A stretch of 64,000 nt of DNA from the IMG/VR virus record IMGVR_UViG_3300021963_000033; one strand, 5' to 3'. The stretch comes from a virus. Taxonomy: Duplodnaviria > Heunggongvirae > Uroviricota > Caudoviricetes. How positions within the stretch are numbered: position 1 is the stretch's first letter; each line of letters begins with the position of its first letter. The notes beneath the pieces are model-generated. The model was not told the origin of the DNA, did not search any database, and worked only from the letters and a program-made list of their open reading frames with translations. This document shows, piece by piece, positions 1 through 64,000 of the stretch. The position numbers were made by a program, and so were the translations under genes.

Positions 1-142
1 TGTTCCAGTTGTCTACCATTGTCTCGTCCATCTCCTCGGTGGAGGTGAACGGACGCAGAGGACTACCATCCTCTAAGGTAAACTTTTCCCATGTGCTGGC
101 ATGACCAAAATGGGTATCACTGATTAGAAATCTAGTTGGCAT
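1..142 (-). CDS. metallophosphoesterase (calcineurin-like), N-terminal part; gene continues beyond window start
   Basis: Minus-strand ORF MPTRFLISDTHFGHAS..., where DTHFGH fits the metallophosphoesterase motif. GGAAAG lies 4 nt upstream of the ATG at 140-142. Confidence 0.5.
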   Translation of the reverse strand, partial: MPTRFLISDTHFGHASTWEKFTLEDGSPLRPFTSTEEMDETMVDNWN

Positions 143-277
143 TTTGCTTTCCAATGTATATTCGTGTTGCTTCTACGCTAAGAGACAATACGGCAGTTGC
201 ATTGATACGACAAGCGATGTTCAAAACAATCCACTTGGCGATGTATGCAGTGATACGTTCTTTGCGACTTAAATTCA

Positions 278-446
278 TTACTTCGAAACCTTTGCTTTAT
301 ACATCGCCTTAATATAAGGAGCATTACATCCATTATCACGGAGACGTTGCTCTGCTTCTTTTGCTGTTGCAGCATCTACAAGAACATGATCACGGTCAAT
401 TTGATTATAATTGATACGGACTACCCAATATTCAGTTACCATCATG
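278..446 (-). CDS. hypothetical small protein (56 aa)
   Basis: ATGATG start at 446 with a GGTGG SD. The ORF-track entry 278..514 carries a non-ATG extension. Confidence 0.35.
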
Positions 447-912
447 CTGCCACCTGCTTTGCACACCACTTGTGATAAAGACCGACTTCGCGACCATATG
501 CCTCGATCTCCCAAGGAGCATCGAAATAGGCATCTTCTTTGCCTTTCGGCTTCCAGATTTTACCCATCCACTTGCTGAAGATCTTAAGACCACCACGAGC
601 AGCGACCGCATGACCAGTCTCGAGTTCGTTCTTGGCATGTTGCTTGACATGAACCATTTCGTGACCAAGCACCTTGATCATTTCATTCACGTCTTGGTTC
701 TTAAGACCGATCGTGAACCAGCGAGGGTTCTTCGTGCCATCCTCATCGACGCACTCACCTTCGAGGTCAAAGTCTTTCCGGACTTCGATATCCAGTGTCA
801 GATTGCGAACCATACGTGGGTCCATCAACTGGGCGGCAAAGAATTCTGCTGCTTCGATCAACTTCTGCTTATCAGCGCGACGACCAACCAAACCTGTAAC
901 CGTGATATTCAT
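442..912 (-). CDS. putative zinc metallopeptidase (HEMVH motif)
   Basis: HExxH motif (GHEMVHVKQH). Start reassigned to ATG 912 with an AAAGGG SD; the ORF-track start at 927 is a TTG. Confidence 0.5.
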   Translation of the reverse strand: MNITVTGLVGRRADKQKLIEAAEFFAAQLMDPRMVRNLTLDIEVRKDFDLEGECVDEDGTKNPRWFTIGLKNQDVNEMIKVLGHEMVHVKQHAKNELETGHAVAARGGLKIFSKWMGKIWKPKGKEDAYFDAPWEIEAYGREVGLYHKWCAKQVAA

Positions 913-938
913 AACAAACCCTTTCAAACTATAATACC

Positions 939-967
939 ACTATACCCTAAAACGACAGGAATGTCAA
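939..967 (-). promoter_or_regulatory. early promoter, family member (TTGACA-17-TATAGT)
   Basis: Reverse complement reads GGCTTGACA-ttcctgtcgttttaggg-TATAGT-GGTATTATAGTTTGAAAGG. Confidence 0.6.
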
Positions 968-1133
968 GCCCTCTTTTTCACAAACTTCCATAAAAGATAC
1001 AGCGCTGCTGCACCCAGAAGGTAGGGAAAGATTATAGGGAGGGCAAATATCGTCATGACGAGCAGCGGAAAAATAATCACTGCAAATATGATATACCCTA
1101 CCAACAGCGCGATGAGGAGACAACCAAGTTCCA

Positions 1134-1832
1134 TTATGCCGCAATCTTGTGCTCAGCAAGAAATTTCTTCATCTTTCTCATTCGGTCCATTTCGAACTTC
1201 GTGGGCCAAAAGTCTGCTAATGTCTTGGTCTTATACGTTTGAAATTCTTCAACAATAAACGAAATCATATTTTCATATGAAGTAAGGTCGACGCTCTGCC
1301 CCTTTTCACCAACAAGGATTCCAGATCTCTTATAACACACTTCCTCAACTAATGCGCGAGTTTTCTTGAACATCGCCTTCGTCCGCTCTTCCGGGGAGGA
1401 GTTTCCCTTCGCAATGTTATCTGCTGCCCATAGATATTGCAAGTTCGAAAGATTGTTGTCATGTTTAACGCCATTCATGTGGTCGACATGAATCCCTGAC
1501 CTGGACAAGAAAATACGCTGTTCTTCGGTGAAATTCATCCACTGTTTTTTGGTAAAGCATTTAGGACGAAGTTTCTCCCAGTTGTTATCCTCGATAGCAT
1601 GACCATTAAACGTTTCCTGTAAGCAACGATGAACCGAGGTTTTACTGGTCTTACCGTTCTTCTTATAAGATATCGTAAAGTACTTCTCGTTACCCGAGGG
1701 TTTACATATGTTTTTCCGCGTACCATTTTTGTGGAAAAATTCGCCCAACTCATTTAAATAAAAATCCTGCCGCTCACCATTAATCACAGCAAAACGGTAA
1801 CGGATACCATCCATAATCTTTTCATAAGTCAT
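1134..1832 (-). CDS. HNH homing endonuclease
   Basis: HVDHMNGVKHDNNLSNLQ fits the HNH motif. ATG 1832 has an AAGGG SD and sits downstream of promoter 1862-1890. Confidence 0.6.
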   Translation of the reverse strand: MTYEKIMDGIRYRFAVINGERQDFYLNELGEFFHKNGTRKNICKPSGNEKYFTISYKKNGKTSKTSVHRCLQETFNGHAIEDNNWEKLRPKCFTKKQWMNFTEEQRIFLSRSGIHVDHMNGVKHDNNLSNLQYLWAADNIAKGNSSPEERTKAMFKKTRALVEEVCYKRSGILVGEKGQSVDLTSYENMISFIVEEFQTYKTKTLADFWPTKFEMDRMRKMKKFLAEHKIAA

Positions 1833-1861
1833 GTTATTCACCCTTCGCATAATATACAACC

Positions 1862-1890
1862 ACTATATCTTAAAACGGTAAAAATGTCAA
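1862..1890 (-). promoter_or_regulatory. early promoter, family member
   Basis: TTGACA-17-TATAGT upstream of the HNH gene. Confidence 0.55.
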
Positions 1891-1898
1891 TAGACTAT

Positions 1899-2123
1899 TT
1901 ACATGCTCCAATAGGTTTCGGAGGAAGGGTCGCATGCGAGAGGCGTATTCACGGGAATCTCGATCTCCTTACCGCTCATCAGCGAGGTAACAGTCTTCTT
2001 AGCGAATTGTCCGAGGTAGAATGCCTCGGCGAGAGCATCGCGCTTCAGACGGTGAGCATTGATCATCTCAACATGGTTCTTCATCACGAACCACACACCA
2101 TTCATCTTTTCAACAGTATACAT
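1899..2123 (-). CDS. hypothetical protein
   Basis: ORF with its own family promoter and an AAAAGGAAC SD. Confidence 0.45.
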   Translation of the reverse strand: MYTVEKMNGVWFVMKNHVEMINAHRLKRDALAEAFYLGQFAKKTVTSLMSGKEIEIPVNTPLACDPSSETYWSM

Positions 2124-2154
2124 AATCAAAGTTCCTTTTCACATCTTATATTCC

Positions 2155-2183
2155 AATATACCTCGAAACGTGAGAAATGTCAA
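2155..2183 (-). promoter_or_regulatory. early promoter, family member (subfamily B leader)
   Basis: GCTTGACA-17-TATATT followed by ggaatataagatgtgaaaaggaa. Confidence 0.55.
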
Positions 2184-2197
2184 GCCTCTAAATTACA

Positions 2198-3520
2198 TTA
2201 TCCGAACATTACATGCACACCAACATTTAGCGTGTTCGGTATAATCTGTTGTTCCTGTTTGGTGTAGAGAAAGTCCAGACGCCCATCATTGTTAACATCC
2301 CACATCTCAACACCAGTCCACGCAGAATCCCATGGTGCTCGAAAAGTCTCATCAAACTTAAAGGTCTTACCATCATTGATCAGAATCTTAGTATCAGGCA
2401 TGTATCCAGTTGATACAATATCCAGCAATCCATCACGATTCACATCGGTGACATGGAGTTTGCTGTTCCATCGCTGCTCGCTGATGACAAACTTCTCAAC
2501 TCCAGTCTGCCCAAAAATATAAATCGTAGTTCCACGGTAGAAAGGTTGCTCGGCAGTCGTAGACATCACAATCTCTTTCTTACCATCACCAGTCAGGTCG
2601 GCAATCGAGATATCCGTAACAATCCTCCCAGGAATACTCAGAGTTTGCGTAGCACTATACTGCCCACCGCTATACCGAAGGACAATGCTGTCGACCTTAT
2701 CACCGCCGAGAACTAATTCGGATACTCCGTCAGCGTCTAAGTCGGCGAACTCTGCGGCAGAATATACTGATGCATTCAACCCACTCGCGAAGAGGTCATC
2801 ACGCCTCGTGAAGTTACCACGACCATCGTTTACCAGAAAATACGGTTTCGTCATCGTAGGCGTCCATGCGAGGTTACCGACATAAATGTCAACATCACCA
2901 TCGTTGTCTATATCAGCAATCGCCGTAGAGTGGGTAAAGTCCTTCGTGGTTGGAATATTGGAACTCTTATCACTGAACCCACCGCCAGCGGTGCCAAACA
3001 ATAGTTTATTCTGCCCACCACCAAAGGTTCCTGCATCATATCCTGCATCGCCAATGAATACATCCTTATATCCATCACGATTAAAGTCTGCAATCTCAAT
3101 AGTATCTACTGGCATGGAAGTCGAAACTACGCTGCTCTTTTTAGTGGCAAATACTGTAGAACTGTTGTTCGTCAGACTGTATGCAAACTCTTCACCATAT
3201 ACATCAGGTGCTGTGACATTATTCGGAAAGAATGACTTCAATACTGACAGGTGATTACCAACTGCATAGAATGACTCTATGGTATATTCAAAGGTATACT
3301 TCCCATTGATATTGGTATATGGTATCGTTATCTGAATACCATCAATCTTCTGTGGGACTGAGAATAATGCTGGACCTGCTACCACTACGGGTGGTGTAGG
3401 TGTAGTAGGAGTAACTGGCGGTACAGGTTGCACTGTAATGATAGGAGTACTACCACTACCGCCACCACCACATGCAGTGAGTAGCAGCATTACCATTAAT
3501 GGTGTAAATCTTTTCATCAT
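2198..3520 (-). CDS. FG-GAP/VCBS-repeat beta-propeller lipoprotein
   Basis: Lipoprotein signal MMKRFTPLMVMLLLTAC followed by a G/S linker. At least six DxDxDG-type FG-GAP repeats (DIDNDGDVDIYVGN, DVNRDGLLDIV, DVNNDGRLDF...). GGAGGAAG SD. Confidence 0.6.
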   Translation of the reverse strand: MMKRFTPLMVMLLLTACGGGGSGSTPIITVQPVPPVTPTTPTPPVVVAGPALFSVPQKIDGIQITIPYTNINGKYTFEYTIESFYAVGNHLSVLKSFFPNNVTAPDVYGEEFAYSLTNNSSTVFATKKSSVVSTSMPVDTIEIADFNRDGYKDVFIGDAGYDAGTFGGGQNKLLFGTAGGGFSDKSSNIPTTKDFTHSTAIADIDNDGDVDIYVGNLAWTPTMTKPYFLVNDGRGNFTRRDDLFASGLNASVYSAAEFADLDADGVSELVLGGDKVDSIVLRYSGGQYSATQTLSIPGRIVTDISIADLTGDGKKEIVMSTTAEQPFYRGTTIYIFGQTGVEKFVISEQRWNSKLHVTDVNRDGLLDIVSTGYMPDTKILINDGKTFKFDETFRAPWDSAWTGVEMWDVNNDGRLDFLYTKQEQQIIPNTLNVGVHVMFG

Positions 3521-3786
3521 GCTTCCTCCACTACAGCAAACCCCTTGGCAACTTCACGATGCCTCGCTGCTTGCGCTTTCTTTACTGCCTTGTCAGAGAT
3601 ACCAAGACCTCTTGACCATTCATAGCGGTCGAGTAGCACGGAAACACCATCGGGTGTAGTGTACTCATAGTATACAGGGATGTCAATTAGATCTGCATCC
3701 TGTGCGATCAGTTGGTCCATCGCTGCTGTTTTCTGTGCGACCTCCAGAGACTCTGTGTTGGCCGCAGCAATTTTTTTTCTTGGCAT
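3517..3786 (-). CDS. hypothetical protein
   Basis: ORF with an AAAAGGA SD. Its stop overlaps the lipoprotein ATG (ATGA). Confidence 0.5.
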   Translation of the reverse strand: MPRKKIAAANTESLEVAQKTAAMDQLIAQDADLIDIPVYYEYTTPDGVSVLLDRYEWSRGLGISDKAVKKAQAARHREVAKGFAVVEEA

Positions 3787-3938
3787 TTTGAATCCTTTTA
3801 TATGTGCAGGGTATGTGTCGTGAACTGTTGATCGGTGTTAAACCAAGTCGACGCTAAACCCACTTTATGGAGAGGGGACCCGAGTTTCAAAACCATAGCT
3901 CAAAACTGACAGGGTCTCAACTACTCCTCAATCAACTG

Positions 3939-4172
3939 TCAAACACCACGAGGGACACGCATCAAACGAGTCACATCCTTATCGAGGAAGTCTCCAGTGG
4001 CACTCCACACGCGAAACGCGACACATTCAGTCATACGCATCGCACATTCATTCTCGCGTGCACATCCATCACACGGAATTTCTCGTGCATTCTCAGGGAT
4101 TGGGAGAAGGATCTGCGAGTGAGTGCATGGATCACTCATGAATTCATTGTCAAAACCTATCATGTCCATCAT
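3939..4172 (-). CDS. hypothetical Cys-rich (zinc-binding?) protein
   Basis: AAAGGAG SD before ATGATG. Several CxxC-like cysteines. Confidence 0.45.
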   Translation of the reverse strand: MMDMIGFDNEFMSDPCTHSQILLPIPENAREIPCDGCARENECAMRMTECVAFRVWSATGDFLDKDVTRLMRVPRGV

Positions 4173-4372
4173 ACTGCTTCTCCTTTACGAAAGTTTACAC
4201 GGTCTTCGATCTCTTTACGCACCTCTGGGTAACGTGCCATCAGTGAGAGCAGGGTGGACTCGAAGTATCCAGCGGCATATGCCATACGAGCATTACCAAT
4301 GTCCTGAGGAATTGCATCCTCCACGAGGAACTGGGTAAGATCGGCATCAGTCATGTTAGCAGTTGTATTCAT
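4169..4372 (-). CDS. hypothetical protein
   Basis: ATG at 4372 with an AAGGAA SD; the MRKG extension in the ORF track is the translated leader. Promoter 4400-4427 lies upstream. Confidence 0.5.
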   Translation of the reverse strand: MNTTANMTDADLTQFLVEDAIPQDIGNARMAYAAGYFESTLLSLMARYPEVRKEIEDRVNFRKGEAV

Positions 4373-4399
4373 CACGTTTCCTTTTCTCATCATATTACC

Positions 4400-4427
4400 A
4401 CTATACCTGAAACTGGAGAAATGTCAA
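4400..4427 (-). promoter_or_regulatory. early promoter, family member
   Basis: GGGGCTTGACA-16-TATAGT. Confidence 0.55.
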
Positions 4428-4651
4428 GCCCCTAAATTATCTAAAACATGACAAATAATTTGCTCGAAGTCATCATCAGGATGGAGGTGAGGATGGTCGA
4501 TCACGACATCATTGTAGATGTCAGCGACATACTCAAAGATTTCCTTACCATTAGTTCCATTGATGCAGTCATAGATGTAATCGAATACATCAACTGCCTC
4601 AGTAAGTCCAATGTGGACCTGTTCTTCAACTGTAATCATTTCCATAATCAT
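4424..4651 (-). CDS. hypothetical acidic protein
   Basis: AAAGG SD 9 nt before ATG 4651. Confidence 0.45.
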   Translation of the reverse strand: MIMEMITVEEQVHIGLTEAVDVFDYIYDCINGTNGKEIFEYVADIYNDVVIDHPHLHPDDDFEQIICHVLDNLGA

Positions 4652-4652
4652 A

Positions 4653-4937
4653 TTATAATACCTTTCCATCGAGGATAAACTTACCATTGTCACCGTGCAC
4701 CAGGATGCCATCATCCATCATCACACGCAGAGGAGCAGCACCTGCTTCCATCTTGGCAAAGTAGTCAGCAGGGGTATAGTGCTTCACCAGTGCCTTCAGG
4801 AACTTCGCCTTGGTCACTGGACCACGATGCTTGAAGCGAGCGACGAACTTCCGTCCTTCCCAGTAGTTATCAGCATGGGGTTGGAAGTATACCGAATCAC
4901 CGCTGGTAACCAAATTTTGCTTCGTAAAAGTAGTCAT
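4653..4937 (-). CDS. hypothetical protein
   Basis: ATG 4937 with an AAAGG SD. Promoter 4965-4992 lies upstream. Confidence 0.5.
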   Translation of the reverse strand: MTTFTKQNLVTSGDSVYFQPHADNYWEGRKFVARFKHRGPVTKAKFLKALVKHYTPADYFAKMEAGAAPLRVMMDDGILVHGDNGKFILDGKVL

Positions 4938-4964
4938 AATCAAAACCTTTCAAACTATAATTCC

Positions 4965-4992
4965 AATATACCTGAAACTGCAGTTTTGTCAA
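4965..4992 (-). promoter_or_regulatory. early promoter, family member
   Basis: GGGGCTTGACA-16-TATATT followed by GGAATTATAGTTTGAAAGG. Confidence 0.55.
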
Positions 4993-4996
4993 GCCC

Positions 4997-5158
4997 CTAA
5001 ATCGCATATCGTGAAATTAAATTATCCCAGTTGATGTTATATGGGAGATTCATTGCCTGCCACTCACGGAGAAGTTGTACCTTCACATCGGTCCATTCTT
5101 CCTGTTGAAACATCTTGTAGAGGTCTTGAAGGGTATAAACGTAATTAGTATCAGTCAT
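4997..5158 (-). CDS. hypothetical small protein (53 aa)
   Basis: ATG 5158 with an AAGGAA SD, downstream of promoter 5192-5220. The ORF-track entry 4997..5275 runs through the promoter. Confidence 0.45.
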   Translation of the reverse strand: MTDTNYVYTLQDLYKMFQQEEWTDVKVQLLREWQAMNLPYNINWDNLISRYAI

Positions 5159-5191
5159 AAGCTTTAGTTCCTTTTCATATACGACATAGTC

Positions 5192-5220
5192 ATTATACCT
5201 CGAAACAGGACAGTTGTCAA
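5192..5220 (-). promoter_or_regulatory. early promoter, family member
   Basis: GGCTTGACA-17-TATAAT. Confidence 0.6.
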
Positions 5221-5230
5221 GCCTAAAACG

Positions 5231-5261
5231 AAAAAAACATCCACCGATTTCTCGATGGATG
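5231..5261 (-). terminator. rho-independent terminator
   Basis: Minus-strand RNA hairpin CATCCATCGA-GAAA-TCGGTGGATG followed by TTTTTTT. Confidence 0.55.
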
Positions 5262-5302
5262 CTTCCGGAGCGCACCAGCAGTTGGCAGGTGTATGGGTTA
5301 CA

Positions 5303-5473
5303 CTATGACATAATAGCGCGAAATGGACGTGCCATGCGCTTGTTGATGTAGTTGGAGGCGAATTGCTCCACCTCACCCTTGGTACCACGCTTGGTGTCCA
5401 CCCATGAACCATTGACATATAGGTCCAATTCATAGGTGCCAGGACGGATCTTAGTAATTGTGTAGTCACGCAT
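5303..5473 (-). CDS. hypothetical small protein (56 aa, MRDYTITKIRPGTYELDLYVNGSW...)
   Basis: Not in the ORF track; the listed 5164..5469 is a GTG-started ORF in another frame with junk-like composition. ATG 5471-5473 has an AAGGAG SD and sits between promoter 5499-5527 and terminator 5231-5261. Confidence 0.45.
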   Translation of the reverse strand: MRDYTITKIRPGTYELDLYVNGSWVDTKRGTKGEVEQFASNYINKRMARPFRAIMS

Positions 5474-5498
5474 AGCAGTTCTCCTTAGTTAAGCAACC

Positions 5499-5527
5499 AT
5501 TCTACCTTATATATTGGCAAATGTCAA
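5499..5527 (-). promoter_or_regulatory. early promoter, family member
   Basis: CCCTTGACA-17-TAGAAT. Confidence 0.5.
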
Positions 5528-5861
5528 GGGAAATGTGGTGTATGTGTGATTGATTTTTTAAATCAGTGTGGCGCGACTGAGTGGAATTTCTTTGGGTGCG
5601 CATTAACACAAGCCTCCACAGGTCACCACACGCCTCCACACATCGACCTAATTCAAGACCAGTTCAAGAAGTGCAAACCACTAAAAGTTAGCGAATTTCA
5701 CTACTTTTTCTTTACAGTACATTCAGTAGAGTAGCGAATACACATCCAACTGCTGCTGCATTCAGTAGTGTTCCCTTACGTATAGTATCATTCTTTACAT
5801 CTTTCCATACATAATACGCATTCAATACCAATAATATTACACCAATTACATTCAATATCAT

Positions 5862-6020
5862 TTACTTTACTCCCTCGAACAGTTCATCTAGTGCTTCATT
5901 CTTCGTACGTTTATCGAACCATGCACGGACATCTTTCTTCACATAATCTTCATCGACTTGTTTCTTAGCATCTTCCCATCTTGCTTGATCAGATTTATTA
6001 TACCATAGTTGCCGTGACAT
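5862..6020 (-). CDS. small protein, ALDELF(E)GVK C-terminal family (paralog A)
   Basis: 52-aa ORF ending ...NEALDELFEGVK. Its GGAG SD is encoded by the C-terminal codons of the upstream paralog. Confidence 0.5.
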   Translation of the reverse strand: MSRQLWYNKSDQARWEDAKKQVDEDYVKKDVRAWFDKRTKNEALDELFEGVK

Positions 6021-6230
6021 CTATTTTACTCCAAACAGTTCATCTAGTGCATTTTGCTTAGTTTTTTCATTAATATATTCAATATCCCATGTTGCCTGAT
6101 CACGGGAGTGTGGTGCGACTGTAATCCAATCTTTGCTATTATATACTTCAATCATTTGTGTATCAGGATTGTATCTCATGTCACCCATCTTTGGAAGATG
6201 TTCATTCATTTGGTCATTCCATACTATCAT
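6021..6230 (-). CDS. small protein, ALDELFGVK C-terminal family (paralog B)
   Basis: ORF ending ...QNALDELFGVK. Confidence 0.55.
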   Translation of the reverse strand: MIVWNDQMNEHLPKMGDMRYNPDTQMIEVYNSKDWITVAPHSRDQATWDIEYINEKTKQNALDELFGVK

Positions 6231-6391
6231 TTGTTTACACCGAACAGTTCATCTAGTGCCATTTCTTTCTCGAATGGAATAACATATTCAAATTTATCCT
6301 TCCATGCAGACAGTTTAGCATCATCATTCAGTATATCATACGTCCATTGGTCGATTTGCTTCTTCAGTGCATCAGCGTAAGTGTCACCCAT
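6227..6391 (-). CDS. small protein, ALDELFGV C-terminal family (paralog C)
   Basis: 54-aa ORF ending ...EMALDELFGVNK. GGAGGTGA SD; ATGA overlap with paralog B. Confidence 0.5.
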   Translation of the reverse strand: MGDTYADALKKQIDQWTYDILNDDAKLSAWKDKFEYVIPFEKEMALDELFGVNK

Positions 6392-6557
6392 TCATCACCT
6401 CCAGTATCACTGACTCCAATGATGCTCTCTCATGTTCCTTTATTACCAATGCACCATGTTCATGCACTGCAACATGAGTAGCATTATCCTCAGTGACATA
6501 CTTACCATTGGTGTGATTCGTATATCCGAGTTCATTTTCTATGAGAAAATTATTCAT
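6384..6557 (-). CDS. hypothetical small protein (57 aa)
   Basis: ORF MNNFLIENELGYTNHTNGKY...; its stop overlaps the start of paralog C. Confidence 0.4.
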   Translation of the reverse strand: MNNFLIENELGYTNHTNGKYVTEDNATHVAVHEHGALVIKEHERASLESVILEVMNG

Positions 6558-6922
6558 TTTTGTTTACCCGCAGGAACCAATTCGTATCCTTCAAAAATAT
6601 ACTGCCCGCCACGGCGAGACTGCACCCATGTAAGACTCCACAGCAACCAGTTACGTTGCATTGCACCAATCAGTTCCTCATTACCAGACCATCCACCAGT
6701 GCTTATTGTGTAGCGAGTTACAGGACGTTCAAGTATATCATCTACTGCATCTTCGATCTTCCAGTCAGTCAATGCCCAGAGAGATTGAACGAATGCAAAC
6801 CATCCAGGAATATCCTTCACTGACCAGTTAGAGATTAACCGCAGTTCTTCATCAGTCGGGTAACCATCATCAGTCATACCAGTATGATCAACACGACGAG
6901 GATGGATGCTACGATGCTCCAT
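6554..6922 (-). CDS. hypothetical protein
   Basis: 122-aa ORF with no recognisable motif. Confidence 0.45.
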   Translation of the reverse strand: MEHRSIHPRRVDHTGMTDDGYPTDEELRLISNWSVKDIPGWFAFVQSLWALTDWKIEDAVDDILERPVTRYTISTGGWSGNEELIGAMQRNWLLWSLTWVQSRRGGQYIFEGYELVPAGKQK

Positions 6923-7092
6923 TCCAGTGGACCATATGTTTTAATGTTTTCAATTATGTCTTTTATCATGAGATTCTTACTCCAATATACCATAGATCTA
7001 TACGTGCAAACCACTTACTATTGTGCTTGCCGAATCCGATACGCAGCATGCGATTGTTCTTGTCAAGTGGAATTGTGGTGATATTTTTCATG

Positions 7093-7620
7093 TTATACCA
7101 CAAATGACCACAGTGATGTATCAGCATGGAGCGTAACAGGTTTACCCAGCATTTGCTCTAGTTGCTTTACATTCTCCACCACATCTGGCCAGTCAGGTGA
7201 GTAGTCATGTCCACACAGCAGACCACCACTTTTTAGATGCCTGAGACCATACAGAATGATGTGCCAGTCATTGGGATTGCTGTGTGCAGCATCAACAAAG
7301 AATATATCAGCAGGATCACCGATATACTTTGAGTATTTAAAGTATGGGCATACATGGACAACTGGATGGATATTTGATATATCCTTGGTATTCTCATGGA
7401 AGTCATCATAGAAGTCGATATCTTCCTTTGCATCATAGAATGTATCCACACAGTATACCTTCACAGATGGATCACAGGACTTTGCCCATGCGACTGCACT
7501 GCGACCGAATAGACTGCCGACCTCTACAATGACACCACCTTCTGGGACTGTACTCGCCCATCGCTCGATGACCTGCAGTTCAGTTTCATTCATGTGTCCA
7601 TTGATTGTCATGTCATACAT
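7093..7620 (-). CDS. class I SAM-dependent methyltransferase
   Basis: VIVEVGSLFGRSA is a G-x-G-type SAM-binding motif I. GGAG SD. Confidence 0.55.
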   Translation of the reverse strand: MYDMTINGHMNETELQVIERWASTVPEGGVIVEVGSLFGRSAVAWAKSCDPSVKVYCVDTFYDAKEDIDFYDDFHENTKDISNIHPVVHVCPYFKYSKYIGDPADIFFVDAAHSNPNDWHIILYGLRHLKSGGLLCGHDYSPDWPDVVENVKQLEQMLGKPVTLHADTSLWSFVV

Positions 7621-8118
7621 TTACATCTCCGCCAGTTCTGCGAATGAGTTCAGTTCGAAACCACATTCACCATTGTTATACTTGCTGTTGCCACCGACTG
7701 GGAATTCAATCCGACCATAGTCACGGACAGATTCATAGTCAAAGATGAAGTAGTAGCGGAAGTTATCAGCAGCAGGGTCATATGCCATTACTCGCAGTGC
7801 ACCGACCTTATTGCCAATGCCAGTGACCAGCACCTTGCCACCATTGCCATTCGACTCACGGTAGTTCACAGTGACAGACTTCGCATCGGAATCATCAGTG
7901 AAGTCGCGAGCATCCTCTGAACACATCGCATACTTGCCCTTTGAGTTCTCCGCAAGAGCGAACTCATAGAAACGGTCACGTTGCAGCAGTCCATGCTTGG
8001 CGAGATACTTGATGGTATCAACCTGCTTGGGATTTGAGATTAGATGGGATGGGAGGTGTTGGACCAGTTCATTAATGAACGCAATGTCAAAAATCACAGT
8101 CGCATCAGTCGTTGCCAT
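7621..8118 (-). CDS. hypothetical protein
   Basis: ORF with an AAAGGAAA SD, downstream of promoter 8148-8176. Confidence 0.5.
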   Translation of the reverse strand: MATTDATVIFDIAFINELVQHLPSHLISNPKQVDTIKYLAKHGLLQRDRFYEFALAENSKGKYAMCSEDARDFTDDSDAKSVTVNYRESNGNGGKVLVTGIGNKVGALRVMAYDPAADNFRYYFIFDYESVRDYGRIEFPVGGNSKYNNGECGFELNSFAELAEM

Positions 8119-8147
8119 TACAATTTTCCTTTCAAACTATAGTAACC

Positions 8148-8176
8148 AATATACTATAAAATGGCGGAAATGTCAA
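8148..8176 (-). promoter_or_regulatory. early promoter, family member
   Basis: TTGACA-17-TATATT followed by GGTTACTATAGTTTGAAAGGAAA. Confidence 0.5.
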
Positions 8177-9448
8177 TTATTTTTTGAGAATGAATCCAAT
8201 TTTATTTCCACCAGGATTGGCAGCATTGGAGTGATATTCAAAGATGAAGTTGCTGTCCTTGAATCCCTTGAGTTCATACTTCAGCGTAGTTGCTGACAGA
8301 TTGACATACAACTGCTCAATGTTGTTGGCACGAACGATGTCAGTCAGGAAGTCAGTATTCTTCTTGGTTGCATTTACCTCAGTGATCAATGCATATGCCA
8401 TGGGAGATAGGATGGTGCCATTTCTCTTGCTGGTCGGGATTTTCCATATCTTTTCAAAAGATGTCAGTGGTACTGTTCGACCGATCTTGTCATAGAATTC
8501 CTTGGTCAACAACGTATGTGCTTCCTTTGGATTCTTGAATTGCTTCAACCATTTCTCGATGTCGTCCGCAGTATATGTCAGTGGTTTGCCGATGAGTTTA
8601 CCAACAGTCTTATACAATGGTGAATCCATTGCTTTTGCTGCCTTGACGATACCCTCAGTACCAGAGTTGTTGACAACTGCACCAATGAAGTTGTGCACCT
8701 TCTTGTCATTCACATCAGTGAATGTTCTGCTGCCTATCATGTTCCATACTGATGAGATTGATGGTGCAGCACCACTACCTGACTTGGCAGATACACCGAT
8801 CTTCAGTCCATTGGTATACACACCATAGTAGTCAACCAGCGGTTCATTACTGCGTGCTGGGAACTCGATTGATGTGACATCGCTATCATAGTTGTTGAGG
8901 AACCACCATCCACCTGCTACCTCACCGAAGTCCTTGGCAATAATAGCGAGATCTTTGCCTGATATATCCTTGGTAGCAGTATTGAGTACGGAGTTGGTGG
9001 TCTTGCTCTTCTCAAGAAATATCTTGAGGAATTCTTTGATGTGTGGAGCGACCAATGTGCAAGCATCAATAGCAGTATTTGCTGTCTTGATGTAGTCTCG
9101 CTTGGTGATAGTTTTACCCCCGAGACCTAGTCCATCGGGGGATAGTGACTTGTTGGCAATTGTTTTGACATTGGTGGGATCAGTTGTGCTTCTGATTCCT
9201 GGTTTCTGCATCATGTCAAACTTGATGCGTGCCTTATATGTCTTACCTGCCACCTCATAATCTATGACAGGTTTGGACTCATATGCATCAGCAGATAGGT
9301 ATGTAATCTTTTGACCTTTTGGTAGATTACCAGTTACCTTGGTTTGACTGATCAGGTCATAGGTGTCAGCAGCATCCTTGACAAAGGTGTCGACGTCACC
9401 ATTGCCCTTGAAATACTTTTCCCATGCTGCTTTACCTGTTGTACCCAT
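8177..9448 (-). CDS. hypothetical protein (423 aa)
   Basis: Long ORF with an AAAGGGA SD and no motif recognised. Confidence 0.55.
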   Translation of the reverse strand: MGTTGKAAWEKYFKGNGDVDTFVKDAADTYDLISQTKVTGNLPKGQKITYLSADAYESKPVIDYEVAGKTYKARIKFDMMQKPGIRSTTDPTNVKTIANKSLSPDGLGLGGKTITKRDYIKTANTAIDACTLVAPHIKEFLKIFLEKSKTTNSVLNTATKDISGKDLAIIAKDFGEVAGGWWFLNNYDSDVTSIEFPARSNEPLVDYYGVYTNGLKIGVSAKSGSGAAPSISSVWNMIGSRTFTDVNDKKVHNFIGAVVNNSGTEGIVKAAKAMDSPLYKTVGKLIGKPLTYTADDIEKWLKQFKNPKEAHTLLTKEFYDKIGRTVPLTSFEKIWKIPTSKRNGTILSPMAYALITEVNATKKNTDFLTDIVRANNIEQLYVNLSATTLKYELKGFKDSNFIFEYHSNAANPGGNKIGFILKK

Positions 9449-9472
9449 GTCAGTCCCTTTGTTTGGGACTAT

Positions 9473-9604
9473 TTATTCAGACTTCAATGCCTTCGCAGCA
9501 ATGTTGGCGCAGGTATATCCATGTCCATGTCCATGAGAGTGTCCGAACTTTTCGATTTCTCTCAGTGCCTGTTCATACACACGGAGTCTCTCGGCGTCAT
9601 TCAT
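9473..9604 (-). CDS. small His-rich protein (GHSHGHGHG)
   Basis: ORF MNDAERLRVYEQALREIEKFGHSHGHGHGYTC... with an AAAGGA SD. Not in the ORF track because it is under 60 aa. Confidence 0.4.
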   Translation of the reverse strand: MNDAERLRVYEQALREIEKFGHSHGHGHGYTCANIAAKALKSE

Positions 9605-9605
9605 G

Positions 9606-9818
9606 TTATCCTTTCGTTGCCAATGCCATCAGTATGACAATCATCACAATGACAATTGCCTGCCACTTCACACGAGCAAACATCATTTTGTTTTGGGTAT
9701 CAAACCCAGTGTCATCTGCAGTTCTGTTGATTCCGAGGAATGCATGCAGACCTCGGAACAACGCATAGACAACCAAACTGACTGCTGCAATGATCAGCAG
9801 AACAAGAGCAAATATCAT
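9606..9818 (-). CDS. small membrane protein
   Basis: Two predicted TM helices. Confidence 0.45.
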   Translation of the reverse strand: MIFALVLLIIAAVSLVVYALFRGLHAFLGINRTADDTGFDTQNKMMFARVKWQAIVIVMIVILMALATKG

Positions 9819-10129
9819 TCGTGCTCACCAGTCGGACTACGACCCCAACCTGCCTTCTTCATGAAAAGTTCAGGTTTCACCGTAGCAGCAGTCAGCGTCG
9901 ACACTGTGATGGTGATGGCACCAATCAATGCAACATGACTGAGGAAGTTCACGTAGAAGAAAGTGGCATTACCCACCATCAAACTGAATGCAACAACCCA
10001 CATGAACCCAAGTGCTTGTAGCACATAGTGTCGAGTCGAGATGTCAGGGATGTGTCGCAGTGGACTTACCTCATGATTAAAGATAAAGTTCCATGGGTAT
10101 ATCACACCAATATCTAAAATTTTTCTCAT
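9815..10129 (-). CDS. membrane protein
   Basis: Hydrophobic ORF; ATGA overlap with the downstream gene. Confidence 0.45.
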   Translation of the reverse strand: MRKILDIGVIYPWNFIFNHEVSPLRHIPDISTRHYVLQALGFMWVVAFSLMVGNATFFYVNFLSHVALIGAITITVSTLTAATVKPELFMKKAGWGRSPTGEHE

Positions 10130-10139
10130 AATATATTCC

Positions 10140-10427
10140 TTATATACTTTGACTGTCGCGGTTTTCGTTCATGCGCTTGATGTCAGCAGCACGTTGCTTC
10201 TTGAGTTCTTCAGCAGTCGCAACAGCATTCTTCTGCGTGTCATACTCAACCAGTTCAGCACTGGTCATGTTGGACTGTAGATCTGCAATGATAGACTGGA
10301 ATCGCGGAATCTCATTGCTTAGAGGAAAATACCGAGTGGCAGATTCTAAGCGAGTCTCCGCGAGACGCAGTCTATCAAACTTGCTGAAGGTAGCAGCAGT
10401 CTTGGCATTCTTTAAAATATCAACCAT
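10140..10427 (-). CDS. hypothetical protein
   Basis: ATG 10427 with an AAAAGGAAC SD, downstream of promoter 10458-10486. The ORF-track start at 10475 lies inside the promoter. Confidence 0.5.
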   Translation of the reverse strand: MVDILKNAKTAATFSKFDRLRLAETRLESATRYFPLSNEIPRFQSIIADLQSNMTSAELVEYDTQKNAVATAEELKKQRAADIKRMNENRDSQSI

Positions 10428-10457
10428 ATTGTAGTTCCTTTTCAATCTTAGAATTAC

Positions 10458-10486
10458 ATTATACCTGATATTCAATCAAATGTCAA
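10458..10486 (-). promoter_or_regulatory. early promoter, family member
   Basis: GGCTTGACA-17-TATAAT, a perfect sigma70 consensus. Confidence 0.6.
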
Positions 10487-10590
10487 GCCTTATTTTATCC
10501 TACCAACACTTTACATGCGCTGTTCATCACAGCAGCAATACGACCAATATCTTTCAATTGGTCAAGAGTATAACCTGCCGTCTTTAGTGT

Positions 10591-11001
10591 CTAGAAGTGT
10601 GCCTTCACGCAGAAGTGACACTTACCGATGATGCTTGCTGCGAGACTGTATGCCTCAAAACGCTCTTGAGTAGTGCCACCATGTGATGCGATTGCATTCA
10701 TACGCAGACCTGCTGGCAGACCATCAAGTGCACCATCCACCATCTCATTGTATGGATACCACACATTGTTCTGTGCCATCAACGATGCTGCTGTCAACGC
10801 AGCATCTGACTCTGTCTTGTTTACCATGACAGATTGCAACCATGTCCACGTTTTGGTGTCACCAGTTGCGAAGGCAGCAGCGAGTGCGCAACCCTCTGCT
10901 ACTTCTGGATCAAGCGAGGTGCGCTTGATCAAATCCAGATTAAGACGAGTGTCCTTGGCATAATCTGGGATTGCATCCTTGAGATCATCAATCCAATACA
11001 T
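10591..11001 (-). CDS. carboxymuconolactone decarboxylase / AhpD-like family protein
   Basis: C-terminal CHFCVKAH cysteine/histidine motif and an all-helical composition typical of the CMD/AhpD family. AAAGGAG SD. Confidence 0.5.
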   Translation of the reverse strand: MYWIDDLKDAIPDYAKDTRLNLDLIKRTSLDPEVAEGCALAAAFATGDTKTWTWLQSVMVNKTESDAALTAASLMAQNNVWYPYNEMVDGALDGLPAGLRMNAIASHGGTTQERFEAYSLAASIIGKCHFCVKAHF

Positions 11002-11704
11002 TGTTCTCTCCTTTAAGTAAAATGATATTATATTCTGTTTTTAGAATGTCAAATGTTTCTTCCCAATTAGAAACTGTATGCAACTTATCTGCCTCTAATG
11101 AGATAGTATGATCATTGCCACCAAATTCAGTTTTGTCACCAAAGAACACGAACGGTTTTATGTCATTCGCGATCTGACTCTTATCTTTACCTTTGAGGTA
11201 AATATCAAGTCCAGTTTCTCCAGCAACCGTAGCTTCTAGTCTAGGAAACTGGTTAGTAATCAATTTTGCTAGATTGTGTCTCTCATTGATAGCATTATCA
11301 TATCTAATGTATGATTCTCGTTGCTCACGATTGGCACCGCGACCAACAATGCTAAAATTACAAAGTCCCAACCGCATTTCAATGTGTTGTCCTGTTCTCT
11401 CAGGATATGCACTCGATCGCAATAAGGTTTCTAGGAATTGATTTTCTTCTCCAGTCAACTCGAATGAATTGGCATATACCTGATTCCCTTTGACGTAGAG
11501 AGCATTGCCAGCACAACTATACACACCAGCAACGCTCTCACAAATCTCAGTACCAAGTTGTTCTAATGTTTTGGCGCAGTCACTACCAGAAACAAGATAA
11601 ACTTTATTCTGCTTAATGAATTCTAGGAACCAACTAGCAAATTCAGGATCAACTCGCTGTCTGCTAGGTGTTAATGTCCCATCTACGTCAAAGGCAAAAT
11701 TCAT
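10988..11704 (-). CDS. HAD-superfamily phosphomannomutase, eukaryotic PMM type
   Basis: FDVDGTLTPSRQ (DxDGT), LVSGSDCAKTLEQLG and FFGDKTEFGGNDHTI closely resemble eukaryotic PMM1/2 motifs. Length is 238 aa. Confidence 0.65.
   Translation of the reverse strand: MNFAFDVDGTLTPSRQRVDPEFASWFLEFIKQNKVYLVSGSDCAKTLEQLGTEICESVAGVYSCAGNALYVKGNQVYANSFELTGEENQFLETLLRSSAYPERTGQHIEMRLGLCNFSIVGRGANREQRESYIRYDNAINERHNLAKLITNQFPRLEATVAGETGLDIYLKGKDKSQIANDIKPFVFFGDKTEFGGNDHTISLEADKLHTVSNWEETFDILKTEYNIILLKGENNVLD
11025..11052 (-). promoter_or_regulatory. promoter-like (TTGACA-16-TAATAT), weaker family member
   Basis: Lies inside the 3' end of the PMM gene, upstream of the AhpD-like gene. Confidence 0.4.
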
Positions 11705-12267
11705 TATAACGTGTCGCCACCGACTGCACGGTTGCAGGCACAGAGTTCACCAGTCTGCAGTGCATCAAGAATGCGCAGAGTTTCTTCAGGGTTACGACCA
11801 ACATCAAGGTTGTTCACAGTGACATGCTGAATAACATTGTCAGGGTCGACGATGAATGTGGCACGCAACGCAGCACCTGCTTCGTAACTGAACACGCCGA
11901 GTTGTTCGCACAAACTCATGTCGCTCTCAGCATAAAAATCAGAACGTGCTGTATCAGCAAACATCCATGAGGTAGTCTTCTTGAGATCTTCATGGGCATT
12001 CTTCCATGCCAACTTACAGAACTCATTGTCAGTCGAACCAATCATCAACACCGCATCACGGTCATCGAAGTCACTGTTCAACTTGTCATATGCAACGATT
12101 TCAGTTGGACATACGAACGTGAAGTCCTTTGGATAGAATACAATTACCTTCCACTTACCAATGAAAGTAGTTTCATTGATTGTTTGGAATGCGTTGTCAG
12201 GTGTCAGTGCTCCTGGTTTCACACCAGTGACTGCAAATTTCTTTAGTTTATAACCGATAGTCTTCAT
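11704..12267 (-). CDS. 2-Cys peroxiredoxin (AhpC/TSA family)
   Basis: FTFVCPTEI peroxidatic Cys motif plus a C-terminal resolving Cys (GELCACN). Start reassigned to ATG 12267 with a GAGGAG SD. Confidence 0.7.
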   Translation of the reverse strand: MKTIGYKLKKFAVTGVKPGALTPDNAFQTINETTFIGKWKVIVFYPKDFTFVCPTEIVAYDKLNSDFDDRDAVLMIGSTDNEFCKLAWKNAHEDLKKTTSWMFADTARSDFYAESDMSLCEQLGVFSYEAGAALRATFIVDPDNVIQHVTVNNLDVGRNPEETLRILDALQTGELCACNRAVGGDTL

Positions 12268-12271
12268 TTTA

Positions 12272-12436
12272 TTACTCCTCAATTAGCGGGATTGTTGTTG
12301 CTTTAGTTTCCCAAATTTCTTTGCCATTTTTCATACCGATGAAAGACTTTTCTTCAATCTTCATGATAATACCACCATCTTGGCGATGATAGTAGCGTCG
12401 TTCTTCTATACGAATCAAATTCAATTTCTCAGACAT
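12272..12436 (-). CDS. hypothetical small protein
   Basis: ATG 12436 with an AAAGGAAC SD. Confidence 0.4.
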   Translation of the reverse strand: MSEKLNLIRIEERRYYHRQDGGIIMKIEEKSFIGMKNGKEIWETKATTIPLIEE

Positions 12437-12707
12437 TATATAGTTCCTTTGCTTTTTTCTCCACCCATTTATCGAATGGTAGATGCATGCCAGTCGAACC
12501 ATTCCAGTCAGCGAATGCCTCGTCATAGAATCCGAGTTTGCATGCGTCTGGATACTTGGTCTGTAGGTCTGTCAGTTCATCTGCCCACTGCTGCCACTTG
12601 TCGTCATTGATCACGGGAGAATCCTTGACGTAGTAGAGATATGAGTGGATAATCATCTGATGTCGACGTTGCCGAATAATCTCATGTGGTTCACGCAGGT
12701 CAAGCAT
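12429..12707 (-). CDS. hypothetical protein
   Basis: First ATG in the ORF; the start is uncertain. Confidence 0.35.
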   Translation of the reverse strand: MLDLREPHEIIRQRRHQMIIHSYLYYVKDSPVINDDKWQQWADELTDLQTKYPDACKLGFYDEAFADWNGSTGMHLPFDKWVEKKAKELYNV

Positions 12708-12915
12708 TATAAAATTCTGCCTCTTCAATTCGGAAATGTGGAATCCAGTCACCTGTACTACCACCTGCTTCGCGCATTGCATCGGCCCAGTCCTGCGCCT
12801 TCTCGGTTTCCCAATCTCCTACTGCCTGAGCAGCATCGTAGGTAGGATAAACACCGAACACATCGCGATCACCATTATAATCGGTTTCATCGCGAATAAG
12901 GACATAAACTTTCAT
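12700..12915 (-). CDS. hypothetical acidic protein
   Basis: ORF downstream of promoter 12943-12971. Confidence 0.5.
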   Translation of the reverse strand: MKVYVLIRDETDYNGDRDVFGVYPTYDAAQAVGDWETEKAQDWADAMREAGGSTGDWIPHFRIEEAEFYNA

Positions 12916-12942
12916 ATCATTGCCTTTCTCATCTTATATTCC

Positions 12943-12971
12943 ACTCTACTATAAAATGAGATAAATGTCAA
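12943..12971 (-). promoter_or_regulatory. early promoter, family member (subfamily B leader)
   Basis: GCTTGACA-17-TAGAGT followed by ggaatataagatgagaaagg. Confidence 0.55.
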
Positions 12972-13195
12972 GCTTCTTTTTGAGGATTCCACTTGAAGTG
13001 GTTGCGAGCGTAGACAATGCCCAGTGCAATGCTCATCGGGATTAGACCCCATGTCTGACTGGCAATAATCCATGTCACCCAGAACACCTGATTGATCAGA
13101 CCGACTGCCCATGCACGTGGATGATTGTTACCTGCCAGCAGTGTCATCCAGATAGTCATGCATGACATCAACCATGGTAGATATGTTACAATCAA
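12968..13195 (-). CDS. membrane protein (TTG start?)
   Basis: Hydrophobic ORF. GGAG lies 9 nt before TTG 13195. Confidence 0.4.
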   Translation of the reverse strand: MIVTYLPWLMSCMTIWMTLLAGNNHPRAWAVGLINQVFWVTWIIASQTWGLIPMSIALGIVYARNHFKWNPQKEA

Positions 13196-13326
13196 AAGTG
13201 ATACTCCACCCAGAAGCGGGATGTTTTACCACTGGACCATGTTACCTTGCTGCCACGATATCGCTTATATGGAACCAGAGGTGATTCAGTTGGTAGTGGT
13301 AGTTTCTTCCATTCTTTCTCGGTCAT
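13192..13326 (-). CDS. hypothetical small protein (44 aa)
   Basis: ATG overlaps the upstream stop (TAATG). Its GGAG SD is encoded by the ELFGVK C-terminus of the upstream gene. Confidence 0.35.
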   Translation of the reverse strand: MTEKEWKKLPLPTESPLVPYKRYRGSKVTWSSGKTSRFWVEYHF

Positions 13327-13541
13327 TATTTTACTCCAAAAAGTTCATCAAGCGCAGTCTGCTTGTATGCGTCTGCCATGTGGTTATTCAGCGCATCACC
13401 TAGATTTTCAGCGTAGTCATCCAGAATGACAACATCTGCTTTGTGACCACGGAGTCCTCTGTTTTGCATGTGTTGCGACCAAGTGTAATTCTTCAAATCT
13501 CTCCATGGATTATTTACAAGAAAATCATCTTTGCTATTCAT
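13326..13541 (-). CDS. small protein, ALDELFGVK C-terminal family (paralog, distant copy)
   Basis: Ends ...KQTALDELFGVK, the same C-terminal motif as the genes at 5862-6391. Confidence 0.5.
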   Translation of the reverse strand: MNSKDDFLVNNPWRDLKNYTWSQHMQNRGLRGHKADVVILDDYAENLGDALNNHMADAYKQTALDELFGVK

Positions 13542-13780
13542 GGTCCAAGATCAATCTTCACACGCTCGACTGATTCCCATGGAGTTTGATTTGCTTTGTG
13601 CCCATTTTCGTCGAATTGGTGCATGGAATATTGCAGTTCTACCTTGACAATCCTATCGCCCTTGGTATACTCAACCACACGCAGTTCCATCTTCTCGGGT
13701 AGAAACTTAGTTACTGCTGGTGCAGGTGGTGGATTCGAGACAATAAAAGGAGGACACGTAGTCATGCCAGTGTTGCTCAT
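13538..13780 (-). CDS. hypothetical protein
   Basis: ORF with an ATGA overlap. Confidence 0.45.
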   Translation of the reverse strand: MSNTGMTTCPPFIVSNPPPAPAVTKFLPEKMELRVVEYTKGDRIVKVELQYSMHQFDENGHKANQTPWESVERVKIDLGP

Positions 13781-14010
13781 TGCTTGTCCTTTGCTGCAGC
13801 ACGTGCTGCTTCGCGCTTCCTATGTCCGAGGTAAAAGATACCAACGAATGGACCTGCTATAATACCAATGACAAGTACCGCTGGCCAGAAAAGAACACCA
13901 AATAACAATAGCGAACCAACCTCTCGACGAGTGTAGTCATCTACCTGTCCCATACGATACGCACAATACAAACCAAGAACAATGGCAACAATTACATACC
14001 ATCCAAACAT
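13777..14010 (-). CDS. small membrane protein
   Basis: Two TM helices. Confidence 0.45.
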   Translation of the reverse strand: MFGWYVIVAIVLGLYCAYRMGQVDDYTRREVGSLLLFGVLFWPAVLVIGIIAGPFVGIFYLGHRKREAARAAAKDKQ

Positions 14011-14011
14011 A

Positions 14012-14254
14012 TTAAACGTCCTTCTTGTTAAACTTTTGACCGAGTACGAAGATGCCGATCAAAGGCAAAGATATCGGCCAAGTAATAGCGACTGCTACTG
14101 TTCTCAGGATATAACCAGCAACCAGATCATCATCCACCTGCCTTACTGTTTTACCTTGACGCATGTAATCAATATAGAACAGAGTCTTATAGCGCAGACC
14201 CGCATAGAACGTCCGTCCTAAAAGGATTGTGGCAAGACCAAAAAACCAAAACAT
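14012..14254 (-). CDS. small membrane protein
   Basis: Two TM helices. Confidence 0.45.
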   Translation of the reverse strand: MFWFFGLATILLGRTFYAGLRYKTLFYIDYMRQGKTVRQVDDDLVAGYILRTVAVAITWPISLPLIGIFVLGQKFNKKDV

Positions 14255-14265
14255 AACTTAACTCC

Positions 14266-14616
14266 TTACGCTGCAAAAAGATACTTAGCACGGTCGGCAG
14301 TCGTCTTAAACTGCTTGCCGTTTTCTTCATAGATGAAGGGATACTTGGGTTTACGGACATCGTAGCGAACCAACGTACGTCCGTTCTTTTCCGCGACCAG
14401 ACCATATGCCTGCATCATGCGCTGAAGGTTCAGGTCGGTGCGAGTCACAGCACCCTTGATTTTTGACACAACCTTGATGGTTGCTTCTGCTTCACTGAAG
14501 CGAATACCACCAATGTCAAACTCAAGACCATGGTTGGCAGCATATGCATCAAGCACTGCCTGCAGGTCAGAGCGGAGGGTGTTCAGCGAGGTGCGGTCAA
14601 ACTTCGAAATCGTCAT
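14266..14616 (-). CDS. hypothetical protein
   Basis: ATG 14616 with an AAAAGGAAA SD, downstream of promoter 14651-14679. Confidence 0.5.
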   Translation of the reverse strand: MTISKFDRTSLNTLRSDLQAVLDAYAANHGLEFDIGGIRFSEAEATIKVVSKIKGAVTRTDLNLQRMMQAYGLVAEKNGRTLVRYDVRKPKYPFIYEENGKQFKTTADRAKYLFAA

Positions 14617-14650
14617 AATCAATTTTCCTTTTCACTCAATCAATATAACC

Positions 14651-14679
14651 ACTATACTCGATTTTCTCGAAAAAGTCAA
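14651..14679 (-). promoter_or_regulatory. early promoter, family member
   Basis: GGGGCTTGACT-17-TATAGT. Confidence 0.55.
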
Positions 14680-14683
14680 GCCC

Positions 14684-15070
14684 CTATTTTCGTTTTCTCT
14701 GCTGCTCAATGAAATCTTTATTACCAACCCACGTGTATGCCTTGTAACGAACAGAGTTGTCCGCGTGGTCCACTTGTTTGGTGAACATGATATGTCCATC
14801 TTCCATCATCTTCGCTGCCAACTTGGTGGCAAGTTCTTTCTTGAGATGATTGTGCAAATCTTCCTCAGACATACCAGATGCGAGAACCCAATCAAGTTCA
14901 TACTTAATGGTATAGTCTAGCAGTTCACCAGGAAGACTGATAGTCGTGCCCAGAGTGTTAGATGATGTAATGGAACCACCAGAGATGCCATTGACTGGAA
15001 TGGCAATCTTATCCCAGTCCATCGGTTTGAACGTGCCAGGAGGAGGAACTGGTCCATGATAAATTGCCAT
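14684..15070 (-). CDS. hypothetical protein
   Basis: 128-aa ORF. Confidence 0.5.
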   Translation of the reverse strand: MAIYHGPVPPPGTFKPMDWDKIAIPVNGISGGSITSSNTLGTTISLPGELLDYTIKYELDWVLASGMSEEDLHNHLKKELATKLAAKMMEDGHIMFTKQVDHADNSVRYKAYTWVGNKDFIEQQRKRK

Positions 15071-15243
15071 TATTCACTCACCCATTCAATCTGATGTGAT
15101 GCTACCACTCGCTTGTGGATATTACCACCATCGTCCTCTAGGACAAGTGTCACTGCGGTAGAGTTTGCCCGATTGTTCAATGCATGCACGAAATATACCT
15201 TGCCTGCATCTTCCCAGTCGTCGCTATTAATCTTGCATCTCAT
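15070..15243 (-). CDS. hypothetical small protein (57 aa)
   Basis: GGAGG SD. Its stop overlaps the downstream ATG (TAATG). Absent from the ORF track. Confidence 0.4.
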   Translation of the reverse strand: MRCKINSDDWEDAGKVYFVHALNNRANSTAVTLVLEDDGGNIHKRVVASHQIEWVSE

Positions 15244-15399
15244 GTTCTGCCTCCGTATCTACAATGTGTAATAAGTTTGGTTCTGATGATGCAAAGAACG
15301 CACGATTAAACTGCTGGTTGATTGCACCGTAATCATCAGACTTTTGTCTGACTACAAACGAAGATCTAGACTGATCAGTCCAACGGCGAAGTTCGTACC

Positions 15400-15612
15400 T
15401 CATGCGCGACGATAAACTCCCAAATCTTCTTCGAGTCGATTTAGAATCCACTCATCAGGATCACCTGTTCTTGCCTTGGCAACACCATATGGCATGTCAG
15501 GTGAATAGTATGCAAATAACTGATCATAGTAACCACCATTAAAAATGTCAGCATCACCACAGATGAGATCAACGGCAATATCACGTGGAACAATATCAAA
15601 TACGCTAGTCAT
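15400..15612 (-). CDS. hypothetical protein
   Basis: ATG 15612 with an AAAAGGAAA SD. The ORF-track N-terminal extension is basic junk. Confidence 0.45.
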   Translation of the reverse strand: MTSVFDIVPRDIAVDLICGDADIFNGGYYDQLFAYYSPDMPYGVAKARTGDPDEWILNRLEEDLGVYRRA

Positions 15613-15614
15613 AA

Positions 15615-16175
15615 TCAGTTTCCTTTTTGTTCGATTTGTTCGTCTTGCCATTTGTAAATAGCATCCCAGATATTATCATACAACATGTCGAAATATGCAT
15701 CGCTGCTTTCTTCGAGTTCAGTTATCTCTGGTAATGCCTCGGTTACCATCTGCACGAGGTCATCCCAATCAATGGCATCACCATGTTCACCGAGGTTGGT
15801 ATAGACATGATACCCAGCAAAGTTTGCACCTTCATCTTCATAGGTGACGGTGATGCAAGCATCTTCATCGATTGCTAGGATTTGCGTGGTCATCCAATCT
15901 ATGAATTTAATCGGCCAATCCCACGCAGATGTCATGACAAATGTATTGTCATACATGTCCTCAAAGTAGCACCACTTGGTGCCGATGTTGTCAGCAGTCC
16001 ACTCATGGGTTACTTCAGCAGGAACATCTTCCATTATATTCCACACATATTTACAACCATCACCCTTGGGTAGATCCACGTCCATTGCCTCGATAGCATT
16101 AACCCACTTTTCCACGAGGACTTGTGCTGCTTCATTACACTGAATGTCAACACGCGATGTAACATGATTCGCCAT
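15615..16175 (-). CDS. hypothetical acidic protein
   Basis: ORF with an AAAGGAAC SD. Confidence 0.5.
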   Translation of the reverse strand: MANHVTSRVDIQCNEAAQVLVEKWVNAIEAMDVDLPKGDGCKYVWNIMEDVPAEVTHEWTADNIGTKWCYFEDMYDNTFVMTSAWDWPIKFIDWMTTQILAIDEDACITVTYEDEGANFAGYHVYTNLGEHGDAIDWDDLVQMVTEALPEITELEESSDAYFDMLYDNIWDAIYKWQDEQIEQKGN

Positions 16176-16192
16176 GATATAGTTCCTTTAAA

Positions 16193-16348
16193 TTAACGAG
16201 TAGTAGTTGGTTCATTGATCAGAACGGTGGCACCCAGCGCAAAAATACCGAGACCGACAATCGCTTGAATTGCGGCGTGAAGAAAACCTGCATATTCAGG
16301 AATAAGAACGAGAACAAGCAAACCAACGAACGTCAAAAAATATGGCAT
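16193..16348 (-). CDS. small membrane protein (51 aa)
   Basis: ORF MPYFLTFVGLLVLVLIPEYAGF... with an AAAGGAA SD, downstream of promoter 16375-16403. Absent from the ORF track. Confidence 0.4.
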   Translation of the reverse strand: MPYFLTFVGLLVLVLIPEYAGFLHAAIQAIVGLGIFALGATVLINEPTTTR

Positions 16349-16374
16349 AACAATTCCTTTCAAACTATAATTCC

Positions 16375-16403
16375 ACTATACCTCGAAATGTGATAAATGT
16401 CAA
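16375..16403 (-). promoter_or_regulatory. early promoter, family member
   Basis: GGGCTTGACA-17-TATAGT followed by GGAATTATAGTTTGAAAGGAA. Confidence 0.6.
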
Positions 16404-16957
16404 GCCCTAATCGTCCATCCACGTTCTAAAAACTTTTCTGTCCTGTTCCGCTGTTGATGTGGGAACTTTGGATTCTTGATCAAATGCTTGTTCTTGATGG
16501 CATCATACTGTAGACGAGAGATGAACAACTGCTGCGTCTTCATGTCAAAGTATGGCATGCAATGGATAAAGTCAAATGCCTCGCGATGCGCCTTGCAAGT
16601 GTGAGTGATAACCTGTAGACCATTCTTGAACGTCACTGCATTAGCAGTGACCACCTTGCCTCGCACCTTTACTTCTGCCATGTATCCAGGAGTTACATCC
16701 TTGACTTCATTCAGAGTCGGAGTATCGCTCGTCGCAAACGAGTCGAATCGATTTGCAGTGTCGACATCCTTGAGATACACATCCCAGTCATTTGGAGTTT
16801 CACCATTGAACAACGATGCAAAGCACCCACCAGTAAGGATGGAATCTTTGAAATAAGGATAACTGTCAGTTGGCAGGTCAGACAAGAGTTCGCGTAACTT
16901 ACTCTTTACCAAATCCTTTACCACATTAATGTGGGCACGTTCGTCATCATTAAACAT
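16400..16957 (-). CDS. hypothetical protein, possible minimal nucleotidyltransferase fold
   Basis: ILTGGCFASLF...DWDVYL resembles the GG...DxD NTase motif; this is a weak call. Confidence 0.4.
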   Translation of the reverse strand: MFNDDERAHINVVKDLVKSKLRELLSDLPTDSYPYFKDSILTGGCFASLFNGETPNDWDVYLKDVDTANRFDSFATSDTPTLNEVKDVTPGYMAEVKVRGKVVTANAVTFKNGLQVITHTCKAHREAFDFIHCMPYFDMKTQQLFISRLQYDAIKNKHLIKNPKFPHQQRNRTEKFLERGWTIRA

Positions 16958-16962
16958 TTAGT

Positions 16963-17166
16963 TTAACCCCAGTGAGATCCTACAGTTTTCAATGCAGCGC
17001 GCAATGCATCATAATGTTCAGCAAGAATGCGACGGATTTCTTCGCGTTCCTTGGGCGATGCACCACGAGCATCGACATAGATGTTACCAGTCAGTCCCAT
17101 CTCACCTGCTTCTTCTTGCCTATCGTCGACCATTTCATTGGTCAGAATTTGAGTATTAATGATCAT
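16963..17166 (-). CDS. hypothetical protein
   Basis: 67-aa ORF. Confidence 0.4.
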   Translation of the reverse strand: MIINTQILTNEMVDDRQEEAGEMGLTGNIYVDARGASPKEREEIRRILAEHYDALRAALKTVGSHWG

Positions 17167-17371
17167 TATTCAGTTCCTTCAGTTTTTTTACGATTTCAAT
17201 TGCATCAATAAGTTTGAGTGTTATCGACAACATGGTGCCAGCAACAAACCAGATAAGAAACACCATCTCACCGATGTGCTCGCCTGCAATGAAAAACTTG
17301 GCAGCAGCATACAGCAGCGCGAATAGGAATCCTCGGATTGCATTCTCTACAAGAAATCTAGAGATTAGCAT
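17156..17371 (-). CDS. small membrane protein
   Basis: Two TM helices. Confidence 0.4.
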   Translation of the reverse strand: MLISRFLVENAIRGFLFALLYAAAKFFIAGEHIGEMVFLIWFVAGTMLSITLKLIDAIEIVKKLKELNNDH

Positions 17372-17634
17372 GTTGCGTACTTTGGTTCATAAATGTCACC
17401 TGTCAATTGATTATGGAATTTGTGGACATGCTTGCACTTACCGTGAAATGAGAATCCAGGACAGTCACACTTCCACCCACGATCTGTGAGTTCACTGTGA
17501 TAATCCTTACCATTACAGTTTGTATATGTCCACACAAAACCTGTGTAAAATGATTTTTTGTAATTGTATCCTGGAATCTTCAGGACTTTGTCCCACTTGG
17601 AACGGCGAACTTTTGGGTTTCTTCTATCAGTCAT
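17365..17634 (-). CDS. SWIM-type zinc-finger protein
   Basis: WKCDCPGFSFHGKCKHV gives C-x-C-x10-C-x-H. The ATG lies only 7 nt from the -10 of promoter 17641-17669. Confidence 0.5.
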   Translation of the reverse strand: MTDRRNPKVRRSKWDKVLKIPGYNYKKSFYTGFVWTYTNCNGKDYHSELTDRGWKCDCPGFSFHGKCKHVHKFHNQLTGDIYEPKYATC

Positions 17635-17640
17635 GTTCCC

Positions 17641-17669
17641 ATAATACTATATTATGGGATAAATGTCAA
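17641..17669 (-). promoter_or_regulatory. early promoter, family member
   Basis: GGCTTGACA-17-TATTAT. The ATG of the SWIM-finger gene sits 7 nt downstream. Confidence 0.5.
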
Positions 17670-18283
17670 GCCTTTTTCCAACAAGTCCATACTGCTTCTT
17701 GAAAATCTTCAGTTAAAACTGGTTCAAGATTGTTAGATTCCACTGCCAAGGCAATGTCTTTATACTGGATTTCGCACCAGCGCCAAACATGGTTTTTAAT
17801 ATATGCTTGGAATAGATTCTCATCGTAGGAATAGTCATGCGCCATGATAATATCCCCAGACTTCAGCAATTTAGAGAAAACATCAAATTCCTTGATCTTG
17901 TTTCCCCCGTCGCATAGGACAAGAACCTGCCCTTTTCCGGAGATATAATCTTCTACAGTTTCATAATCATCGAATACGCTTTTAACGTTTACCGAAATAT
18001 TATTCTCTTCTAGAGTCGCTTTATGCTTAGTTTCTAATACATCATAGGTAATAATCTCGGCATTTGTTAAATCCCTCACTGCACGAATAAAACCACCAGT
18101 TGCGGTACCTATCTCTAGCACACGAATAATATTCTCCTGTGCAATGAGTTTTTCAAATGCAGGATAAAAGTTCTTATTTTGCTGGGTAAAGATGCCTTTG
18201 TATAGACCACCACCCCAATTGTGGTTCCAGTTAGGGAACTCGAACTCTGGATCATATGCGATATTGGGAACTTGAAATGCCAT
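17666..18283 (-). CDS. class I SAM-dependent methyltransferase
   Basis: VLEIGTATGGF matches motif I. Confidence 0.55.
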   Translation of the reverse strand: MAFQVPNIAYDPEFEFPNWNHNWGGGLYKGIFTQQNKNFYPAFEKLIAQENIIRVLEIGTATGGFIRAVRDLTNAEIITYDVLETKHKATLEENNISVNVKSVFDDYETVEDYISGKGQVLVLCDGGNKIKEFDVFSKLLKSGDIIMAHDYSYDENLFQAYIKNHVWRWCEIQYKDIALAVESNNLEPVLTEDFQEAVWTCWKKA

Positions 18284-18591
18284 TACAAGTAATCTCTATA
18301 TTGTTTGCGAATACTGGCGTAATCTGTTTCTTTTTCCACATCAGAGGCAAAGTCTGTGATTGCATTTTTCCAATCATTTCGTGCCATGACTGTCGTAAGA
18401 ATATCTTTGGAAAGAATCTGTAACACAGATCCTAGTGCAATCATTTCTTCTTCATCATCACAATATAGAATTGTTTCTTTAATGTAGTCACTGACATCAC
18501 TCATAAGAGCCATGCGTTTCTGCTGCCTCTCTTGGAAGTTAAGTCTCATCGTAGGGTCTTTAATAGGTTCAATCATAGACTTATTTATCAT
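18283..18591 (-). CDS. hypothetical protein
   Basis: ORF with an ATGA overlap. Confidence 0.45.
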   Translation of the reverse strand: MINKSMIEPIKDPTMRLNFQERQQKRMALMSDVSDYIKETILYCDDEEEMIALGSVLQILSKDILTTVMARNDWKNAITDFASDVEKETDYASIRKQYRDYL

Positions 18592-18776
18592 GATTCAACA
18601 CGACCCAATCTGTGTATCAGGTTAGAAATTACTGCCACATCTGGATGTGGGTCTCGTTCACTATATCCTTCGGTGCGCATGATATCGAGAAGATACGAGT
18701 GCAATGCACGTTTAATTACAGGATAATCTGTCGGTGCAAAGACACCACCCTTTGATTCTTTAACCATTAGTCCCAT
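18588..18776 (-). CDS. hypothetical protein
   Basis: ORF. Confidence 0.4.
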   Translation of the reverse strand: MGLMVKESKGGVFAPTDYPVIKRALHSYLLDIMRTEGYSERDPHPDVAVISNLIHRLGRVES

Positions 18777-19318
18777 AGTCCTCTATAGTATTTTCCGAAT
18801 AACAATATGCCATTATCGATACGTTCTTCGTGTTTTTTGTGACCATCTCTGTCATACACATAGTCTGTCCAGAAGCGATCAGGGAAAGTATCATCACCAT
18901 TCTGTTCGAACGCCCAGATCATCTCGTCAATTACCCAGTCCCACCGTTTATGGTGGTTGTCATCGACATCCCATTCATTCTCCTTTGCTGGTGCAGAGGT
19001 TGAGCGAAGTTCTTCGGGAACATCTGCATCATCTACGAACGGAGAACCATGCTTGGTCTCTTTGAGTTGCTTTAGCATTGGCACAATGATCAGACCAAGA
19101 GTATGGTCCATACTCCATGTGTCATATGGGTCGATGCGAATCTCGACTTTCCTCTTATGGAAAAACCATGACGCGATTTCGGCGATTGGTGTATGTCTAT
19201 CCAACCATTCCCCTAATGCAAAAACCGCATCATCGTCCTTGTTCTTCCAGAACAGAATCTTTTCTGCAATCTGGTATGGACCGAACCAGCGAGGATATGG
19301 ACCAATGTTAATCTTCAC
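18767..19318 (-). CDS. hypothetical protein
   Basis: 183-aa ORF, Trp/Asp-rich. Confidence 0.5.
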   Translation of the reverse strand: MKINIGPYPRWFGPYQIAEKILFWKNKDDDAVFALGEWLDRHTPIAEIASWFFHKRKVEIRIDPYDTWSMDHTLGLIIVPMLKQLKETKHGSPFVDDADVPEELRSTSAPAKENEWDVDDNHHKRWDWVIDEMIWAFEQNGDDTFPDRFWTDYVYDRDGHKKHEERIDNGILLFGKYYRGLWD

Positions 19319-19505
19319 GAGAATTCTTCGAAAGTTCAGTTAGATACGAATCTTGTCCCCAGTCAAGTGGAATATCCATACCATCGAGTGATTGTGCGAT
19401 CTTGGTGATGCCATAAACTGCTAGTGCGGCAACACCAAACACTGCAACATATGGAATCGCTTCAATTGCCTTGTCCTTTAAATCATCCTTGGTCATTGCT
19501 ATCAA
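19308..19505 (-). CDS. small membrane protein
   Basis: One TM helix. Confidence 0.4.
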   Translation of the reverse strand: MIAMTKDDLKDKAIEAIPYVAVFGVAALAVYGITKIAQSLDGMDIPLDWGQDSYLTELSKNSRED

Positions 19506-19770
19506 TTCCTGGAAATATAGTGCTAATGCGGGACAAACCGTAATCTTCTAGTTGCTTGTCAGTGCAATACCATGACAGTATAACATCAACTGCATCGATA
19601 TGCTTCTGAAGTTCGGCGTTTTCTGCCTCCTGATCATCCCAGTTAAACACACCACTACCACCAATCATAAGATCATTAACCCATGACTGGCGACAACGAA
19701 TCAGTTCGTCTGCGACAATGCGGTCGACCTGCTCGATATCAAGTTCTACAGTATACTTACTCATCTTCAT
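19483..19770 (-). CDS. hypothetical protein
   Basis: ORF. Confidence 0.45.
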   Translation of the reverse strand: MKMSKYTVELDIEQVDRIVADELIRCRQSWVNDLMIGGSGVFNWDDQEAENAELQKHIDAVDVILSWYCTDKQLEDYGLSRISTIFPGIDSNDQG

Positions 19771-20158
19771 TCACCTTCTTATATCGATTATAACTACCAT
19801 CTGCTTCTTCGACCATAATTTCATCAAGACCCATGCTCCTCGCCATCACACGCTGTTCGCCTTCTGCTACGATATGCTTACGTTCGCGCAGAACCCGCAT
19901 CACAGCATTAGCGATACCAAACTTATTGCGACCAGTATCCATGGCATTCTGTACTGCCTCTGCACAATCGTTGTAAATGTTATCGGGCAGACTCCAAGAG
20001 AGATCGATCGCATTGCCAAAATCACCAACACGACGAAGGTAGGATTGCCCACCATCTACAGAGACTGCACCACATGTGCATGTCACAAAGTCATGGCGAT
20101 GCTTGGAGACAATGAAGTCTCCGCAACCGAGACATGTTACTGCATTTTGAATGATCAT
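19757..20158 (-). CDS. zinc-ribbon protein
   Basis: CxxC...CxC pairs (GCGDFIV...CTCG). Confidence 0.45.
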   Translation of the reverse strand: MIIQNAVTCLGCGDFIVSKHRHDFVTCTCGAVSVDGGQSYLRRVGDFGNAIDLSWSLPDNIYNDCAEAVQNAMDTGRNKFGIANAVMRVLRERKHIVAEGEQRVMARSMGLDEIMVEEADGSYNRYKKVNEDE

Positions 20159-20439
20159 TCTGAATCTCCATAGTTCAGCACTTGAACGAGACCAAGTTTC
20201 TGTTCTTCAGTCCAGTCTTTCATGAAAACATTATCCTCATCAAATATACGAAGATACTCTGCTGTATCGATCTCGCGGGTAGATGAGATCATCTCATCGA
20301 GATGAAGTTGCGACATCTCATGAAAGTTGTCACCAACGTTCATGGTCACTTCATCTCTGGCATCAGATGCATTCTTCGCCTCAACGACATACCGCATACG
20401 GAACACGCTAACTGTTTCTACAAGATACTTTGGCATCAA
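20155..20439 (-). CDS. hypothetical protein
   Basis: ORF. Confidence 0.45.
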   Translation of the reverse strand: MMPKYLVETVSVFRMRYVVEAKNASDARDEVTMNVGDNFHEMSQLHLDEMISSTREIDTAEYLRIFDEDNVFMKDWTEEQKLGLVQVLNYGDSE

Positions 20440-20630
20440 TTCTTCTTTCCATCATAAGTTCGCAACCATGGTTGCCCGTAACCTTCTAGTTCATCAAACA
20501 ACTTGTCTGCAATATCAGACCAGAGTGTTCGGAACTTGGGGTTCTTGGCATTAACCATCGCTCGCCGAGCATTCTGTATTCGTTCCATCTGCAATACTGT
20601 GTCAATCATGTTAGTTATTCCTAGTCTCAA
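20436..20630 (-). CDS. hypothetical protein
   Basis: ORF. Confidence 0.4.
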   Translation of the reverse strand: MRLGITNMIDTVLQMERIQNARRAMVNAKNPKFRTLWSDIADKLFDELEGYGQPWLRTYDGKKN

Positions 20631-20684
20631 TCATTATTAGTATAATACGCTATTTTTCAGCATTTGTCAATAGATTTTTGAAAT

Positions 20685-21245
20685 TTAAAATACACCATAA
20701 GACCAAGAAACTAGACTGTATCTAACACCCGACTCAACTGGGTCCACTTTGTGTTGAATGTAGGATGGAAACAAAATGACATCGCCAGCGTTGAATGGAA
20801 AACTGTATCTTTGACCTGTGTACCAAAGTGCTAACTTGCCCCCAGTGAAATCGTCATTGAGTAATGTTATGCATGATATTTTGCGAACAGGTTTTGTATT
20901 CAAGTCGGCAACATCTGCGCCCCATATGGTATCTGTGTGCTGTTCAAATTTACCACCACTGTCGTATTGAATAAAGTGATTCTCTTTAGAATACTGTGAA
21001 ATGTTAATCTTAAAATAATTTTCATTCGCAAACTTAGATATTTCACGAATTTTTTCAACTACAGGATTATTGTGATTAACATTCACTTGGTTTGATTCGC
21101 GAAAGGTTTTATCATACGCACTGTTGTTTGAGCGAACGACGCCACTTTCCACTAGTGGTTTTTGTTTTTGGTTTTCGATGAATGCCGAGAGATCTTCAAA
21201 TACTCCGCGAAACACAATGGCATTCTGTAATACATCAAACTTCAT
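20685..21245 (-). CDS. 2OG-Fe(II) oxygenase (prolyl-4-hydroxylase-like)
   Basis: HTD...H facial triad (QHTDTIWG ... IQHKV) in a P4H-like layout. Confidence 0.6.
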   Translation of the reverse strand: MKFDVLQNAIVFRGVFEDLSAFIENQKQKPLVESGVVRSNNSAYDKTFRESNQVNVNHNNPVVEKIREISKFANENYFKINISQYSKENHFIQYDSGGKFEQHTDTIWGADVADLNTKPVRKISCITLLNDDFTGGKLALWYTGQRYSFPFNAGDVILFPSYIQHKVDPVESGVRYSLVSWSYGVF

Positions 21246-21666
21246 TTTTATGCACTAATTGCAACGCAACAGCTGCTTCGTGGAACATCTGCTTGGTAAT
21301 ATCCCAGTTGAATGTGTCCTCGCGATCGGGATGGTAACTTACCACCTTCGAGATACCACGTTGGATGATGCTCTTGGCGCATTCGTTGCACGGGAGCAGT
21401 GGGACATACAGTGTGCATCCCTCAACACTCATCGGTGAATTGTCCAGCGCATTACGTTCAGCGTGCGCTACAAACAGATGCTTGGTAGGACGGTCTTCGT
21501 ATCGTTCTGCCTTATCTAATACACCACGAGGGAAACCGTTGTAACCAATGGAGATGATGCGATTGCGGTCATCTACAATGACACACCCTACCTTGGTGCT
21601 TGGGTCATAAGACCACGTTGAGATGTGGTCTGCGAGTTCCATGAATCGCTTGTCCCACTTATTCAT
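21235..21666 (-). CDS. cd: dCMP deaminase
   Basis: HAERNAL and PCNECAKSI zinc-binding motifs of cytidine/deoxycytidylate deaminases. Confidence 0.7.
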   Translation of the reverse strand: MNKWDKRFMELADHISTWSYDPSTKVGCVIVDDRNRIISIGYNGFPRGVLDKAERYEDRPTKHLFVAHAERNALDNSPMSVEGCTLYVPLLPCNECAKSIIQRGISKVVSYHPDREDTFNWDITKQMFHEAAVALQLVHKNEV

Positions 21667-22101
21667 AGGTTACTACCATCTTCACCTTCGTCTCGGTTGC
21701 CGTTACAATACGGTTGCGCAAACTTGACGAACTGTAGTCATGCTTCCTAGAAAGAAACTTTACTTGAAGGTCTAAACCATATCCAGTATAATCTGTACGG
21801 TGAAAATAGTCATCACCGAGGAATCGAACATCCCAATCATATCCAGTCAACAGGTTCAGTAGATCTGCTTCTGTGTCATATGGAATTATCTGATCAACAT
21901 ATCTACATGCATTGACCTGAACATAACGTTCAAACAAATTCTGCACAGGTTTGTTCTTCTCGGGACGGTCAAGAGTAGGGTCAGACTGCAGTGCTACTAC
22001 AAGTCGATCACAATACTCTTTTGCTTCACATAGCGCCAAAACATGACCTGCATGAAACAGGTCAAAACAACTGGCAATAATACCTACGCGTTCTTCAGTC
22101 A
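21659..22101 (-). CDS. cytidylyltransferase-like nucleotidyltransferase (TagD/RfaE-type)
   Basis: GIIASCFDLFHAGH matches the (H/T)xGH motif. Start reassigned to ATG 22101 with a GAAGG SD. Confidence 0.55.
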
Positions 22102-22307
22102 TATTCAATACCTTCATCTTGTTTGCGACCCATGTAGTGATCATCGCTTACGCAATGAAACTGTGCCTGGATTGGACTGTTGATAATAGTGCGAGTGACA
22201 TCACCTGCGAACTGTTCACACTGCTCTTTGCTGGCAGTCTCGTAAACATCCTTGGCGATAAACTCGCCTTCAGCAGTGAACAGATATACAATTAACCAAA
22301 AACTCAT
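22095..22307 (-). CDS. hypothetical protein
   Basis: AGGAG SD. Confidence 0.45.
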   Translation of the reverse strand: MSFWLIVYLFTAEGEFIAKDVYETASKEQCEQFAGDVTRTIINSPIQAQFHCVSDDHYMGRKQDEGIEYD

Positions 22308-22519
22308 ACTATAACTCCTACGACGAGAATGCCAACTACGAATGCATTTACTGCCATCAATGCTTTATCCTTCATGGCGACAGCAGCCCATCCCCACAGT
22401 CCAGCACCAGCGATAGAGATTAACAGATCTGCTGTGTGAAAATCAAACGCACGACAGGTTGCGGCGACGATGACACATGCAGTGCCTGTCCATTTAATTG
22501 TTTCAAGAATATTAGTCAC
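22304..22519 (-). CDS. small membrane protein (GTG start)
   Basis: GTG overlaps the upstream stop (GTGA). Three hydrophobic segments. Confidence 0.35.
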   Translation of the reverse strand: MTNILETIKWTGTACVIVAATCRAFDFHTADLLISIAGAGLWGWAAVAMKDKALMAVNAFVVGILVVGVIV

Positions 22520-22853
22520 GCTGATAATTTTCCATCTGAGTGAAACCAAACGATGCACAACGGAACTTAGAACCGTCTTCCATCTCGAGGATGTCACCAA
22601 CAGACATCGAAGCGACATACGGAATAAGTTTCTCGACTCGCTCTGGTTGTTCCCAGAGGTTCATGAATTCGAACGCTTGTTCCATATCCAATGTGCTAAC
22701 GTTAGCAACATGAGTGTAGTACTGGAAGTTCTCTGCTTTGAAAGAACCATCAAACGAACGATCAAAGTATGCCTTGATACGGGGAGAAGTTTCGCCGTTA
22801 TTTACGGCAGCGAGTTCAGCGTCAGACAACTGAATTTGGTACACCTTGATCAT
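22512..22853 (-). CDS. hypothetical protein
   Basis: ATG 22853 with an AAAGGAAA SD, downstream of promoter 22885-22913. Confidence 0.5.
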   Translation of the reverse strand: MIKVYQIQLSDAELAAVNNGETSPRIKAYFDRSFDGSFKAENFQYYTHVANVSTLDMEQAFEFMNLWEQPERVEKLIPYVASMSVGDILEMEDGSKFRCASFGFTQMENYQRD

Positions 22854-22884
22854 TTTCACATTTCCTTTTCTCATCTTATATTTC

Positions 22885-22913
22885 ATTCTACCCTAAAAAT
22901 GAGAAAATGTCAA
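22885..22913 (-). promoter_or_regulatory. early promoter, family member (subfamily B leader)
   Basis: GGGCTTGACA-17-TAGAAT followed by gaaatataagatgagaaaaggaaa. Confidence 0.55.
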
Positions 22914-22917
22914 GCCC

Positions 22918-23103
22918 TTAATTCGCCCAGCAGACTGAATGTTCAATTAATTTTACGGTGCTACCATCGTCAGTGCGCACCGCCACCTGCTGCCACTCTT
23001 GAGTGGAATCGTCAGTCATACTGACATATGCACCAATAACAAGACCATGCTCGCCATTTTCACCATACCTATAACCCATTACCTTATCACCGACCTCAAA
23101 CAT
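22918..23103 (-). CDS. hypothetical protein
   Basis: 61-aa ORF. Confidence 0.4.
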   Translation of the reverse strand: MFEVGDKVMGYRYGENGEHGLVIGAYVSMTDDSTQEWQQVAVRTDDGSTVKLIEHSVCWAN

Positions 23104-23126
23104 ATTAATTCCTTTCAGTTTTTGAT

Positions 23127-23648
23127 TTAATTTTTAAATTGCGATAAACACTCATCATAAGATTCCCGCATTCCTCCTACTTGGAAGAATATTCTTTGCG
23201 ATTTGTTATCTGGTAACCCATGCACGATTGATGTATTTATCAATGTCGCTGCATTAGCATAATCGTAGTTACAGATCTCGACCTCATTTTCATACCAGAC
23301 GATAGGAGCATGAAATGTTACCAGGGGAATTGATATCACAGCAGTTCTAGTGTCAGTGTGTTGCGGAAGTCTACCCTCCACGAAAGACACCTGACTCCAA
23401 TGGTATACATGATTCGGATCACTATACGGAGATTCGGGGACAAATAGGTCGCTAATCTTCTTGAAGAGTTGGTGTTCCCTGTAGTCTTCAGTTGCATCTC
23501 GGAGAAAATATTGAGAGTATTGTTTAATCGTATGACCCTGGACTACGTAATGATATGCCTGCGACTGATAGTTGTGCGATAGAAAATTGAAAAATCTCCA
23601 ATCAGTAGTGTCTAGCACCAATTCTAGTGGTTTGTAATACGGATACAT
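23127..23648 (-). CDS. cupin/2OG-oxygenase-like protein
   Basis: LPQHTDTRTAV gives an HxD motif; the fold assignment is tentative. Confidence 0.4.
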   Translation of the reverse strand: MYPYYKPLELVLDTTDWRFFNFLSHNYQSQAYHYVVQGHTIKQYSQYFLRDATEDYREHQLFKKISDLFVPESPYSDPNHVYHWSQVSFVEGRLPQHTDTRTAVISIPLVTFHAPIVWYENEVEICNYDYANAATLINTSIVHGLPDNKSQRIFFQVGGMRESYDECLSQFKN

Positions 23649-23649
23649 G

Positions 23650-24285
23650 CTAGTATATTCTCATTTTTGTAATCAATTTTTTCATCATCTCGTGCTCTGC
23701 TTTAACATTCAACACCAGCATGGTGCAGTTATCAACATACGAGAACAAGGAATGTGCTTTGGTGGTGTTCATAAAATATGCAACCCCTTCTCGCAATTCT
23801 ATAACCTTGCCATCAAATACCCACGTCATATGTTGTGAATGAAAATTATAGAAAGGAACAACTATTCTAAATGTATCATTAGGAAGTCTCCACTCGTGGT
23901 CCCTATGCGGAGGAAAGAACCCACCCTTATCCAACCGCAGAAAATGTGAGCGACCCAAGTCTTCCCCGAAAAAATTTAGTAATTCATTTATTTCGGGTAT
24001 CTCGAGCGACAAAGGTGTGCGAACCTTAAACTCCGAATCGCGATGCATTATGCCAGTATCTCTCCAATATTCTGACAAACTCTCGAGATCTGGAGTGCCT
24101 GAGTATCCTCCATCTAAACTGGTCATCGATAATCCGTAGCGATTGTACCCGTGCTTGTATGTGTTGTATTGCTTCCATTCTGGGTGTTCAAGAATAAGAT
24201 TTTTGTAGTTTTCCGCATTGAAAGACGGAAATCCCAGTTCAATCACATCACCATATGAGACTACAAATTCAGTCAATGGGTTCAT
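23650..24285 (-). CDS. aspartyl/asparaginyl beta-hydroxylase-like cupin oxygenase
   Basis: FFPPHRDHEW...FHSQHM gives a His/Asp/His triad. AGGAA SD. Confidence 0.45.
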   Translation of the reverse strand: MNPLTEFVVSYGDVIELGFPSFNAENYKNLILEHPEWKQYNTYKHGYNRYGLSMTSLDGGYSGTPDLESLSEYWRDTGIMHRDSEFKVRTPLSLEIPEINELLNFFGEDLGRSHFLRLDKGGFFPPHRDHEWRLPNDTFRIVVPFYNFHSQHMTWVFDGKVIELREGVAYFMNTTKAHSLFSYVDNCTMLVLNVKAEHEMMKKLITKMRIY

Positions 24286-24954
24286 TTAATTAGTTCCTGG
24301 ATCTGTTTTGCCGAGTTGATCGAAAGCCCACTGTCTTTCCCTACAGTGATAGCACTTACTGCATCTACCATATTTTTGCTGCGTGCAAGTGTGCGATATC
24401 TCGAGCAATCTTTCTGTGCCATGCATAAAATGCAAATCAATCGTGTGCGATTTCATCAATTCATTGAACGGCATGCCCAAATATTCCGGAAAGGGATTTG
24501 TATCTACTCTATACGGTTTTTCGTTTGGAGAAAGTACCAACTCGGATGTTTCTCTATTGTCTGCCATGTAAACAAACAGTTTACCATCCGCTGCATAGTC
24601 TTTGAATACTGCACGAACGCTCTCTTGAATTTGCTGCGAGTGGTGAAGTTCTTGGACGTTCTCTGCACCAAAAATCGTAGGCGCGGGTAAGTTTATACTC
24701 AGCATCTCGTTTATGGCGGCGACTATACCAGGAGAGTGAACCTCTGCGCCATCTGTCTTGGGCACCGTAAAGATATACTTAATTTCATCGATACTGCGCC
24801 CCTTCTTAATCAATTCGGAACAAATCATATACAATAGAATAGAACTGTCTGCTCCACTACTCAACATAATAGCAAGATCACGGTTTTCCGGTAGAGGCAA
24901 AACAAATGAGCGTCTATCTTCTGGTGGTCCACAGGTAAATGAAGTACTTGTCAT
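24286..24954 (-). CDS. QueC-like PP-loop ATPase (7-cyano-7-deazaguanine synthase family)
   Basis: SGADS PP-loop after a beta-strand (LAIMLSSGADSS). C-terminal C-x7-C-x2-C-x2-C (CTQQKYGRCSKCYHC) matches the QueC zinc site. Length 222 aa; AGGAG SD. Confidence 0.6.
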   Translation of the reverse strand: MTSTSFTCGPPEDRRSFVLPLPENRDLAIMLSSGADSSILLYMICSELIKKGRSIDEIKYIFTVPKTDGAEVHSPGIVAAINEMLSINLPAPTIFGAENVQELHHSQQIQESVRAVFKDYAADGKLFVYMADNRETSELVLSPNEKPYRVDTNPFPEYLGMPFNELMKSHTIDLHFMHGTERLLEISHTCTQQKYGRCSKCYHCRERQWAFDQLGKTDPGTN

Positions 24955-25772
24955 CTGTTTGCTCCTAGTAATTGCGTCGAGAGATTTACCAAGTTCGGAT
25001 AGAAAGTTGTAAACACTTCTCTCACCTCGTCGGCGTTTACAATTTGGTCGTATGGGTCTAGAGGTAGTTGTTTTTCATTAAAGACTCCGTATGCGAGTTT
25101 TTTCTCAGACTCATCTAAGTGCGCTGCCATCGAAGTCAATTCATCATATTCGACGACAATGTGACTACCGACAATATTAGTCATGATTTTTTTGTTATGT
25201 TCTTCCAAAAGATAACGACCGATGATCATGGATTTTAGTTCTGGGATATCAACACTTAAAGAATTGGAGTTTTTTCCGCTTCTGAAAATCATTGTTTTCT
25301 TGGAAAAGTAAGTGCTGAGAATCTTGTGCTCGAAATTGCGATTGACATATACAAATTTAAAATCCAGTTTCTTCAGAAGTTCTAAACTAGCAGTAACTGA
25401 AAGAAAGGTAAGTCTGTCATCTAAGAATACGCGACATGTCATTGGTTGTGCTGGATCTGCTCGCTGTATCTTTTCTATCCAGTCTTGACCTATCGCGGGG
25501 AGCATTTCAACATTTCTACTACTCGACATTTTACCGTTGCTATCAGTCATCATCTCGAATGATAGTTTATTATTTTCGTCGATTTCGATATTGAAGAAGT
25601 ACGCAGAATTGAATGAGAAGAAATCCTCTAGCGGTACTCCGCCATCAAACTTTTTGCCGATCGAATAGTTAAGCAGGGATTCGGTGAGTTGTGTTCCAGA
25701 TCTCGGAACACCCAGAACACAGTATCTATGATGCGATAGATTCCATGGGAGCGGATCGGACAACTTTATCAT
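24951..25772 (-). CDS. sulfotransferase family protein
   Basis: VLGVPRSGTQL matches the 5'-PSB-like P-loop, with a downstream RN..E motif. AAGGAAAA SD. Confidence 0.5.
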   Translation of the reverse strand: MIKLSDPLPWNLSHHRYCVLGVPRSGTQLTESLLNYSIGKKFDGGVPLEDFFSFNSAYFFNIEIDENNKLSFEMMTDSNGKMSSSRNVEMLPAIGQDWIEKIQRADPAQPMTCRVFLDDRLTFLSVTASLELLKKLDFKFVYVNRNFEHKILSTYFSKKTMIFRSGKNSNSLSVDIPELKSMIIGRYLLEEHNKKIMTNIVGSHIVVEYDELTSMAAHLDESEKKLAYGVFNEKQLPLDPYDQIVNADEVREVFTTFYPNLVNLSTQLLGANR

Positions 25773-25784
25773 TATGTTTTTTCC

Positions 25785-27401
25785 TTATGGTGCAACATAG
25801 TCTAACTTTTTCTTTTTGTAATTTTCGATAAAGTCAACTTTTTTATGCATCGGGGCGCGAACGCCTCCCAGTTGTCTAAATGACTTCATCATATCTTCGT
25901 CAGTATATCCACATACATACCAATCATCCATTCTCCAATGATCCACCCCAAAATCTAGATAAGAATCTTGCGCCCAGAAATTTTTGATGACCCATAGTAC
26001 AGCATCTTTTTCCGACATGCCCATGTTGTTGCGCCATCTAGTAAACAAAACTGATGGTGTCAGGTGCCGCATATACAATCGTATCTGATTTTTCAACTCA
26101 GGTTCAATTTGATTACTCTGGAATATGGGTACTAGATCTGGATGATCATCTGTCAATTGCTCTCCCTCGACCAAAGTAAATCCTTGTTTTTCATATTGAC
26201 TAGACAATTTACTTTGTGGATTATTTGCCAGCGTCTCGCTAGGAATAACCAAGGGATGTATCATTACATTATTGGTTTTCCAATGTTCCTTGCACCAGTT
26301 TAGAGTTTCGCTCAATGTTTCTTCTGTCTCATGCTGCAACCCTGCGATAAGACTTATTGTGCCTCTGTAATACCCATTATGCTCTAGACAGTATGCCTTA
26401 GAATCTAGAATTGCCTGTTGAATTTTGGCAGGTTCCATCCCTTTACCAATGGACTTGGCGCTAGGGCGATGAAATGATTCTATACCATAAAACTGCGAAG
26501 AAAAATTCATTCTTGATAAATGTTCAATATCTTCTGGGCGAGTATGTAACAGGTCGGCGCGAATATAACCTCCAAATAGAGGTTTAAAAGAAAACTTTTC
26601 AACCTCGTCTGCGTACTTGATTATCTTGTCAGTATAATCGTTGAAGGTTTCGTCGGCGATAGAATATCTGTATAGACCCCAATTGTCATAGTTTCTCACA
26701 AGATTGTCGTGAAAATCTTGTGCGTCGCGAGTATGGTCTTTTTTTACTCCAAGCACAGGGTACGTGCAAAATCCACATTTAAATCGGCAACCCCTGGAGG
26801 TTTCTATAGTTGTGTGTTCAAATGGTTGCATGAAATCTCGCTTTTCATAATCAACCGACAAATTGAGCATAGGAAAGGCGGGATAGTGTTTAACAGCGTC
26901 GACAGTTCTTCTGGTGTCACCTTCTTTGTTAATGACCTCCTCTGTCCACTTAGCAGTACCCTTTAAAATCTCAAGCATGGCATGTTCACCATATCCCGTG
27001 ACCATGTAATCAGCAGGTATTAAATGTATATTGTGGAATTGGGTGGACCCAGTAATGATAGTAACATCTGGATAAGTTTGTTTCAACCAAGAAAAGCAGA
27101 GATACAATATCTCTGTGTTCATTCTAAACAACGCACCCAATCCGACAAACTTGAACGTGGGTGTCATTCTTGAGCGAATTAACTCTTGAAATTCGCGCAC
27201 TGTCCAAGAAGGCGCGAAGTCAACAACCTCGACGTCTAGACCGTTTTGACGCAAGAATGATGCAATTCTATGTGCACCGCCATTCCGACGAACAGAACTA
27301 TAACTAATCGACGAGTCCTGCCTTCTCACTCCACTTTTATCAGTAGAAGGCGCTTCATCTAGATTAATCATACCACCAAAGATAATACCATCTAATGCCA
27401 T
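25785..27401 (-). CDS. B12-binding radical SAM protein (class B radical SAM)
   Basis: N-terminal cobalamin-binding-like domain. CRFKCGFC is a CxxxCxxC radical SAM motif. Length 538 aa. Confidence 0.65.
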   Translation of the reverse strand: MALDGIIFGGMINLDEAPSTDKSGVRRQDSSISYSSVRRNGGAHRIASFLRQNGLDVEVVDFAPSWTVREFQELIRSRMTPTFKFVGLGALFRMNTEILYLCFSWLKQTYPDVTIITGSTQFHNIHLIPADYMVTGYGEHAMLEILKGTAKWTEEVINKEGDTRRTVDAVKHYPAFPMLNLSVDYEKRDFMQPFEHTTIETSRGCRFKCGFCTYPVLGVKKDHTRDAQDFHDNLVRNYDNWGLYRYSIADETFNDYTDKIIKYADEVEKFSFKPLFGGYIRADLLHTRPEDIEHLSRMNFSSQFYGIESFHRPSAKSIGKGMEPAKIQQAILDSKAYCLEHNGYYRGTISLIAGLQHETEETLSETLNWCKEHWKTNNVMIHPLVIPSETLANNPQSKLSSQYEKQGFTLVEGEQLTDDHPDLVPIFQSNQIEPELKNQIRLYMRHLTPSVLFTRWRNNMGMSEKDAVLWVIKNFWAQDSYLDFGVDHWRMDDWYVCGYTDEDMMKSFRQLGGVRAPMHKKVDFIENYKKKKLDYVAP

Positions 27402-28267
27402 TAATCAATTACCTTTTTTGCATTTATTTCTGCCATTGATAATTGTCTATGTGGTTCATTGGTTATCTCCAATGCATCACCATATCCTTTACAGAATCTA
27501 CATGCATTTATGTTTATTTTTTCGCTGCTAATTGCCTCATGATAGTTTTCGTTAAACTGATCATTAATCGGTATACCATCCAGTTCCTTTAAGTCATATG
27601 GTAAAGGAACACCGATTGCTTTGTAGTATCCAGGACGATGCATACTTACAGCACACCGATAGTATTTTCCATCCATGAACGTGCCGCAATAGGTTTTCCC
27701 AGAACAAGAGGTATATACTGCTTGTGCGGTTTCTTCATCCAGTTCTTCAAATTGATCCAGCACACGAAACTCCTCTCCCCATGCCAATACTGAATGTGCT
27801 TCCTTGGACATTTCCTCTTGTTTCCAAACTCCAATACTTTTTGGATGGGACGGAACATTTTGTAAGTTCCAACGTTGTCCTCTTCTATCTAGATAGTCAA
27901 AAATCTTGTCGTAGTTTATTCCTGCATTTTCATACTTACTGAAAGTAACGATGTCACAATTGTCATAAAACTCATCTGGCATTGTCATTAGTTTCAATCC
28001 ATTCGTAAGAACGGCAGTAACATCACATAATTTGCTCTGCTTTGCGTATTTTAGATATTCTGTAATCTCTGGATTGAGCGTCGGTTCACCCCCAAGTAAA
28101 CGCAGGACACCAACATGCATGTATTGCGAGAGATTGTCTACATCTCGCTTGAAACTTTCTAAGTCTGAAAATTCTTCATCACGGTATGGAGATCCAGTGA
28201 TGCAGTTTGCGCATTTTAAATTGCAATGCCAACTTATGTAGTAATCAGTAGATCCGAGATTAATCAT
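27401..28267 (-). CDS. radical SAM protein with C-terminal Cys cluster (SPASM/twitch-like)
   Basis: CNLKCANC is a CxxxCxxC motif near the N-terminus. Extra C-terminal cysteines (CAVSM...CRFCKGYG). Confidence 0.6.
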   Translation of the reverse strand: MINLGSTDYYISWHCNLKCANCITGSPYRDEEFSDLESFKRDVDNLSQYMHVGVLRLLGGEPTLNPEITEYLKYAKQSKLCDVTAVLTNGLKLMTMPDEFYDNCDIVTFSKYENAGINYDKIFDYLDRRGQRWNLQNVPSHPKSIGVWKQEEMSKEAHSVLAWGEEFRVLDQFEELDEETAQAVYTSCSGKTYCGTFMDGKYYRCAVSMHRPGYYKAIGVPLPYDLKELDGIPINDQFNENYHEAISSEKININACRFCKGYGDALEITNEPHRQLSMAEINAKKVID

Positions 28268-28902
28268 TATTTTTCATTCCATTTAATTGATTCCAGAGTC
28301 TGCAAAAATGACTCTCGATGTGCCTCATTCCAAATAAGATAACCAATCCACTGTTTTACGCCGCGAATCTTAATTGGACCCGCAGATTTCATTGTCGGAT
28401 GAATTCTTACTCCAGGTTTGGCATAATGTTTACCGTTTTCCATAAAATATCCAGGATGTTTTTTTGGATCATTTATTTCAATGTATCTAGGATATAATCT
28501 AGAATTGTATTCATTTACTGAAGAGAATGCGCCAAACCGTCCAGTTTCCATACTTATATCTATGGCCAAATCATGAATAGCACCCTGCACTCGAGGCAGG
28601 GTGACTCCAGGGACTGTATAACTGCGAGAACTTAAATGTGTCATTTTTTCATCTATATCAGAAACTGAGAAACCACTGCCACATAAAATTCTATCATCTT
28701 TCTTATGTATTATATATCCATTACCACTACCATTATACCGTTTTTCTACATAAAGTAAATATAAAAACGAGGATTTATTTTCTTCCCATCCAACAGGACT
28801 CATGTTTTCTGCTCCTGGACGCGGATCTCCCAGAGATGCTTCACAAAATGGAAGAATCTTTTCTATGGGATAACTACTATCAATTTTCTCTAAATCAATC
28901 AT
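28267..28902 (-). CDS. hypothetical protein (possible acyltransferase-like)
   Basis: ORF translationally coupled into the operon; no firm motif. Confidence 0.45.
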   Translation of the reverse strand: MIDLEKIDSSYPIEKILPFCEASLGDPRPGAENMSPVGWEENKSSFLYLLYVEKRYNGSGNGYIIHKKDDRILCGSGFSVSDIDEKMTHLSSRSYTVPGVTLPRVQGAIHDLAIDISMETGRFGAFSSVNEYNSRLYPRYIEINDPKKHPGYFMENGKHYAKPGVRIHPTMKSAGPIKIRGVKQWIGYLIWNEAHRESFLQTLESIKWNEK

Positions 28903-29540
28903 AATATATTAAGACGAATTCGTGCTTCTTCTAGATCTTCATTAAACAAATCATCATAATTTTCTGCGAGTAAGAACTTAGCATTTGTCCCTCGCAGATA
29001 TGCATGTTTGACCATGGATAGATTTTTGTAAGAAAGACCATATTTTAATGAACCAAGCAAACATATCGCAAACCAACCAAGCGATTTTGTCTGTGCAAAT
29101 GAAAATGCTGCGAGACAAATTTCACCTGTATCATTTGCAGGATATCCTGTCAACGTGTGCCAAGTGTCATGTGTGTCGCGATACCTACGTGCCATCCAAT
29201 TATATGGATGTTTTGCTTCGATCCATTTGCTGTTGTTTGATTTTCTTCTGCTGAGTTTCAGTAAGATTTCTTGGTTCGGAAATAGTTTGTGACATTCTCT
29301 ACCAACAGACCCTTCTGGTCTCTCAGAAAGTGTCGGGAAATACTGCGAAATTTCCTCGGAGTTATACACAACCTCGCCGCCTGTTTTAGTCTTCATTAAC
29401 TGATCAAGACTCCAGCGCAATGATGGCGGATTTAATGCATGAAGGATCTCGAAAATGAAAATTGTGTTTGCAGGATTTTTGCGCAGTTTCTTAAATGCTT
29501 TGTATGCACGAAGATAGTCAATTTTGTATTCTAGTCTCAT
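28899..29540 (-). CDS. Coq4-like (HDxxH-x10-GE) family protein
   Basis: HDTWHTLTGYPANDTGE matches the Coq4 metal-binding signature. Confidence 0.35.
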   Translation of the reverse strand: MRLEYKIDYLRAYKAFKKLRKNPANTIFIFEILHALNPPSLRWSLDQLMKTKTGGEVVYNSEEISQYFPTLSERPEGSVGRECHKLFPNQEILLKLSRRKSNNSKWIEAKHPYNWMARRYRDTHDTWHTLTGYPANDTGEICLAAFSFAQTKSLGWFAICLLGSLKYGLSYKNLSMVKHAYLRGTNAKFLLAENYDDLFNEDLEEARIRLNIL

Positions 29541-30276
29541 CTACAATAACCTTCAATTCGCGAAGCACTTTTTTAATTTCAATCGGATTACTCAGGAAGG
29601 CATAGAAGTTTCCACTATCTTCCAAGTCGTAGACATATAGATGCTCATTAGTAAGAACATAGTTTATATCTGGATTATAGTATAATTTATATGATGCTAC
29701 GACATCCTCTGAACCGAGAAATGTCTCGTCGAAATCGAAGGAATTAATAACTTTCTTGGAATACAGTAACATTCTATTTTGCAGAAGATTTGCCGCCAAA
29801 AATTTACCGAGTTCGATTAGACGCAATCCATGCGAACCTTTTACGTTAGCGAACTTGTAGATATCTGCGCTGTTGAAGAACGCATTACCTGTGGTATTAG
29901 TTCCATTATAAGTCATCGCTCCATCGATCAAACCAATAACATCAACATCTGGATTTTCGTTCACAATTTTATCAAGTTTGATCAGTGAATCGGGAGCAAG
30001 ATAGTCATCTGCATCAACTTGCATGTAATAGTCATGCGAACGAGTTCGAAAAATCTCTAGAACAGAATTCTTCCCCTTCGCAGGTGTCCCGTTAGATTCA
30101 GTTACCAGAAACTCTAAATTGTATTCCTCGGCAACAGATCTCGCTTGCTCTACAAATGAAAAATCGAGAGTGTTGCATACCACAACCACATCACTGGTTT
30201 GAGGCAGAACACTCTCGATACAACGTTTTAATTTTTCAACATTCCTTGAAGTAAGGACTGCGACCAACAGATTCAT
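29518..30276 (-). CDS. family 2 glycosyltransferase (GT-A fold)
   Basis: N-terminal nucleotide-sugar binding (VVVVCNTLD) and a QVDADDY DxD motif. Confidence 0.6.
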   Translation of the reverse strand: MNLLVAVLTSRNVEKLKRCIESVLPQTSDVVVVCNTLDFSFVEQARSVAEEYNLEFLVTESNGTPAKGKNSVLEIFRTRSHDYYMQVDADDYLAPDSLIKLDKIVNENPDVDVIGLIDGAMTYNGTNTTGNAFFNSADIYKFANVKGSHGLRLIELGKFLAANLLQNRMLLYSKKVINSFDFDETFLGSEDVVASYKLYYNPDINYVLTNEHLYVYDLEDSGNFYAFLSNPIEIKKVLRELKVIVDETRIQN

Positions 30277-30590
30277 CCTACCAATGAACCTCCTGCCTTT
30301 TTTCTGATTTTTTCTACAGCGTCGCGAGTCTTCACATCCTTGGCAGATTTAGAACCATATTCCTTTGCTAAGGCAGAATTGGGATTGGCATCAGCGACGC
30401 GAGACATGACTTCCTTGAAGTGATCAGGAATCTTCCCGCCACCATCGGAACCAGGAGCATGTAAGAAGTTGATTTTCTTGTAGAGAATCTTAACTGTTCC
30501 ATCATCTGTGAGTTCTTTCATGTCATCATATGACATGGTCTGTTCCCACTCTTCACCTGTTTCTGTGTTTACAAAATCATATACTGGCAT
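30273..30590 (-). CDS. hypothetical protein
   Basis: ORF with a GAAAAGG SD; first gene of the coupled operon. Confidence 0.45.
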   Translation of the reverse strand: MPVYDFVNTETGEEWEQTMSYDDMKELTDDGTVKILYKKINFLHAPGSDGGGKIPDHFKEVMSRVADANPNSALAKEYGSKSAKDVKTRDAVEKIRKKAGGSLVG

Positions 30591-30628
30591 TGATCAACCT
30601 TTTCCGTTGTTATTCTTATACTTATAAC

Positions 30629-30703
30629 TGGTAGCCCCGAGCGGTTTCGATCCGCCTTCTCGTCAGTGAAAGTGACGTGTCCTAGCCAGTAGACGACGGG
30701 GCC
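30629..30703 (-). tRNA. tRNA-Glu(TTC)
   Basis: Cloverleaf with anticodon loop CTTTCAC, a GGTTCGAAACC-type T-arm and an encoded CCA. Confidence 0.75.
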
Positions 30704-30708
30704 ATAAA

Positions 30709-30945
30709 TTATAGACCAATAGCAGTGCGATAAGTCTCAAGAATCATATCTTCTTCTTGACGAACATGCGCTTCCTTCTTGCGGAGACGAATAATCTGGC
30801 GAGTTGCCTTAACATCGTAACCTTCGCTCTTTACATCAGCATACGCTTGTTTGCGATCTAACTTCTTATCGTCGATTTCTTTCTCGATATTTTCGATACG
30901 CTCAACCAACAAACGATACTTATCAATTGCAATAACATCAGTCAT
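30709..30945 (-). CDS. hypothetical coiled-coil protein
   Basis: ORF with an AAAGGAAG SD, directly downstream of tRNA-Cys. Confidence 0.5.
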   Translation of the reverse strand: MTDVIAIDKYRLLVERIENIEKEIDDKKLDRKQAYADVKSEGYDVKATRQIIRLRKKEAHVRQEEDMILETYRTAIGL

Positions 30946-30963
30946 AATATACTTCCTTTAGAA

Positions 30964-31041
30964 TGGAGGCACGAGTGGGATTCGAACCCACGGTTTTCAG
31001 GTTTTGCAGACCTGTGCGATGGACCACTCCGCCATCGTGCC
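30964..31041 (-). tRNA. tRNA-Cys(GCA)
   Basis: Anticodon loop CTGCAAA, T-arm GGTTCGAATCC, CCA encoded. Confidence 0.75.
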
Positions 31042-31046
31042 AAAAT

Positions 31047-31117
31047 TGGTACCAGCAGTAGGTAACGCTCCTACCAAACCAACCTTATGAGAGTCGGTCG
31101 GACACTTATCCTGCTGG
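31047..31117 (-). tRNA. atypical tRNA-like element (CAT anticodon loop)
   Basis: 7-9 bp acceptor helix plus encoded CCA, packed between two tRNAs. Loop CTCATAA on a 5-bp stem. D-region reduced and T-loop AGCGTTA non-canonical. Confidence 0.35.
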
Positions 31118-31119
31118 TA

Positions 31120-31195
31120 TGGTGCGAGTGACAGGGTTCGAACCTGTGACCTAACGATTATCGGTCGTTTGCTCTACCAACTGAGCTACACTCGC
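31120..31195 (-). tRNA. tRNA-Ile(GAT)
   Basis: Anticodon loop CCGATAA; canonical D- and T-arms. Confidence 0.75.
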
Positions 31196-31200
31196 AAATA

Positions 31201-31282
31201 TGGTGGGCACGGTGGGACTCGAACCCACAAAGTTTCCTAACGAATTTTAAGTCCGTCGCGTTTACCATTTCGCCACGTGCCC
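31201..31282 (-). tRNA. tRNA-Leu(TAA)
   Basis: Class II tRNA with a long variable arm; loop CTTAAAA. Confidence 0.7.
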
Positions 31283-31283
31283 A

Positions 31284-31359
31284 TGGGGTGATCGACGGGT
31301 ATCGAGCCCGCAACTCCGGATTCACAATCCAGCATGTATCCATTAACACCTCAACCACC
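31284..31359 (-). tRNA. tRNA-His(GTG)
   Basis: Loop TTGTGAA, an extra 5' G(-1) opposite C73, and a 3' end CACCCCA as in bacterial tRNA-His. Confidence 0.65.
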
Positions 31360-31375
31360 ATAAACTAATGCAGTG

Positions 31376-31420
31376 CCCATTACTGACGCATTACGCACCC
31401 TCGTCATGGGTTTTTGTTTT
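31376..31420 (+). terminator. plus-strand intrinsic-terminator-like hairpin
   Basis: CCCAT(TAC)TGACG...CGTCATGGG followed by TTTTTGTTTT on the plus strand. Confidence 0.35.
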
Positions 31421-31471
31421 GCTACGCTGGAAGATACCCTATCTCCCTTGGGCCACTTGACACTGCAACTT

Positions 31472-31558
31472 TGGCGGAAGGTGTGGGAGTCGAACCCACT
31501 CAACCATTTCTGGTTGACGCATTAGCAGTGCGTTGCATTACCGTCCTGCCCACCTTCC
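31472..31558 (-). tRNA. tRNA-Ser(GCT)
   Basis: Class II; loop CTGCTAA. Confidence 0.7.
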
Positions 31559-31564
31559 GTTATA

Positions 31565-32362
31565 TTACTTAACGTTTACGATACCCTTGAAGTCGTAAGG
31601 AACGATAATGGTAGAAACCTTACCTTCCTTAACTGCTTCCGCGATTGTCACAAGAGCAGTCGCTTCCATGTATTTAGTAGCACCAGCGTTGGCATTAAGA
31701 GCAGCAATACGTTCTGCTTCCAACTTCGCGGTACGAACCTCTACCAACTTCTGCTTCTCAGCATTTTGTGCCTGAACAAGTTGGTTAGCAGACGCTACGA
31801 TACTCGCAGCAGGTTTTACCTGACGAACAAGAACCTGCGAGATCGAGATAGAACCATCGAGTTTCTCAGAGGCAAGTTGCGCTACAATCTCTTGGCGAAC
31901 CAATTGCTCAATCTCAGCACGATTGTCTGCCATCTTCAATGACTCGTAACGACGAGCAACCTTGTAAGCAGCATTACGACCCAACTGACGAATGTAATTA
32001 TACATCAACAGTGTATCGCCTTCTTCGGTTTCAGCGTGGAAACCACGATTCTTTTCTACATAGATTTCAGCAGCACTAGTTGGATTGATCGAGTAGATTA
32101 CTGACATATCAAAGTCAGCAACAGTCGAGTTATCAGCAGCAAGTGGTGTCAAATCAGTTACATCAACCTGCACGTCCTTGGTAGGAAACGTCAAAACATC
32201 ACCGAAGATGGTTTGGTTCAGAGATCCTGGTTGTAGTTCGGTGGTTTCAATCTGCTTGTAAGCATCACGACGAACACCAACTTCACCAGTTTCAATACGA
32301 GTACAGGCAGCAGTGGTTGCCATCAGACCAGCGAGAAGAACGACTTTAGTAACACTTTTCAT
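31565..32362 (-). CDS. SPFH/band-7-like lipoprotein
   Basis: Start reassigned to MKSVTKVVLLAGLMATTAAC (lipobox) with an AAGGAA SD. The C-terminal Ala/Glu-rich helical region resembles SPFH proteins. Confidence 0.45.
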   Translation of the reverse strand: MKSVTKVVLLAGLMATTAACTRIETGEVGVRRDAYKQIETTELQPGSLNQTIFGDVLTFPTKDVQVDVTDLTPLAADNSTVADFDMSVIYSINPTSAAEIYVEKNRGFHAETEEGDTLLMYNYIRQLGRNAAYKVARRYESLKMADNRAEIEQLVRQEIVAQLASEKLDGSISISQVLVRQVKPAASIVASANQLVQAQNAEKQKLVEVRTAKLEAERIAALNANAGATKYMEATALVTIAEAVKEGKVSTIIVPYDFKGIVNVK

Positions 32363-32376
32363 AATAACTTTATTCC

Positions 32377-32553
32377 TTAGAAAATCAAAACGATTCCAGT
32401 AATAACGACCATCGTTAATACAGTACACACTATACTATAAGCAAGCAATTTAGTCAAGCTTATTTTTTCAGACTTATTCATTTTTCTGAAAGTATCAATG
32501 CCAACGATGAATCCAAACAGGATGACCATGAAGGCAACAATCATTTTACTCAT
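32377..32553 (-). CDS. small membrane protein (58 aa)
   Basis: AAGGAA SD; its stop overlaps the downstream RBS. Absent from the ORF track. Confidence 0.4.
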   Translation of the reverse strand: MSKMIVAFMVILFGFIVGIDTFRKMNKSEKISLTKLLAYSIVCTVLTMVVITGIVLIF

Positions 32554-32582
32554 AACAAATTCCTTAAAAATTGGTTAAAAAT

Positions 32583-32657
32583 TGGTGGATCCACTGGGAC
32601 TTGAACCCAGAATATGCGATTAAAAGTCGCGTGTGATACCTATTTCACCATGGATCC
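32583..32657 (-). tRNA. tRNA-Lys(TTT)
   Basis: Loop CTTTTAA; perfect acceptor GGATCCA/TGGATCC. Its 5' 18 nt are shared with the HEG stop region. Confidence 0.7.
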
Positions 32658-33218
32658 TGATAGATGATTCATAATACCATCTACAAACGTTTTTTTGTCA
32701 TCTAGTTTTTGATAATCAGACCATTTGACTCTAATTATCTCCCAACCAAGAGATTCAAGATATTCGTTTCTGCGAATATCACTTTTTACAACTCTTGGGT
32801 CTAGATGGTGTTGATCTCCATCAATCTCTAAATCTATCTTAGCAGCAACAAATGCAAAATCTAACTGATATGGTCCAATTTGATATTGTTCGGCATATAC
32901 CAGATTATTTGAATCGAGAACTGCCTTCCAATATTCTTCAGCATATGACCTACCCTTGGAATAATGGTTAAGTTTATACGGCACCATGTGAGGATTTTCA
33001 CGAAGAAATTTAATACGACTTTCGCTGATTTTTTTCTTCGTTTCTTCTGTCATGGGTGGTCGTTTTTTATTCGCATCACTGCGTTTTTTTCTCGACTCTT
33101 CCGTTATTTCTGGGTTGGGTAAACCAAGTTCTTTCGCTTTGGTATACTGGTTTCTTGCTGTTTTGCCTCGTTTTGCTGCCATGGCAGCATACCACTTTTC
33201 GCTTTTAGGTTTACTCAT
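32640..33218 (-). CDS. homing endonuclease-like protein (DUF559/Vsr-like PD-(D/E)xK nuclease domain plus NUMOD-like N-terminus)
   Basis: C-terminal QLDFAF...IDLEIDGDQHH...R..E..GW.IIR is the DUF559 core. AAGGAG SD. The last 5 codons are encoded by the tRNA-Lys 5' end. Confidence 0.5.
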   Translation of the reverse strand: MSKPKSEKWYAAMAAKRGKTARNQYTKAKELGLPNPEITEESRKKRSDANKKRPPMTEETKKKISESRIKFLRENPHMVPYKLNHYSKGRSYAEEYWKAVLDSNNLVYAEQYQIGPYQLDFAFVAAKIDLEIDGDQHHLDPRVVKSDIRRNEYLESLGWEIIRVKWSDYQKLDDKKTFVDGIMNHLSGSMVK

Positions 33219-33260
33219 ACTAGTCTCCTTATACTAGTATTTATATTTTTAGAGCATTTA

Positions 33261-33298
33261 ACTTAACCTTGTTGCTCTACCTACTGAGCTAATCGTCC
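33261..33298 (-). pseudogene. tRNA 5'-half fragment (acceptor plus D-arm plus partial anticodon arm)
   Basis: GGACGATTAGCTCAGTAGGTAGAGCAACAAGG has a canonical D-arm but no 3' half. It abuts the HEG leader. Confidence 0.5.
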
Positions 33299-33303
33299 GA
33301 AAC

Positions 33304-33379
33304 TGGTAGACCCTGTTGGATTCGAACCAACGACCTGCGGATTAAGAGTCCGATGCTCTACCGACTGAGCTAAGGGTCC
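33304..33379 (-). tRNA. tRNA-Lys(CTT)
   Basis: Loop CTCTTAA; canonical arms. Confidence 0.7.
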
Positions 33380-33385
33380 ATAAAA

Positions 33386-33685
33386 TTATGGATGCTTCCA
33401 AACAACCTTACGTTGTGATTTTGCAATCCGCGTTTGTTCTTCGCTATTCTTATAGAAGTCAAACCAACTATCATACTGTTTCATCGCAGCTTCTTTAGCA
33501 AGTTCCAAGGTTGGAAACGTGTTCGAAGGATACCCACGATTTGCAGATGGATAGTGCTTTATAAGGTTCCAATTATCCATGAACGGCAAGAAACGATAGG
33601 TGCAGATCGCATACTCTGCGACAAACCCATCCTGCTCATTACCACGAACACGTACTTTCAAACCGTAAGGAACTTTCTCAAACAT
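33386..33685 (-). CDS. hypothetical protein
   Basis: Start reassigned to ATG 33685 with a GGAG SD. The ORF-track N-terminus overlaps tRNA-Met. Confidence 0.45.
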   Translation of the reverse strand: MFEKVPYGLKVRVRGNEQDGFVAEYAICTYRFLPFMDNWNLIKHYPSANRGYPSNTFPTLELAKEAAMKQYDSWFDFYKNSEEQTRIAKSQRKVVWKHP

Positions 33686-33709
33686 AATATATTCTCCATA
33701 ACAAAAAAC

Positions 33710-33785
33710 TGGTAGACGAGGAGGGACTCGAACCCCCAACCAAACCGTTATGAGCGGTCGGCTCTAACCATTGAGCTACTCGTCT
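33710..33785 (-). tRNA. tRNA-Met(CAT) (elongator or Ile2-type)
   Basis: Loop CTCATAA; canonical arms. Confidence 0.7.
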
Positions 33786-33790
33786 AAACT

Positions 33791-33967
33791 TTAATACATC
33801 GGTTCTTCCGGATCGACGTCTTCAACTGAGTAGGTAGGATACCATTCAGGAGTTTCACGTTCCAAGAATTTGATCATCTCTTTCGCCTTTTCTTCGGTCG
33901 AGTAGATACCAACCATGATCGAGTGATCTCCACCAGGAGATTCATTGTTCACAACATAAACTTGCAT
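33791..33967 (-). CDS. small protein, paralog pair member 1
   Basis: AAAGGAAGG SD. Shares VGIYSTEEKAK with the neighbouring LGVYASEDEAR. Confidence 0.45.
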   Translation of the reverse strand: MQVYVVNNESPGGDHSIMVGIYSTEEKAKEMIKFLERETPEWYPTYSVEDVDPEEPMY

Positions 33968-33987
33968 AATCAACCTTCCTTTAAACT

Positions 33988-34188
33988 TTAACCGATGTAG
34001 ATCCGATACTCCTCGGAATCTACAGGAGCACCGATCGTCCGACGTTCGATGTAGTACGCATCGAGGAACCGATCACCGTCACGAGTATACACACCATGGG
34101 CATTCCGTGCTTCATCTTCCGACGCATACACGCCAAGGAGCACAGAACCTGCCATATCGAACTCACCTAACAACGCAAAAACTTCCAT
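33988..34188 (-). CDS. small protein, paralog pair member 2
   Basis: AAAGGAAA SD, downstream of promoter 34216-34244. Confidence 0.45.
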   Translation of the reverse strand: MEVFALLGEFDMAGSVLLGVYASEDEARNAHGVYTRDGDRFLDAYYIERRTIGAPVDSEEYRIYIG

Positions 34189-34215
34189 AACGATTTCCTT
34201 TCAAACTATAATATC

Positions 34216-34244
34216 ACTATACCTCGAAATGTAGAAATTGTCAA
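34216..34244 (-). promoter_or_regulatory. early promoter, family member
   Basis: GGGCTTGACA-17-TATAGT followed by GATATTATAGTTTGAAAGGAAA. Confidence 0.6.
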
Positions 34245-34246
34245 GC

Positions 34247-34285
34247 CCTAAAATAAAAAAAGTGCCAAGTTTTTTTCCTTGACAC
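34247..34285 (-). terminator. bidirectional rho-independent terminator
   Basis: GTGCCAAG-TTTTTTT-CCTTGACAC hairpin flanked by A- and T-tracts, between the tRNA sub-array and the next promoter. Confidence 0.55.
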
Positions 34286-34294
34286 TTTTTATTA

Positions 34295-34384
<90 letters not shown>

Positions 34385-34389
34385 TAATC

Positions 34390-34465
34390 TGGATGCCCTA
34401 CCACGACTCGAACGTGGAACCTTCTGAATCAAAATCAGACGTGCTGCCAATTGCACCATAGGGCA
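34390..34465 (-). tRNA. tRNA-Gln(TTG)
   Basis: Loop TTTTGAT; T-arm CCACGTTCGAGTCGTGG. Confidence 0.7.
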
Positions 34466-34466
34466 C

Positions 34467-34541
34467 TGGTACAGGATGACGGGATTGAACCGCCGACCGC
34501 CTCGGTGTAAACGAGATGCTCTACCGCTGAGCTAATCCTGC
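34467..34541 (-). tRNA. tRNA-Val(TAC)
   Basis: Loop TTTACAC; canonical D-arm GCTCAGCGGTAGAGC. Confidence 0.7.
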
Positions 34542-34544
34542 AAA

Positions 34545-34994
34545 TTAATGTCTTACCACGTGATCAGCAGCATGTGTTGCCGCGAAAGACTCTGGTTTGA
34601 TTTTAGCATCAAGACCCGTAGTTCCCTTAACATACCCCAATGCTTCTTTAACAGCAATGCTGGATTTATGCCTAGGATCGGGATTGATGTCAAGATGGAT
34701 TTCTAGATGTCGACTACCAACCACATCAACAATTGCTGTTGCTGCTTCAATGGCAAATCCTGCTTCGGTGATCAGACGTTGCCGTAAGTTACCGAAGTCG
34801 CGCATCTCTACGTTTCTAGAGAATATTTTACCACCATGTTTTGAGTCCATGTGAAGAATAATAACAGTGGAATACTTAGCATACCACTCACCACTACGCT
34901 TCTTGAATCTTATTGAATCGGCACCGATATAAACAGATGACGTTTCACTTGAATTTAGAATTGCTTCTCTTGCTTCATCATACATAAAAATCAT
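34545..34994 (-). CDS. hypothetical protein
   Basis: ORF immediately downstream of the tRNAs; start uncertain. Confidence 0.4.
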   Translation of the reverse strand: MIFMYDEAREAILNSSETSSVYIGADSIRFKKRSGEWYAKYSTVIILHMDSKHGGKIFSRNVEMRDFGNLRQRLITEAGFAIEAATAIVDVVGSRHLEIHLDINPDPRHKSSIAVKEALGYVKGTTGLDAKIKPESFAATHAADHVVRH

Positions 34995-35071
34995 CCATTT
35001 ATAAATAAGTTTGTGTGGTTCACGATGTTGACGCATCCAACCACTCTAACGCTTTCAAGGAGCATCAGCAC

Positions 35072-35569
35072 ATGATTATATATCTCTACGTCAAACAACA
35101 TTCTATTACTGGACTAAAATATTTCGGCAAAACCAAACGAAATCCATTTACATATAATGGATCTGGTACTAGATGGTCAAATCACATAAAAAAACATGGT
35201 AGTAAATTCATCACTACCATAGAAATATGGGGATTCGACGACCAATCATGCTGCACAGACTTTGCCTTAAGATTTTCAGAAGAAAATGATATAGTAAAAT
35301 CCGCCGATTGGGCAAATCTAAAACCAGAAGATGCCCTTGATGGCGGTAAAACCATGGAGTGGACAGAAGAAAAACGATTAGCACAAAGCAACCGTTTGAA
35401 GGGTAGAATTTGGTCTGTCGAGAGAAACATCAAAATGGCAAATTCTAAAAGAGGTAAAAAAAGACAAGTTCTAGAATGCCCCCATTGTGGTAAAATAGGC
35501 GGGGACAATAATATGTCACGTTGGCACTTCGATAATTGTAAATGGCGAAGGTGCTCAGAATCGAACTGA
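35072..35569 (+). CDS. GIY-YIG homing endonuclease with NUMOD3 motif
   Basis: IIYLYVKQHSITGLKYFGKT is GIY-YIG. A NUMOD3-like EEKRLAQSNRLKG follows. AAGGAG SD. Only clear plus-strand gene in the array. Confidence 0.65.
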   Translation: MIIYLYVKQHSITGLKYFGKTKRNPFTYNGSGTRWSNHIKKHGSKFITTIEIWGFDDQSCCTDFALRFSEENDIVKSADWANLKPEDALDGGKTMEWTEEKRLAQSNRLKGRIWSVERNIKMANSKRGKKRQVLECPHCGKIGGDNNMSRWHFDNCKWRRCSESN

Positions 35570-35607
35570 GTTCTCAAGGTTTTGGAGACCTGCGGATTAC
35601 CATCTTC
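35543..35607 (-). tRNA. atypical/truncated tRNA-like element (CCA anticodon loop, Trp-like)
   Basis: Canonical T-arm CTCAGTTCGATTCTGAG, acceptor 3' strand plus CCA, loop CTCCAAA, but only about 10 nt in place of a D-arm. Its T-arm overlaps the GIY-YIG stop. Confidence 0.35.
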
Positions 35608-35630
35608 CCCCACCGACGCAAACTTAGAAA

Positions 35631-35706
35631 TGGTCTAGGTGACTGGACTCGAACCAACAATCCCCTCGCCCCAAACGAGGTGCCTTACCACTTAGGCCAC
35701 ACCTAG
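35631..35706 (-). tRNA. tRNA-Pro(TGG)
   Basis: Loop TTTGGGG with G37. Confidence 0.7.
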
Positions 35707-35716
35707 ATATCTTTAA

Positions 35717-35911
35717 TTACTTTGGTTGCTCATTCTCACCAAGAGCAGGTTCTGCTGCAGGTTCTGCTGCTTCTTCTGCTGCATTTGCTGTAGCAAGTGC
35801 TTCATCTGCTGCTGGACCAGCGGCTTCTGCAACTGTTGGTTCTTCTGCAGCAGGTGAACATGCTGCTGTAAGTGCAATAACTGCTGCTGCCATAAAAGTC
35901 TTGATGTTCAT
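35717..35911 (-). CDS. small Ala/Glu/Pro-rich lipoprotein
   Basis: Signal peptide with lipobox LTAAC; AAAGGAAG SD. Confidence 0.45.
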   Translation of the reverse strand: MNIKTFMAAAVIALTAACSPAAEEPTVAEAAGPAADEALATANAAEEAAEPAAEPALGENEQPK

Positions 35912-35932
35912 ATTTACTTCCTTTGTTAAAAA

Positions 35933-36014
35933 TGGTACCCAAGATAGGATTCGAACCTACATCTTACTTCCAGTTACCTTTGGCTCCGTTCGTAGCGGAG
36001 AGGGATACTTGGGC
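35933..36014 (-). tRNA. atypical tRNA-like element (ACG anticodon loop, Arg-like)
   Basis: 7-bp acceptor plus CCA, T-arm GTAGGTTCGAATCCTAT, perfect 5-bp stem with loop CTACGAA. Only 5 nt of D-region and a 23-nt variable region. Confidence 0.4.
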
Positions 36015-36015
36015 G

Positions 36016-36090
36016 TGGAGCGGCATGTGAGAATCGAACTCACCCCTTACGGCTTGGAAGGCCGACGCACCACCACTATGCTAATGCCGC
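36016..36090 (-). tRNA. tRNA-Gly(TCC)
   Basis: Loop CTTCCAA; T-arm GTGAGTTCGATTCTCAC. Confidence 0.7.
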
Positions 36091-36208
36091 ACAAAACTTA
36101 TTTATACCTAAAACGGAACAGTCCCCGCTGCTCTGTATTACTGTTTGCTCAATGGGGTTTCACAGGGTCGACCCTGCCTCTATTCTATGCAAACAAACCG
36201 CAGTATAT

Positions 36209-36283
36209 TGGCGACCTTGAGGGATTATGATACCCCGACCTTCGCAGTGACAGTGCGACGCTCTTCCTCTGAGCTACAAGGCC
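36209..36283 (-). tRNA. tRNA-Asp(GTC)
   Basis: Loop CTGTCAC and a canonical D-arm. The T-loop ATCATAA is unusual. Confidence 0.6.
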
Positions 36284-36289
36284 TTAAAC

Positions 36290-36374
36290 TGGTGGGAAGG
36301 TGAGGTATCGATCCTCCCCCGAAAACGGATGAGATTTACAGTCTCACTGCCAGAGCCACTGACTTTACCTTCCC
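36290..36374 (-). tRNA. tRNA-Tyr(GTA)
   Basis: Class II with a long variable arm; loop CTGTAAA; acceptor GGGAAGG/CCTTCCC. Confidence 0.65.
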
Positions 36375-36419
36375 GAAAATTCCCGATACTTCTGAAAAGT
36401 AAAAGTATTGGGAATTAAT

Positions 36420-36495
36420 TGGTGCTCCCGAACGGATTTGAACCGCTGACACGTGGTTCTTCAAACCACTGCTCTACCAACTGAGCTACAGGAGC
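36420..36495 (-). tRNA. tRNA-Phe(GAA)
   Basis: Loop TTGAAGA; canonical arms. Confidence 0.75.
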
Positions 36496-36594
36496 ATAAT
36501 AATATACACATTGTTGGACCCGTCTGTTCCAACTTTTCCCTGCTCGTAGCGGGTTGCGAGTTCCCCTCCTTGCGGTCGGGGCAATGTGTATTAG

Positions 36595-36679
36595 TGGTAC
36601 GGATAAGAGGACTCGAACCTCCACGTCTTTCGACATCGGTACCTAAAACCGAGGCGTCTACCAATTCCGCCATATCCGC
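36595..36679 (-). tRNA. tRNA-Leu(TAG)
   Basis: Class II; loop TTTAGGT. Confidence 0.7.
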
Positions 36680-36806
36680 AAAAAGAGCGACCACCTACAG
36701 TGTGCCTTGATCGATTACGTCCGGACGCTTCGATCTTCCCAGATAAAGAATACAGTTGCAACTATATCTTTACCCTTTCGCGGGTTCAGCAGAGGTGGTC
36801 TATATT

Positions 36807-36882
36807 TGGTGGAGAATAACGGGATCGAACCGTTCACCTTCTGCGTGCAAGGCAGACGCTCTACCGAATGAGCTAATTCCCC
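36807..36882 (-). tRNA. tRNA-Ala(TGC)
   Basis: Loop CTTGCAC; canonical arms. Confidence 0.7.
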
Positions 36883-38038
36883 AACGAAAAAAACTTATTA
36901 GAAGAATGCACTGGGTTCCAGAACCTCCCGTATTAGTGACGGGCAGTGCACTCATCTAATAAGTCTTTGTAAACCTTGAGATTACAGGTTTAATTGAGTG
37001 CCTTTGGACCGTACCGACTTCCTTGCGAGAAGTGTTAATCCTTTATCCACTAAAGTCCTTGCGGATTCTCTAGTATCACTCAGTGCTGCCTTTTTTGAGG
37101 TCTGGCGTTTGACCTATCATGCTACGCTATTCGTCCATCATTCTCCCGTCTGCCTTGCGAGCAGTTCGGTTCCGCTAAGAACCTACGTCTTCACTTCGAA
37201 CAACCACTTCATCCTTGCGAGAATCCGTGGACCCAATTCACTTTCGTGTCAGGTATTAAGCACCTTTCACGTAGCACTGGAGCAGTCTTTCGCTTTTATA
37301 TACAAACCAGGAATTGAACCTAGATCGACAGTTTAAGAGACTGTTGCTTTACCTTTAAGCAATTTGCGAACCTACCAAGAAGTGCTGCTCCAGCAGATCC
37401 ATACCTTGTTAGATACAGAATACCACACTCCTCATGTCTTTCGTCTTGCGGACTAATCAACCATGCTTCAAGTCTCCCCTCATCGGTTTAACTTTTGCAT
37501 TGCCACCTTGCCTTTTCACGCGAATGATCAGACTCAATGACTATCCGTTAGTATTCAGCACTCATAGGTTTGGTTCGATACAGTTAGACCACCACAGTCT
37601 ATTAGAACTCACCGACCGGCTCTGTTCGTATCCTTTCGGACTTATATCACCTACTTACTGCCTACTGCCATTCAACTGACAGGGGATGCTTTCGTCACAG
37701 GTTTTACCCAAATGCAACGAGTCATCCCTAACTCGGACTTGTATAGATAGACCATCACTGGCGCAGTTACGTAGGAGTCCCTGCTTTGGCCACATTACTG
37801 TGGTTATCTTAACGACGCTATACCGCCATTCCTATTTTTCTACTATACCCTAATACTAGGGAAAAGTAAATAGATTTTTGAAATTATTTTCAAAAAACTT
37901 TTAATGAACATAATGGCAACTGAGGTGTCGACACGCTACTGTCGGTAATTTCGCTCTTTACGTTCCTATCATAGAGCGATGAGAACGCATTCTCAACCTC
38001 CCCCAATCACTTGGTCGCCACAGGAACTTCCATTATAT
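36883..38038 (-). ncRNA. ORF-free structured region inside the tRNA array; candidate large ncRNA or degenerate tRNA-like elements
   Basis: No credible ORF on either strand. At least five copies of CCTTGCG(A/G) (37022, 37047, 37153, 37213, 37443) plus two more at 36556-36580. tRNA-like 3' domain at 37300-37344 and tRNA-like 5' domain at 37700-37745. Strand assumed from the neighbours. Confidence 0.3.
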
Positions 38039-38758
38039 TCAAACTCTATTAAGTCTATCTCTACAGATATCTAATGCTTTATCGTTTATGTCACAACCTA
38101 TAAACCTTCTTTTCAAGATTTTGCTAGCAACTAAAGTTGTGCCTGAACCCATAAACATATCCAATACAATACCATCATTTGGACAAGACGAATCTATTAT
38201 AGGATATAATAACGCTAATGGTTTTTGCGTAGAATAACCTACTCTTTCTGTTTTATCATTTTGCCCCAGCATAGGAATATTCCAAACATCGTCAAGGACT
38301 TTACCAGCTTCATTATAATATTTTTCTTTAGCATACCCTCTCGGAGCAGTAGAAGAATAAGGTTGGCGTATGTATTTAGAATCTACGTTGAAGAAATAAT
38401 TATCTGACAAGGAGTATCTAAAAATTGTATCGTGCCTTTTACCAAAGTCTTTCTTTTTCCTTGGAGCAGAGTTATAATGCCATATAATTTCATTTCTAAA
38501 ATTATCTTTACCAAAAATCTCATCCATGTTAAGTTTCATGCTGTGTGATATATTATAATCGCAATGTATGTATATTAACCCCGTTGGTTTCAATACACGT
38601 TTGCACTCTAACAAAATTGGAGTAAAGTCTATGTCTATAGAATCGTCATAGTCCTTGAATTTGTTTCCCGTGCCGAACGGAACGTCTGAATAGATTAGAT
38701 CAATACTATAACTTTCTATATTAGAAAGAAAGGATAAAGCATCACTATGGTATATCAC
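38039..38758 (-). CDS. beta-class DNA N6-adenine/N4-cytosine methyltransferase
   Basis: Motif IV variant DLIYSDVPF (DPPY-like) near the N-terminus and motif I MFMGSGTT near the C-terminus, as in N6_N4_Mtase enzymes. Confidence 0.65.
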   Translation of the reverse strand: MIYHSDALSFLSNIESYSIDLIYSDVPFGTGNKFKDYDDSIDIDFTPILLECKRVLKPTGLIYIHCDYNISHSMKLNMDEIFGKDNFRNEIIWHYNSAPRKKKDFGKRHDTIFRYSLSDNYFFNVDSKYIRQPYSSTAPRGYAKEKYYNEAGKVLDDVWNIPMLGQNDKTERVGYSTQKPLALLYPIIDSSCPNDGIVLDMFMGSGTTLVASKILKRRFIGCDINDKALDICRDRLNRV

Positions 38759-38787
38759 ATTTTACCTTTCTTCCATTACATTCAAAC

Positions 38788-38866
38788 TGGTTGCAGAGGT
38801 TGGATTTGAACCAACGATTTCCGGCTTATGAGACCAGCGAGGACAACCTGACTCCTCTACTCCGCG
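38788..38866 (-). tRNA. tRNA-Met(CAT), initiator-like
   Basis: Loop CTCATAA with a C1xA72 mismatch at the acceptor end, typical of bacterial initiator tRNA. The D-loop is long. Confidence 0.55.
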
Positions 38867-38872
38867 ATAAAT

Positions 38873-38947
38873 TGGCTCCCTAAGATGGATTCGAACCACC
38901 GACCAAAAGATTAACAGTCTTCTGCGCTACCGCTGCGCCATTAGGGA
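38873..38947 (-). tRNA. tRNA-Asn(GTT)
   Basis: Loop CTGTTAA; canonical arms. Confidence 0.75.
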
Positions 38948-39242
38948 AAATGGGTATCTCACGTCTCGACACTCACATCAAACATTCCCGACAGACTCCA
39001 TACACCATACGGTATGCGAGTAGTTTGACTATAAACTTGCCGTTTTGTTTTCAACGCATGCCAACGAACTAAATCGCCTTTATAACGTTGGTTCAGCAGA
39101 CGGTACTGCTTATTTCTATTCTATACACCTTATCGGTTAACCCCATTCATGATTGCGGTAAGGAATCCGATATTCGCCAGCGTTCCCCGTCTGTTAGTCT
39201 GGCATAGGTCTCTCCAGTAGGTTCTAGAATACTGGATAATAA

Positions 39243-39318
39243 TGGTGCCCCCACGACGACTCGAACGCCGGACCCCCTGCTTACAAGGCAGGTGCTCTAC
39301 CAACTGAGCTATAAGGGC
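39243..39318 (-). tRNA. tRNA-Thr(TGT)
   Basis: Loop CTTGTAA; canonical D-arm. Confidence 0.7.
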
Positions 39319-39722
39319 AGAGATTGATTTTCTAGCAACCAACCTTTGTTGGCGCCTCTTCCTTTGCCTTTGTTTCTACCTTTAAACGAAGGTGTTTGAC
39401 TGTGACAATTTGGACATATCAATCGTAAATTTTCTGGAATATTGTTATATGGATCGCCATCAGTATGATCAACTTCAAGATTGATAGGCATACCCAACCA
39501 ACTATCTATTCCACAAACTGAACAGTTATCACCAAATTCGCGTTTAAGATTTGTTTTTAGGCAACCCTTTCCGATTGTCCCTTCTCCACGCTTCCACGCT
39601 TCATACTTCAATATGCTCTGGTGAGTTTTCTGGCAAGAATTACTGCAGTATTTTCCTGCAGTATTTTGCTTCTCTTCGACCTTACCACAATGAAGGCATT
39701 CGGTGATATTTTTAATTCCCAT
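39309..39722 (-). CDS. HNH endonuclease with N-terminal zinc ribbons
   Basis: LEVDHTDGDPYNNIPENLRLICPNCHS is the HNH motif. The C-terminus overlaps the tRNA-Thr 5' end by about 10 nt. Confidence 0.6.
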   Translation of the reverse strand: MGIKNITECLHCGKVEEKQNTAGKYCSNSCQKTHQSILKYEAWKRGEGTIGKGCLKTNLKREFGDNCSVCGIDSWLGMPINLEVDHTDGDPYNNIPENLRLICPNCHSQTPSFKGRNKGKGRGANKGWLLENQSLPL

Positions 39723-39780
39723 CTTATTTATTCCTGCTAGGTAGACCTGCTTTTATTTATAAGATAGGTATTTTTAGAAA

Positions 39781-39960
39781 CTTATTTAATCTACCCTGCC
39801 CATGAGCGAATTTCGGAGTCGGTTGCAGCCGTCCTAAGCCATTGCTAAGGTTAATTAAGGACTGGTGCGATGGCCCACCCAATCCGTAGTCTATACGTCT
39901 ATAGTACGCTCTCCCCTTAGCAGGGTAGATTAAATAAGTCTCGAAAGACTTATTTTATTC
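39781..39960 (+). ncRNA. candidate structured small RNA or MITE-like element
   Basis: Perfect 19-bp inverted repeat (CTTATTTAATCTACCCTGC / GCAGGGTAGATTAAATAAG) encloses 120 nt with internal hairpins. Followed by a plus-strand terminator hairpin AATAAGTCTCGAAAGACTTATT plus TTTTATTC. Confidence 0.35.
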
Positions 39961-40030
39961 TAACAATGTCAAAGAACTGAAACTTTATTTATACACTCTA
40001 CTATACTTTTTAGAGAAAGTCAAGTGTTTT

Positions 40031-40255
40031 TTAAAATTTATTTTCACTATGCATCTGAATCCCTTCGATGCGAGGCGAGATCGTCTTGGCAGAGTACTGC
40101 ACGCCGTCGATCTCAAAGAAATGCCGACCACCGATTGCGCCAACTTTTTCCCAACGAAGGTTCAAAGTTTCACGCTCACGAAAGGGAGAAATCCCATGAG
40201 TCCACTTGCGACCAGTCCGAAGTTCGAACGCACCACCAGAGAGAGTCGTAATCAT
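40031..40255 (-). CDS. hypothetical protein
   Basis: ATG 40255 with an AAAGGAAA SD, downstream of promoter 40284-40312. Confidence 0.45.
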   Translation of the reverse strand: MITTLSGGAFELRTGRKWTHGISPFRERETLNLRWEKVGAIGGRHFFEIDGVQYSAKTISPRIEGIQMHSENKF

Positions 40256-40283
40256 TTCATTTCCTTTTCTCATCTTATATTCC

Positions 40284-40312
40284 ACTCTACCCTATTTTAG
40301 TAGAAATGTCAA
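40284..40312 (-). promoter_or_regulatory. early promoter, family member (subfamily B leader)
   Basis: GGCTTGACA-17-TAGAGT followed by ggaatataagatgagaaaaggaaa. Confidence 0.55.
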
Positions 40313-40328
40313 GCCTAAAAATGAATTT

Positions 40329-40706
40329 TTATTCCGATAACCACTTAGCGATCGAACCATATTTCAGGTTCAGTTCGTTCTCGAGGATTTCGAGACCGTA
40401 GTGGTCGAACTCTCTTGCGGTGATGCCTTCTGCTTCAGCGATAATTTCGATTGCACGCTCACGAGTAGCATTCGTTGCTGCTACGCGAGCAGTAAACTTG
40501 AGAAAGTTGGACGCCTGACGATCCTGCTCATACGCGATCTGCTTGTCGAGTTTCAATGAGAGATACTCGAAGTCTGCATCGAATGCTTCGACCGACTCAA
40601 ACGTAGGATTATACGGACGGCATCCATAAACTTCCTTGTAGAGATCAGAATAGATGCTTGCATCTTTCGAACCAGTGGCGGCATTAATATCACGAAGAGT
40701 CAACAT
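40329..40706 (-). CDS. hypothetical protein
   Basis: ATG 40706 with an AAAGGGAA SD, downstream of promoter 40735-40763. Confidence 0.5.
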   Translation of the reverse strand: MLTLRDINAATGSKDASIYSDLYKEVYGCRPYNPTFESVEAFDADFEYLSLKLDKQIAYEQDRQASNFLKFTARVAATNATRERAIEIIAEAEGITAREFDHYGLEILENELNLKYGSIAKWLSE

Positions 40707-40734
40707 AATCAATTCCCTTTCAAACTATAATACC

Positions 40735-40763
40735 ACTATACCTCGAAAATGCGAAAATGTCAA
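40735..40763 (-). promoter_or_regulatory. early promoter, family member
   Basis: GGGGCTTGACA-17-TATAGT followed by GGTATTATAGTTTGAAAGGGAA. Confidence 0.6.
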
Positions 40764-40786
40764 GCCCCTAAATTATTTTTTTAAAA

Positions 40787-41290
40787 TTAATCTCGCGGAC
40801 GATATGGGTCATATTTCATACCCCACAACCACCCTCCTGGCAACGTGAAAGTCAGAGGGTCAACAAGGTGGCATTTACCATTCGGTTCAACGCACCACTT
40901 GCGACGCCTCATACTTGCCTTGATTGCCATGAGTCGGCGAGTTTCCCAAGTATGCCTTCTAGCATACATCGGATTACCATCCCTGCGCCTAGTTCCCCGC
41001 ATGGTTCGACTTATCGATGCTTTATGCTCTGGTGTTAAACCACCCCAACAGGGATTCTTTTCACCAGTTAGTGCTTCTGAAATCTTTTTGCGAGTCTCAG
41101 GACTATGTCCTGCAGATTTCTTTCGGGTAACTTTATCAACAATCGTCAAACCTTTTCCGAGGACTTCTGCTTTATCTCGGAGGATTTCTATCTTGCTGTT
41201 TTGTAGCAAGAGTTCTCTTGGTTTCGGAACCTTGTTTGGATCATTGACAATCCATAGTTCTTTCTTATGTTGAAATAGAAAGAACCTCAT
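40787..41290 (-). CDS. NUMOD3-repeat homing-endonuclease-like DNA-binding protein
   Basis: Three NUMOD3-like repeats (SPETRKKISEALTG, TPEHKASISRTMRG, TWETRRLMAIKASM). No catalytic motif recognised. AAAGGAACGG SD. Confidence 0.45.
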   Translation of the reverse strand: MRFFLFQHKKELWIVNDPNKVPKPRELLLQNSKIEILRDKAEVLGKGLTIVDKVTRKKSAGHSPETRKKISEALTGEKNPCWGGLTPEHKASISRTMRGTRRRDGNPMYARRHTWETRRLMAIKASMRRRKWCVEPNGKCHLVDPLTFTLPGGWLWGMKYDPYRPRD

Positions 41291-41675
41291 TCACCGTTCC
41301 TTTATCCAGTAGTGTCAGATTATGTTCGCGGTCAATATACTTGAATTCAACATGATGCGGTTCAAATTCTGCTAGAGCAGCAAATACATCAGCAGTATTA
41401 AGAGTGCTGCAGGTATACACATCCAGTTGCATTAGAGCAGGGGAAACCTCATCCCAAACATGCATGGCAATATGCGATGTTTCGATAATGGTAACTGCAG
41501 TCAAACCACGGTTACCCACCATGTCACTGTAAACAGCATATGGACCCATTAGTATTTTCATACCAATTTTGTCAACTAGAGTTTTCATCCAATCCTGGAT
41601 TGCCTCTGCGCATTGTGGCGGATTGTTTAGTTCTGCTCGCACAATGAGATGCTTGTGCTCTAGGATTTGCCCCAT
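41265..41675 (-). CDS. speD: S-adenosylmethionine decarboxylase proenzyme (SpeD, class 1a)
   Basis: IIETSHIAMHVWDE matches the pyruvoyl-site motif ESH(I/L)..H.W.E. Length is about 136 aa. Confidence 0.6.
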   Translation of the reverse strand: MGQILEHKHLIVRAELNNPPQCAEAIQDWMKTLVDKIGMKILMGPYAVYSDMVGNRGLTAVTIIETSHIAMHVWDEVSPALMQLDVYTCSTLNTADVFAALAEFEPHHVEFKYIDREHNLTLLDKGTVNEVLSIST

Positions 41676-41709
41676 CGTTGTTCCTTAACTTGAGGTGGAA
41701 AGAATTTAT

Positions 41710-42216
41710 TTATAAGGTCGCTGAAGATTTTTTTGGCGACTTCTTCTTCTTAACCTCTGGTGCTTTCCAACCTGTCAAGAAACTTTCAAGAACTTCCGCG
41801 AGACGAGGATATGCTTCGAGCAAAGTTTGATCCTTGATATGATCAAGCAACTTCGCTTCTTTAATCTGCACACCCTGACATGTCTGCATCCAGATTTCTT
41901 CTCGGCGGAACTGCGGGACTCCCTTCGCAGTGCCTTCTGGCAACAGAGTTAAAATGCGACGGAACTCCTGTGTGATGGTTGTATCTGCCATGTTAGATGG
42001 CAGACCTTCATCCTTATATGGAGTTGGACCCTCGGGAAGATTGTATGGACCTTGCTCATAACCAACACCCCATGCAACAAATCGCATGAGAACAGAATTG
42101 CCGATGGAGATTGCTCTCACACGTTCGCGCAATTCGTCAGTTGTTTCTGCTGCACATGCCCAGTCAAGTGCTTCATCAATTTGTTTAAATTTCTTGGGTG
42201 CTAGTCTTTGTGCCAT
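41710..42216 (-). CDS. hypothetical protein
   Basis: 168-aa ORF. Confidence 0.5.
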   Translation of the reverse strand: MAQRLAPKKFKQIDEALDWACAAETTDELRERVRAISIGNSVLMRFVAWGVGYEQGPYNLPEGPTPYKDEGLPSNMADTTITQEFRRILTLLPEGTAKGVPQFRREEIWMQTCQGVQIKEAKLLDHIKDQTLLEAYPRLAEVLESFLTGWKAPEVKKKKSPKKSSATL

Positions 42217-42230
42217 TTCAAGTCTTTCTT

Positions 42231-43112
42231 TTAAAATTCATCTACGAGGTCAATCATCTGCTTCATACGATTAGCGATAAAATAATTCAACAGACCTGAG
42301 CGATCTCCGCCCAGTTGTTTCTCATAGTTATCTATAATCGCTACTTTGATGTCCTCAGGAATACGCGACAAGTCAACCAGTTCACGGTTGCGCTGGAAGT
42401 TCCGCCACATTTCATCACTGGTGATGAAGTCTTCGGGTTTTTGCGTTTTCCAATCAGCAAGTTTATCTTTACGTATAGGACGTTGACGTTGCCCATTAAT
42501 AAACGTGTCATCATCAGAAAGAATATTGGGAACACCGTCACCCTTATCGCCCATGATAATATGTTCCATTAGAACTGCTTCAGGCGATTCCTTCAACTTA
42601 CAGAACTTTTTCTGAACAGGAGCATACTGTTTAACATTGCTCCACTTCTGTAGTTGCTGGAAGTCATGGTCGCCAGATAGAACAAGGAATGGTTCAGCAC
42701 TAGGCATGAGACCATCGGTGTTCATGGTCTGACTATACTCGGCGAGCACTGCGATAACATCATCTGCCTCGGCACCATCAACGTCGATTACAGGATACGG
42801 GAAGTGATCTTGTAACTCACTACGAATTTGGTGCAGTGCTTCGAAGATAGCAGACCAGTCAAACCCAGACTCCTGCCGTGCTTTCTTACGATTCGCTTTA
42901 TAGTTAGGGAAATACTGACGACGCCAGTAGTGACGATTGTCGCAAGCAATCACAATGTTGCCGAACTCAGCACCAAACTTCCGCTTATATGAACGAATGG
43001 CATTGATGATCATGTGTCGAATTAAAGGTAGGTTTACCTCCACATCGCGGCGACCACCAAGTTCTGCCATCATGCTGCTTATAGCAGTCTGGTTGAAGTC
43101 AACAACAATCAT
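42231..43112 (-). CDS. rnh: RNase H / FEN-type 5'-3' exonuclease (T4 rnh-like)
   Basis: Acidic catalytic clusters including FLVLSGDHDFQQL (SGDKD..QL-like) and IDVDGAEADDVIA. Confidence 0.65.
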   Translation of the reverse strand: MIVVDFNQTAISSMMAELGGRRDVEVNLPLIRHMIINAIRSYKRKFGAEFGNIVIACDNRHYWRRQYFPNYKANRKKARQESGFDWSAIFEALHQIRSELQDHFPYPVIDVDGAEADDVIAVLAEYSQTMNTDGLMPSAEPFLVLSGDHDFQQLQKWSNVKQYAPVQKKFCKLKESPEAVLMEHIIMGDKGDGVPNILSDDDTFINGQRQRPIRKDKLADWKTQKPEDFITSDEMWRNFQRNRELVDLSRIPEDIKVAIIDNYEKQLGGDRSGLLNYFIANRMKQMIDLVDEF

Positions 43113-43444
43113 TCTTCTTCACCTTTAGTAATAGTCAACGCTTCACGAACATCATTGAGCATGTTAATTTCTGGGCAATCAACACCTGCTTGCCGCATGT
43201 ATAGACCAGTGATCATGACAGCGAGTACTGCAGCATCTGAATGGAAGTTCTCGTTCTTAAGACCAACCTTTTTCTCTGCTGCCAATAGAATACCACGCAA
43301 ACAAGCACCCGCAAACGCTTCAGCATCCTGATATGCAGCATATTCTGTTGCACCCTCGAGGAAATAACTCAAAGATTCATTATCGATAGTCTTAAGAGTT
43401 GCATTACGTTTGATGTAGGTGACATTATCATTATTATCTGGCAT
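43109..43444 (-). CDS. hypothetical protein
   Basis: ORF with an ATGA overlap. Confidence 0.45.
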   Translation of the reverse strand: MPDNNDNVTYIKRNATLKTIDNESLSYFLEGATEYAAYQDAEAFAGACLRGILLAAEKKVGLKNENFHSDAAVLAVMITGLYMRQAGVDCPEINMLNDVREALTITKGEEE

Positions 43445-44568
43445 TAAAACACTTTCAATATTAAAGTAGTTGGAGTCAGTCGCGCACGAACTGGTGCACT
43501 CTTACTCTTAACGGCTGAGTACCATTTTGTCAAGTCATTTTTCTTCAACTCAGAAAATTCTTTTACTTGAATTTCTGGTTTGCGAAGAAGTCGCGAGTTA
43601 GAGAAGTTCTCATCAAACCCAACAAGACTCGCACCCTTGACAGTGATGCTTCCGCTTACTGGACTGAAGTACTTGGAGATCTTTCGCGTCTTAGTATCAA
43701 AAGTCCACACTTCACTGCAGTTTAGTAGGTTGATAGGTTCAACACTGGTAATACCAAGTGCAGTATCTTCCTTAAGGAACTTTAGATTCTGAACCAACTT
43801 GGACTTATCCTTTGGTTTCTTCTTACGAACCTTAGCAACCTGCTTGCTGACATATGACTTCTTAAGGTCGCTGACATAAGACTCGAGCAGTTTAACAATA
43901 TCTTTGACAGACTTCATACTCGTCAGATGTGAATAACTCTCGAGTAACTGTTCTTGCGAATCAGTCAGTTGAGTCTTAGATAGACGACGAACTTCTACAA
44001 GTTCAGCAAATTCTGCAAGGATAGGTTCAATCTTCTGCACGCAGTCAAGATAATTCTTATCCGACAAACGATACGGCATTAGAATCTGGGCAATGTTACG
44101 AGTATCCTCGCCATTGATCAGTTTCTCAATCTCATCGTCAACATCAGATACGACGAACGCAGATGCAACCAGTGGTTTCTTGACTACCTTGACAACAGGG
44201 TCAGGAGCAGTTGTATCATCTTCGATGAGAACAGTTTTCTTACTTACTCGTTCTTCAACCTTTTCCCAGATGCGCGCTTTATGCTCGTCATTGAGAGGGA
44301 ATCCACGCATAGCGATACGGGCACAGTTGGCATATGTCCGAGGAAGCATCTTGTCAGACAACTGACTGATTGCTTTGAGTTTGGTAGCATCGCCCTTGAA
44401 CCAGTCAACAAGAAACGCACGGCAATCTTTCTGGTCAACGATGAAGTTATACCAATTCAATGCCTTGCCGAATTCTGACTGATAATCCTTGGGCACATAA
44501 TCTTCAACCCAAATTGGTTCTGTGCCCATAACTTTAGATTCGGCAACGGGAACTTTCAATTTATACAT
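43444..44568 (-). CDS. hypothetical protein (374 aa)
   Basis: Start reassigned to ATG 44568 with an AAAGG SD, downstream of promoter 44596-44624. Confidence 0.5.
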   Translation of the reverse strand: MYKLKVPVAESKVMGTEPIWVEDYVPKDYQSEFGKALNWYNFIVDQKDCRAFLVDWFKGDATKLKAISQLSDKMLPRTYANCARIAMRGFPLNDEHKARIWEKVEERVSKKTVLIEDDTTAPDPVVKVVKKPLVASAFVVSDVDDEIEKLINGEDTRNIAQILMPYRLSDKNYLDCVQKIEPILAEFAELVEVRRLSKTQLTDSQEQLLESYSHLTSMKSVKDIVKLLESYVSDLKKSYVSKQVAKVRKKKPKDKSKLVQNLKFLKEDTALGITSVEPINLLNCSEVWTFDTKTRKISKYFSPVSGSITVKGASLVGFDENFSNSRLLRKPEIQVKEFSELKKNDLTKWYSAVKSKSAPVRARLTPTTLILKVF

Positions 44569-44595
44569 AGATTCGCCTTTCTTCATAATATATCC

Positions 44596-44624
44596 ACTAT
44601 ACTATAATTTGTTGGAAAAGTCAA
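44596..44624 (-). promoter_or_regulatory. early promoter, family member
   Basis: GGGCTTGACT-17-TATAGT. Confidence 0.55.
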
Positions 44625-44887
44625 GCCCTAAAATTAACAGAGGTGATACGGTCATAACGAAATGCTCGCCACTCATTCTTATCCAGATCCCAGACTGCGA
44701 GAGTTTCGCCGCTAGGTGGTTTTGTCTTTGTCCCCTTTTCACTGTACGGGGGAATGACGCCTTCTTGTAGAGTGCAGCGCATCACACGTTCTTGTCCATT
44801 CAGTTTAGTAAAACTAACAGTCGCTTCACCCTGCGCAAGAGTTGCCTTCAGGTCTTCGCGCCATTCTTGATTCATAATATTCATCAC
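44621..44887 (-). CDS. hypothetical protein
   Basis: ORF. Confidence 0.45.
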   Translation of the reverse strand: MMNIMNQEWREDLKATLAQGEATVSFTKLNGQERVMRCTLQEGVIPPYSEKGTKTKPPSGETLAVWDLDKNEWRAFRYDRITSVNFRA

Positions 44888-45864
44888 ATTTTCCTTATAT
44901 TGTTTTCATCAATAATAATCTTACCGTCCCTCCAAGATTTCTTCGGGGGATCTGGTGCTGGTATGTCATGCGTCGAAACAGGTTTATTCTCATGTTTCTC
45001 GAAAACAAAGAAGTCTGGTGCTTCAACAACAGATTTCTTCTTAGGTTTCTTAGCAGTTCGAACAACGTTCTTAGATTTAACCTCATCAACGACGACATAG
45101 TCTACTATACCTGATTCCTTATTCTTTGTCAAGCCTAAAAATGTCATGTTAGCAGCAATAATTAGTAATATTGCCAGCGGGTCGAACACGAAAATGAGTA
45201 TGATGATCATCATACGCACTGCTTTATCCACAGTAGCGGAATCACCACTACCGTAGAATAGTTCTGCGATATATTTTATCGGACCTACTTCTGCTTCGAG
45301 TTTAAGATTTTCTGTTTTGAGCGGTATGAGATCAGTCTCAATAGTCTCAATGTCTGCAGTCGCACTCTTAATTTCAGCATCAAGGGACGCACGTTCCCTT
45401 TTCTGCCTGTTTCTAATGAAATTAGCATCCAACACATCTTCTGCAGTAGTGAGTCTGTCCAGAGTATCCAGAGATGTTTGCGCATTCTTCAGTCTCCTTT
45501 CGGCGGATGTCTTCTTGCTTTCGAGTTGCTCTATTTTGAATACTGCTGAACCACCAACAGTAGTGTGTTCAATGTGCGATCGACTTAGATAACCGAACAC
45601 ACCCATACTTGTAATGAATGACAGCACACAAACTGCAATGGTGAAGTATGTCTTCAACAGTTTGTTTGCAGTTTTCCAGTTGCGATACACCCAACTGGCA
45701 GTAACAAGTTTGGCAAGTTCTAATACCACACCCATAGCAGCTACGGCCATAGGGGAAGCAGGAAAGATAGCCATCAATCCCAAGATAGAAAAGTAGCCAG
45801 CGACACCAGTTATCGCCAATGCTACCAGCATCAAGAGTGCTGCGAAAAACATCCAGGTCTCCAA
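44884..45864 (-). CDS. membrane protein with long coiled-coil
   Basis: Three to four TM helices flank a central coiled coil and a basic C-terminus. Confidence 0.5.
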   Translation of the reverse strand: METWMFFAALLMLVALAITGVAGYFSILGLMAIFPASPMAVAAMGVVLELAKLVTASWVYRNWKTANKLLKTYFTIAVCVLSFITSMGVFGYLSRSHIEHTTVGGSAVFKIEQLESKKTSAERRLKNAQTSLDTLDRLTTAEDVLDANFIRNRQKRERASLDAEIKSATADIETIETDLIPLKTENLKLEAEVGPIKYIAELFYGSGDSATVDKAVRMMIIILIFVFDPLAILLIIAANMTFLGLTKNKESGIVDYVVVDEVKSKNVVRTAKKPKKKSVVEAPDFFVFEKHENKPVSTHDIPAPDPPKKSWRDGKIIIDENNIRKM

Positions 45865-46187
45865 TCAGGTAATTTTAATTCTTTCAAGTGATCAAGTCTC
45901 AGACGAACATTCCACATTTGATTTATGCAGTTATCGTCGAGTCTGTGTTCCCATTGCAGGATATGCTCAACTGCTTTGGCATGCGATTTGCTGTCATATT
46001 CAGCGACAACTTCTTTGCGCATCTCGCCCTCATAGTTAGTCACATAAGAGGAACTTCCGAAGTATGCTTCAAAAAGTTTCTCTGTCTTACATGAATACCC
46101 AATATAAAATTTGCCGTCGTCGAAGTAAGTGCAATATACTCTATGCACCTTCTTCGGCGACGGCTTACGTTTTTTCTTAACTGTCAT
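45831..46187 (-). CDS. small GIY-YIG domain nuclease
   Basis: RVYCTYFDDGKFYIGYS is GIY-YIG; conserved R, E and N follow. Confidence 0.5.
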   Translation of the reverse strand: MTVKKKRKPSPKKVHRVYCTYFDDGKFYIGYSCKTEKLFEAYFGSSSYVTNYEGEMRKEVVAEYDSKSHAKAVEHILQWEHRLDDNCINQMWNVRLRLDHLKELKLPDWRPGCFSQHS

Positions 46188-46210
46188 AATCTACTCCGTA
46201 AGTAGATTAT

Positions 46211-46375
46211 TTATTCGTCCTCGACCCAATCATCCCATGATAAATCTTCTTCTTCTTCGGTAACTTTTGTACCACAGAAGGGACAATGTTTGACTTTGTA
46301 ATAATCATCGTCCAAGTCATGATCAATTGTGAAGACTGCATCACAAGAAAAACACTCATGTTCTACGTCAGACAT
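46211..46375 (-). CDS. small zinc-ribbon protein (54 aa)
   Basis: CFSC...CPFC. Absent from the ORF track; no clear SD (coupling). Confidence 0.35.
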   Translation of the reverse strand: MSDVEHECFSCDAVFTIDHDLDDDYYKVKHCPFCGTKVTEEEEDLSWDDWVEDE

Positions 46376-46380
46376 ACAAT

Positions 46381-46683
46381 TTACACATCAGTAATGGCAC
46401 GAGTGGATATAATTCCAGCAGAAGCATGATAATTATCCATTGCAGCGCCCAGATTACTTGAAGCAGCAAATACTGCAAACTCTTCAGCAACTGCATCATC
46501 TGCAAACGTATACTGTAACACTTGCGTATTGCCATCATTTAATATATCGAATTGAAATGATACTTTGTCACTATTCTCTTGCAACCACTCGTCCATTACA
46601 GTATTTTGTGGTGGATTTGTCTCAAAATACCACAGAGTTTGAGTTGACGGTTTGGTATTTGTAACAGTAAGTCTTTTGGCCAT
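46381..46683 (-). CDS. hypothetical protein
   Basis: ORF. Confidence 0.5.
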   Translation of the reverse strand: MAKRLTVTNTKPSTQTLWYFETNPPQNTVMDEWLQENSDKVSFQFDILNDGNTQVLQYTFADDAVAEEFAVFAASSNLGAAMDNYHASAGIISTRAITDV

Positions 46684-46707
46684 GTTAATTCCTTTCTCGT
46701 TTAAATT

Positions 46708-47697
46708 TTATGCTGCCAACCCCCAGACATCATCCCACTTCCCTGATAGTGCACCCTTCGCATAGTCGGTAGCACGATTCTCGAAGAAGTTCGTATGAGT
46801 CGGAGCATTGATCATTTCCTCGACCCATGGCAGAGGATTTTTCTTGATTTTAAAGATACCCTTAAGACCAAGACTAATCAGTCGGCGGTCGCAGATATAA
46901 CGGATATACTTCTTAACATCATCTTCAGTCAAGTTTTCCATTGTTCCCATCGAGAATGACAGTTCGATAAACTTGTCTTCAAGTTCAACCATCTTTTCTG
47001 CGATAGTATAGATCTGTGACTTTAGATCGTCATTCCACAATTCACGATTTTCTTCAACATATGAACGGAACAGTTTAATCATACCTTCAGCGTGTTGAGT
47101 TTCATCAACAATCGACCAAGTAACAATCTGTCCCATACCTTTCATCTTTCCGTGACGAGGGAAGTTGAGCAGCATGATGAAGGACGAGAACAACTGCATA
47201 CCTTCAGTGAATGCACTAAATGCAGCGATATTGGTCGCGACTGATTCAGGTGTTCCATTTGCATTCGACAAATCTGTAAAGTAGTCGTGCTTTGCTCGCA
47301 TTGAGTCGTATTCAAGGAATTCCTGATACGTCGTTTCTGGCATACCCAGTGTTTCAATAAGGTGAGAATACGCTGCAACATGTAATGCCTCCCTTGCCGC
47401 GAAACCCATCAGCATCATGCGAACTTCAGGTTGTGGGAAATGTGGCAGATAGTTCTTCACATAACCACCAGCAACATCAATGTCACCCTGTGTGAAGAAG
47501 CGGAAAATGTTAGTTAGGAAATGCTTTTCGCCATCATTAAGACGCTTCTTCCAGTCATTGACATCTTCGGACATCGGGACTTCAGTGTGCAACCAATGCG
47601 ACTGCTCATGTTTCAACCATGCGTCATATGCCCATGGGTAGTTGAACGGTTTAAAATATGCTCGTTCTGTCATTAAGGTCATACTGTTTCTGCCCAC
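46708..47697 (-). CDS. nrdB: ribonucleotide reductase class I beta subunit
   Basis: Di-iron ligand motifs (EALHVAAYSHLIETLG, E...H pairs). Confidence 0.75.
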   Translation of the reverse strand: MGRNSMTLMTERAYFKPFNYPWAYDAWLKHEQSHWLHTEVPMSEDVNDWKKRLNDGEKHFLTNIFRFFTQGDIDVAGGYVKNYLPHFPQPEVRMMLMGFAAREALHVAAYSHLIETLGMPETTYQEFLEYDSMRAKHDYFTDLSNANGTPESVATNIAAFSAFTEGMQLFSSFIMLLNFPRHGKMKGMGQIVTWSIVDETQHAEGMIKLFRSYVEENRELWNDDLKSQIYTIAEKMVELEDKFIELSFSMGTMENLTEDDVKKYIRYICDRRLISLGLKGIFKIKKNPLPWVEEMINAPTHTNFFENRATDYAKGALSGKWDDVWGLAA

Positions 47698-47915
47698 TTT
47701 ACTAAATCGTCATAACCACCAACATGCTCACCGTTCACCCAGATCTGAGGAACAGTCTTCACATCAGGCAATTGTGCGGTAATGTCTTCCCACAGGCAGT
47801 CTTTACCAACTACCATTTCTGTATACTGGATGTCCATTCCTACCATAAACTCTTTCGCAAGAGTACAGTATGGACATTCAGGTTTTGATACTATTTGTGC
47901 AAAATAACTTGTCAT
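47679..47915 (-). CDS. nrdC: glutaredoxin (NrdC-like)
   Basis: CPYC active site (SKPECPYCTLAKE); 78 aa, adjacent to nrdAB. Confidence 0.65.
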   Translation of the reverse strand: MTSYFAQIVSKPECPYCTLAKEFMVGMDIQYTEMVVGKDCLWEDITAQLPDVKTVPQIWVNGEHVGGYDDLVKWAETV

Positions 47916-47918
47916 TTC

Positions 47919-49718
47919 TTACCCTTCGCATGCAACGCAGTTATCACCGTCGATCATTGCCTTGAAGTCAATTTCTTTAATTGCTTCACGCTCAATGCGC
48001 TTAGAAACCTTGTCTGCTTTTCCTATTTTTTCTGAACGACAATAATATAAAGTCTTCAACCCCTGCTTCCATGCGAGGAAGTGGACAGCATGAAGATATT
48101 TGATATTTGCATCAGGACGGAAGAATAGATTGAGAGACTGTGCCTGATCAATAAACTTCTGTCTGTCTGCAGCGTGCTCGATGACCCACCGCTGATCAAT
48201 TTCCATGGAGGTCTTATAAACTTCCTTAGTAATTGCATCCATCCACGTAAGGTGTTGCACTGAACCATCATTGGCGATAATTGAAGACCAAGTCTCATCA
48301 TACCACCCATCTTTGTGATTCGCTGCTTCATCTTTGATGATAATATCAAGGTATTTATTCTTATTAAGAAATGAACCCGATAGCGTATCTTGACGATATG
48401 CATTTGCTCGCCACGGTTCAATCGACGGACTGGTATTTCCCATGATGATTGATGAAGATGCATTTGGTGCGATTGCCTGTGTATGAGAGAATCGACGACC
48501 AGTGCCAGCAGCATCAGGTGCTTCGCCACGTTCAGCACCAAGTTCTAGATTTGCAACATCGAGACGATTCTTGATCAGTTTAAACATGCGCATGTTAGTG
48601 CCCTTGGCGACTGCTGACTCCCACGCAATACCCTTGCGTTGTAGATAAGCATGGAACCCAAGTGCGCCAATACCAATAGAACGTTCGCGCATTGCTGCGT
48701 ACTTAGCACGTTTTACTGTATTCGGAGCATTGTCAATAAAATACTGGAGAACATTGTCAAGCATCTCTGCCATGTCCTTTAGGAACATAGAATCTTTCGA
48801 CCAAGCATCATAATATTCTAGATTGACGGATGACAAACAACAAACAGCAGTACGCTTCTTGTCAGTTGGCAGAATAATTTCTGAGCAGAGATTTGACTGA
48901 TGAATTTTCAGACCGAGATCTTTCTGGAACTGTGGCATCATGCGATTTGATGTATCAATGAAGTGCAGGTATGGTTCGCCAGTCATCATACGCAGTTCTA
49001 GAATCTTCTGCCATAGTTCTTTCGCAGAAACTGTTTCACGAATTTCGCCAGACTTAGGGTCGGTTAGATTCCAACTGTCATCTGCTTCGTGGTCTGCCAT
49101 GCATCGTTGGATGATTTCCATGAAGTCGTCGGTAATGTTGATTCCGTGGTGTAAATTCAGGCATCGGATATTGGGATCGCCAGTAGGTTTACGCATCTCA
49201 AGAAATTGTCCCACGTCAGGATGACTAATGTCAAGATAAGCGGCATAACTGCCACGACGAGTGCGACCCTGACGATACGCCATCGAACTTGAATCATAAG
49301 TTTTAAGATGTGGCATAACACCAGTAGACTTATCATCAGCAGCGCGAATACCAAAACCAATTCCAACACCGCCCCCGAGCATCGACAACCAACTGGTTTC
49401 GCTGAGATTCTCAACTAGACCTTCTGCCGTGTCATCAATGAAATTTAAAAAACAACTGATTGGCATTCCACGCTTAGAACGACCAAAGGAAAGAATTGGT
49501 GTCGCATATGACAACCAATGTTTCGATGAATAATCATATAGACGTTGCGCATGCTCGAGATTTGATGCGAAAGCAGTAGAAACATAGGCGAATCTATGCT
49601 GCGGGGAAGTTTCGTCCTCTCGCATGTATGATTCTTCTAGTCGCTGGATACCAAGTTTATCAAATAGAGAGTCGCGTGAATAATCTATTTCTATACCCAG
49701 ATATGTTTCTTTTTTCAT
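47919..49718 (-). CDS. nrdA: ribonucleotide reductase class I alpha subunit (no ATP-cone)
   Basis: Catalytic NLCSEII and a C-terminal Cys pair (CVACEG); 599 aa. Confidence 0.75.
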   Translation of the reverse strand: MKKETYLGIEIDYSRDSLFDKLGIQRLEESYMREDETSPQHRFAYVSTAFASNLEHAQRLYDYSSKHWLSYATPILSFGRSKRGMPISCFLNFIDDTAEGLVENLSETSWLSMLGGGVGIGFGIRAADDKSTGVMPHLKTYDSSSMAYRQGRTRRGSYAAYLDISHPDVGQFLEMRKPTGDPNIRCLNLHHGINITDDFMEIIQRCMADHEADDSWNLTDPKSGEIRETVSAKELWQKILELRMMTGEPYLHFIDTSNRMMPQFQKDLGLKIHQSNLCSEIILPTDKKRTAVCCLSSVNLEYYDAWSKDSMFLKDMAEMLDNVLQYFIDNAPNTVKRAKYAAMRERSIGIGALGFHAYLQRKGIAWESAVAKGTNMRMFKLIKNRLDVANLELGAERGEAPDAAGTGRRFSHTQAIAPNASSSIIMGNTSPSIEPWRANAYRQDTLSGSFLNKNKYLDIIIKDEAANHKDGWYDETWSSIIANDGSVQHLTWMDAITKEVYKTSMEIDQRWVIEHAADRQKFIDQAQSLNLFFRPDANIKYLHAVHFLAWKQGLKTLYYCRSEKIGKADKVSKRIEREAIKEIDFKAMIDGDNCVACEG

Positions 49719-50339
49719 TTATAGTCCCTGTTCCTTTAATACTCGTTCGATATCTGGTTTGAAGTATGATTCTGGTTTTAGAATCTTACCATCTTCACGC
49801 TTTTTAATCTTACCATTATCAGAAACCTTGCTCATGTTTGACGCACGAACTTCTTCCCAGACTTTATTGAAGTCGATACCAAGAGTTGTAAACAATCCTT
49901 GGACAACCCAAACTAGGTCGGCACCACCGTCAGCAATGTCTCCGATATGGCGACGAAGAAATCCGTCACAAAGTTCACGAAATTCTTCATCAATCAGGTC
50001 AATATATAGGCGTGCTTGCTGCTCATTTTTCTCGTTCAAGTGCGGGGTTGTTCCAACATACTGATCGGCAGCTGCCATAAATTCGGTAACATCTTTTTGG
50101 TTATTCATAATATTTTCTTCTTTCCTTAATGTAAAACTGCCATCTTCATTTTCAATCCAGATGATATCATCTCCTGGTTTCCAACCAACTCGCTCAAAAA
50201 CTTCAGATTCTAAATAGTAAAAATCTTCTTCTTCATTGTATTTTATAATTGCGGTTTCGTGCGGGTTTTTGGACTCAAAATTGGGCCGCGAAAAAATCAC
50301 GTCCCGAGAATTTTGAAACTTTTTTCCAGATTGGGTCAA
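49719..50339 (-). CDS. mazG: MazG-like nucleoside triphosphate pyrophosphohydrolase
   Basis: EExxE/D motifs (LIDEEFRELCDGF, DIADGGADLVWVVQGLF). Confidence 0.6.
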   Translation of the reverse strand: MTQSGKKFQNSRDVIFSRPNFESKNPHETAIIKYNEEEDFYYLESEVFERVGWKPGDDIIWIENEDGSFTLRKEENIMNNQKDVTEFMAAADQYVGTTPHLNEKNEQQARLYIDLIDEEFRELCDGFLRRHIGDIADGGADLVWVVQGLFTTLGIDFNKVWEEVRASNMSKVSDNGKIKKREDGKILKPESYFKPDIERVLKEQGL

Positions 50340-51040
50340 GGTAGTTTTCGTTCGAACTCTGCTTGCGCTGCCATGCTATCAATTGCTGCCTTCACATCGG
50401 GGAAGTGGTGACAAATGATTTCCCAGCACTGCTCGGCGACGAAGCGGTGTTCCTTTTGCGTTGCCTTATCCATACGCAACTGACAATAGTGAACCCATGA
50501 TCGAAGCGAACCTGCCATGATGATAGTTGATTCTGTTAGACCTTCAGGGAGAACAGCACGTGCCTGTTCCTTGGCGATACCATTTTCAATTGCCCACTCA
50601 TAAGTATCTACCGCAGCATGAGTTAAGGTTCGTTGTTTCAAATCCCACTCTCCAGCAAGTTCGCTATCTTCAACTTCTACTGAGTTCTGTCGGTTTTTGG
50701 CATCCTGCAGGCGTGCTTCCCGTACAACAAATCCCAGATCCTTGGTTGGATCGGCGTAACGCTGACTGTACTCTTGGAATCTGAAAGAACTATGCCGCAA
50801 AATCTGGCGGGCAATATCTCGTGTTGTTTTAATTTCCATTGCGACATGGACCATCTCCAGTGGTGACCAGTGTTGGTTCTTAATAAGATATTGAACCAAC
50901 TTAGGTGCTGTTGCGGTGTTGTTTTGGTTTGACGGATTAGATACTCTTGCTGCCCATGCAACCAATTCATTGGCAGAATTACACTCTGTGTACGCAGACG
51001 GTTTAGACAGACTTACTAGATTTACTTCACTCAACTTCAA
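50336..51040 (-). CDS. thyX: flavin-dependent thymidylate synthase ThyX
   Basis: RHSSFRFQEYSQRY matches the ThyX signature RHRxxxxxxxSxR. Confidence 0.75.
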   Translation of the reverse strand: MKLSEVNLVSLSKPSAYTECNSANELVAWAARVSNPSNQNNTATAPKLVQYLIKNQHWSPLEMVHVAMEIKTTRDIARQILRHSSFRFQEYSQRYADPTKDLGFVVREARLQDAKNRQNSVEVEDSELAGEWDLKQRTLTHAAVDTYEWAIENGIAKEQARAVLPEGLTESTIIMAGSLRSWVHYCQLRMDKATQKEHRFVAEQCWEIICHHFPDVKAAIDSMAAQAEFERKLP

Positions 51041-51305
51041 ATTCCTTCACTGTTTGGAACTGCGCCTTACTTACGAAACCAATACCCAAAAGAGTATCTA
51101 TGCGGTCAGTAGCGTCGGCATAATTTGCATACCTACCATCATCGAACCACCACCAGCGGTCGAGTCCAAGAAACCAGCGAGGTTCGCGTCGATACTCTAC
51201 CATCCACATGTCGTCTGTTCGATGGATGCGTAACTTTGTAATCTTAATATGGTCAAACTCTACGCCATATTCGTTGGCGACTAACTCGCTCATACTTTCC
51301 TCCAC
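51027..51305 (-). CDS. hypothetical protein
   Basis: ORF. Confidence 0.45.
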   Translation of the reverse strand: MEESMSELVANEYGVEFDHIKITKLRIHRTDDMWMVEYRREPRWFLGLDRWWWFDDGRYANYADATDRIDTLLGIGFVSKAQFQTVKEFEVE

Positions 51306-52324
51306 ATGGCATATTTTGCTTTTGCCGATAGACCGTTAAACGTATTATCATTTATAATACTCTGAATTTCACTAGAAGTCAATCCATTTTCAATCATTTC
51401 ATTAATATCTTTTCCTGGAACATCTGGCCAGATTACAATCTTATATCCCTGATCAATATACTTATTCATCAACTTACCGACGTCTCTGTTCTTGGGTTGA
51501 TTATCAAAGATAATTGTTATGTTTTCTTTTGGGATAGGTAGTTGATCAATCTTTCCGAATGAGGTTCCAGCACAAGCAATAGAATTATGCAGAAAAAGGG
51601 AATCAAGAGGCCCTTCGACGACGAATACTTCTTGCGTAGGATCGACCTTATCCAAACCAAAAATCGAGGGAGCATCTTCATCTACTTTAACGTTAATATA
51701 ACGAAGTGACTCGCCTCTGATTCCGCGAAGGCTAACAACAAGGAGTTTGTTATTGCCATCAAGAAAAGGAATCGCGAGTCGCGGTTCAGACGTAATGATC
51801 GAGTCTTTGTATTTGTCATTAAGTTGTATGACATCTTTAACATTAGATATGAAATACAACCTATCAAAAGCATCGCGAGGGATCCTGCGGTCAGTAACAT
51901 ATTGAATTACCTCATGGTCATCTGGTAGTGTATCGAGGCGATCCATAATCGAGTCGATAAGTTTTGGTTCAGGTTTCTTTGTAAACTTTGGTTCTTCGAA
52001 CTTGAGAACTTCTTCAACATTCTTATGTGCATTGGCGCGGCCATGACCGCCATCAGCATATCGCTCAACGACATACTGACTATATTGGGTGGGATCGAAG
52101 TTCTTCAGGAAAGTTCCAAAGTGATGACTCGCGCCACATTTATGGCACTTGTAATATAGATCCTGTTTACCACGATAGAAATAACCACGTGCCCGTTTCT
52201 TATTACGCTGTGAATCACCACAGATAGGACATCTGCAGTTGAACAAATCTTGTGATTTTTTCTTGAAGTTCTCGAGACGATGCGCGATCGCGTTCAGATA
52301 CTTGATGTCAATATATAAACTCAT
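51290..52324 (-). CDS. DNA primase (zinc-ribbon plus TOPRIM; T4 gp61/DnaG-like)
   Basis: CRCPICGD...CHKCG zinc ribbon, then a TOPRIM segment (FVVEGPLDSLFL). A possible promoter at 52325-52365 (TTTACT-N17-TATAAC) is weak. Confidence 0.6.
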   Translation of the reverse strand: MSLYIDIKYLNAIAHRLENFKKKSQDLFNCRCPICGDSQRNKKRARGYFYRGKQDLYYKCHKCGASHHFGTFLKNFDPTQYSQYVVERYADGGHGRANAHKNVEEVLKFEEPKFTKKPEPKLIDSIMDRLDTLPDDHEVIQYVTDRRIPRDAFDRLYFISNVKDVIQLNDKYKDSIITSEPRLAIPFLDGNNKLLVVSLRGIRGESLRYINVKVDEDAPSIFGLDKVDPTQEVFVVEGPLDSLFLHNSIACAGTSFGKIDQLPIPKENITIIFDNQPKNRDVGKLMNKYIDQGYKIVIWPDVPGKDINEMIENGLTSSEIQSIINDNTFNGLSAKAKYAMWRKV

Positions 52325-52364
52325 AATATAGTTATACCTCGAAACGAGGGAGAAGTAAAGGTTT

Positions 52365-52832
52365 TTATTGAATAAATTTCATAAGCATTGGGAGTATCTT
52401 GGTGATGATAGCACCGACAACGATACCGCCACCAATCATAAGATACTTGGTTTTTTCCAATTTGTCAATACGATTTTTGTTTTTTTCTTCTTCTTTATCA
52501 ACAGAAGTTTTTAGTGAACCGATGGCAGCAAGCATCTTGTCTTCGGTGGACTGAATTTTTGCCTCGAGTTCACGAGTGGTTGTCGTGATACGCGAATGTA
52601 ACTCAGCGTTAATTGTCTTGGTTTCTTGTCTGTGCACTTCTAAACTTTCGTAGATATCTTCGTTGACTGATTCTTGCGCTTCAAGTTTAGTATCATGAAC
52701 AGCGAGCATCTTATTGATGCAGTTGGAAACATCGCCAATCTTTTCGATGGCGAGGTCGAGACGACTGAACACGATCTGAATTTGCTTCAGATCGTGTTCA
52801 ATGACTGCAACTTTTGTTTCCAAAGATTCCAT
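52365..52832 (-). CDS. coiled-coil protein
   Basis: Heptad-rich with a C-terminal TM segment. Confidence 0.45.
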   Translation of the reverse strand: MESLETKVAVIEHDLKQIQIVFSRLDLAIEKIGDVSNCINKMLAVHDTKLEAQESVNEDIYESLEVHRQETKTINAELHSRITTTTRELEAKIQSTEDKMLAAIGSLKTSVDKEEEKNKNRIDKLEKTKYLMIGGGIVVGAIITKILPMLMKFIQ

Positions 52833-53051
52833 TTACTTCGCCTTTGGTTTACGTACTTTTTTGACAACTGCCTTGACTTCTTCGACCTTTGCTTCTGCTT
52901 TGTCGACTGCTGCAGTAATCTCAGCAAGATCCACCTTGCCATCCTTGTTAGCATCAACGAAACCAAAAAGTTTCTTTAGTGCGTCTTTAATTTGATTTAG
53001 CATATTCTTATCCCCATGCTGCGAATTGTTTTGTTTTCTTAATACGGTCAT
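52833..53051 (-). CDS. small EF-hand-like protein
   Basis: DANKDGKVDLAE is a canonical 12-residue EF-hand loop. Confidence 0.45.
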   Translation of the reverse strand: MTVLRKQNNSQHGDKNMLNQIKDALKKLFGFVDANKDGKVDLAEITAAVDKAEAKVEEVKAVVKKVRKPKAK

Positions 53052-54183
53052 CTAGACCATGAGTTCCACCATTTACTCGACGAGTAATTTGACCAATAAC
53101 TGCATCGGTAACGCCCTTGTTAGCGATTGCGAACAGTCCGTTCTTGTTAAAGAACCATAGTGCTGATTCGAATGCGAGTTCGGTTGCTACGATATCTGGA
53201 TTTGTCAAAACATCAGGACGACCGATGTCTTGAGCGAATTGAGTATAGTTGCTCTTACCAGTCAACTGGATCGGACCACGTCCACGGAACTTCCATCCAT
53301 CACCCGATGACTCTGGACCATTGCCCATACGATTAGCATAAACCTTGTTGGCAATCTTCTCTGGTTTACGAGCATATCCTGCAGTCGAAGCGATTGTTGG
53401 GAAATACTTCTTGAAGATACCGTTGAGACCCTTGTCACTGTAGTTCAGGTTCTCTTGGAATACCTTGAAACCACCTGACTCGTGAGCGCACTGCCCGAAG
53501 AAGTGAGCAGCACCAGCAGTCGATAACTTATAGTGATCTCTCGCTGCCTTGAATGTTCCTGGTCCCCACTTACCATCAGCAGCGACACCACATTTTGCTT
53601 GAAGTGCTTGCATTGGACCAAGACCAGCAACAGTTGGCGCTTGGACTCCCGCCTTAGCAACCTGCGCGACTGCTTCTACCACAGGCGCGCCTGCTTCCTT
53701 TGTTGTGCTTGGATCAAAGTCGGCAACAGGAGTATACTTTGTTCCAGCTGCCTTGGACTTAGTAGCAACTAGACGCTGCTTGCGGTTTCCGCCTTCCTTT
53801 TTAATAGAAGCATGGACCCAACCAGAGTTCTTGTCACCAGCGGCATAGAATTCTAGGATAACTTGGTCAAACTCGAGATTGTCAGCAACCCAATCAGCAA
53901 CCTTCTTATTGTCTACGCCCTTTACTTCAAAGTCAATTGCTTGACCATTAACGTGTTGGGATGTAGCAGATCCACCAACTGCCTTGTTAACAAGTGGTGC
54001 ACGATATGAGGAGTTGATTGTTACTGGACCAAACTTAGCACGAACTGGTTCAAGAATTTTCTCGCAACAGTAACGCATGTTCTCAATATGTTCAGCAGTC
54101 GGTGTGTTAGGAATGCCAAGACGCTTTGCAGTTGGCGAGACAATCATTTCTCCGAGAGTAAAATGTTCAGTTAGTTGTGTCAT
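53008..54183 (-). CDS. modular endolysin: M15-family peptidase, peptidoglycan-binding domain and lysozyme/GH19-like domain
   Basis: SSYRAP...SQHVNGQAIDF is Peptidase_M15-like. AKCGVAADGKWGPGTFKA is a PG_binding_1 motif. QCAHESGGF is glycosidase-like. Confidence 0.6.
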   Translation of the reverse strand: MTQLTEHFTLGEMIVSPTAKRLGIPNTPTAEHIENMRYCCEKILEPVRAKFGPVTINSSYRAPLVNKAVGGSATSQHVNGQAIDFEVKGVDNKKVADWVADNLEFDQVILEFYAAGDKNSGWVHASIKKEGGNRKQRLVATKSKAAGTKYTPVADFDPSTTKEAGAPVVEAVAQVAKAGVQAPTVAGLGPMQALQAKCGVAADGKWGPGTFKAARDHYKLSTAGAAHFFGQCAHESGGFKVFQENLNYSDKGLNGIFKKYFPTIASTAGYARKPEKIANKVYANRMGNGPESSGDGWKFRGRGPIQLTGKSNYTQFAQDIGRPDVLTNPDIVATELAFESALWFFNKNGLFAIANKGVTDAVIGQITRRVNGGTHGLDDRIKKTKQFAAWG

Positions 54184-54193
54184 AATCTACTCC

Positions 54194-54628
54194 TTAGAAT
54201 GGACCGAAGTCGTCATCGCTGTCTTTATACTTATCGACCGCTGCCATCAGTTTGATTTCAGTGTCTGCTTCGATAGAGTTTGCTTCAGCGATATGCTTAT
54301 AATCAGTCTTGCCCATTTCTTGGACCTTAACATTTGGATCAAACTCAGAAACTTTCATGTTCATCATTGTAGCAAATGCACCAACGAATGCACCAACAAT
54401 CATCGAGAATGCTGGACCAATAATCTTGAAGATCTCATTGTTATCGATCATTGCATTTGGTAAAAACAATCCGATCAACATCATGATCACAACAGAAAGC
54501 ATGATAGATCCCAGCGTAATTGCTGCCATCTTCATGATCATAATCTGGACTTTACCCTTTTCGATCTCTAGTTTTTCTAGAGAGTCGATATTGTTCGAGA
54601 CTTTAACGAAATCCAACAAACCCTTCAT
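54194..54628 (-). CDS. holin-like membrane protein
   Basis: Two to three TM helices; immediately upstream of the endolysin. Confidence 0.4.
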   Translation of the reverse strand: MKGLLDFVKVSNNIDSLEKLEIEKGKVQIMIMKMAAITLGSIMLSVVIMMLIGLFLPNAMIDNNEIFKIIGPAFSMIVGAFVGAFATMMNMKVSEFDPNVKVQEMGKTDYKHIAEANSIEADTEIKLMAAVDKYKDSDDDFGPF

Positions 54629-54629
54629 G

Positions 54630-55181
54630 TTACTTCCTTCTAATCAGTACAGCAGGTGCACCTACTGTGTTTTTCTTTTTATATTTTTTCTGCTGACTCT
54701 TGGTAAGTCCAGGTTCTGCTTGGTTTGCTTTTGTTGGATGCGGAATACCAATCCCTGCGACTCCACCACCACCAACACCCATCTCTTCAATAAACTGTTT
54801 GAATGACTGGATTTTTCCTGTCTCGAGTTCTTCAGCGAGATCCTTAACATCTTGGCGTTCTTGTGTCATGTAAAAAACTTCCTCTAATATTTCATCATCA
54901 TATTCAACCTGCTCTCTTACCAAAGCAACAGCAGCAGCGAATGATAGGAAGTTCTTATTGTCCATAGGAACCTTCTCGATGATTCGTTTTAATCTAAATA
55001 CCATTCTATGAAGCAGACTATATGCCTCTTGTTCTTCAGTGGTATTTATCTCGTTCTCTTTCTTCAATCGATTGCCATGCTTATCGATCAATCCTAGACG
55101 AAATGCATCCTGTTGATCGAAAGGTGTAGTCAACAACCTTAGAATACGATATGTTATCAGTGCATCTACAAATCTAGACAT
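54630..55181 (-). CDS. hypothetical protein
   Basis: ORF. Confidence 0.45.
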   Translation of the reverse strand: MSRFVDALITYRILRLLTTPFDQQDAFRLGLIDKHGNRLKKENEINTTEEQEAYSLLHRMVFRLKRIIEKVPMDNKNFLSFAAAVALVREQVEYDDEILEEVFYMTQERQDVKDLAEELETGKIQSFKQFIEEMGVGGGGVAGIGIPHPTKANQAEPGLTKSQQKKYKKKNTVGAPAVLIRRK

Positions 55182-55641
55182 TAAGTTCCCTTAACTTTGT
55201 AACTATGTTATGGTCTAAGTTGACTTCGACCATAGAACTGCTCGTTATTCTATTGAGAAAAACGAGGAATGTTTTCAGGTAGTGCCAATATTTCTCTTCT
55301 ATTTTGTAAAACAGCATGTTAGTTGCAGCATTACCAAATACATTATATAAAACAATTATATGATTTAAAATCAACCGTTCATTCAAGACATCAGTTTTTT
55401 CATATCTCTTAAACAATCGTTTTATATATTTGAATCTCTTCATGTCTTCTTCTAAATCAGGCATCCCATTACAACTGGGATTGTCATAATTTTTAATAGC
55501 ATAAATCAAGAAGGTATCATTATTTAGTTCAATCATGTTATGTAACTGTCGCCGTTCCCCCGAGGAAATACCAATTTCCTGCCAAGAACATAAGAGTAGC
55601 AGTTTTACCTGGAGCATTAAACACGATAGAAGAGTGTCCAA
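55174..55641 (-). CDS. hypothetical protein
   Basis: ORF. Confidence 0.4.
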   Translation of the reverse strand: MDTLLSCLMLQVKLLLLCSWQEIGISSGERRQLHNMIELNNDTFLIYAIKNYDNPSCNGMPDLEEDMKRFKYIKRLFKRYEKTDVLNERLILNHIIVLYNVFGNAATNMLFYKIEEKYWHYLKTFLVFLNRITSSSMVEVNLDHNIVTKLRELNV

Positions 55642-55990
55642 TATTCGAACTGATTGTCAATGCATGACTACCTGCATTGCTTACCATTACGATTACTTTA
55701 ATTTGCCCGTCAACCCCATCAGGGATAGTCAAAGTTCCAGCAGCATCAGGCGAATTGATTCTGGTAACCAGTGTAGTAACGCTGATGGCGCCAGCAGATG
55801 TTAATATCTGCACAGCGCCACCAAGAATCAGATCGTCTTCCAGAACTACGGGAACTGGAATGCCACCAAAAAAATTGGCAACAGTAACCTTATGATCATA
55901 TGGACTTGTGTTTGGTTTCACGAGATACAGGACGTCGGTCGGTGAAACTGACGTCACTGGAATCATGGCGGTTACTTTATTGTCTGCCAT
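55538..55990 (-). CDS. putative virion/structural protein
   Basis: Thr/Gly/Val-rich beta-type composition. Confidence 0.4.
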   Translation of the reverse strand: MADNKVTAMIPVTSVSPTDVLYLVKPNTSPYDHKVTVANFFGGIPVPVVLEDDLILGGAVQILTSAGAISVTTLVTRINSPDAAGTLTIPDGVDGQIKVIVMVSNAGSHALTISSNIGHSSIVFNAPGKTATLMFLAGNWYFLGGTATVT

Positions 55991-56001
55991 TCTAAATTAC
56001 C

Positions 56002-56844
56002 TTATGCAGTAACAGTAAGAGTTACTGCTGAAGAAGTAACGCTGTCCGCGCCTGTCGACGAAACGACACAACGGAACTTAGCATTATTCCAAGTCGAAGA
56101 GGTATCAGTCTTTGCGGCGAGAACGCCCAATGTTGCTGTGGTCGCACCAGTAAATACACCACCATTCGGGTTAATATCCGAGTAACTTGTTCCGCCGTTT
56201 ACTGAATGTTGCCACAGATATGTTAGAGTTGCAGTTTCAGGAACGATTGTTGCAACAACAGTACCAAGATTTACAATTGCTGCACCAGCAGCAGCAGTTT
56301 TAGTTGCAGTAGGTTGTGTTGCGATTGTGATCAAGGCATCCTCAAACACAACATCCTCAACGTCGCCAGTAATACCATTCTTTGACAGTGCAACGAGAGT
56401 TTCTACGATCTTGCGCGAACCAACTGTTCTGATCTTATTCCAACCAGTATGAGCAGCGCCCTCTTCCAATTTATTTGCTGCCATTTCTGCAACATCAACA
56501 CCAAATACTTGTGATGCTTGTGTGTTAGGATCGGATGCAATAGAAATTGGTTTTTCGCTTAACTGATATGTTTGAGCGCCAAAAGTAGTATAGTTAGCAT
56601 ACGCGGTCATGTATTCTAACTCTGGATCTGCTGGAATTACCGCAGCAACAGTGTCGCTCGTGATTGACTTGACGATCCACGAACGCTCTTGGTCAGCACC
56701 TGCTCCTGCAATTATTGCGCGGATGAAGTCACCCGCTGCAGCCTGTGTGGTGAATAGAGTATTTGAACCTGTTACTACACCAGTACTTGCGATTGACAGT
56801 GTGCCCGTCGCTGTTTTACTATCTGCTTTACCCCATGCGGACAT
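56002..56844 (-). CDS. putative virion/structural protein (Ig-like/fibre-like)
   Basis: Ala/Thr/Gly-rich repetitive beta composition. Confidence 0.45.
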   Translation of the reverse strand: MSAWGKADSKTATGTLSIASTGVVTGSNTLFTTQAAAGDFIRAIIAGAGADQERSWIVKSITSDTVAAVIPADPELEYMTAYANYTTFGAQTYQLSEKPISIASDPNTQASQVFGVDVAEMAANKLEEGAAHTGWNKIRTVGSRKIVETLVALSKNGITGDVEDVVFEDALITIATQPTATKTAAAGAAIVNLGTVVATIVPETATLTYLWQHSVNGGTSYSDINPNGGVFTGATTATLGVLAAKTDTSSTWNNAKFRCVVSSTGADSVTSSAVTLTVTA

Positions 56845-58589
56845 TAATTGTCTCCCTTTTTAAATTCTAGATCTACGTGATTGAAAAATTCTTTTCTTTT
56901 CGATTCATCAAGTTCCGAGGGAGACTTGATACCATATTCATTAAGAGCAGTTTCAAATGCAGTCTTATATGACTCGTTCATTTGCTTTACTGCATCAATA
57001 TCTTCTTTTGTCAGTTTATTAACTGCTCTCGAGATACCCTTTTGGCGTTTGCCCATGTCCTTAAAGTTTCCACTCGACTTCTCGTCAGCAGCAATCCTTA
57101 GTCCAGCACTAACACCTTTTGTTCCGATACGTTCTGCTGCTTTGTTAACATAAGAACCGAGAGTCTTCTTTGAGAGTTCGTCGATCTGCTCGAATGCTTC
57201 GTTAAAGTCAAGTTCTTCCTTGACTGCAGTCTTAGCGGCATGAATTGCATCATGTTGCTTTTGATCGATGATGCGAACTTTCTTGTTGTGTGAGAAACTG
57301 TTGTAGTGATTCAGAGCAGCATATGCCTGAGTCGGGTGAACAGGAATATATGACTTGCCGCCGTGATGCGCATTAGTGATTTCAACATACTGCTGATTTT
57401 CATCAATCTGCTCAGACTCTTCCTTAGTCAGTTTCTTGACAGCGGTTTCGATACCTTTGTGACGCTTCGATAACTTCTTTTCCATATGCTTCGAAGGACT
57501 ACCAGCACCGGCTTCTTTATACCCTTGTCTCCAGGCAGTTAGATCGATAGAGTTTTTCGCTTTGTTAATATAGCGACCTGCCATTGCCTTCGAGATCTCA
57601 TCGACCTGTTCGACTTCTTCTTTGGTCATCTTAGATTTATTCATCGATTGAATTTTATTCAACGCTTGGGCAGCAACCTTCTTACGTGTCACCGCGGAGT
57701 GCACCGAAGATGGGAAATGCGTATTAACTGCAGATTGAATAGCAGTATGGATACTGTCATGCTTACCTGCTCTAACATGTAGATGTGCAGTTTTTGCTAC
57801 ATCTGCCACTGATGCTTCGGTAATCTCGACTTCTTCCTTGGCAAGTTTATCAACTGCTCTCTTGATACCTGTCTCGCGATTCTTACGGAGACGCTCTGCT
57901 TTATCATAAGTTGCTTGGTTGAATCTTGAACCGAAGTGTCCTGTTTCACTGTCACCTTGGTATGCAGCGATCTTTGTCAGAGGAACATTCTTTGGACTCA
58001 TTACATTCTTTGGTTGTTCAGCACCTGATGCTTTCTTAACATAAGAACCCATGGTCTTCTTTGAGAGTTCGTCGATTACCTCGACTTCTTCATTCTTCTG
58101 AGCATTCATTGCCATGTCACCTTCGTAGTCATACTCTTGCTTTTCTTTTGCTTCATCGAGCATTGACTTACCGAGTTTCTTGCGAACTGCCTTTGAAAGT
58201 TTTGACGGATCGACACCGAAGTCTTTGGCAGCAGACATAACATGACTCTTACGAATGTTGTCACCGTAACGTTTAGTCAGATGAGCAACGATCGGAGCAT
58301 TTTCGTCGAGTTCAACTTCTTCAGCAGCATATGACTTAGCACCAGCACGTGCCTTATTGAATACTGTGTCATCACCGAGAACAATGAACATCATCGAGTT
58401 GATGAACATGTTCATTACATCACGCTCAGCACCCTGAAGTGACATACCAGCATGCATTCTAGAAATGGCACGCTTCAGAAGTGGCAACGAACTTGTTGGC
58501 ATCAAACCAGCGCGAACCAACTGGTCGAGTCTGCCATCCATATCCATCGCTTCAGTCATTGTTGACCTAATAGTTTGTTCTAGTCTCAT
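56844..58589 (-). CDS. large Lys/Ala-rich internal-repeat protein
   Basis: Three copies of a roughly 100-aa module (…DELSKKT(M/L)GSYV(K/N)KA…KRQKGI..AV(N/K)KLTKE…). Confidence 0.5.
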   Translation of the reverse strand: MRLEQTIRSTMTEAMDMDGRLDQLVRAGLMPTSSLPLLKRAISRMHAGMSLQGAERDVMNMFINSMMFIVLGDDTVFNKARAGAKSYAAEEVELDENAPIVAHLTKRYGDNIRKSHVMSAAKDFGVDPSKLSKAVRKKLGKSMLDEAKEKQEYDYEGDMAMNAQKNEEVEVIDELSKKTMGSYVKKASGAEQPKNVMSPKNVPLTKIAAYQGDSETGHFGSRFNQATYDKAERLRKNRETGIKRAVDKLAKEEVEITEASVADVAKTAHLHVRAGKHDSIHTAIQSAVNTHFPSSVHSAVTRKKVAAQALNKIQSMNKSKMTKEEVEQVDEISKAMAGRYINKAKNSIDLTAWRQGYKEAGAGSPSKHMEKKLSKRHKGIETAVKKLTKEESEQIDENQQYVEITNAHHGGKSYIPVHPTQAYAALNHYNSFSHNKKVRIIDQKQHDAIHAAKTAVKEELDFNEAFEQIDELSKKTLGSYVNKAAERIGTKGVSAGLRIAADEKSSGNFKDMGKRQKGISRAVNKLTKEDIDAVKQMNESYKTAFETALNEYGIKSPSELDESKRKEFFNHVDLEFKKGDN

Positions 58590-58622
58590 TAAATGATTCC
58601 TCTAATCTTTTATCTATTTATA

Positions 58623-59060
58623 TTACTTTGAGGTTGCGAGAAGCATCCAACCATGTTTAGCATGAACATCAAGACGCCCTTCAAGATGGTTAACAAGACC
58701 TCTGTTACCTTCTGCTTCTGCTAATTTATGTGCAGCATTCAATGCTTCGATGACTGCCGCATTAGCATCCATTAAATCTTGAAGCATCGAAGGGATATTG
58801 TTACCATTGATTGATGAATCTTTGATGGTTGCAATGCTAGACACAGTATCTAGTCCATATGGTGCATAATCATCTAGTGCACGAATCTGCTCAGCAATCT
58901 GATCAACCGCAGCGAATAGTTCTTCATAGATGTTCGAAAAGAAGTCATGCATTTGGGAGAAGTCTTTGCCTTCTACATTCCAGTGATGTCCATGTGCTTT
59001 GAAATACATCGCAAAAGTATTTGCGAGCACTATCTTCATTGATGTGTTCAGTTCATCCAT
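58623..59060 (-). CDS. Dps-like ferritin (DNA-binding ferritin-like protein)
   Basis: ANTFAMYFKAHGHHWNVEG...F...H..F....EE closely follows the Dps ferroxidase-site signature (HW.V.G..F..LH). Confidence 0.6.
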   Translation of the reverse strand: MDELNTSMKIVLANTFAMYFKAHGHHWNVEGKDFSQMHDFFSNIYEELFAAVDQIAEQIRALDDYAPYGLDTVSSIATIKDSSINGNNIPSMLQDLMDANAAVIEALNAAHKLAEAEGNRGLVNHLEGRLDVHAKHGWMLLATSK

Positions 59061-59061
59061 G

Positions 59062-59349
59062 TTAACAATTCCATTTTCTTAGTGCTAGTGCCTTGCGAGT
59101 CGGACGACCCTTTTCGTCTTTCATTGGACCATCGACGCCAGACATTCTAGCACAGAAAGACTTGCGACGATTCGCTGCTTTACTGCCTGCCTTCAACTTA
59201 GAAGGTTTGGTTGTTACTGGTGCCTGTAGATTGCCGCCATACTTGTTGTTGTAATAGTCGCGACCCTTCTGAGTTAGACCACCAGTAGAACTCTTATGAC
59301 CCTTGCCGTCAACTGCTGCTTCAGCAACAAATTCTTTAAATGAAAGCAT
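59062..59349 (-). CDS. hypothetical basic protein
   Basis: ORF. Confidence 0.45.
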   Translation of the reverse strand: MLSFKEFVAEAAVDGKGHKSSTGGLTQKGRDYYNNKYGGNLQAPVTTKPSKLKAGSKAANRRKSFCARMSGVDGPMKDEKGRPTRKALALRKWNC

Positions 59350-59350
59350 C

Positions 59351-61780
59351 TTACTTCCTCTTCTTCATTCTGCTGTTCTTGATTCTTGACTGCTCAAGTT
59401 TACGAACTGCTGGCATGACTCTGACAGATAGACGAGCAACCATTGGTGCCATACGCTTTATCTGTGCTTCGAGACGTGTCTTTTCAGATGAAGATACTGT
59501 CGAAATATCTCTATTACGCAACAGTCTCTTGTAAACCATGCGACGAGCAGCACGAATCGATCTCGATTTAAGTTTTTCTGGTGAAGACACACGCTTGATT
59601 GCAATATTTCTTGCCATCATTCGACGACTCTTAGAACGCATCGCATTGAATTTTTTCTTGAGACGACCAGCAGGAGTAATACCTTCCTCTAGTTCTTCGC
59701 CTTCTTCTGTTTCAGGTGAGTCATCATATTCGATTTCATCTTCGTCATAGAGATCTACTAAATCATCCCACGAAAGAGCAAGAACATCTGCTTCTAGTTC
59801 TTTTTCGAATGCTTCTTCATCGAAATCTTGGAAGCGAATATCTTCATCATCGTGTGAAATTACTGGTGAGATTTGATCACCCGAACCCTTGTGCGCTTCA
59901 TATGAATCAACATGGTGCGTTCCCATTTCAGCGGTGTCACACATCTGGCAGCAGTCTGGAGTTCCACAGTTCTCGTGAACACTTTCAGCAATTGTCTTCA
60001 TAAATTCAGCATGCGATTTGTGAGCACGCTTCTGCAGTGCTTCTTTTTCAATAGAAGACTTGGCAGAGTTATACTTGTTCATGAATACATCAGCATGGTT
60101 AGGGGCAATTGTGTGATGCTGACCATCTTGGAAGTGAACCTTAGAACCAATGCTTACTGCTTTGCGCAGTTGCATTACAAGGTGCGGCGGTTCTTTTGCT
60201 TTTTCTGCTTCTTTTTTCTTAGCAAGAGTTTTCTTTGCTCTTGCAATATTCTTAGGATCTGCCAGTGTTTGTCTGACTTTTGATTGGAACTTAGCACGTG
60301 CCTCTGCGCCCTTGGCAGAAATCTCAGCAAGATAACCTTCTCTGATTCCGCCACAGTATTGAGTAGTTACATCGTCGTAACGTGGATCGAATGAAGGAAT
60401 CTTATCTGCTGTCATACCTTCTTGTCCTGGAGTCATAGCAGCAAACTTCTTGCGTAGTTCTGGACGACCCCATTCGTTGTCCTTACCCAAGACTTCATCA
60501 AGTTGAACGCCCTCTGGAAGAATGCTCGACTTAGTGACCTTCGACTTGAACATCTTATGATCAACACCGACTCTCTTTGCTGCAACCTTGTGAGCATGAG
60601 CAGTGTTCTGCGCCTTAACGTGAACCGAACCAGCAGCGACTGCCTTGCCAGCATGTTGCTTAGGGAAGTCTACCTTCCACATGCCGTATGCTTCTTCGAT
60701 CTCAGATTCTTCTTTAATGCGACCTACTTTTTGATTAACAGCGGACATAAGTTTCTTATGATCTACGCCCGCAACACGAGCTGCGTGGACTACATGACTT
60801 TTACTAAGATTTTGTTTATCGCGCTTTATCAACATGTCGGCATACTTGTCTATGTTTACTTCTTCCTTGACAGCATTCTGACGAAGACTCTTGTAACGAC
60901 GGATAGCAGATTTGCGCTCCGAAGAACCACCAGGAGTTTTTATAAGATCAGCATATGCTTTCTTGATTTCTGGATTAGTTACGCCTTCATCAATTTCAAC
61001 TTCTTCATGCATCGCAGGATTATATGACTTCTTGAAGTGAGCGAATCTGCTAGTGATGTTTTTATCCGTTGGATTGTCAGCAATGTGACGACCATGCGCA
61101 GAGTCAAGGAAGTGTTTTACCATTACGTTTGGTTTCTTCGCATCTTGAAGATGTCCAGCATCGCCTACTAGTTTCTTAGCATAACGATGCATGGCAGAAT
61201 ATCTCTTATCTTTCTCAGCATCGTCGCGTGCTTCTACGTTACCATGGTAACCATAACCCTTGTTACCAGAAGTAACACGAGTCAGTGCTTCATCAAGTTC
61301 TGCTTCTTCATTAGTCTTCGTTGGAAGATGCGGAGTAACCTTAAACTTATGCAATGGACCTTTGGCAACTTGACCGTCTTTGTGGGCACGAATATGAACG
61401 CTTGCGCCATCGTTCTTTGCAACAATACCAGAATGCTTATCGCCATTTCCTGGGAGATAATAATCTACCTCGTCACCCTTCTTCATGTGCTTTGCCATGT
61501 CAGGGTGCATTAAACTGTGGGAAGCATAGTCACGATGACTATATGATGCTTCTTCGAGGTTAGTTTCTTCGGGTAGAATGAAACGCTGCGAATCGATCTT
61601 GGCGCCAGTCAATGGATCTTTCTTCAACTTTGCTTTCGCCTTCTCGATAATTTCTCTTGCTTCAGGTACACAGTTAGGAACCATTCTATCGCCTTTCTTT
61701 TTCATGCCGACACGCTTGTAACCCTTCCAGCAAGGATCGTCTTGTTTTCCTGGTTTGCCGATATACTTTTTTTCTGCCAT
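59351..61780 (-). CDS. very large repeat protein with an acidic tract and an extremely basic C-terminus
   Basis: Repeated VGVDHK(K/M)..S.V modules, an acidic EDEIEYDDSPETEEGEELEE tract, then a 120-aa Arg/Lys-rich tail. Confidence 0.5.
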   Translation of the reverse strand: MAEKKYIGKPGKQDDPCWKGYKRVGMKKKGDRMVPNCVPEAREIIEKAKAKLKKDPLTGAKIDSQRFILPEETNLEEASYSHRDYASHSLMHPDMAKHMKKGDEVDYYLPGNGDKHSGIVAKNDGASVHIRAHKDGQVAKGPLHKFKVTPHLPTKTNEEAELDEALTRVTSGNKGYGYHGNVEARDDAEKDKRYSAMHRYAKKLVGDAGHLQDAKKPNVMVKHFLDSAHGRHIADNPTDKNITSRFAHFKKSYNPAMHEEVEIDEGVTNPEIKKAYADLIKTPGGSSERKSAIRRYKSLRQNAVKEEVNIDKYADMLIKRDKQNLSKSHVVHAARVAGVDHKKLMSAVNQKVGRIKEESEIEEAYGMWKVDFPKQHAGKAVAAGSVHVKAQNTAHAHKVAAKRVGVDHKMFKSKVTKSSILPEGVQLDEVLGKDNEWGRPELRKKFAAMTPGQEGMTADKIPSFDPRYDDVTTQYCGGIREGYLAEISAKGAEARAKFQSKVRQTLADPKNIARAKKTLAKKKEAEKAKEPPHLVMQLRKAVSIGSKVHFQDGQHHTIAPNHADVFMNKYNSAKSSIEKEALQKRAHKSHAEFMKTIAESVHENCGTPDCCQMCDTAEMGTHHVDSYEAHKGSGDQISPVISHDDEDIRFQDFDEEAFEKELEADVLALSWDDLVDLYDEDEIEYDDSPETEEGEELEEGITPAGRLKKKFNAMRSKSRRMMARNIAIKRVSSPEKLKSRSIRAARRMVYKRLLRNRDISTVSSSEKTRLEAQIKRMAPMVARLSVRVMPAVRKLEQSRIKNSRMKKRK

Positions 61781-62292
61781 TACTTTTTCGCTTTCTTGTT
61801 TAGTTCGTCGATCGCTGTCTTGTTATCCGCAATCCATTTCTGAAGAGCAATCAATTGCTCGGCGTTTGCTTGACAGGTTGCGTAGTTTCCGATGATGGTG
61901 AAGAGGGCTTGATTGTCTGCAATACCTGAGGGGGACGCATCAGAACTTCTGGTGGCGTCGGCATTACTGCCTGTGGCACTAGCGTCGTGCGTGAACACCC
62001 AACCATTAGAAAGGACAGACTGAGAAGGCACAACAGTTTTGGCGACATCGCGATAGACATATTCTTTTTCCCTAATTGTATTTACACGGTCAACATATTG
62101 AGTCACCACTTCAGTGGAGATCTCTGAATTTTTCTTTTCCATATCTGCAGTTAATGTTGCATTCTTAGCAGCAAATCTTTGCAGTTCCACTTCGGCATGA
62201 GCAGATCCCTTCATGTAACCAAATACAAATACACCAAGTATCAAGGCAACACCTGCCAGTAACTTATATGGTAATGGGATCATACCGAACAT
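61780..62292 (-). CDS. i-spanin (Rz-like)
   Basis: N-terminal TM anchor followed by periplasmic coiled coil. Contains an embedded +1-frame lipoprotein ORF. Confidence 0.45.
   Translation of the reverse strand: MFGMIPLPYKLLAGVALILGVFVFGYMKGSAHAEVELQRFAAKNATLTADMEKKNSEISTEVVTQYVDRVNTIREKEYVYRDVAKTVVPSQSVLSNGWVFTHDASATGSNADATRSSDASPSGIADNQALFTIIGNYATCQANAEQLIALQKWIADNKTAIDELNKKAKK
61851..62060 (-). CDS. o-spanin (Rz1-like), embedded in the i-spanin gene
   Basis: Signal plus lipobox LMVGC followed by a Pro-rich mature region, wholly inside 61780-62292 in another frame. Confidence 0.45.
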   Translation of the reverse strand: MSIAMSPKLLCLLSLSFLMVGCSRTTLVPQAVMPTPPEVLMRPPQVLQTIKPSSPSSETTQPVKQTPSN

Positions 62293-62313
62293 ATCAATTT
62301 CCTTTTCCTATAT

Positions 62314-63141
62314 TTATTCTTCTGGATTTGCTATCAACAGCAAACTATATTCACAGGTTGCTGGAGTGCCAGAGTTTGATGCGATCATCGTAACATCTAT
62401 ATCAGTTTTTTCAGGTAGAGGAAGTGGAACAGCAAATGTATAATCAAATACAGATTGATACAATAAGAATGTCATTGCATGTTGGAACGACGAACCATAT
62501 GGACGATACTTGAAGTATCCTTTACCGTCATTACCCTTACCAATATTCGCAGTACCTTGCAACATGTATCCAGTATAACCAGCAGGAATGGTATATTGTG
62601 CGCCTTGAGCAATACCTGTTTGTGGTGCAATATGACCTACGCAGGTTCCATTTCTGTTAGCATGGATTTCACCAATGTTTGAATTCGTTGTTCCGCTATA
62701 GTGCAGGTAATTCAAACGGGCATAAGAAAGAGAGGTAACAACAGGAGTTGTGCCGTTAAGAGTTATGGTTTCAGTTTGTGATGCAAATGTAGATGCATTC
62801 AATCCCTGAATAAGAATTGTTCCTGTGTCGCTGGTAGAGGAACTAACAAGACTTAACGTTCCTGGTGTCGACCATGCCGACCAAGGATATATTTCAGAGT
62901 GCGACCAGAAACTTTCTTCTGTGCCATTAGCAAACGCTTCGTTGTATCCTGCCTTGAACACCCCTGACATACCAGGAACAAGACCACGAGCAACATTCAA
63001 TCCAAAGGTGCTATTTTCAGAAACAGCAGCGCCACCTGCTTGTGTGACAGGAAGAGGATTAGCAGTTGTTACCAACTCACCATCTGATGTTACAAGACCA
63101 TGGGTCTCATAGAATTCGTCATTAACTCTAATCTGTGCCAT
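62314..63141 (-). CDS. putative structural protein
   Basis: Gly/Thr/Ser-rich beta-type composition. Confidence 0.45.
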   Translation of the reverse strand: MAQIRVNDEFYETHGLVTSDGELVTTANPLPVTQAGGAAVSENSTFGLNVARGLVPGMSGVFKAGYNEAFANGTEESFWSHSEIYPWSAWSTPGTLSLVSSSTSDTGTILIQGLNASTFASQTETITLNGTTPVVTSLSYARLNYLHYSGTTNSNIGEIHANRNGTCVGHIAPQTGIAQGAQYTIPAGYTGYMLQGTANIGKGNDGKGYFKYRPYGSSFQHAMTFLLYQSVFDYTFAVPLPLPEKTDIDVTMIASNSGTPATCEYSLLLIANPEE

Positions 63142-63142
63142 C

Positions 63143-63754
63143 TTAGATTCCTAGAAATTGTTTGAATGAAATTGACTCTTGGATTCCAAGACCACGACGA
63201 ACATCTTTATACATCTCATGTTTGTGTGGTTTAGACATAGAACTTGGTGCCATGGAATGGAATGTTTTCTCATCACCTGAGGATGCTGCATTGCGCATCT
63301 TAGTTGCGGATGCACCAGCAACACCTTCGTCAGCATCAGTTCTAACTGCACCTACTGTCTTCACTTTTATCGAATCGAAATTGTAATGCCCATGGCGACC
63401 TTCGACATTATTATACTTGTTTATTAGGGAATGATAATCATGTGCTCTATCGGATCCAGCATGAACAACAATATTCTTCACACCTTGACTATGTAATTTA
63501 GACAAGTGGTGTAATAATGTCGGAGAACCTTTACTCAATGCTTCAACATTTGCAGAAGGAAATGCTCTCTTTAGATGCTTTACTTTAAGATCTGGAGTCA
63601 GTGGATTCTTTTTACCATCATGTGTTGCAGTTGTAAGAATAGTATGTTGTGCATTATCAGATCTTGCTGCATTTAAAACATGGTTGATCATTAGTGCATG
63701 CCCAGCATGAACAGGTGCGAATCTGCCGATAGTCAGATGGTGTGTTTCACTCAT
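63143..63754 (-). CDS. NMN adenylyltransferase-like nucleotidyltransferase (NadM-type)
   Basis: IGRFAPVHAGHALMI matches the GRFxPxHxGH motif of NadM/NMNAT cytidylyltransferase-fold enzymes. Confidence 0.5.
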   Translation of the reverse strand: MSETHHLTIGRFAPVHAGHALMINHVLNAARSDNAQHTILTTATHDGKKNPLTPDLKVKHLKRAFPSANVEALSKGSPTLLHHLSKLHSQGVKNIVVHAGSDRAHDYHSLINKYNNVEGRHGHYNFDSIKVKTVGAVRTDADEGVAGASATKMRNAASSGDEKTFHSMAPSSMSKPHKHEMYKDVRRGLGIQESISFKQFLGI

Positions 63755-64000
63755 TGTCCCTTACTCGCCTTGAACATTTCACTACGAGCGCGATTTGCTG
63801 CCGAGAATCCTTGACGATCGACAACCTTCAGTCCATTATAGACGTGCCCTTCGCCACCTGCTGCAGCACCTGCGATAGATGTAGTGAAACCACCTGCACC
63901 AGAAGAATCTAATCCTCTCGAAAGGTGATTAGTTGCCTGTTGCAAGTGGTGATGTATTTCTAAGGTATCATTGAATTGCTTTTGGTGTTTGGAGACATGA
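63751..64000 (-). CDS. hypothetical Gly/Ala-rich protein, C-terminal part; gene continues beyond window end
   Basis: The reading frame stays open past 64000. Confidence 0.4.
   Translation of the reverse strand, partial: HVSKHQKQFNDTLEIHHHLQQATNHLSRGLDSSGAGGFTTSIAGAAAGGEGHVYNGLKVVDRQGFSAANRARSEMFKASKGQ

Follow-up and report, generated by a model that had tools for sequence, protein, structure and literature searches.

Why should nearly the same stretch of promoter, leader and ribosome-binding site recur upstream of about 20 genes in a single viral genome, and what keeps its copies alike? We addressed these questions in a 64,000-nucleotide stretch of DNA (hereafter, the window) that apparently belongs, judging by its gene content, to an uncultured, T4-like phage from freshwater (a lake). 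The window contains a gene for a gp61-type primase with matches in 2,430 phage records. Those matches that are named, and the organisms tallied, are all T4-like phages, and Pelagibacter phage Mosig gives the best match, at 40% identity. Also present are T4 RNase H domains (42231-43112), 22 tRNA genes and, 19-31 nt upstream of four start codons, the late-type motif TATAAATA. The T4-like label rests on the replication genes and the late-promoter motif because the capsid, portal and gp55 genes fall outside the window. In contrast to the T4-type isolates, this metagenome-recovered lineage shows only about 40% protein identity to any isolate.

The first-pass annotation had listed 19 copies of a sigma70-type promoter unit between positions 939 and 44624. 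All of them exist at the correct coordinates, each of which is the last base of a −10 hexamer on the minus strand, and the repetition clearly exceeds chance. With at most one mismatch, GGGGCTTGACA was found 9 times compared to 0.73 expected. A position-weight scan built from the copies recovered a strong minus-strand family, with 21 sites at ≥25 bits (and about four weaker copies beyond these) and 26 sites at ≥10 bits, as opposed to none at ≥10 bits on the plus strand; 200 shuffles yielded a mean of 0.39 matches at ≥10 bits and a mean maximum score of 9.1. An independent repeat search recovered the copies as direct-repeat families D1, D2, D5, D7, D8 and D13, with no inverted pairs among repeats of at least 28 nt.

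Most of the listed sites are genuine members of this family. The site at 11025 (11002..11057, minus strand) is a generic sigma70-like one, TTGACA-16-TAATAT, that lacks the family flanks and leader and scores −16.2 bits in a leave-one-out test, and the copy at 5499 is marginal. Absent from the list were three copies whose −35 starts at 45132, 40023 and 32457, two weaker ones (20670 and 37870) and, in front of the primase gene, a degenerate one (52359); because of the extra copies, the family reaches approximately position 45141 rather than ending at 44624. The two leader types were likewise correct in their cores but not as full strings: exact type A occurs only twice and exact type B only once, whereas the type A core ATTATAGTTTGAAAGG is found in 5 copies (a 14-nt core in 6) and the type B core AATATAAGATG[AT]GAAA in 4, with one B-like copy at 4427. 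Translated type B leaders do give rise to the spurious N-termini MRKG and (M)EYKMRKG, as had been proposed. The spacer motif described as frequent, TTTCGAGG, is present in 5 family spacers and in the degenerate copy.

All copies lie on the minus strand. Type A leaders are carried by P967 (913..976; −35 at 967-962, −10 at 944-939, ATG at 912; 42.9 bits), P4992 (4938..5001; 16-nt spacer, −10 at 4970-4965, ATG at 4937; 35.5 bits), P8176 (8119..8185; −10 at 8153-8148, ATG at 8118; 32.9 bits), P16403 (16349..16412; −10 at 16380-16375, ATG at 16348; 43.7 bits), P34244 (34189..34290; −10 at 34221-34216, ATG at 34188; 41.8 bits) and the top-scoring copy, P40763 (40707..40772; −10 at 40740-40735, ATG at 40706; 46.1 bits). 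Upstream of P34244, a terminator-like hairpin (34290-34257) follows tRNA genes. Type B leaders are found in P2183 (2124..2192; an ATGTGA variant, −10 at 2160-2155, ATG at 2123; 43.5 bits), P12971 (12916..12980; −10 TAGAGT at 12948-12943, ATG at 12915; 41.6 bits), P22913 (22854..22922; −10 TAGAAT at 22890-22885, ATG at 22853; 43.4 bits) and P40312 (40256..40321; −10 TAGAGT at 40289-40284, ATG at 40255; 42.2 bits), and a B-like leader in P4427 (4373..4436; 16-nt spacer, −10 at 4405-4400, ATG at 4372; 44.4 bits).

The remaining listed copies are P1890 (1833..1899; −10 at 1867-1862, ATG at 1832; 35.7 bits), which precedes an HNH-like 232-aa gene; P5220 (5159..5266; −10 at 5197-5192, ATG at 5158; 33.7 bits), with a terminator-like hairpin at 5266-5233 immediately upstream; the marginal P5527 (5474..5536; −10 TAGAAT at 5504-5499, Shine-Dalgarno AAGGAG, ATG at 5473; 31.8 bits, 24.3 in leave-one-out); P10486 (10428..10495; a perfect TTGACA-17-TATAAT, −10 at 10463-10458, ATG at 10427; 41.8 bits); P14679 (14617..14688; TTGACT, −10 at 14656-14651, ATG at 14616; 41.6 bits); P17669 (17635..17678; −10 TATTAT at 17646-17641, ATG at 17634; 36.8 bits), the mRNA of which may be leaderless because the ATG begins 7 nt after the −10; and P44624 (44569..44633; TTGACT, −10 at 44601-44596, ATG at 44568; 41.8 bits). 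Among the copies absent from the first list, P32457 (32363..32466; TTGACT-17-TATAGT; 27.5 bits) has a 66-nt leader before the ATG (32362) of an SPFH/Band 7 gene; P40023 (39995..40038; TTGACT-17-TAGAGT; 25.7 bits) overlaps a TATAAATA motif and precedes a structured non-coding stretch, an HNH ORF and tRNAs, in that order; and P45132 (45104..45141; TTGACA-17-TATAGT; 32.3 bits), with a TTTTTAGGC flank and without the family leader, lies inside a 322-aa ORF (44884-45852). The weak relatives P20670 (20610..20685; TTGACA-17-TATTAT; 16.6 bits; repeat family D13) and P37870 (37842..37885; TTTACT-17-TATAGT; 23.6 bits) have the upstream flank AATTTCAAAAATCTA in common. The degenerate cassette (52325..52368; 10.3 bits; repeat family D7) reads TTTACT-N17-TATAAC, with TTTCGAGG in the spacer, and the ATG at 52324 follows 6 nt past its −10.

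The layout of the cassette is GGC-TTGACA-TTT-N14-TATAGT-GG, followed by a leader of about 20 nt, a ribosome-binding site and the ATG. TTGAC and TA...T are invariant across the copies, the spacer is 17 nt long in 18 of the 21, C occupies position −36, and the −10 is flanked by G on both sides. [quoted passage not shown] In nearly all copies, the upstream stop codon lies between 26 nt 5' of the −35 and the −35 itself; often, it is the TGA inside TTGACA, as in P4427 and P12971, or the TAG inside TTTAGGGGC, and P44624 likewise has the upstream TGA within its −35. The stretch AAAGGAA-N-TTGATT-ATG, which is part of the conserved untranslated region, also precedes several promoterless genes; the cassette-specific part of the leader is only the approximately 14 nt that separate the −10 from the Shine-Dalgarno sequence. 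For 14 of the 20 downstream proteins scanned, there was no Pfam match at E≤0.01, and only 2 of the 20 (fn3_3 and Band_7) pass the curated Pfam cut-off. The location of the cassettes is best read as a hyperplastic region of mostly ORFan genes. Orthologous cassettes are 90-100% conserved across relatives, and the flanking coding sequences only slightly less so (83-94%).

The sigma70-type promoter reading of the first-pass annotation fits the placement of the copies in this phage, which are co-oriented and lie directly 5' of start codons. We consider it probable that the cassettes are early promoters, packaged together with the translation start as compact gap-filling units. Early transcription by the host RNA polymerase is the standard reading of such sites in T4-like phages (PMC1524935, PMC2988021); here, the activity of the promoters, their early timing, their start sites and their use of the host polymerase are predicted from consensus matches, on the assumption that the host sigma70 has an E. 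coli-like specificity. Under this model, each cassette starts with the stop codon of the upstream gene and would supply a near-consensus host sigma70 promoter, made up of an A/T-rich stretch, GGC, TTGACA, TTT, the 17-bp spacer, TATAGT and the GG discriminator. The predicted transcription start, about 7 nt past the −10, would be followed by a purine-rich, unstructured leader of about 20 nt, the Shine-Dalgarno sequence AAAGGAA and the ATG. Unmodified host RNA polymerase would fire all the cassettes immediately upon infection, so that the tRNA cluster and small genes, most of them ORFans, would be transcribed, probably along with a GOLLD RNA. The likeness of the copies probably has two causes, namely, selection for maximal strength of the promoter and translation start, and homologous recombination or gene conversion between copies, which would keep the cassettes alike while mixing their parts (spacer type versus leader type) and would turn them into junctions for the insertion, deletion and replacement of modules.

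Footprints of such recombination are found in related phages, where the cassettes exchange parts with each other and mark the borders of swapped gene modules. All four spacer types occur with both leader types. In the relatives L034 and L045, a leader identical over 31 nt to that of P2183 is located between a P40763-type promoter and the ortholog of the P40763 gene; orthologs of P40763 in relatives have other leader types. In L046, the P16403 cassette occurs on either side of an inserted gene for a 238-aa DNA methyltransferase, and these two copies show no difference over 47 nt, the variable spacer included. Of the 21 synteny breakpoints with L046, 7 fall in cassettes and two thirds elsewhere (local expectation 6.4%, p=2e-4), as do 4 of the 5 with L005 (p=3e-4), although this enrichment test is generous because breakpoints tend to lie between genes anyway. 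At P2183 and P8176, the homology with L046 ends exactly at the junction of the −10 and the leader, the same zone to which crossovers in RB49 mini-circles have been mapped (PMC2839356).

Could the likeness of the copies have arisen solely from independent selection of each one for promoter and ribosome-binding strength, with no real role for recombination? Conservation is indeed the highest at functional positions, that is, the hexamers, the C at −36, the GG discriminator, the T-A start context and the Shine-Dalgarno sequence. However, specific copies share neutral spacer interiors, multi-nucleotide spacer and leader types occur in all combinations, and the 31-nt leader in L034 matches a paralogous cassette rather than its ortholog. 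Together with the L046 duplicate, the L034 leader and the mixed spacer and leader types already contradict this explanation, which we regard as very improbable. Still less credible is the notion of small mobile or REP/MITE-like elements in which the promoter-like hexamers are incidental. Such elements would account for many short (about 60-90 nt), intergenic copies tied to indels between relatives, but all the copies have the same orientation and a fixed register with the downstream start codon and the upstream stop codon, and the lack of plus-strand copies and inverted pairs is unlike transposon or REP-like repeats. Furthermore, the 25-mer comprising the type A −10 and leader does not occur in any of 185,579 bacterial species genomes, and the P40763 cassette has no match among 50,697 phage records.

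A different question is which polymerase and which regulators would read the cassettes. They could be promoters of a middle class served by a redirected polymerase, with a phage activator or phage sigma factor recognizing the GGC before the −35, TTTCGAGG or TTTTAGGG before the −10, and the GG after it. Known sigma70 contacts do not account for all these conserved extras, conservation of the 3' half of the spacer and the flanks exceeds the needs of plain sigma70, and re-programming of sigma70 is known in T4-type phages (PMC2988021). Nevertheless, we find this unlikely given that both hexamers match the sigma70 consensus fully or almost so and have the optimal 17-bp spacing, that T4 middle promoters have a MotA box in place of the −35, and that host-driven T4 early promoters similarly possess extra consensus regions (PMC2988021); the lack of a sigma domain or MotA/AsiA among the top 25 Pfam/PHROG families listed for the 108 window proteins weighs lightly in the same direction. 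As for the leader, the earlier suggestion of a near-invariant shared regulatory RNA is not supported because there is no conserved RNA structure: RNAalifold predicted 0 pairs across 21 cassettes, the predicted leaders fold no better than shuffles, and no Rfam family matches them. A lesser possibility, compatible with promoter function, is that a phage post-transcriptional regulator uses the leader as its operator; the regulator would be either a RegA-like repressor, which would bind the unstructured stretch between the Shine-Dalgarno sequence and AUG, or a RegB-like nuclease, so that the whole early gene set would be shut off jointly. RegA binds A/U-rich, unstructured sites that overlap the AUG (PMC3014915), and the leaders are similarly unstructured. 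TTG(A)TTATG is found at the start codon of 6 of 15 cassette genes compared to 2 of 90 other genes (p=7e-5), and AAUUGUUAUG at P16403 matches 10 consecutive bases of the T4 RegA SELEX optimum, aaAAUUGUUAUGUAA. This enrichment, however, could equally reflect common ancestry of the cassettes as far as the ATG, several promoterless genes have similar spacers between the Shine-Dalgarno sequence and ATG, and most of the Shine-Dalgarno sequences read AAAGGAA and so lack the RegB motif GGAG.

Early promoters packaged in this manner are already known in T4-type phages. T4-like genomes contain dozens of extended-consensus early promoters 5' of novel ORFs and tRNAs (PMC1524935; PMC2988021), and the closest counterparts are the promoter-early stem-loop (PeSL) cassettes of RB49/phi1, also known in PST/T4 and nt-1/KVP40, which begin at the stop codon of the preceding gene, end with the Shine-Dalgarno sequence and ATG, and mediate the shuffling of modules (Arbiol et al. 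2010, PMC2839356; Comeau et al. 2014, PMC4122927). The cassettes described here are likewise composite elements repeated in intergenic gaps. They open with the upstream stop codon, continue with an A/T-rich stretch and a promoter that is almost a perfect TTGACA-N17-TATAAT, and close with the Shine-Dalgarno sequence and ATG; as with PeSLs, they are concentrated among ORFans in hyperplastic regions. In both systems, the cassettes lie at insertion, deletion and replacement borders of close relatives, a gene can be found between two copies of one cassette, crossovers fall between the −10 and the ATG, and a G-rich GGGC/GGGGC block adjoins the promoter. Unlike PeSLs, however, our cassettes have no defining stem-loop or terminator: RNAalifold finds no common pairs, an adjacent hairpin with a T-run is present in only 2 of the 21 copies (one being P5220), and the GGGG block has no CCCC partner. 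Moreover, the genes are spaced more closely, the stop codon in many cases falling within the −35 hexamer, and the leader from the −10 to the Shine-Dalgarno sequence comes in discrete, exchangeable types.

The early (Pe) promoters of T4 and its relatives (Nolan et al. 2006, PMC1524935; Hinton 2010, PMC2988021) resemble the present family in that a single genome contains dozens of host-sigma70 promoters in the same orientation, with a consensus reaching beyond the hexamers, located 5' of small novel ORFs and tRNA genes and coexisting with TATAAATA late promoters. They differ in that the −35 is GTTTAC in T4 and the canonical TTGACA here, as in RB49, and in that our copies have AGG before and GG after the −10 hexamer rather than a TGn extended −10; activity and timing are, in our case, predicted from sequence. 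Very strong early promoters are also found in coliphage T5. Comparable strong phage promoters are T7 PA1 and lambda PL (PMC2988021). With all of these, the cassettes share near-consensus hexamers and optimal spacing, suited to outcompeting host promoters at the start of infection; however, those are a few individual promoters as opposed to some 20 related copies that have flanks and leaders in common and serve as recombination junctions.

Structured RNAs are also encoded in the window. One of these has no family assignment, and another is a full-length GOLLD RNA, identified by an Rfam match, that lies behind the family-like P37870. About 410 nt separate the end of the −10 of P37870 from the GOLLD match downstream, which makes P37870 the likely GOLLD promoter.

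A real, well-delimited family of predicted early-promoter/translation-start cassettes is present in this uncultured, apparently T4-like phage, each cassette comprising a sigma70-type promoter, a short leader and a Shine-Dalgarno (SD) sequence up to the ATG, and filling one intergenic gap. The unit described in the first-pass annotation occurs, read on the minus strand, at all 19 coordinates listed there, each coordinate being the final base of the -10 hexamer; below, copies are designated by the start of the -35 (for example, P40763). With at most one mismatch, GGGGCTTGACA occurs nine times in the window, always on the minus strand, compared to 0.73 occurrences in shuffled sequences. The position-weight-matrix scan proposed in that annotation, with a matrix built from the aligned sites, recovered 26 minus-strand sites scoring at least 10 bits, of which 21 score at least 25 bits, and no plus-strand site in the window reached 10 bits; in 200 shuffles, the mean number of matches at or above 10 bits was 0.39 and the mean top score was 9.1. 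A general repeat finder likewise recovers the family as direct repeats, with no inverted repeat pair in the whole window among repeats of at least 28 nt.

The claim of at least 19 copies is accordingly upheld, but membership and extent require small corrections. Further copies that have the family flanks and whose -35 elements start at 45132, 40023 and 32457 emerged from a loose scan for TTGACA-N16-18-TAnnnT, which also retrieved a weaker copy starting at 20670. Leave-one-out scores span 17.7 to 44 bits for 21 sites and collapse to 6.5 bits for the copy at 20670 and to -16 bits for the one at 11025, which we reject as a family member and consider a generic promoter-like site. The full-strength cassettes number 21, all located among small genes between 0.9 and 45.2 kb, and the position-weight scan finds no full-strength copy from 45.2 to 64 kb. 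The two leader types, A and B, between the -10 and the SD are recognizable by their cores, found 5-6 and 4-5 times, respectively, but the exact strings originally written recur only twice for type A and once for type B.

An information profile combined with a MAFFT alignment resolves the anatomy of the cassette. An A/T-rich stretch is followed by GGC directly before TTGAC(A/T), then by TTT, a variable core of 5-6 nt, a semi-conserved TTT(C/T)(G/A)AGG block, and the -10 element TA(T/G)A(G/A/T)T, with G before it and GG after it. TTGAC and TA...T are invariant across the 23 aligned sites, and, leaving aside the generic site at 11052 (16 nt), the spacer measures 17 nt in 18 and 16 nt in two of the 21 family copies. 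The A/T enrichment, possibly an UP-like region, covers 5-10 positions upstream of the -35, at 0.3-0.6 bits per position, with the G-rich GGC block between them and the -35. From the -10 to the start codon, the distance is 6-33 nt in the copies that precede an ORF, that is, most copies, and 66 nt for P32457. If transcription starts about 7 nt after the -10, as we infer, the 5' UTR would be only about 20 nt long.

All copies lie on the coding strand, and every clean intergenic gap of 51-80 nt between 1 and 45 kb is a cassette; P40023 and P37870 are located upstream of a non-coding RNA and the tRNA cluster. The stop codon of the upstream gene lies inside the -35 or 0-26 nt from it, being the TGA within TTGACA in five cases and the TAG within TTTAGGGGC in several, and therefore the promoter dictates the last residues of those proteins. 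At the other end, the cassettes indicate where translation truly begins and remove spurious N-terminal extensions of the MRKG type. For P17669 (minus strand, 17632-17646; ORF 17365-17634, 89 aa), and for a degenerate cassette before the primase gene (minus strand, 52322-52336; ATG at 52324), the ATG follows the -10 by about 7 nt, a distance which suggests that these two mRNAs are possibly leaderless.

The near-invariant leader had been considered a potential shared regulatory RNA or protein target. It is not a regulatory RNA: RNAalifold detects 0 common base pairs across the 21 cassettes, the predicted transcripts of both leader types are no more stable than shuffled sequences (z-scores from -0.3 to +1.5), and no cassette has an Rfam match. 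Because an SD-to-ATG stretch resembling AAAGGAA...TTGATT-ATG is also found at several genes that lack a promoter, part of the supposedly invariant UTR may simply be the usual translation-start context of this phage; the part of the leader that is specific to the cassettes amounts to about 14 nt after the -10. To the role of the leader as a protein target we assign a low probability. TTG(A)TTATG is present at the start codon of 6 of the 15 cassette genes compared to 2 of the 90 others, and its forms in the SD-to-AUG stretch, AAUUGUUAUG and UUGAUUAUG, resemble aaAAUUGUUAUGUAA, the SELEX optimum of T4 RegA (PMC3014915). This enrichment may reflect a real operator, or the cassettes may simply have inherited the whole segment up to the ATG from a common ancestor; such shared descent explains it equally well. 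In T4, regA adjoins polymerase and clamp-loader genes; genes of this type are absent from the families listed for the window and from the extra 12 kb available in a relative, L021. Type A leaders further contain, at about -1 to +5, a second exact copy of TATAGT, the family's own -10 hexamer. A -10-like element so placed in lambda PR' causes sigma70 to pause the polymerase close to the promoter. A tandem promoter at the second TATAGT is rejected because the -35 spacing is wrong: TTGACA is 28 nt away and GCATTT occupies the 17-nt position. That the leader types are exchangeable regulatory modules, as opposed to neutral variants, appears to us improbable. Should a type A pause or a RegA-like operator prove true, control of the early gene set would act through the leader, at a step beyond initiation, and a leader swap by gene conversion (compare the relatives L034 and L045, below) would move a gene between control classes.

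The alternative that the repeats are transposon- or REP-like elements present on both strands, which the first-pass annotation had itself raised, or MITE-like repeats, is contradicted by the lack of plus-strand copies and of inverted pairs of at least 28 nt, by the fixed register of the cassettes to start codons, and by the negative 25-mer search of bacterial genomes described next. The cassette sequence appears to be lineage-restricted: the P40763 cassette, used as a blastn query, had no match at E<=1 among 50,697 phage records, and a 25-mer combining the -10 with the type A leader had 0 matches in 185,579 bacterial species genomes. A looser pattern of flank plus hexamers retrieved from the bacterial genomes two generic promoters that are unrelated and lack homology to the window. 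These bacterial-genome searches give no clue to the host and indicate no host origin.

A scan of IMG/VR for GGCTTGACA-N17-TATAGTGG detected 52 loci, about 25 of which are relatives, with 72-93% nucleotide identity; these relatives contain the same cassettes, and within any one locus the copies are always on a single strand. Orthologous cassettes usually retain their leader, at 0.9-1.0 identity. Four results, namely, the mixing of spacers and leaders, a leader swap, a methylase insertion and the location of synteny breakpoints, point to exchange between cassette copies. Each of four multi-nucleotide spacer types in the window (TTTCGAGG, TTTTAGGG, TTTTATAG and GTTTCAGG) is combined with both leader types. 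In L034 and L045, the sequence matches that of another relative, L003, through the promoter up to TATAGTGG; the next 31 nt are instead a perfect match to the leader of P2183, a paralogous cassette, and the ortholog of the P40763 gene follows. In L046, a DNA methyltransferase gene (N6/N4-type, 238 aa; plus-strand about 11698-12392, ORF start at reverse-complement index 1739), which the window lacks, is flanked on either side by a copy of the P16403 cassette; the two copies are identical over 47 nt, even in the spacer, which is elsewhere variable, and the outer flanks of this insertion match the single-copy P16403 locus of the window. This L046 enzyme and the window's own methyltransferase (38039-38758, in the tRNA cluster) share only 25% identity.

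Synteny breakpoints fall inside cassettes in 7 of 21 cases between the window and L046, compared to the expected 6.4% (p=2e-4), and in 4 of 5 cases between the window and L005 (p=3e-4), with the caveat that breakpoints favour intergenic DNA anyway and that two thirds lie elsewhere, some between tandem paralogs of the D12 repeat family. At P2183 and P8176, the homology between the window and L046 stops exactly at the junction of the -10 and the leader. These are clear footprints of recombination between cassette copies.

The closest described entity is the promoter-early stem-loop (PeSL) cassette of T4-type phages. In T4-like phages, novel ORFs and tRNA genes are preceded by early promoters of the sigma70 type, which number in the dozens and have an extended consensus (PMC1524935; PMC2988021), and PeSLs are known in RB49/phi1, PST/T4 and nt-1/KVP40, with a near-perfect TTGACA-N17-TATAAT in RB49; they are enriched in hyperplastic regions, mediate insertion, deletion and replacement of ORFans, and have crossovers mapped between the -10 and the ATG (PMC2839356; PMC4122927). 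PeSLs are further characterized by mini-circles, excised when neighbouring copies recombine. The window cassettes share with PeSLs the composite of upstream stop, A/T-rich stretch, promoter, SD and ATG, the concentration in a hyperplastic region beside ORFans, and the location at boundaries of insertion, deletion or replacement between close relatives. However, the defining stem-loop is not a common feature here (0 consensus pairs), and a terminator-like hairpin lies directly upstream in only 2 of the 21 copies, P5220 and P34244, so strict PeSL membership is rejected. Beside the -35, a GGGC/GGGGC block is reminiscent of the stem of RB49, in its G-tract half, and of the GGGC motif discussed in PMC2839356, but in the window it has no CCCC partner. 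With these shared traits but no common stem-loop, the cassettes are therefore described as PeSL-like in their apparent role and not as strict members, and they are a further example of an already known kind, with no new class of mechanism. Module shuffling via promoter cassettes, known from a few cultured phage pairs, is thereby extended to environmental phages, and the stem-loop is not needed for this role. The cassettes also make up a natural set of compact parts for engineering, with very strong predicted promoters and translation starts.

The proposal that the cassettes are early promoters, which unmodified host RNA polymerase would transcribe from the onset of infection, is supported, as a prediction, by sequence and genomic context. 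All genes in the window are on the minus strand. A megablast search with 20 kb of the window against the 50,697 phage records gave no match, and hence there is no close isolate. The gp61-type primase matches 2,430 phage records, in which the named matches and the tallied organisms are T4-like phages; the best match is to Pelagibacter phage Mosig (40% identity), followed by cyanomyoviruses. ORF 42231-43112 contains the T4 RNase H C-terminal domain, and NrdA/B, ThyX, dCMP deaminase and 22 tRNAs are also encoded. The T4 late-promoter motif TATAAATA occurs 7 times compared to 2.4 expected by chance, 6 of the 7 on the coding strand, and precedes four start codons by 19-31 nt (minus strand, 58615-58622, 41707-41714, 39754-39761 and 33238-33245). 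Capsid, portal and gp55 genes are absent from the window, and phage sigma, AsiA, MotA and RegA were found neither among the top 25 families listed for the 108 window proteins nor in targeted scans. The 12 kb by which L021 extends past the left end of the window hold a phosphoesterase, unknown PHROGs and transferase-like PHROG matches (queuine tRNA-ribosyltransferase and a glucosyltransferase). Among the 20 scanned proteins downstream of cassettes, 14 have no Pfam match at E<=0.01, and only two, one with an fn3_3 match and one SPFH/Band 7 protein, reach the curated cut-off; the P1890 gene has a weak HNH match below it. This cassette zone, with its small genes and paucity of Pfam matches, is laid out like the hyperplastic region of a T4-type genome. 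The cassettes would define the probable early gene set of an apparently T4-like lineage so far known only from metagenomic data, namely, one ENA assembly and numerous IMG/VR contigs.

Several other elements of the cassette zone vary among relatives. Repeat family D12 is a 38-nt conserved 3' end shared by four small ORFs, neighbouring or dispersed (5866-5903, 6022-6059, 6231-6268 and 13327-13364), that form a small paralog family; the segment 5895-6225, which spans D12 copies, is missing in L046. Two HNH-type endonuclease-like ORFs (minus strand, 1134-1832 and 39309-39722) each lie in a module that some relatives lack, 970-2153 being replaced in L046 and 39330-39778 absent in L003. Both look like free-standing homing-endonuclease-type insertions that adjoin family promoters.

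Beside the cassettes themselves, two RNAs are among the more unusual items in the window. A full-length GOLLD RNA (RF02032, 196.8 bits, model positions 1-416 of 416; minus strand, 36973-37433) is located within the tRNA cluster and has tRNA-Lys(ctt) embedded in it at 37298-37370. GOLLD assembles RNA-only multimeric complexes (PMC12286853). P37870 (TTTACT-17-TATAGT), a weak family-like promoter, precedes the Rfam match by about 410 nt; the cassette family thus points to a likely, family-type promoter of the GOLLD RNA, and from its position, a transcript of about 860 nt is predicted (probably about 37835-36973). In four relatives, a full-length manA RNA (RF01745, 62-70 bits; L008 1567-1736, L015 324-493, L024 835-1004 and L031 99-268) adjoins the ortholog of the window tRNA-Ala (36807-36882), which in the window adjoins GOLLD instead; it thus appears that one site in the tRNA cluster can house either of two large non-coding RNAs. 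No manA match reaches the gathering threshold anywhere in the window, nor E<=10 in 37820-38120, and 37895-38045 is rejected as a manA candidate on the latter ground. The second RNA, just downstream of P40023 (minus strand, about 39775-39942, within 39760-39990), has no Rfam match even at E<=1. This stretch folds at -73.6 kcal/mol, compared to -51.3 +/- 4.7 for shuffled sequences (z = -4.74; 0 of 200 shuffles as stable), with a multibranch core inside a 24-bp closing helix. L010 lacks window positions 39330-39929 altogether, and L003 retains the structured part without the adjacent HNH ORF.

What the first reader, a model, noticed from the sequence alone, without database searches (positions are those of the whole stretch)
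10591..12267. Adjacent AhpD-like protein, eukaryotic-type phosphomannomutase and 2-Cys peroxiredoxin
The three genes are consecutive. The CMD/AhpD-family protein sits next to an AhpC/TSA peroxiredoxin, mirroring the mycobacterial AhpC-AhpD peroxide-detoxification couple. A HAD enzyme lies between them. Its DVDGTLT, GSD and FFGDKTxxGGNDH motifs match eukaryotic PMM1/2 rather than the bacterial alpha-D-phosphohexomutase ManB family. Redox defence together with mannose-1-phosphate supply is an unusual auxiliary set for a phage. The PMM may feed the glycosyltransferase operon 12 kb downstream.
Basis: partly seen in the sequence, partly recalled or inferred. Interest (0 to 1): 0.55.

Follow-up and report, generated by a model that had tools for sequence, protein, structure and literature searches.

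The report
Phage AhpC–phosphomannomutase–AhpD cassette, amber-broken ahpD
A large aquatic T4-like phage carries three co-oriented host-derived genes: a mycobacterial-type peroxide-detoxifying pair (AhpC and AhpD) with a eukaryotic-type phosphomannomutase between them. Such genes are common in environmental phages, and the one oddity here is a premature amber stop in ahpD.

Summary
The three genes are real, adjacent and on the minus strand, in the order ahpC (11704-12267), PMM (10988-11704), ahpD (from 11001). Family assignments hold:
- The best solved-structure matches are M. tuberculosis AhpC (9e-40) and AhpD (9e-24).
- The HAD protein is Pfam PMM (86 bits) and not Cof-type.
- All catalytic residues are present in all three.

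Another 31 conserved codons run on to the true stop at 10495. A relative that is 96% identical in DNA has GAG at that position. All 80 viral homologues examined have D, E or N there. No suppressor tRNA was found, and TAG is otherwise an ordinary stop in this window. The amber is therefore a recent nonsense allele, and an independent assembly reproduces it.

The set is not unusual. More than 584 IMG/VR stretches encode this AhpD, usually with ahpC upstream, and 380 encode this PMM. The gap between ahpC and ahpD is a variable slot that holds many unrelated genes, and PMM fills it only in one sublineage. Elsewhere PMM lies in glycan clusters. The "glycosyltransferase operon" is mostly radical-SAM genes with a single GT2. 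Overall these are ordinary auxiliary genes with an annotation caveat.

The parts
11704..12267 (-). ahpC-like typical 2-Cys peroxiredoxin (187 aa). Peroxidatic Cys53 sits in PKDFTFVCPTE. C-terminal Cys176 and Cys178 sit in ELCACN.
   Evidence: Pfam AhpC-TSA 1.6e-21. Best PDB match is M. tuberculosis AhpC 2BMX at 9.1e-40, against 2.7e-29 for the next family. It is 78-81% identical to ahpC genes lying upstream of ahpD in viral contigs.
10988..11704 (-). HAD-IIB, eukaryotic-type phosphomannomutase-like enzyme (238 aa). Key residues are D6/D8 (nucleophile and acid-base), R15, S41, R111, N116, R122, R129, K175, D190 and N197/D198.
   Evidence: Pfam PMM PF03332 at 86.1 bits against a cutoff of 22.4; Cof-type models fall below their cutoffs. 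PDB PMMs match at 8.7e-26 to 2e-19 over the full length. The listed residues are invariant in a 32-sequence phage alignment and in about 266 relatives.
10591..11001 (-). ahpD codons 1-136 plus the premature TAG. This part contains E116, C128-H-F-C131 and H135, the E(x)11CxxCxxxH active-site motif.
   Evidence: TIGR00777 1.7e-26, aligned to model positions 2-137 of 177.
10591..10593 (-). In-frame amber codon (TAG) at ahpD codon 137. Relatives have GAG, GAA, GAT or GAC here.
   Evidence: Sequence. L083, 96.1% identical in DNA, has GAG. 80 of 80 viral homologues have D, E or N. An independent Logan assembly, L257, is 100% identical and includes the TAG.
10495..10590 (-). ahpD codons 138-168 plus the true TAA stop. 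This is the stranded 3' remainder, which encodes the last turns of the active-site helix and the whole C-terminal helix.
   Evidence: It aligns to Mtb AhpD residues about 140-168. Against L083 it shows 8 synonymous and 1 non-synonymous difference. In the AF2 model of a 98% identical full-length homologue, helices span 129-141 and 146-167.
10458..10486 (-). Perfect sigma-70-type promoter (TTGACA-17-TATAAT) directly after the true ahpD stop. It marks the start of the next transcription unit.
   Evidence: 12 of 12 consensus match. The TTGACAT sequence is conserved in L083 and L085.

Best explanation
The locus is a block of three translationally coupled auxiliary genes in a variable region of a roughly 168-kb aquatic T4-like myovirus.

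(1) ahpC encodes an AhpD-dependent 2-Cys peroxiredoxin. By homology it reduces H2O2 and organic hydroperoxides at Cys53, and it is recycled through Cys176/Cys178.

(2) ahpD encodes the CxxC adaptor that re-reduces AhpC. In M. tuberculosis, AhpD draws electrons from lipoamide on the host E2/Lpd system with NADH (established knowledge). In this genome a single G-to-T change (GAG to TAG) at codon 137 truncates AhpD. The truncation clips the active-site helix and removes the C-terminal helix. The phage copy is therefore probably inactive or only weakly expressed by read-through. The phage AhpC would then depend on host reductants.

(3) The middle gene is a HAD-type phosphomannomutase that would interconvert hexose-6-P and hexose-1-P (mannose and/or glucose) for sugar-nucleotide supply.

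PMM is an independent passenger. ahpC-ahpD is a widespread viral gene pair whose intergenic gap is a variable insertion slot, and PMM fills that slot only in one sublineage.

Shown here: gene structure, family assignments, conserved residues, the nonsense allele and the comparative contexts. Inferred: the enzymatic activities, the loss of AhpD function and the lack of functional coupling.
For: Family and residues.

Amber codon:
- Searches show the in-frame TAG and its continuation.
- One search shows GAG in L083.
- One search shows D/E/N in 80 of 80 homologues.
- Searches show that the 120 best homologues are 167-197 aa, and that the other complete members of the 90% cluster are 168 aa.
- Searches show the TAG reproduced in an independent assembly.
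- One search shows which helices are lost.

No recoding: 7 of 88 minus-strand ORFs end in TAG, and none of the 22 tRNAs has a CUA anticodon.

Purifying selection: against L083, pN/pS is about 0.05-0.12 for all three genes. For the post-TAG segment the values are pN 0.014 and pS 0.358.

Phage identity: primase, RNR, endolysin and T4 RNase H are present.

Cassette recurrence:
- L083 and L085 carry ahpC-PMM-ahpD.
- L088-90 and L178-180 carry ahpC-PMM-SGNH-ahpD.

Variable slot: 71 IMG/VR loci have ahpC upstream of ahpD. Among the loci where the whole ahpC is present, about 31 have the genes directly adjacent and 37 have 0.1-2 kb of SGNH-like, class II aldolase, TerC, NUMOD3 endonuclease, epimerase, rubredoxin and other genes between them.

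PMM as a sugar enzyme: PMM homologues at 58-83% identity lie in clusters with GT1, GDP-mannose-dehydratase-like, fucosyltransferase, GLF and mannose-6-P-isomerase genes.
Against: - No activity was measured for any of the three proteins.
- AhpD falls below the NCBIfam TIGR00777 cutoff even when read through (111.5 against 191.95 bits).
- The strong excess of synonymous changes downstream of the TAG would also fit a codon that is still translated.
- Only 64 kb of the roughly 168-kb genome was searched for a suppressor tRNA.
- PMM keeps the same position, translationally coupled, in cassettes whose AhpD is only 49% identical. A glutaredoxin-PMM fusion also exists. A functional tie between PMM and thiol-redox proteins is therefore not excluded.
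- The window lacks any GDP-mannose pyrophosphorylase or dehydratase, so the downstream use of the PMM product is unknown.
Confidence: 0.7

Rival explanations
1. The amber codon is decoded, either by a suppressor tRNA from the host or from the unseen part of the phage genome, or by programmed or leaky read-through. Full-length functional AhpD would then be made and the AhpC/AhpD couple would be intact.
For: The 31 codons after the TAG show 8 synonymous and 1 non-synonymous difference against L083. They are in frame, with no start codon of their own. The allele is reproducible in an independent assembly. The gene end and the next promoter sit after the TAA at 10495, not after the TAG.
Against: None of the 22 window tRNAs has a CUA anticodon. 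TAG ends 7 of 88 minus-strand ORFs of at least 80 aa, with no sign of conserved extensions. The nearest relative has GAG, and 80 of 80 homologues have a sense codon. The selection signal is equally expected if the nonsense mutation is very recent.
Confidence: 0.15
2. The PMM-like enzyme is functionally part of the redox module, for example as a thiol- or peroxide-regulated sugar-phosphate mutase, or as the maker of a metabolite needed by the AhpC/AhpD system. On this reading it is not an unrelated passenger.
For: The ahpC-PMM-(SGNH)-ahpD order with start/stop overlaps is kept across lineages in which PMM is 72-97% and AhpD only about 50% identical. An N-terminal glutaredoxin-PMM fusion has 16 members in T4-like contigs. 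Cys64 is specific to this clade and nearly invariant, where eukaryotic PMMs have Glu. In S-SSM6a a peroxiredoxin lies 2.3 kb from the PMM homologue.
Against: Only 4 of 80 IMG/VR PMM loci have ahpC or ahpD within 5 kb, and 0 of 80 ahpD loci have PMM. The same slot holds many unrelated genes. An 83% identical PMM lies in a glycan cluster with no redox genes. Redox genes are common in these phages, so chance adjacency is likely.
Confidence: 0.08
3. The HAD protein is not a mannose-specific mutase. It could be an alpha-phosphoglucomutase supplying Glc-1-P and UDP-glucose, for example for DNA or glycan glucosylation, or simply a sugar-phosphate phosphatase.
For: The HAD-type alpha-PGM of Lactococcus (4BND) is also a homologue, at 9.4e-11. 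One homologue lies near a Tet-associated glycosyltransferase-type gene and a helicase. Others lie inside the T4 replication module. Eukaryotic PMMs are known to act on both glucose and mannose phosphates (established knowledge).
Against: Scores against PMMs are about 15 orders of magnitude better than against alpha-PGM. All phosphate-binding Arg/Asn residues of the PMM cap are invariant. The recurring neighbours are GDP-mannose-dehydratase-like, fucosyltransferase and mannose-6-P isomerase genes.
Confidence: 0.2
4. The TAG is a sequencing or consensus error and the real phage has GAG.
For: It is a single-base difference from the closest relative. All three sources may derive from the same reads.
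Against: A Logan assembly of run SRR7130817, made with different software, is 100% identical over 2220 bp and includes the TAG. Substitution errors rarely survive in a metagenome consensus.
Confidence: 0.05

Closest known systems
Mycobacterium tuberculosis AhpC/AhpD alkylhydroperoxidase system (PDB 2BMX; 1KNC/1GU9)
   Same: These are the best solved-structure matches for both proteins. The peroxidatic motif FTFVCPTE and the C-terminal double-Cys LCACN are shared. AhpD has the same E(x)11CxxCxxxH motif and the same length class (168 against 177 aa). The gene order, ahpC upstream of ahpD, is the same.
   Different: The genes are carried by a lytic-type T4-like phage. An unrelated PMM gene separates them. 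ahpD is truncated by an amber codon at position 137. AhpD scores below the TIGR00777 cutoff. The nearest cellular AhpDs are from Burkholderiales at 50-57% identity, not from actinobacteria.
Eukaryotic-type phosphomannomutase, Pfam PF03332 (human PMM1/PMM2, yeast Sec53, Leishmania PMM 2I54)
   Same: It is a full-length HAD-IIB core plus cap. The DxDxT, S/T, K and GDxxxxGGND motifs and the cap Arg/Asn phosphate-binding residues are all conserved.
   Different: Identity to eukaryotic PMMs is low (about 77-94 bits). It belongs to a large environmental, mostly viral clade in which about 200 50%-identity clusters score at or below 1e-30. The clade has SCAGN with a conserved Cys where eukaryotes have S/P-ENG. 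Some members are fused to glutaredoxin or to radical-SAM domains.
PMM-like genes of cyanomyoviruses S-SSM7/S-SSM6a and P-TIM68 (phrog_29277, annotated as hypothetical)
   Same: They are the closest homologues in cultured phages, at 41-45% identity over 92% of the length.
   Different: In those phages the gene is not flanked by ahpC and ahpD. In S-SSM6a it is followed by an unclassified 'redox protein', and in P-TIM68 it lies near CobS and gp45.
Phage-encoded peroxiredoxin, thioredoxin and glutaredoxin auxiliary genes of cyanomyoviruses (e.g. S-SCSM2R, PMC12801897)
   Same: The concept is the same: phage-carried antioxidant genes presumed to protect the infected cell.
   Different: Those are single Prx genes of other subfamilies, with thioredoxin or glutaredoxin as reductant. 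Here the Prx is the AhpD-dependent subtype and comes with its own dedicated reductase gene.

Membership tests
AhpC-type typical 2-Cys peroxiredoxin (AhpD-coupled, mycobacterial type) | Thioredoxin-fold AhpC/TSA domain scoring above the Pfam gathering score | tested here: met
   PF00578 scores 76.9 bits against a cutoff of 26.
AhpC-type typical 2-Cys peroxiredoxin (AhpD-coupled, mycobacterial type) | Peroxidatic Cys in a PxxxTxxC motif, plus the conserved Arg | tested here: met
   PKDFTFVC53PTE and R in RATFIVD are aligned to Mtb AhpC.
AhpC-type typical 2-Cys peroxiredoxin (AhpD-coupled, mycobacterial type) | C-terminal resolving cysteines (Mtb C174/C176, LCACN) | tested here: met
   ELC176AC178N is aligned to the Mtb ELCA(C/S)N motif.
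AhpC-type typical 2-Cys peroxiredoxin (AhpD-coupled, mycobacterial type) | Not the AhpF-coupled AhpC equivalog | tested here: met
   TIGR03137 scores 108 bits against a cutoff of 272. Mtb AhpC is the best PDB hit by 10 orders of magnitude.
AhpC-type typical 2-Cys peroxiredoxin (AhpD-coupled, mycobacterial type) | Peroxidase activity recycled by AhpD | not testable with these tools
   Needs an enzyme assay.
AhpD alkylhydroperoxidase (CMD superfamily, TIGR00777) | Active-site motif E(x)11-C-x-x-C-x-x-x-H | tested here: met
   E116, C128, C131 and H135 align to Mtb E118, C130, C133 and H137. C128, C131 and H135 are invariant in 24 homologues.
AhpD alkylhydroperoxidase (CMD superfamily, TIGR00777) | Complete all-helical subunit of about 170-177 aa | tested here: not met
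   The ORF stops at codon 137 (TAG). Homologues are 167-173 aa. The truncation removes helix 146-167 and the end of helix 129-141.
AhpD alkylhydroperoxidase (CMD superfamily, TIGR00777) | Score above the curated family cutoff | tested here: not met
   TIGR00777 scores 93.1 bits truncated and 111.5 bits read through, against a cutoff of 191.95. Pfam CMD scores 21.6 against 23 for the truncated ORF. The alignment is nevertheless full-length, and Mtb AhpD is the only strong PDB hit.
AhpD alkylhydroperoxidase (CMD superfamily, TIGR00777) | Genomic pairing with ahpC | tested here: met
   ahpC lies 717 bp upstream in the window. ahpC lies upstream of ahpD in 71 of 80 viral loci.
Eukaryotic-type phosphomannomutase (PF03332, HAD-IIB) | Pfam PMM above the gathering score over the full domain | tested here: met
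   86.1 bits against 22.4, covering profile positions 9-217 of 221.
Eukaryotic-type phosphomannomutase (PF03332, HAD-IIB) | HAD motifs I-IV (DxDxT, S/T, K, GDxxxxGGND) | tested here: met
   D6, D8, T10, S41, K175, D190, N197 and D198 are invariant or nearly so in about 266 relatives.
Eukaryotic-type phosphomannomutase (PF03332, HAD-IIB) | Cap-domain Arg/Asn residues that bind the sugar phosphate | tested here: met
   R15, R111, N116, R122 and R129 align to the conserved R/N residues of Leishmania and Candida PMM. They are conserved in at least 95% of relatives, except R15, which is 100% conserved in close relatives and 80% in distant representatives.
Eukaryotic-type phosphomannomutase (PF03332, HAD-IIB) | Man-6-P to Man-1-P mutase activity | not testable with these tools
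   Only context supports it: neighbours in relatives are GDP-mannose dehydratase-like, fucosyltransferase and Man-6-P isomerase genes.
Cof-type HAD phosphatases (TIGR00099 / PF08282) | Score above the family cutoffs | tested here: not met
   TIGR00099 scores 29.6 against 137, and PF08282 scores 19.1 against 20.9, with only the N-terminal 80 residues aligned.
Bacterial alpha-D-phosphohexomutase (ManB/AlgC/PGM) family | Four-domain PGM_PMM architecture | tested here: not met
   No PGM_PMM domain hit in Pfam or NCBIfam, and at 238 aa the protein is too short.
Stop-codon-recoded phage (TAG read as sense genome-wide) | TAG avoided as a terminator, in-frame TAGs in many genes, and a suppressor tRNA | tested here: not met
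   TAG ends 7 of 88 ORFs. I saw no other homology-supported in-frame TAG. None of the 22 tRNAs has a CUA anticodon. Only 64 kb of about 168 kb was examined.

The most novel reading that the evidence does not exclude
The phage-clade PMM may be functionally wired to thiol-redox proteins. It could be a redox-gated sugar-phosphate mutase, or part of a peroxide-responsive module. The hints are:
- its conserved, translationally coupled position between ahpC and ahpD in several lineages;
- a recurrent glutaredoxin-PMM fusion;
- a clade-specific, nearly invariant Cys64 at a position where eukaryotic PMMs have Glu.

A related structural reading is that the ahpC-ahpD gap serves as a homing-endonuclease landing pad that collects cargo genes.
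Probability: 0.1. Interest if true: 0.6.

Novelty: new member of a known kind. Interest (0 to 1): 0.33.

Why it matters
The locus shows that environmental T4-like phages commonly carry the complete lipoamide-dependent AhpC/AhpD peroxide defence pair. This goes beyond the lone peroxiredoxins already known from cyanophages. It adds a concrete auxiliary-gene class for studies of oxidative stress during infection.

The practical lesson concerns annotation. The ahpD in this genome is split by an amber codon and should be called a pseudogene or a read-through candidate, not a 136-aa 'CMD protein'.

The PMM belongs to a large viral clade of a family named 'eukaryotic', so it should not be read as evidence of eukaryote-to-phage transfer.

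None of this changes how the enzyme families are understood.

Tried and rejected
- Megablast of the locus against 50,697 phage records found no match. The phage has no close cultured relative.
- A single-protein scan of IMG/VR for PMM found nothing. An alignment-based scan was needed.
- A search for other TAG-bearing copies by exact DNA pattern found none in IMG/VR. The two metagenome hits were unrelated chance matches carrying GAG.
- Genome-wide TAG recoding was rejected. Other long in-frame 'extensions' are simply adjacent genes that happen to share a frame, for example the RNR gene at 47919-49718 after 49719-50339.
- The 'glycosyltransferase operon fed by PMM' idea was rejected for this window.
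- A recent eukaryotic origin of PMM was rejected, but only on score distribution. No proper tree with eukaryotic and bacterial sequences was built.
- Literature searches for phage ahpC/ahpD or phage PMM auxiliary genes found nothing specific. Only generic phage peroxiredoxins turned up.
- The S-SSM6a 'redox protein' next to the PMM homologue was suspected to be a cupin or Man-6-P isomerase, but it has no Pfam hit.
- A conserved C55-C64 disulfide was considered.
Full report
**Observation**

Between 10495 and 12267 the minus strand carries three tightly packed genes.
- The first is a 187-aa peroxiredoxin (12267 down to 11704), preceded by a GAGGAG ribosome-binding site.
- The second is a 238-aa HAD protein (11704 down to 10988). 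Its ATG shares base 11704 with the peroxiredoxin stop codon.
- The third is a CMD/AhpD-like gene starting at 11001, which overlaps the HAD gene by 14 nt.

The window as a whole is phage. All long ORFs are on one strand, and there are 22 tRNA genes. It also encodes ribonucleotide reductase, primase, endolysin and T4-type RNase H. The primase is most similar, at 37-40%, to those of Pelagibacter phage Mosig and T4-like cyanophages. No cultured phage is close at the DNA level.

**Family assignments**

The peroxiredoxin matches Pfam AhpC-TSA at 1.6e-21. Its best solved-structure match is M. tuberculosis AhpC (2BMX, 9.1e-40), ten orders of magnitude ahead of the next family. It has the peroxidatic FTFVC53PTE motif and the mycobacterial-type C-terminal ELC176AC178N motif.

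The CMD protein's only strong solved-structure match is M. tuberculosis AhpD (1GU9/1KNC, 8.9e-24), with E116, C128, C131 and H135 aligned to the catalytic E118, C130, C133 and H137.

The HAD protein scores 86 bits on Pfam PMM (cutoff 22.4). Cof-type models fall below their cutoffs. Solved eukaryotic PMMs match over the full length at 8.7e-26 to 2e-19, and the Lactococcus HAD-type alpha-PGM matches at 9e-11. The catalytic Asp pair, motifs II-IV and the phosphate-binding Arg/Asn residues of the cap are invariant in a 32-sequence alignment. They are at least 95% conserved in about 266 relatives, except R15, which falls to 80% in the distant representatives. The second refutation test, clustering with Cof phosphatases, is also not met.

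The 136-aa ORF ends at a TAG (10591-10593), two residues after the catalytic His. The same frame then runs for 31 more codons to a TAA at 10495-10497. That tail aligns with the C-terminus of Mtb AhpD.

Several comparisons show that the TAG is an exception.
- In 80 of 80 viral homologues the equivalent codon encodes D, E or N, as GAA, GAT, GAC, GAG or AAT.
- The 120 best database homologues are 167-197 aa long.
- A 3-kb metagenome contig (L083) is 96.1% identical in DNA over 2236 bp. It carries the same ahpC-PMM-ahpD cassette with an intact 168-aa ahpD, and it has GAG exactly where the window has TAG.

The window therefore carries a single G-to-T nonsense substitution. It is not an assembler artefact. 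An independent Logan assembly of run SRR7130817 is 100% identical to window 10230-12449, including the TAG. It may, however, derive from the same sample.

The window shows no sign of stop-codon recoding. TAG ends 7 of 88 ORFs, and none of the 22 tRNAs is a suppressor.

Between the window and L083 all three genes show strong purifying selection (pN/pS about 0.05-0.12). The segment after the TAG shows 8 synonymous and 1 non-synonymous difference. The nonsense mutation is therefore recent, or the codon is still read to some degree.

An AlphaFold model of a 98% identical full-length homologue (pLDDT 82.8, pTM 0.82) places the CxxC...H motif on helix 129-141, followed by a confident terminal helix at 146-167. 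The amber clips the first helix and deletes the second, so the 136-aa product is probably unstable or inactive. That last step is an inference.

A perfect TTGACA-17-TATAAT promoter lies directly after the TAA at 10495 and is conserved in relatives. This supports 10495 as the ancestral gene end.

**How common the genes are**

The genes are nearly absent from cultured phage records.
- An AhpD of this kind appears in one record, a Ralstonia 'phage' in which ahpC and ahpD are adjacent.
- PMM appears in cyanomyoviruses S-SSM7/S-SSM6a and P-TIM68 at 41-45% identity.

In IMG/VR, however, more than 584 stretches encode a close AhpD (60-74% identity). In 71 of the best 80 loci, ahpC (65-81% identical) lies upstream on the same strand. 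These loci are phage. They share scattered genes with the window, including endolysin, RNR, primase and Band-7, and some carry homing-endonuclease genes. Several come from contigs of 200-300 kb.

The nearest cellular AhpDs are from Burkholderiales at 50-57% identity. This hints at the source lineage and perhaps at the host.

Phage-encoded peroxiredoxins are already described as antioxidant auxiliary genes (PMC12801897). In six literature searches I found no paper describing a phage AhpC/AhpD pair.

**Why PMM sits between ahpC and ahpD**

In the IMG/VR loci where the whole ahpC is present, ahpC and ahpD are directly adjacent in about 31 loci. In 37 others they are separated by 0.1-2 kb of variable cargo:
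- a small SGNH/GDSL-like protein in 21 loci;
- class II aldolase in 10;
- TerC in 4;
- an EF-hand protein in 4;
- NUMOD3/GIY-YIG-type endonucleases in 3;
- an NAD-dependent epimerase, a rubredoxin and a 2OG oxygenase.

None of these 80 loci has PMM. Conversely, of 80 IMG/VR loci with the PMM (380 found in total), only 4 have ahpC or ahpD within 5 kb. Ten show an AAA-PMM-SGNH arrangement, and at least 11 have GDP-mannose-dehydratase or epimerase genes nearby.

Gene-context look-ups give the same picture.
- ahpC-PMM-ahpD occurs in L083 and L085.
- ahpC-PMM-SGNH-ahpD occurs in L088-90.
- An 83% identical PMM lies inside a cluster of GT1, DUF707, PMM, epimerase, methyltransferases and UDP-galactopyranose mutase.
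- A 58% identical PMM lies near fucosyltransferase, GDP-mannose dehydratase and mannose-6-P isomerase genes.

Within PMM-bearing cassettes, AhpC is 78% and PMM about 83-85% identical to the window's, but AhpD is only 49% identical. The cassette is therefore mosaic.

The simplest reading is that ahpC-ahpD is a conserved viral pair with a variable slot between the two genes. PMM is a mobile sugar-metabolism gene that fills that slot in one sublineage.

**The proposed link to a glycosyltransferase operon**

The genes at 23-30 kb lie upstream in the direction of transcription. They encode two radical-SAM enzymes (one with a B12-binding domain), a Coq4-like protein, a weak QueC-like match and a single GT2 at 29518-30276.

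No homologue of GDP-mannose pyrophosphorylase, GDP-mannose dehydratase, epimerase, GT1, GLF or PMI was found in the window. The general idea that PMM supplies activated sugars is supported by the contexts in related phages. The specific link inside this window is not supported.

**Origin of the PMM**

Against 1.84 billion cluster representatives, 1492 clusters match at E no greater than 1e-3 and 200 at no greater than 1e-30. The top 150 score 138-293 bits, whereas solved eukaryotic PMMs score 77-94 bits.

Ten sampled clusters are all environmental, with contigs of up to about 200 kb. The protein is 'eukaryotic-type' only in the sense of its Pfam family name. It belongs to a large, mainly viral environmental clade. 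No formal tree was built.

**Residual oddities that keep a more novel reading alive**

- Some members of the PMM clade are fused to an N-terminal glutaredoxin. This form is 347 aa, has 16 members, and lies between the clamp-loader genes gp44 and gp62 in a 185-kb T4-like contig. Another member is fused to a radical-SAM domain.
- Cys64 is conserved in 120 of 120 close relatives and 120 of 146 distant representatives, at a position where eukaryotic PMMs have Glu.

Together with the conserved position between ahpC and ahpD, these points allow a functional PMM-redox link but do not demonstrate one. I put that at about 10%.

**Verdict**

The set is an ordinary, if so far undescribed, combination of auxiliary genes in aquatic T4-like phages. 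The one new fact about this window is the recent amber mutation that splits ahpD.

Noticed in passing
IMG/VR loci L003-L082 (e.g. L003:1616-2914, L005:4517-4930, L020:4599-5004): The gap between ahpC and ahpD in viral contigs is a variable slot. It holds an SGNH-like 137-aa protein (21 loci), class II aldolase (10), TerC (4), an EF-hand protein (4), and also rubredoxin, epimerase and 2OG oxygenase genes.
   Followed up: partly
L012:2414-3775: A 51-aa fragment of the ahpD 5' end (2414-2569) lies just upstream of a NUMOD3 homing-endonuclease gene (2578-3270), which is followed by the full ahpD (from 3272). This looks like the footprint of an endonuclease-mediated insertion next to ahpD.
   Followed up: no
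P0177/P0282; L258:6001-7044: A glutaredoxin-PMM fusion protein (347 aa, 16 cluster members) lies between the clamp-loader genes gp44 and gp62 of a 185-kb T4-like contig. A separate PMM-radical SAM fusion also exists (P0186, 715 aa).
   Followed up: partly
window 24286-30276 (-): A run of genes encodes a B12-binding radical-SAM enzyme (25785-27401), a second radical-SAM/4Fe-4S protein (27401-28267), a Coq4-like protein (28899-29540), a GT2 (29518-30276) and a weak QueC-like match (24286-24954). It could be a modification pathway of unknown product.
   Followed up: no
window 12429-12782 (-): A stand-alone 117-aa ORF matches only the N-terminal Ia (NAD+-binding) domain of NAD-dependent DNA ligase (PF22745, 6.4e-31). 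It lies just upstream of the cassette.
   Followed up: no
window 30629-39318 (-): An array of 22 tRNA genes is interspersed with small ORFs, a DUF559/MTES_1575 endonuclease-like gene (32640-33218) and an N6/N4 DNA methylase (38039-38758). None of the tRNAs is a suppressor.
   Followed up: partly
window 10458-10486 (-): A perfect sigma-70 consensus promoter (TTGACA-17-TATAAT) lies directly after the true ahpD stop. It is conserved in L083 and L085, and promoter-like sites are enriched in the region (19 found against 7.6 expected).
   Followed up: partly
L095-L097, L099, L101 (genome contigs): Short contigs binned into MAGs labelled Hydrogenophaga, Haliscomenobacter, Fischerella, Acidimicrobiaceae and Beijerinckiaceae carry the phage-type AhpD at 58-68% identity, above any isolate genome (57% or less). 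They are probably phage contigs mis-binned into MAGs.
   Followed up: no
L001:4666-5154 and 7003-7641 (cyanophage S-SSM6a): The PMM homologue is followed by a 162-aa gene annotated 'redox protein' that has no Pfam hit. An 'antioxidant protein' 2.3 kb further on is a Redoxin/AhpC-TSA peroxiredoxin of a different subtype.
   Followed up: partly
window 10988-11704, residue Cys64: The phage/environmental PMM clade has a nearly invariant Cys in an SCAGN motif where eukaryotic PMMs have Glu (S/P-ENG). Its significance is unknown.
   Followed up: partly
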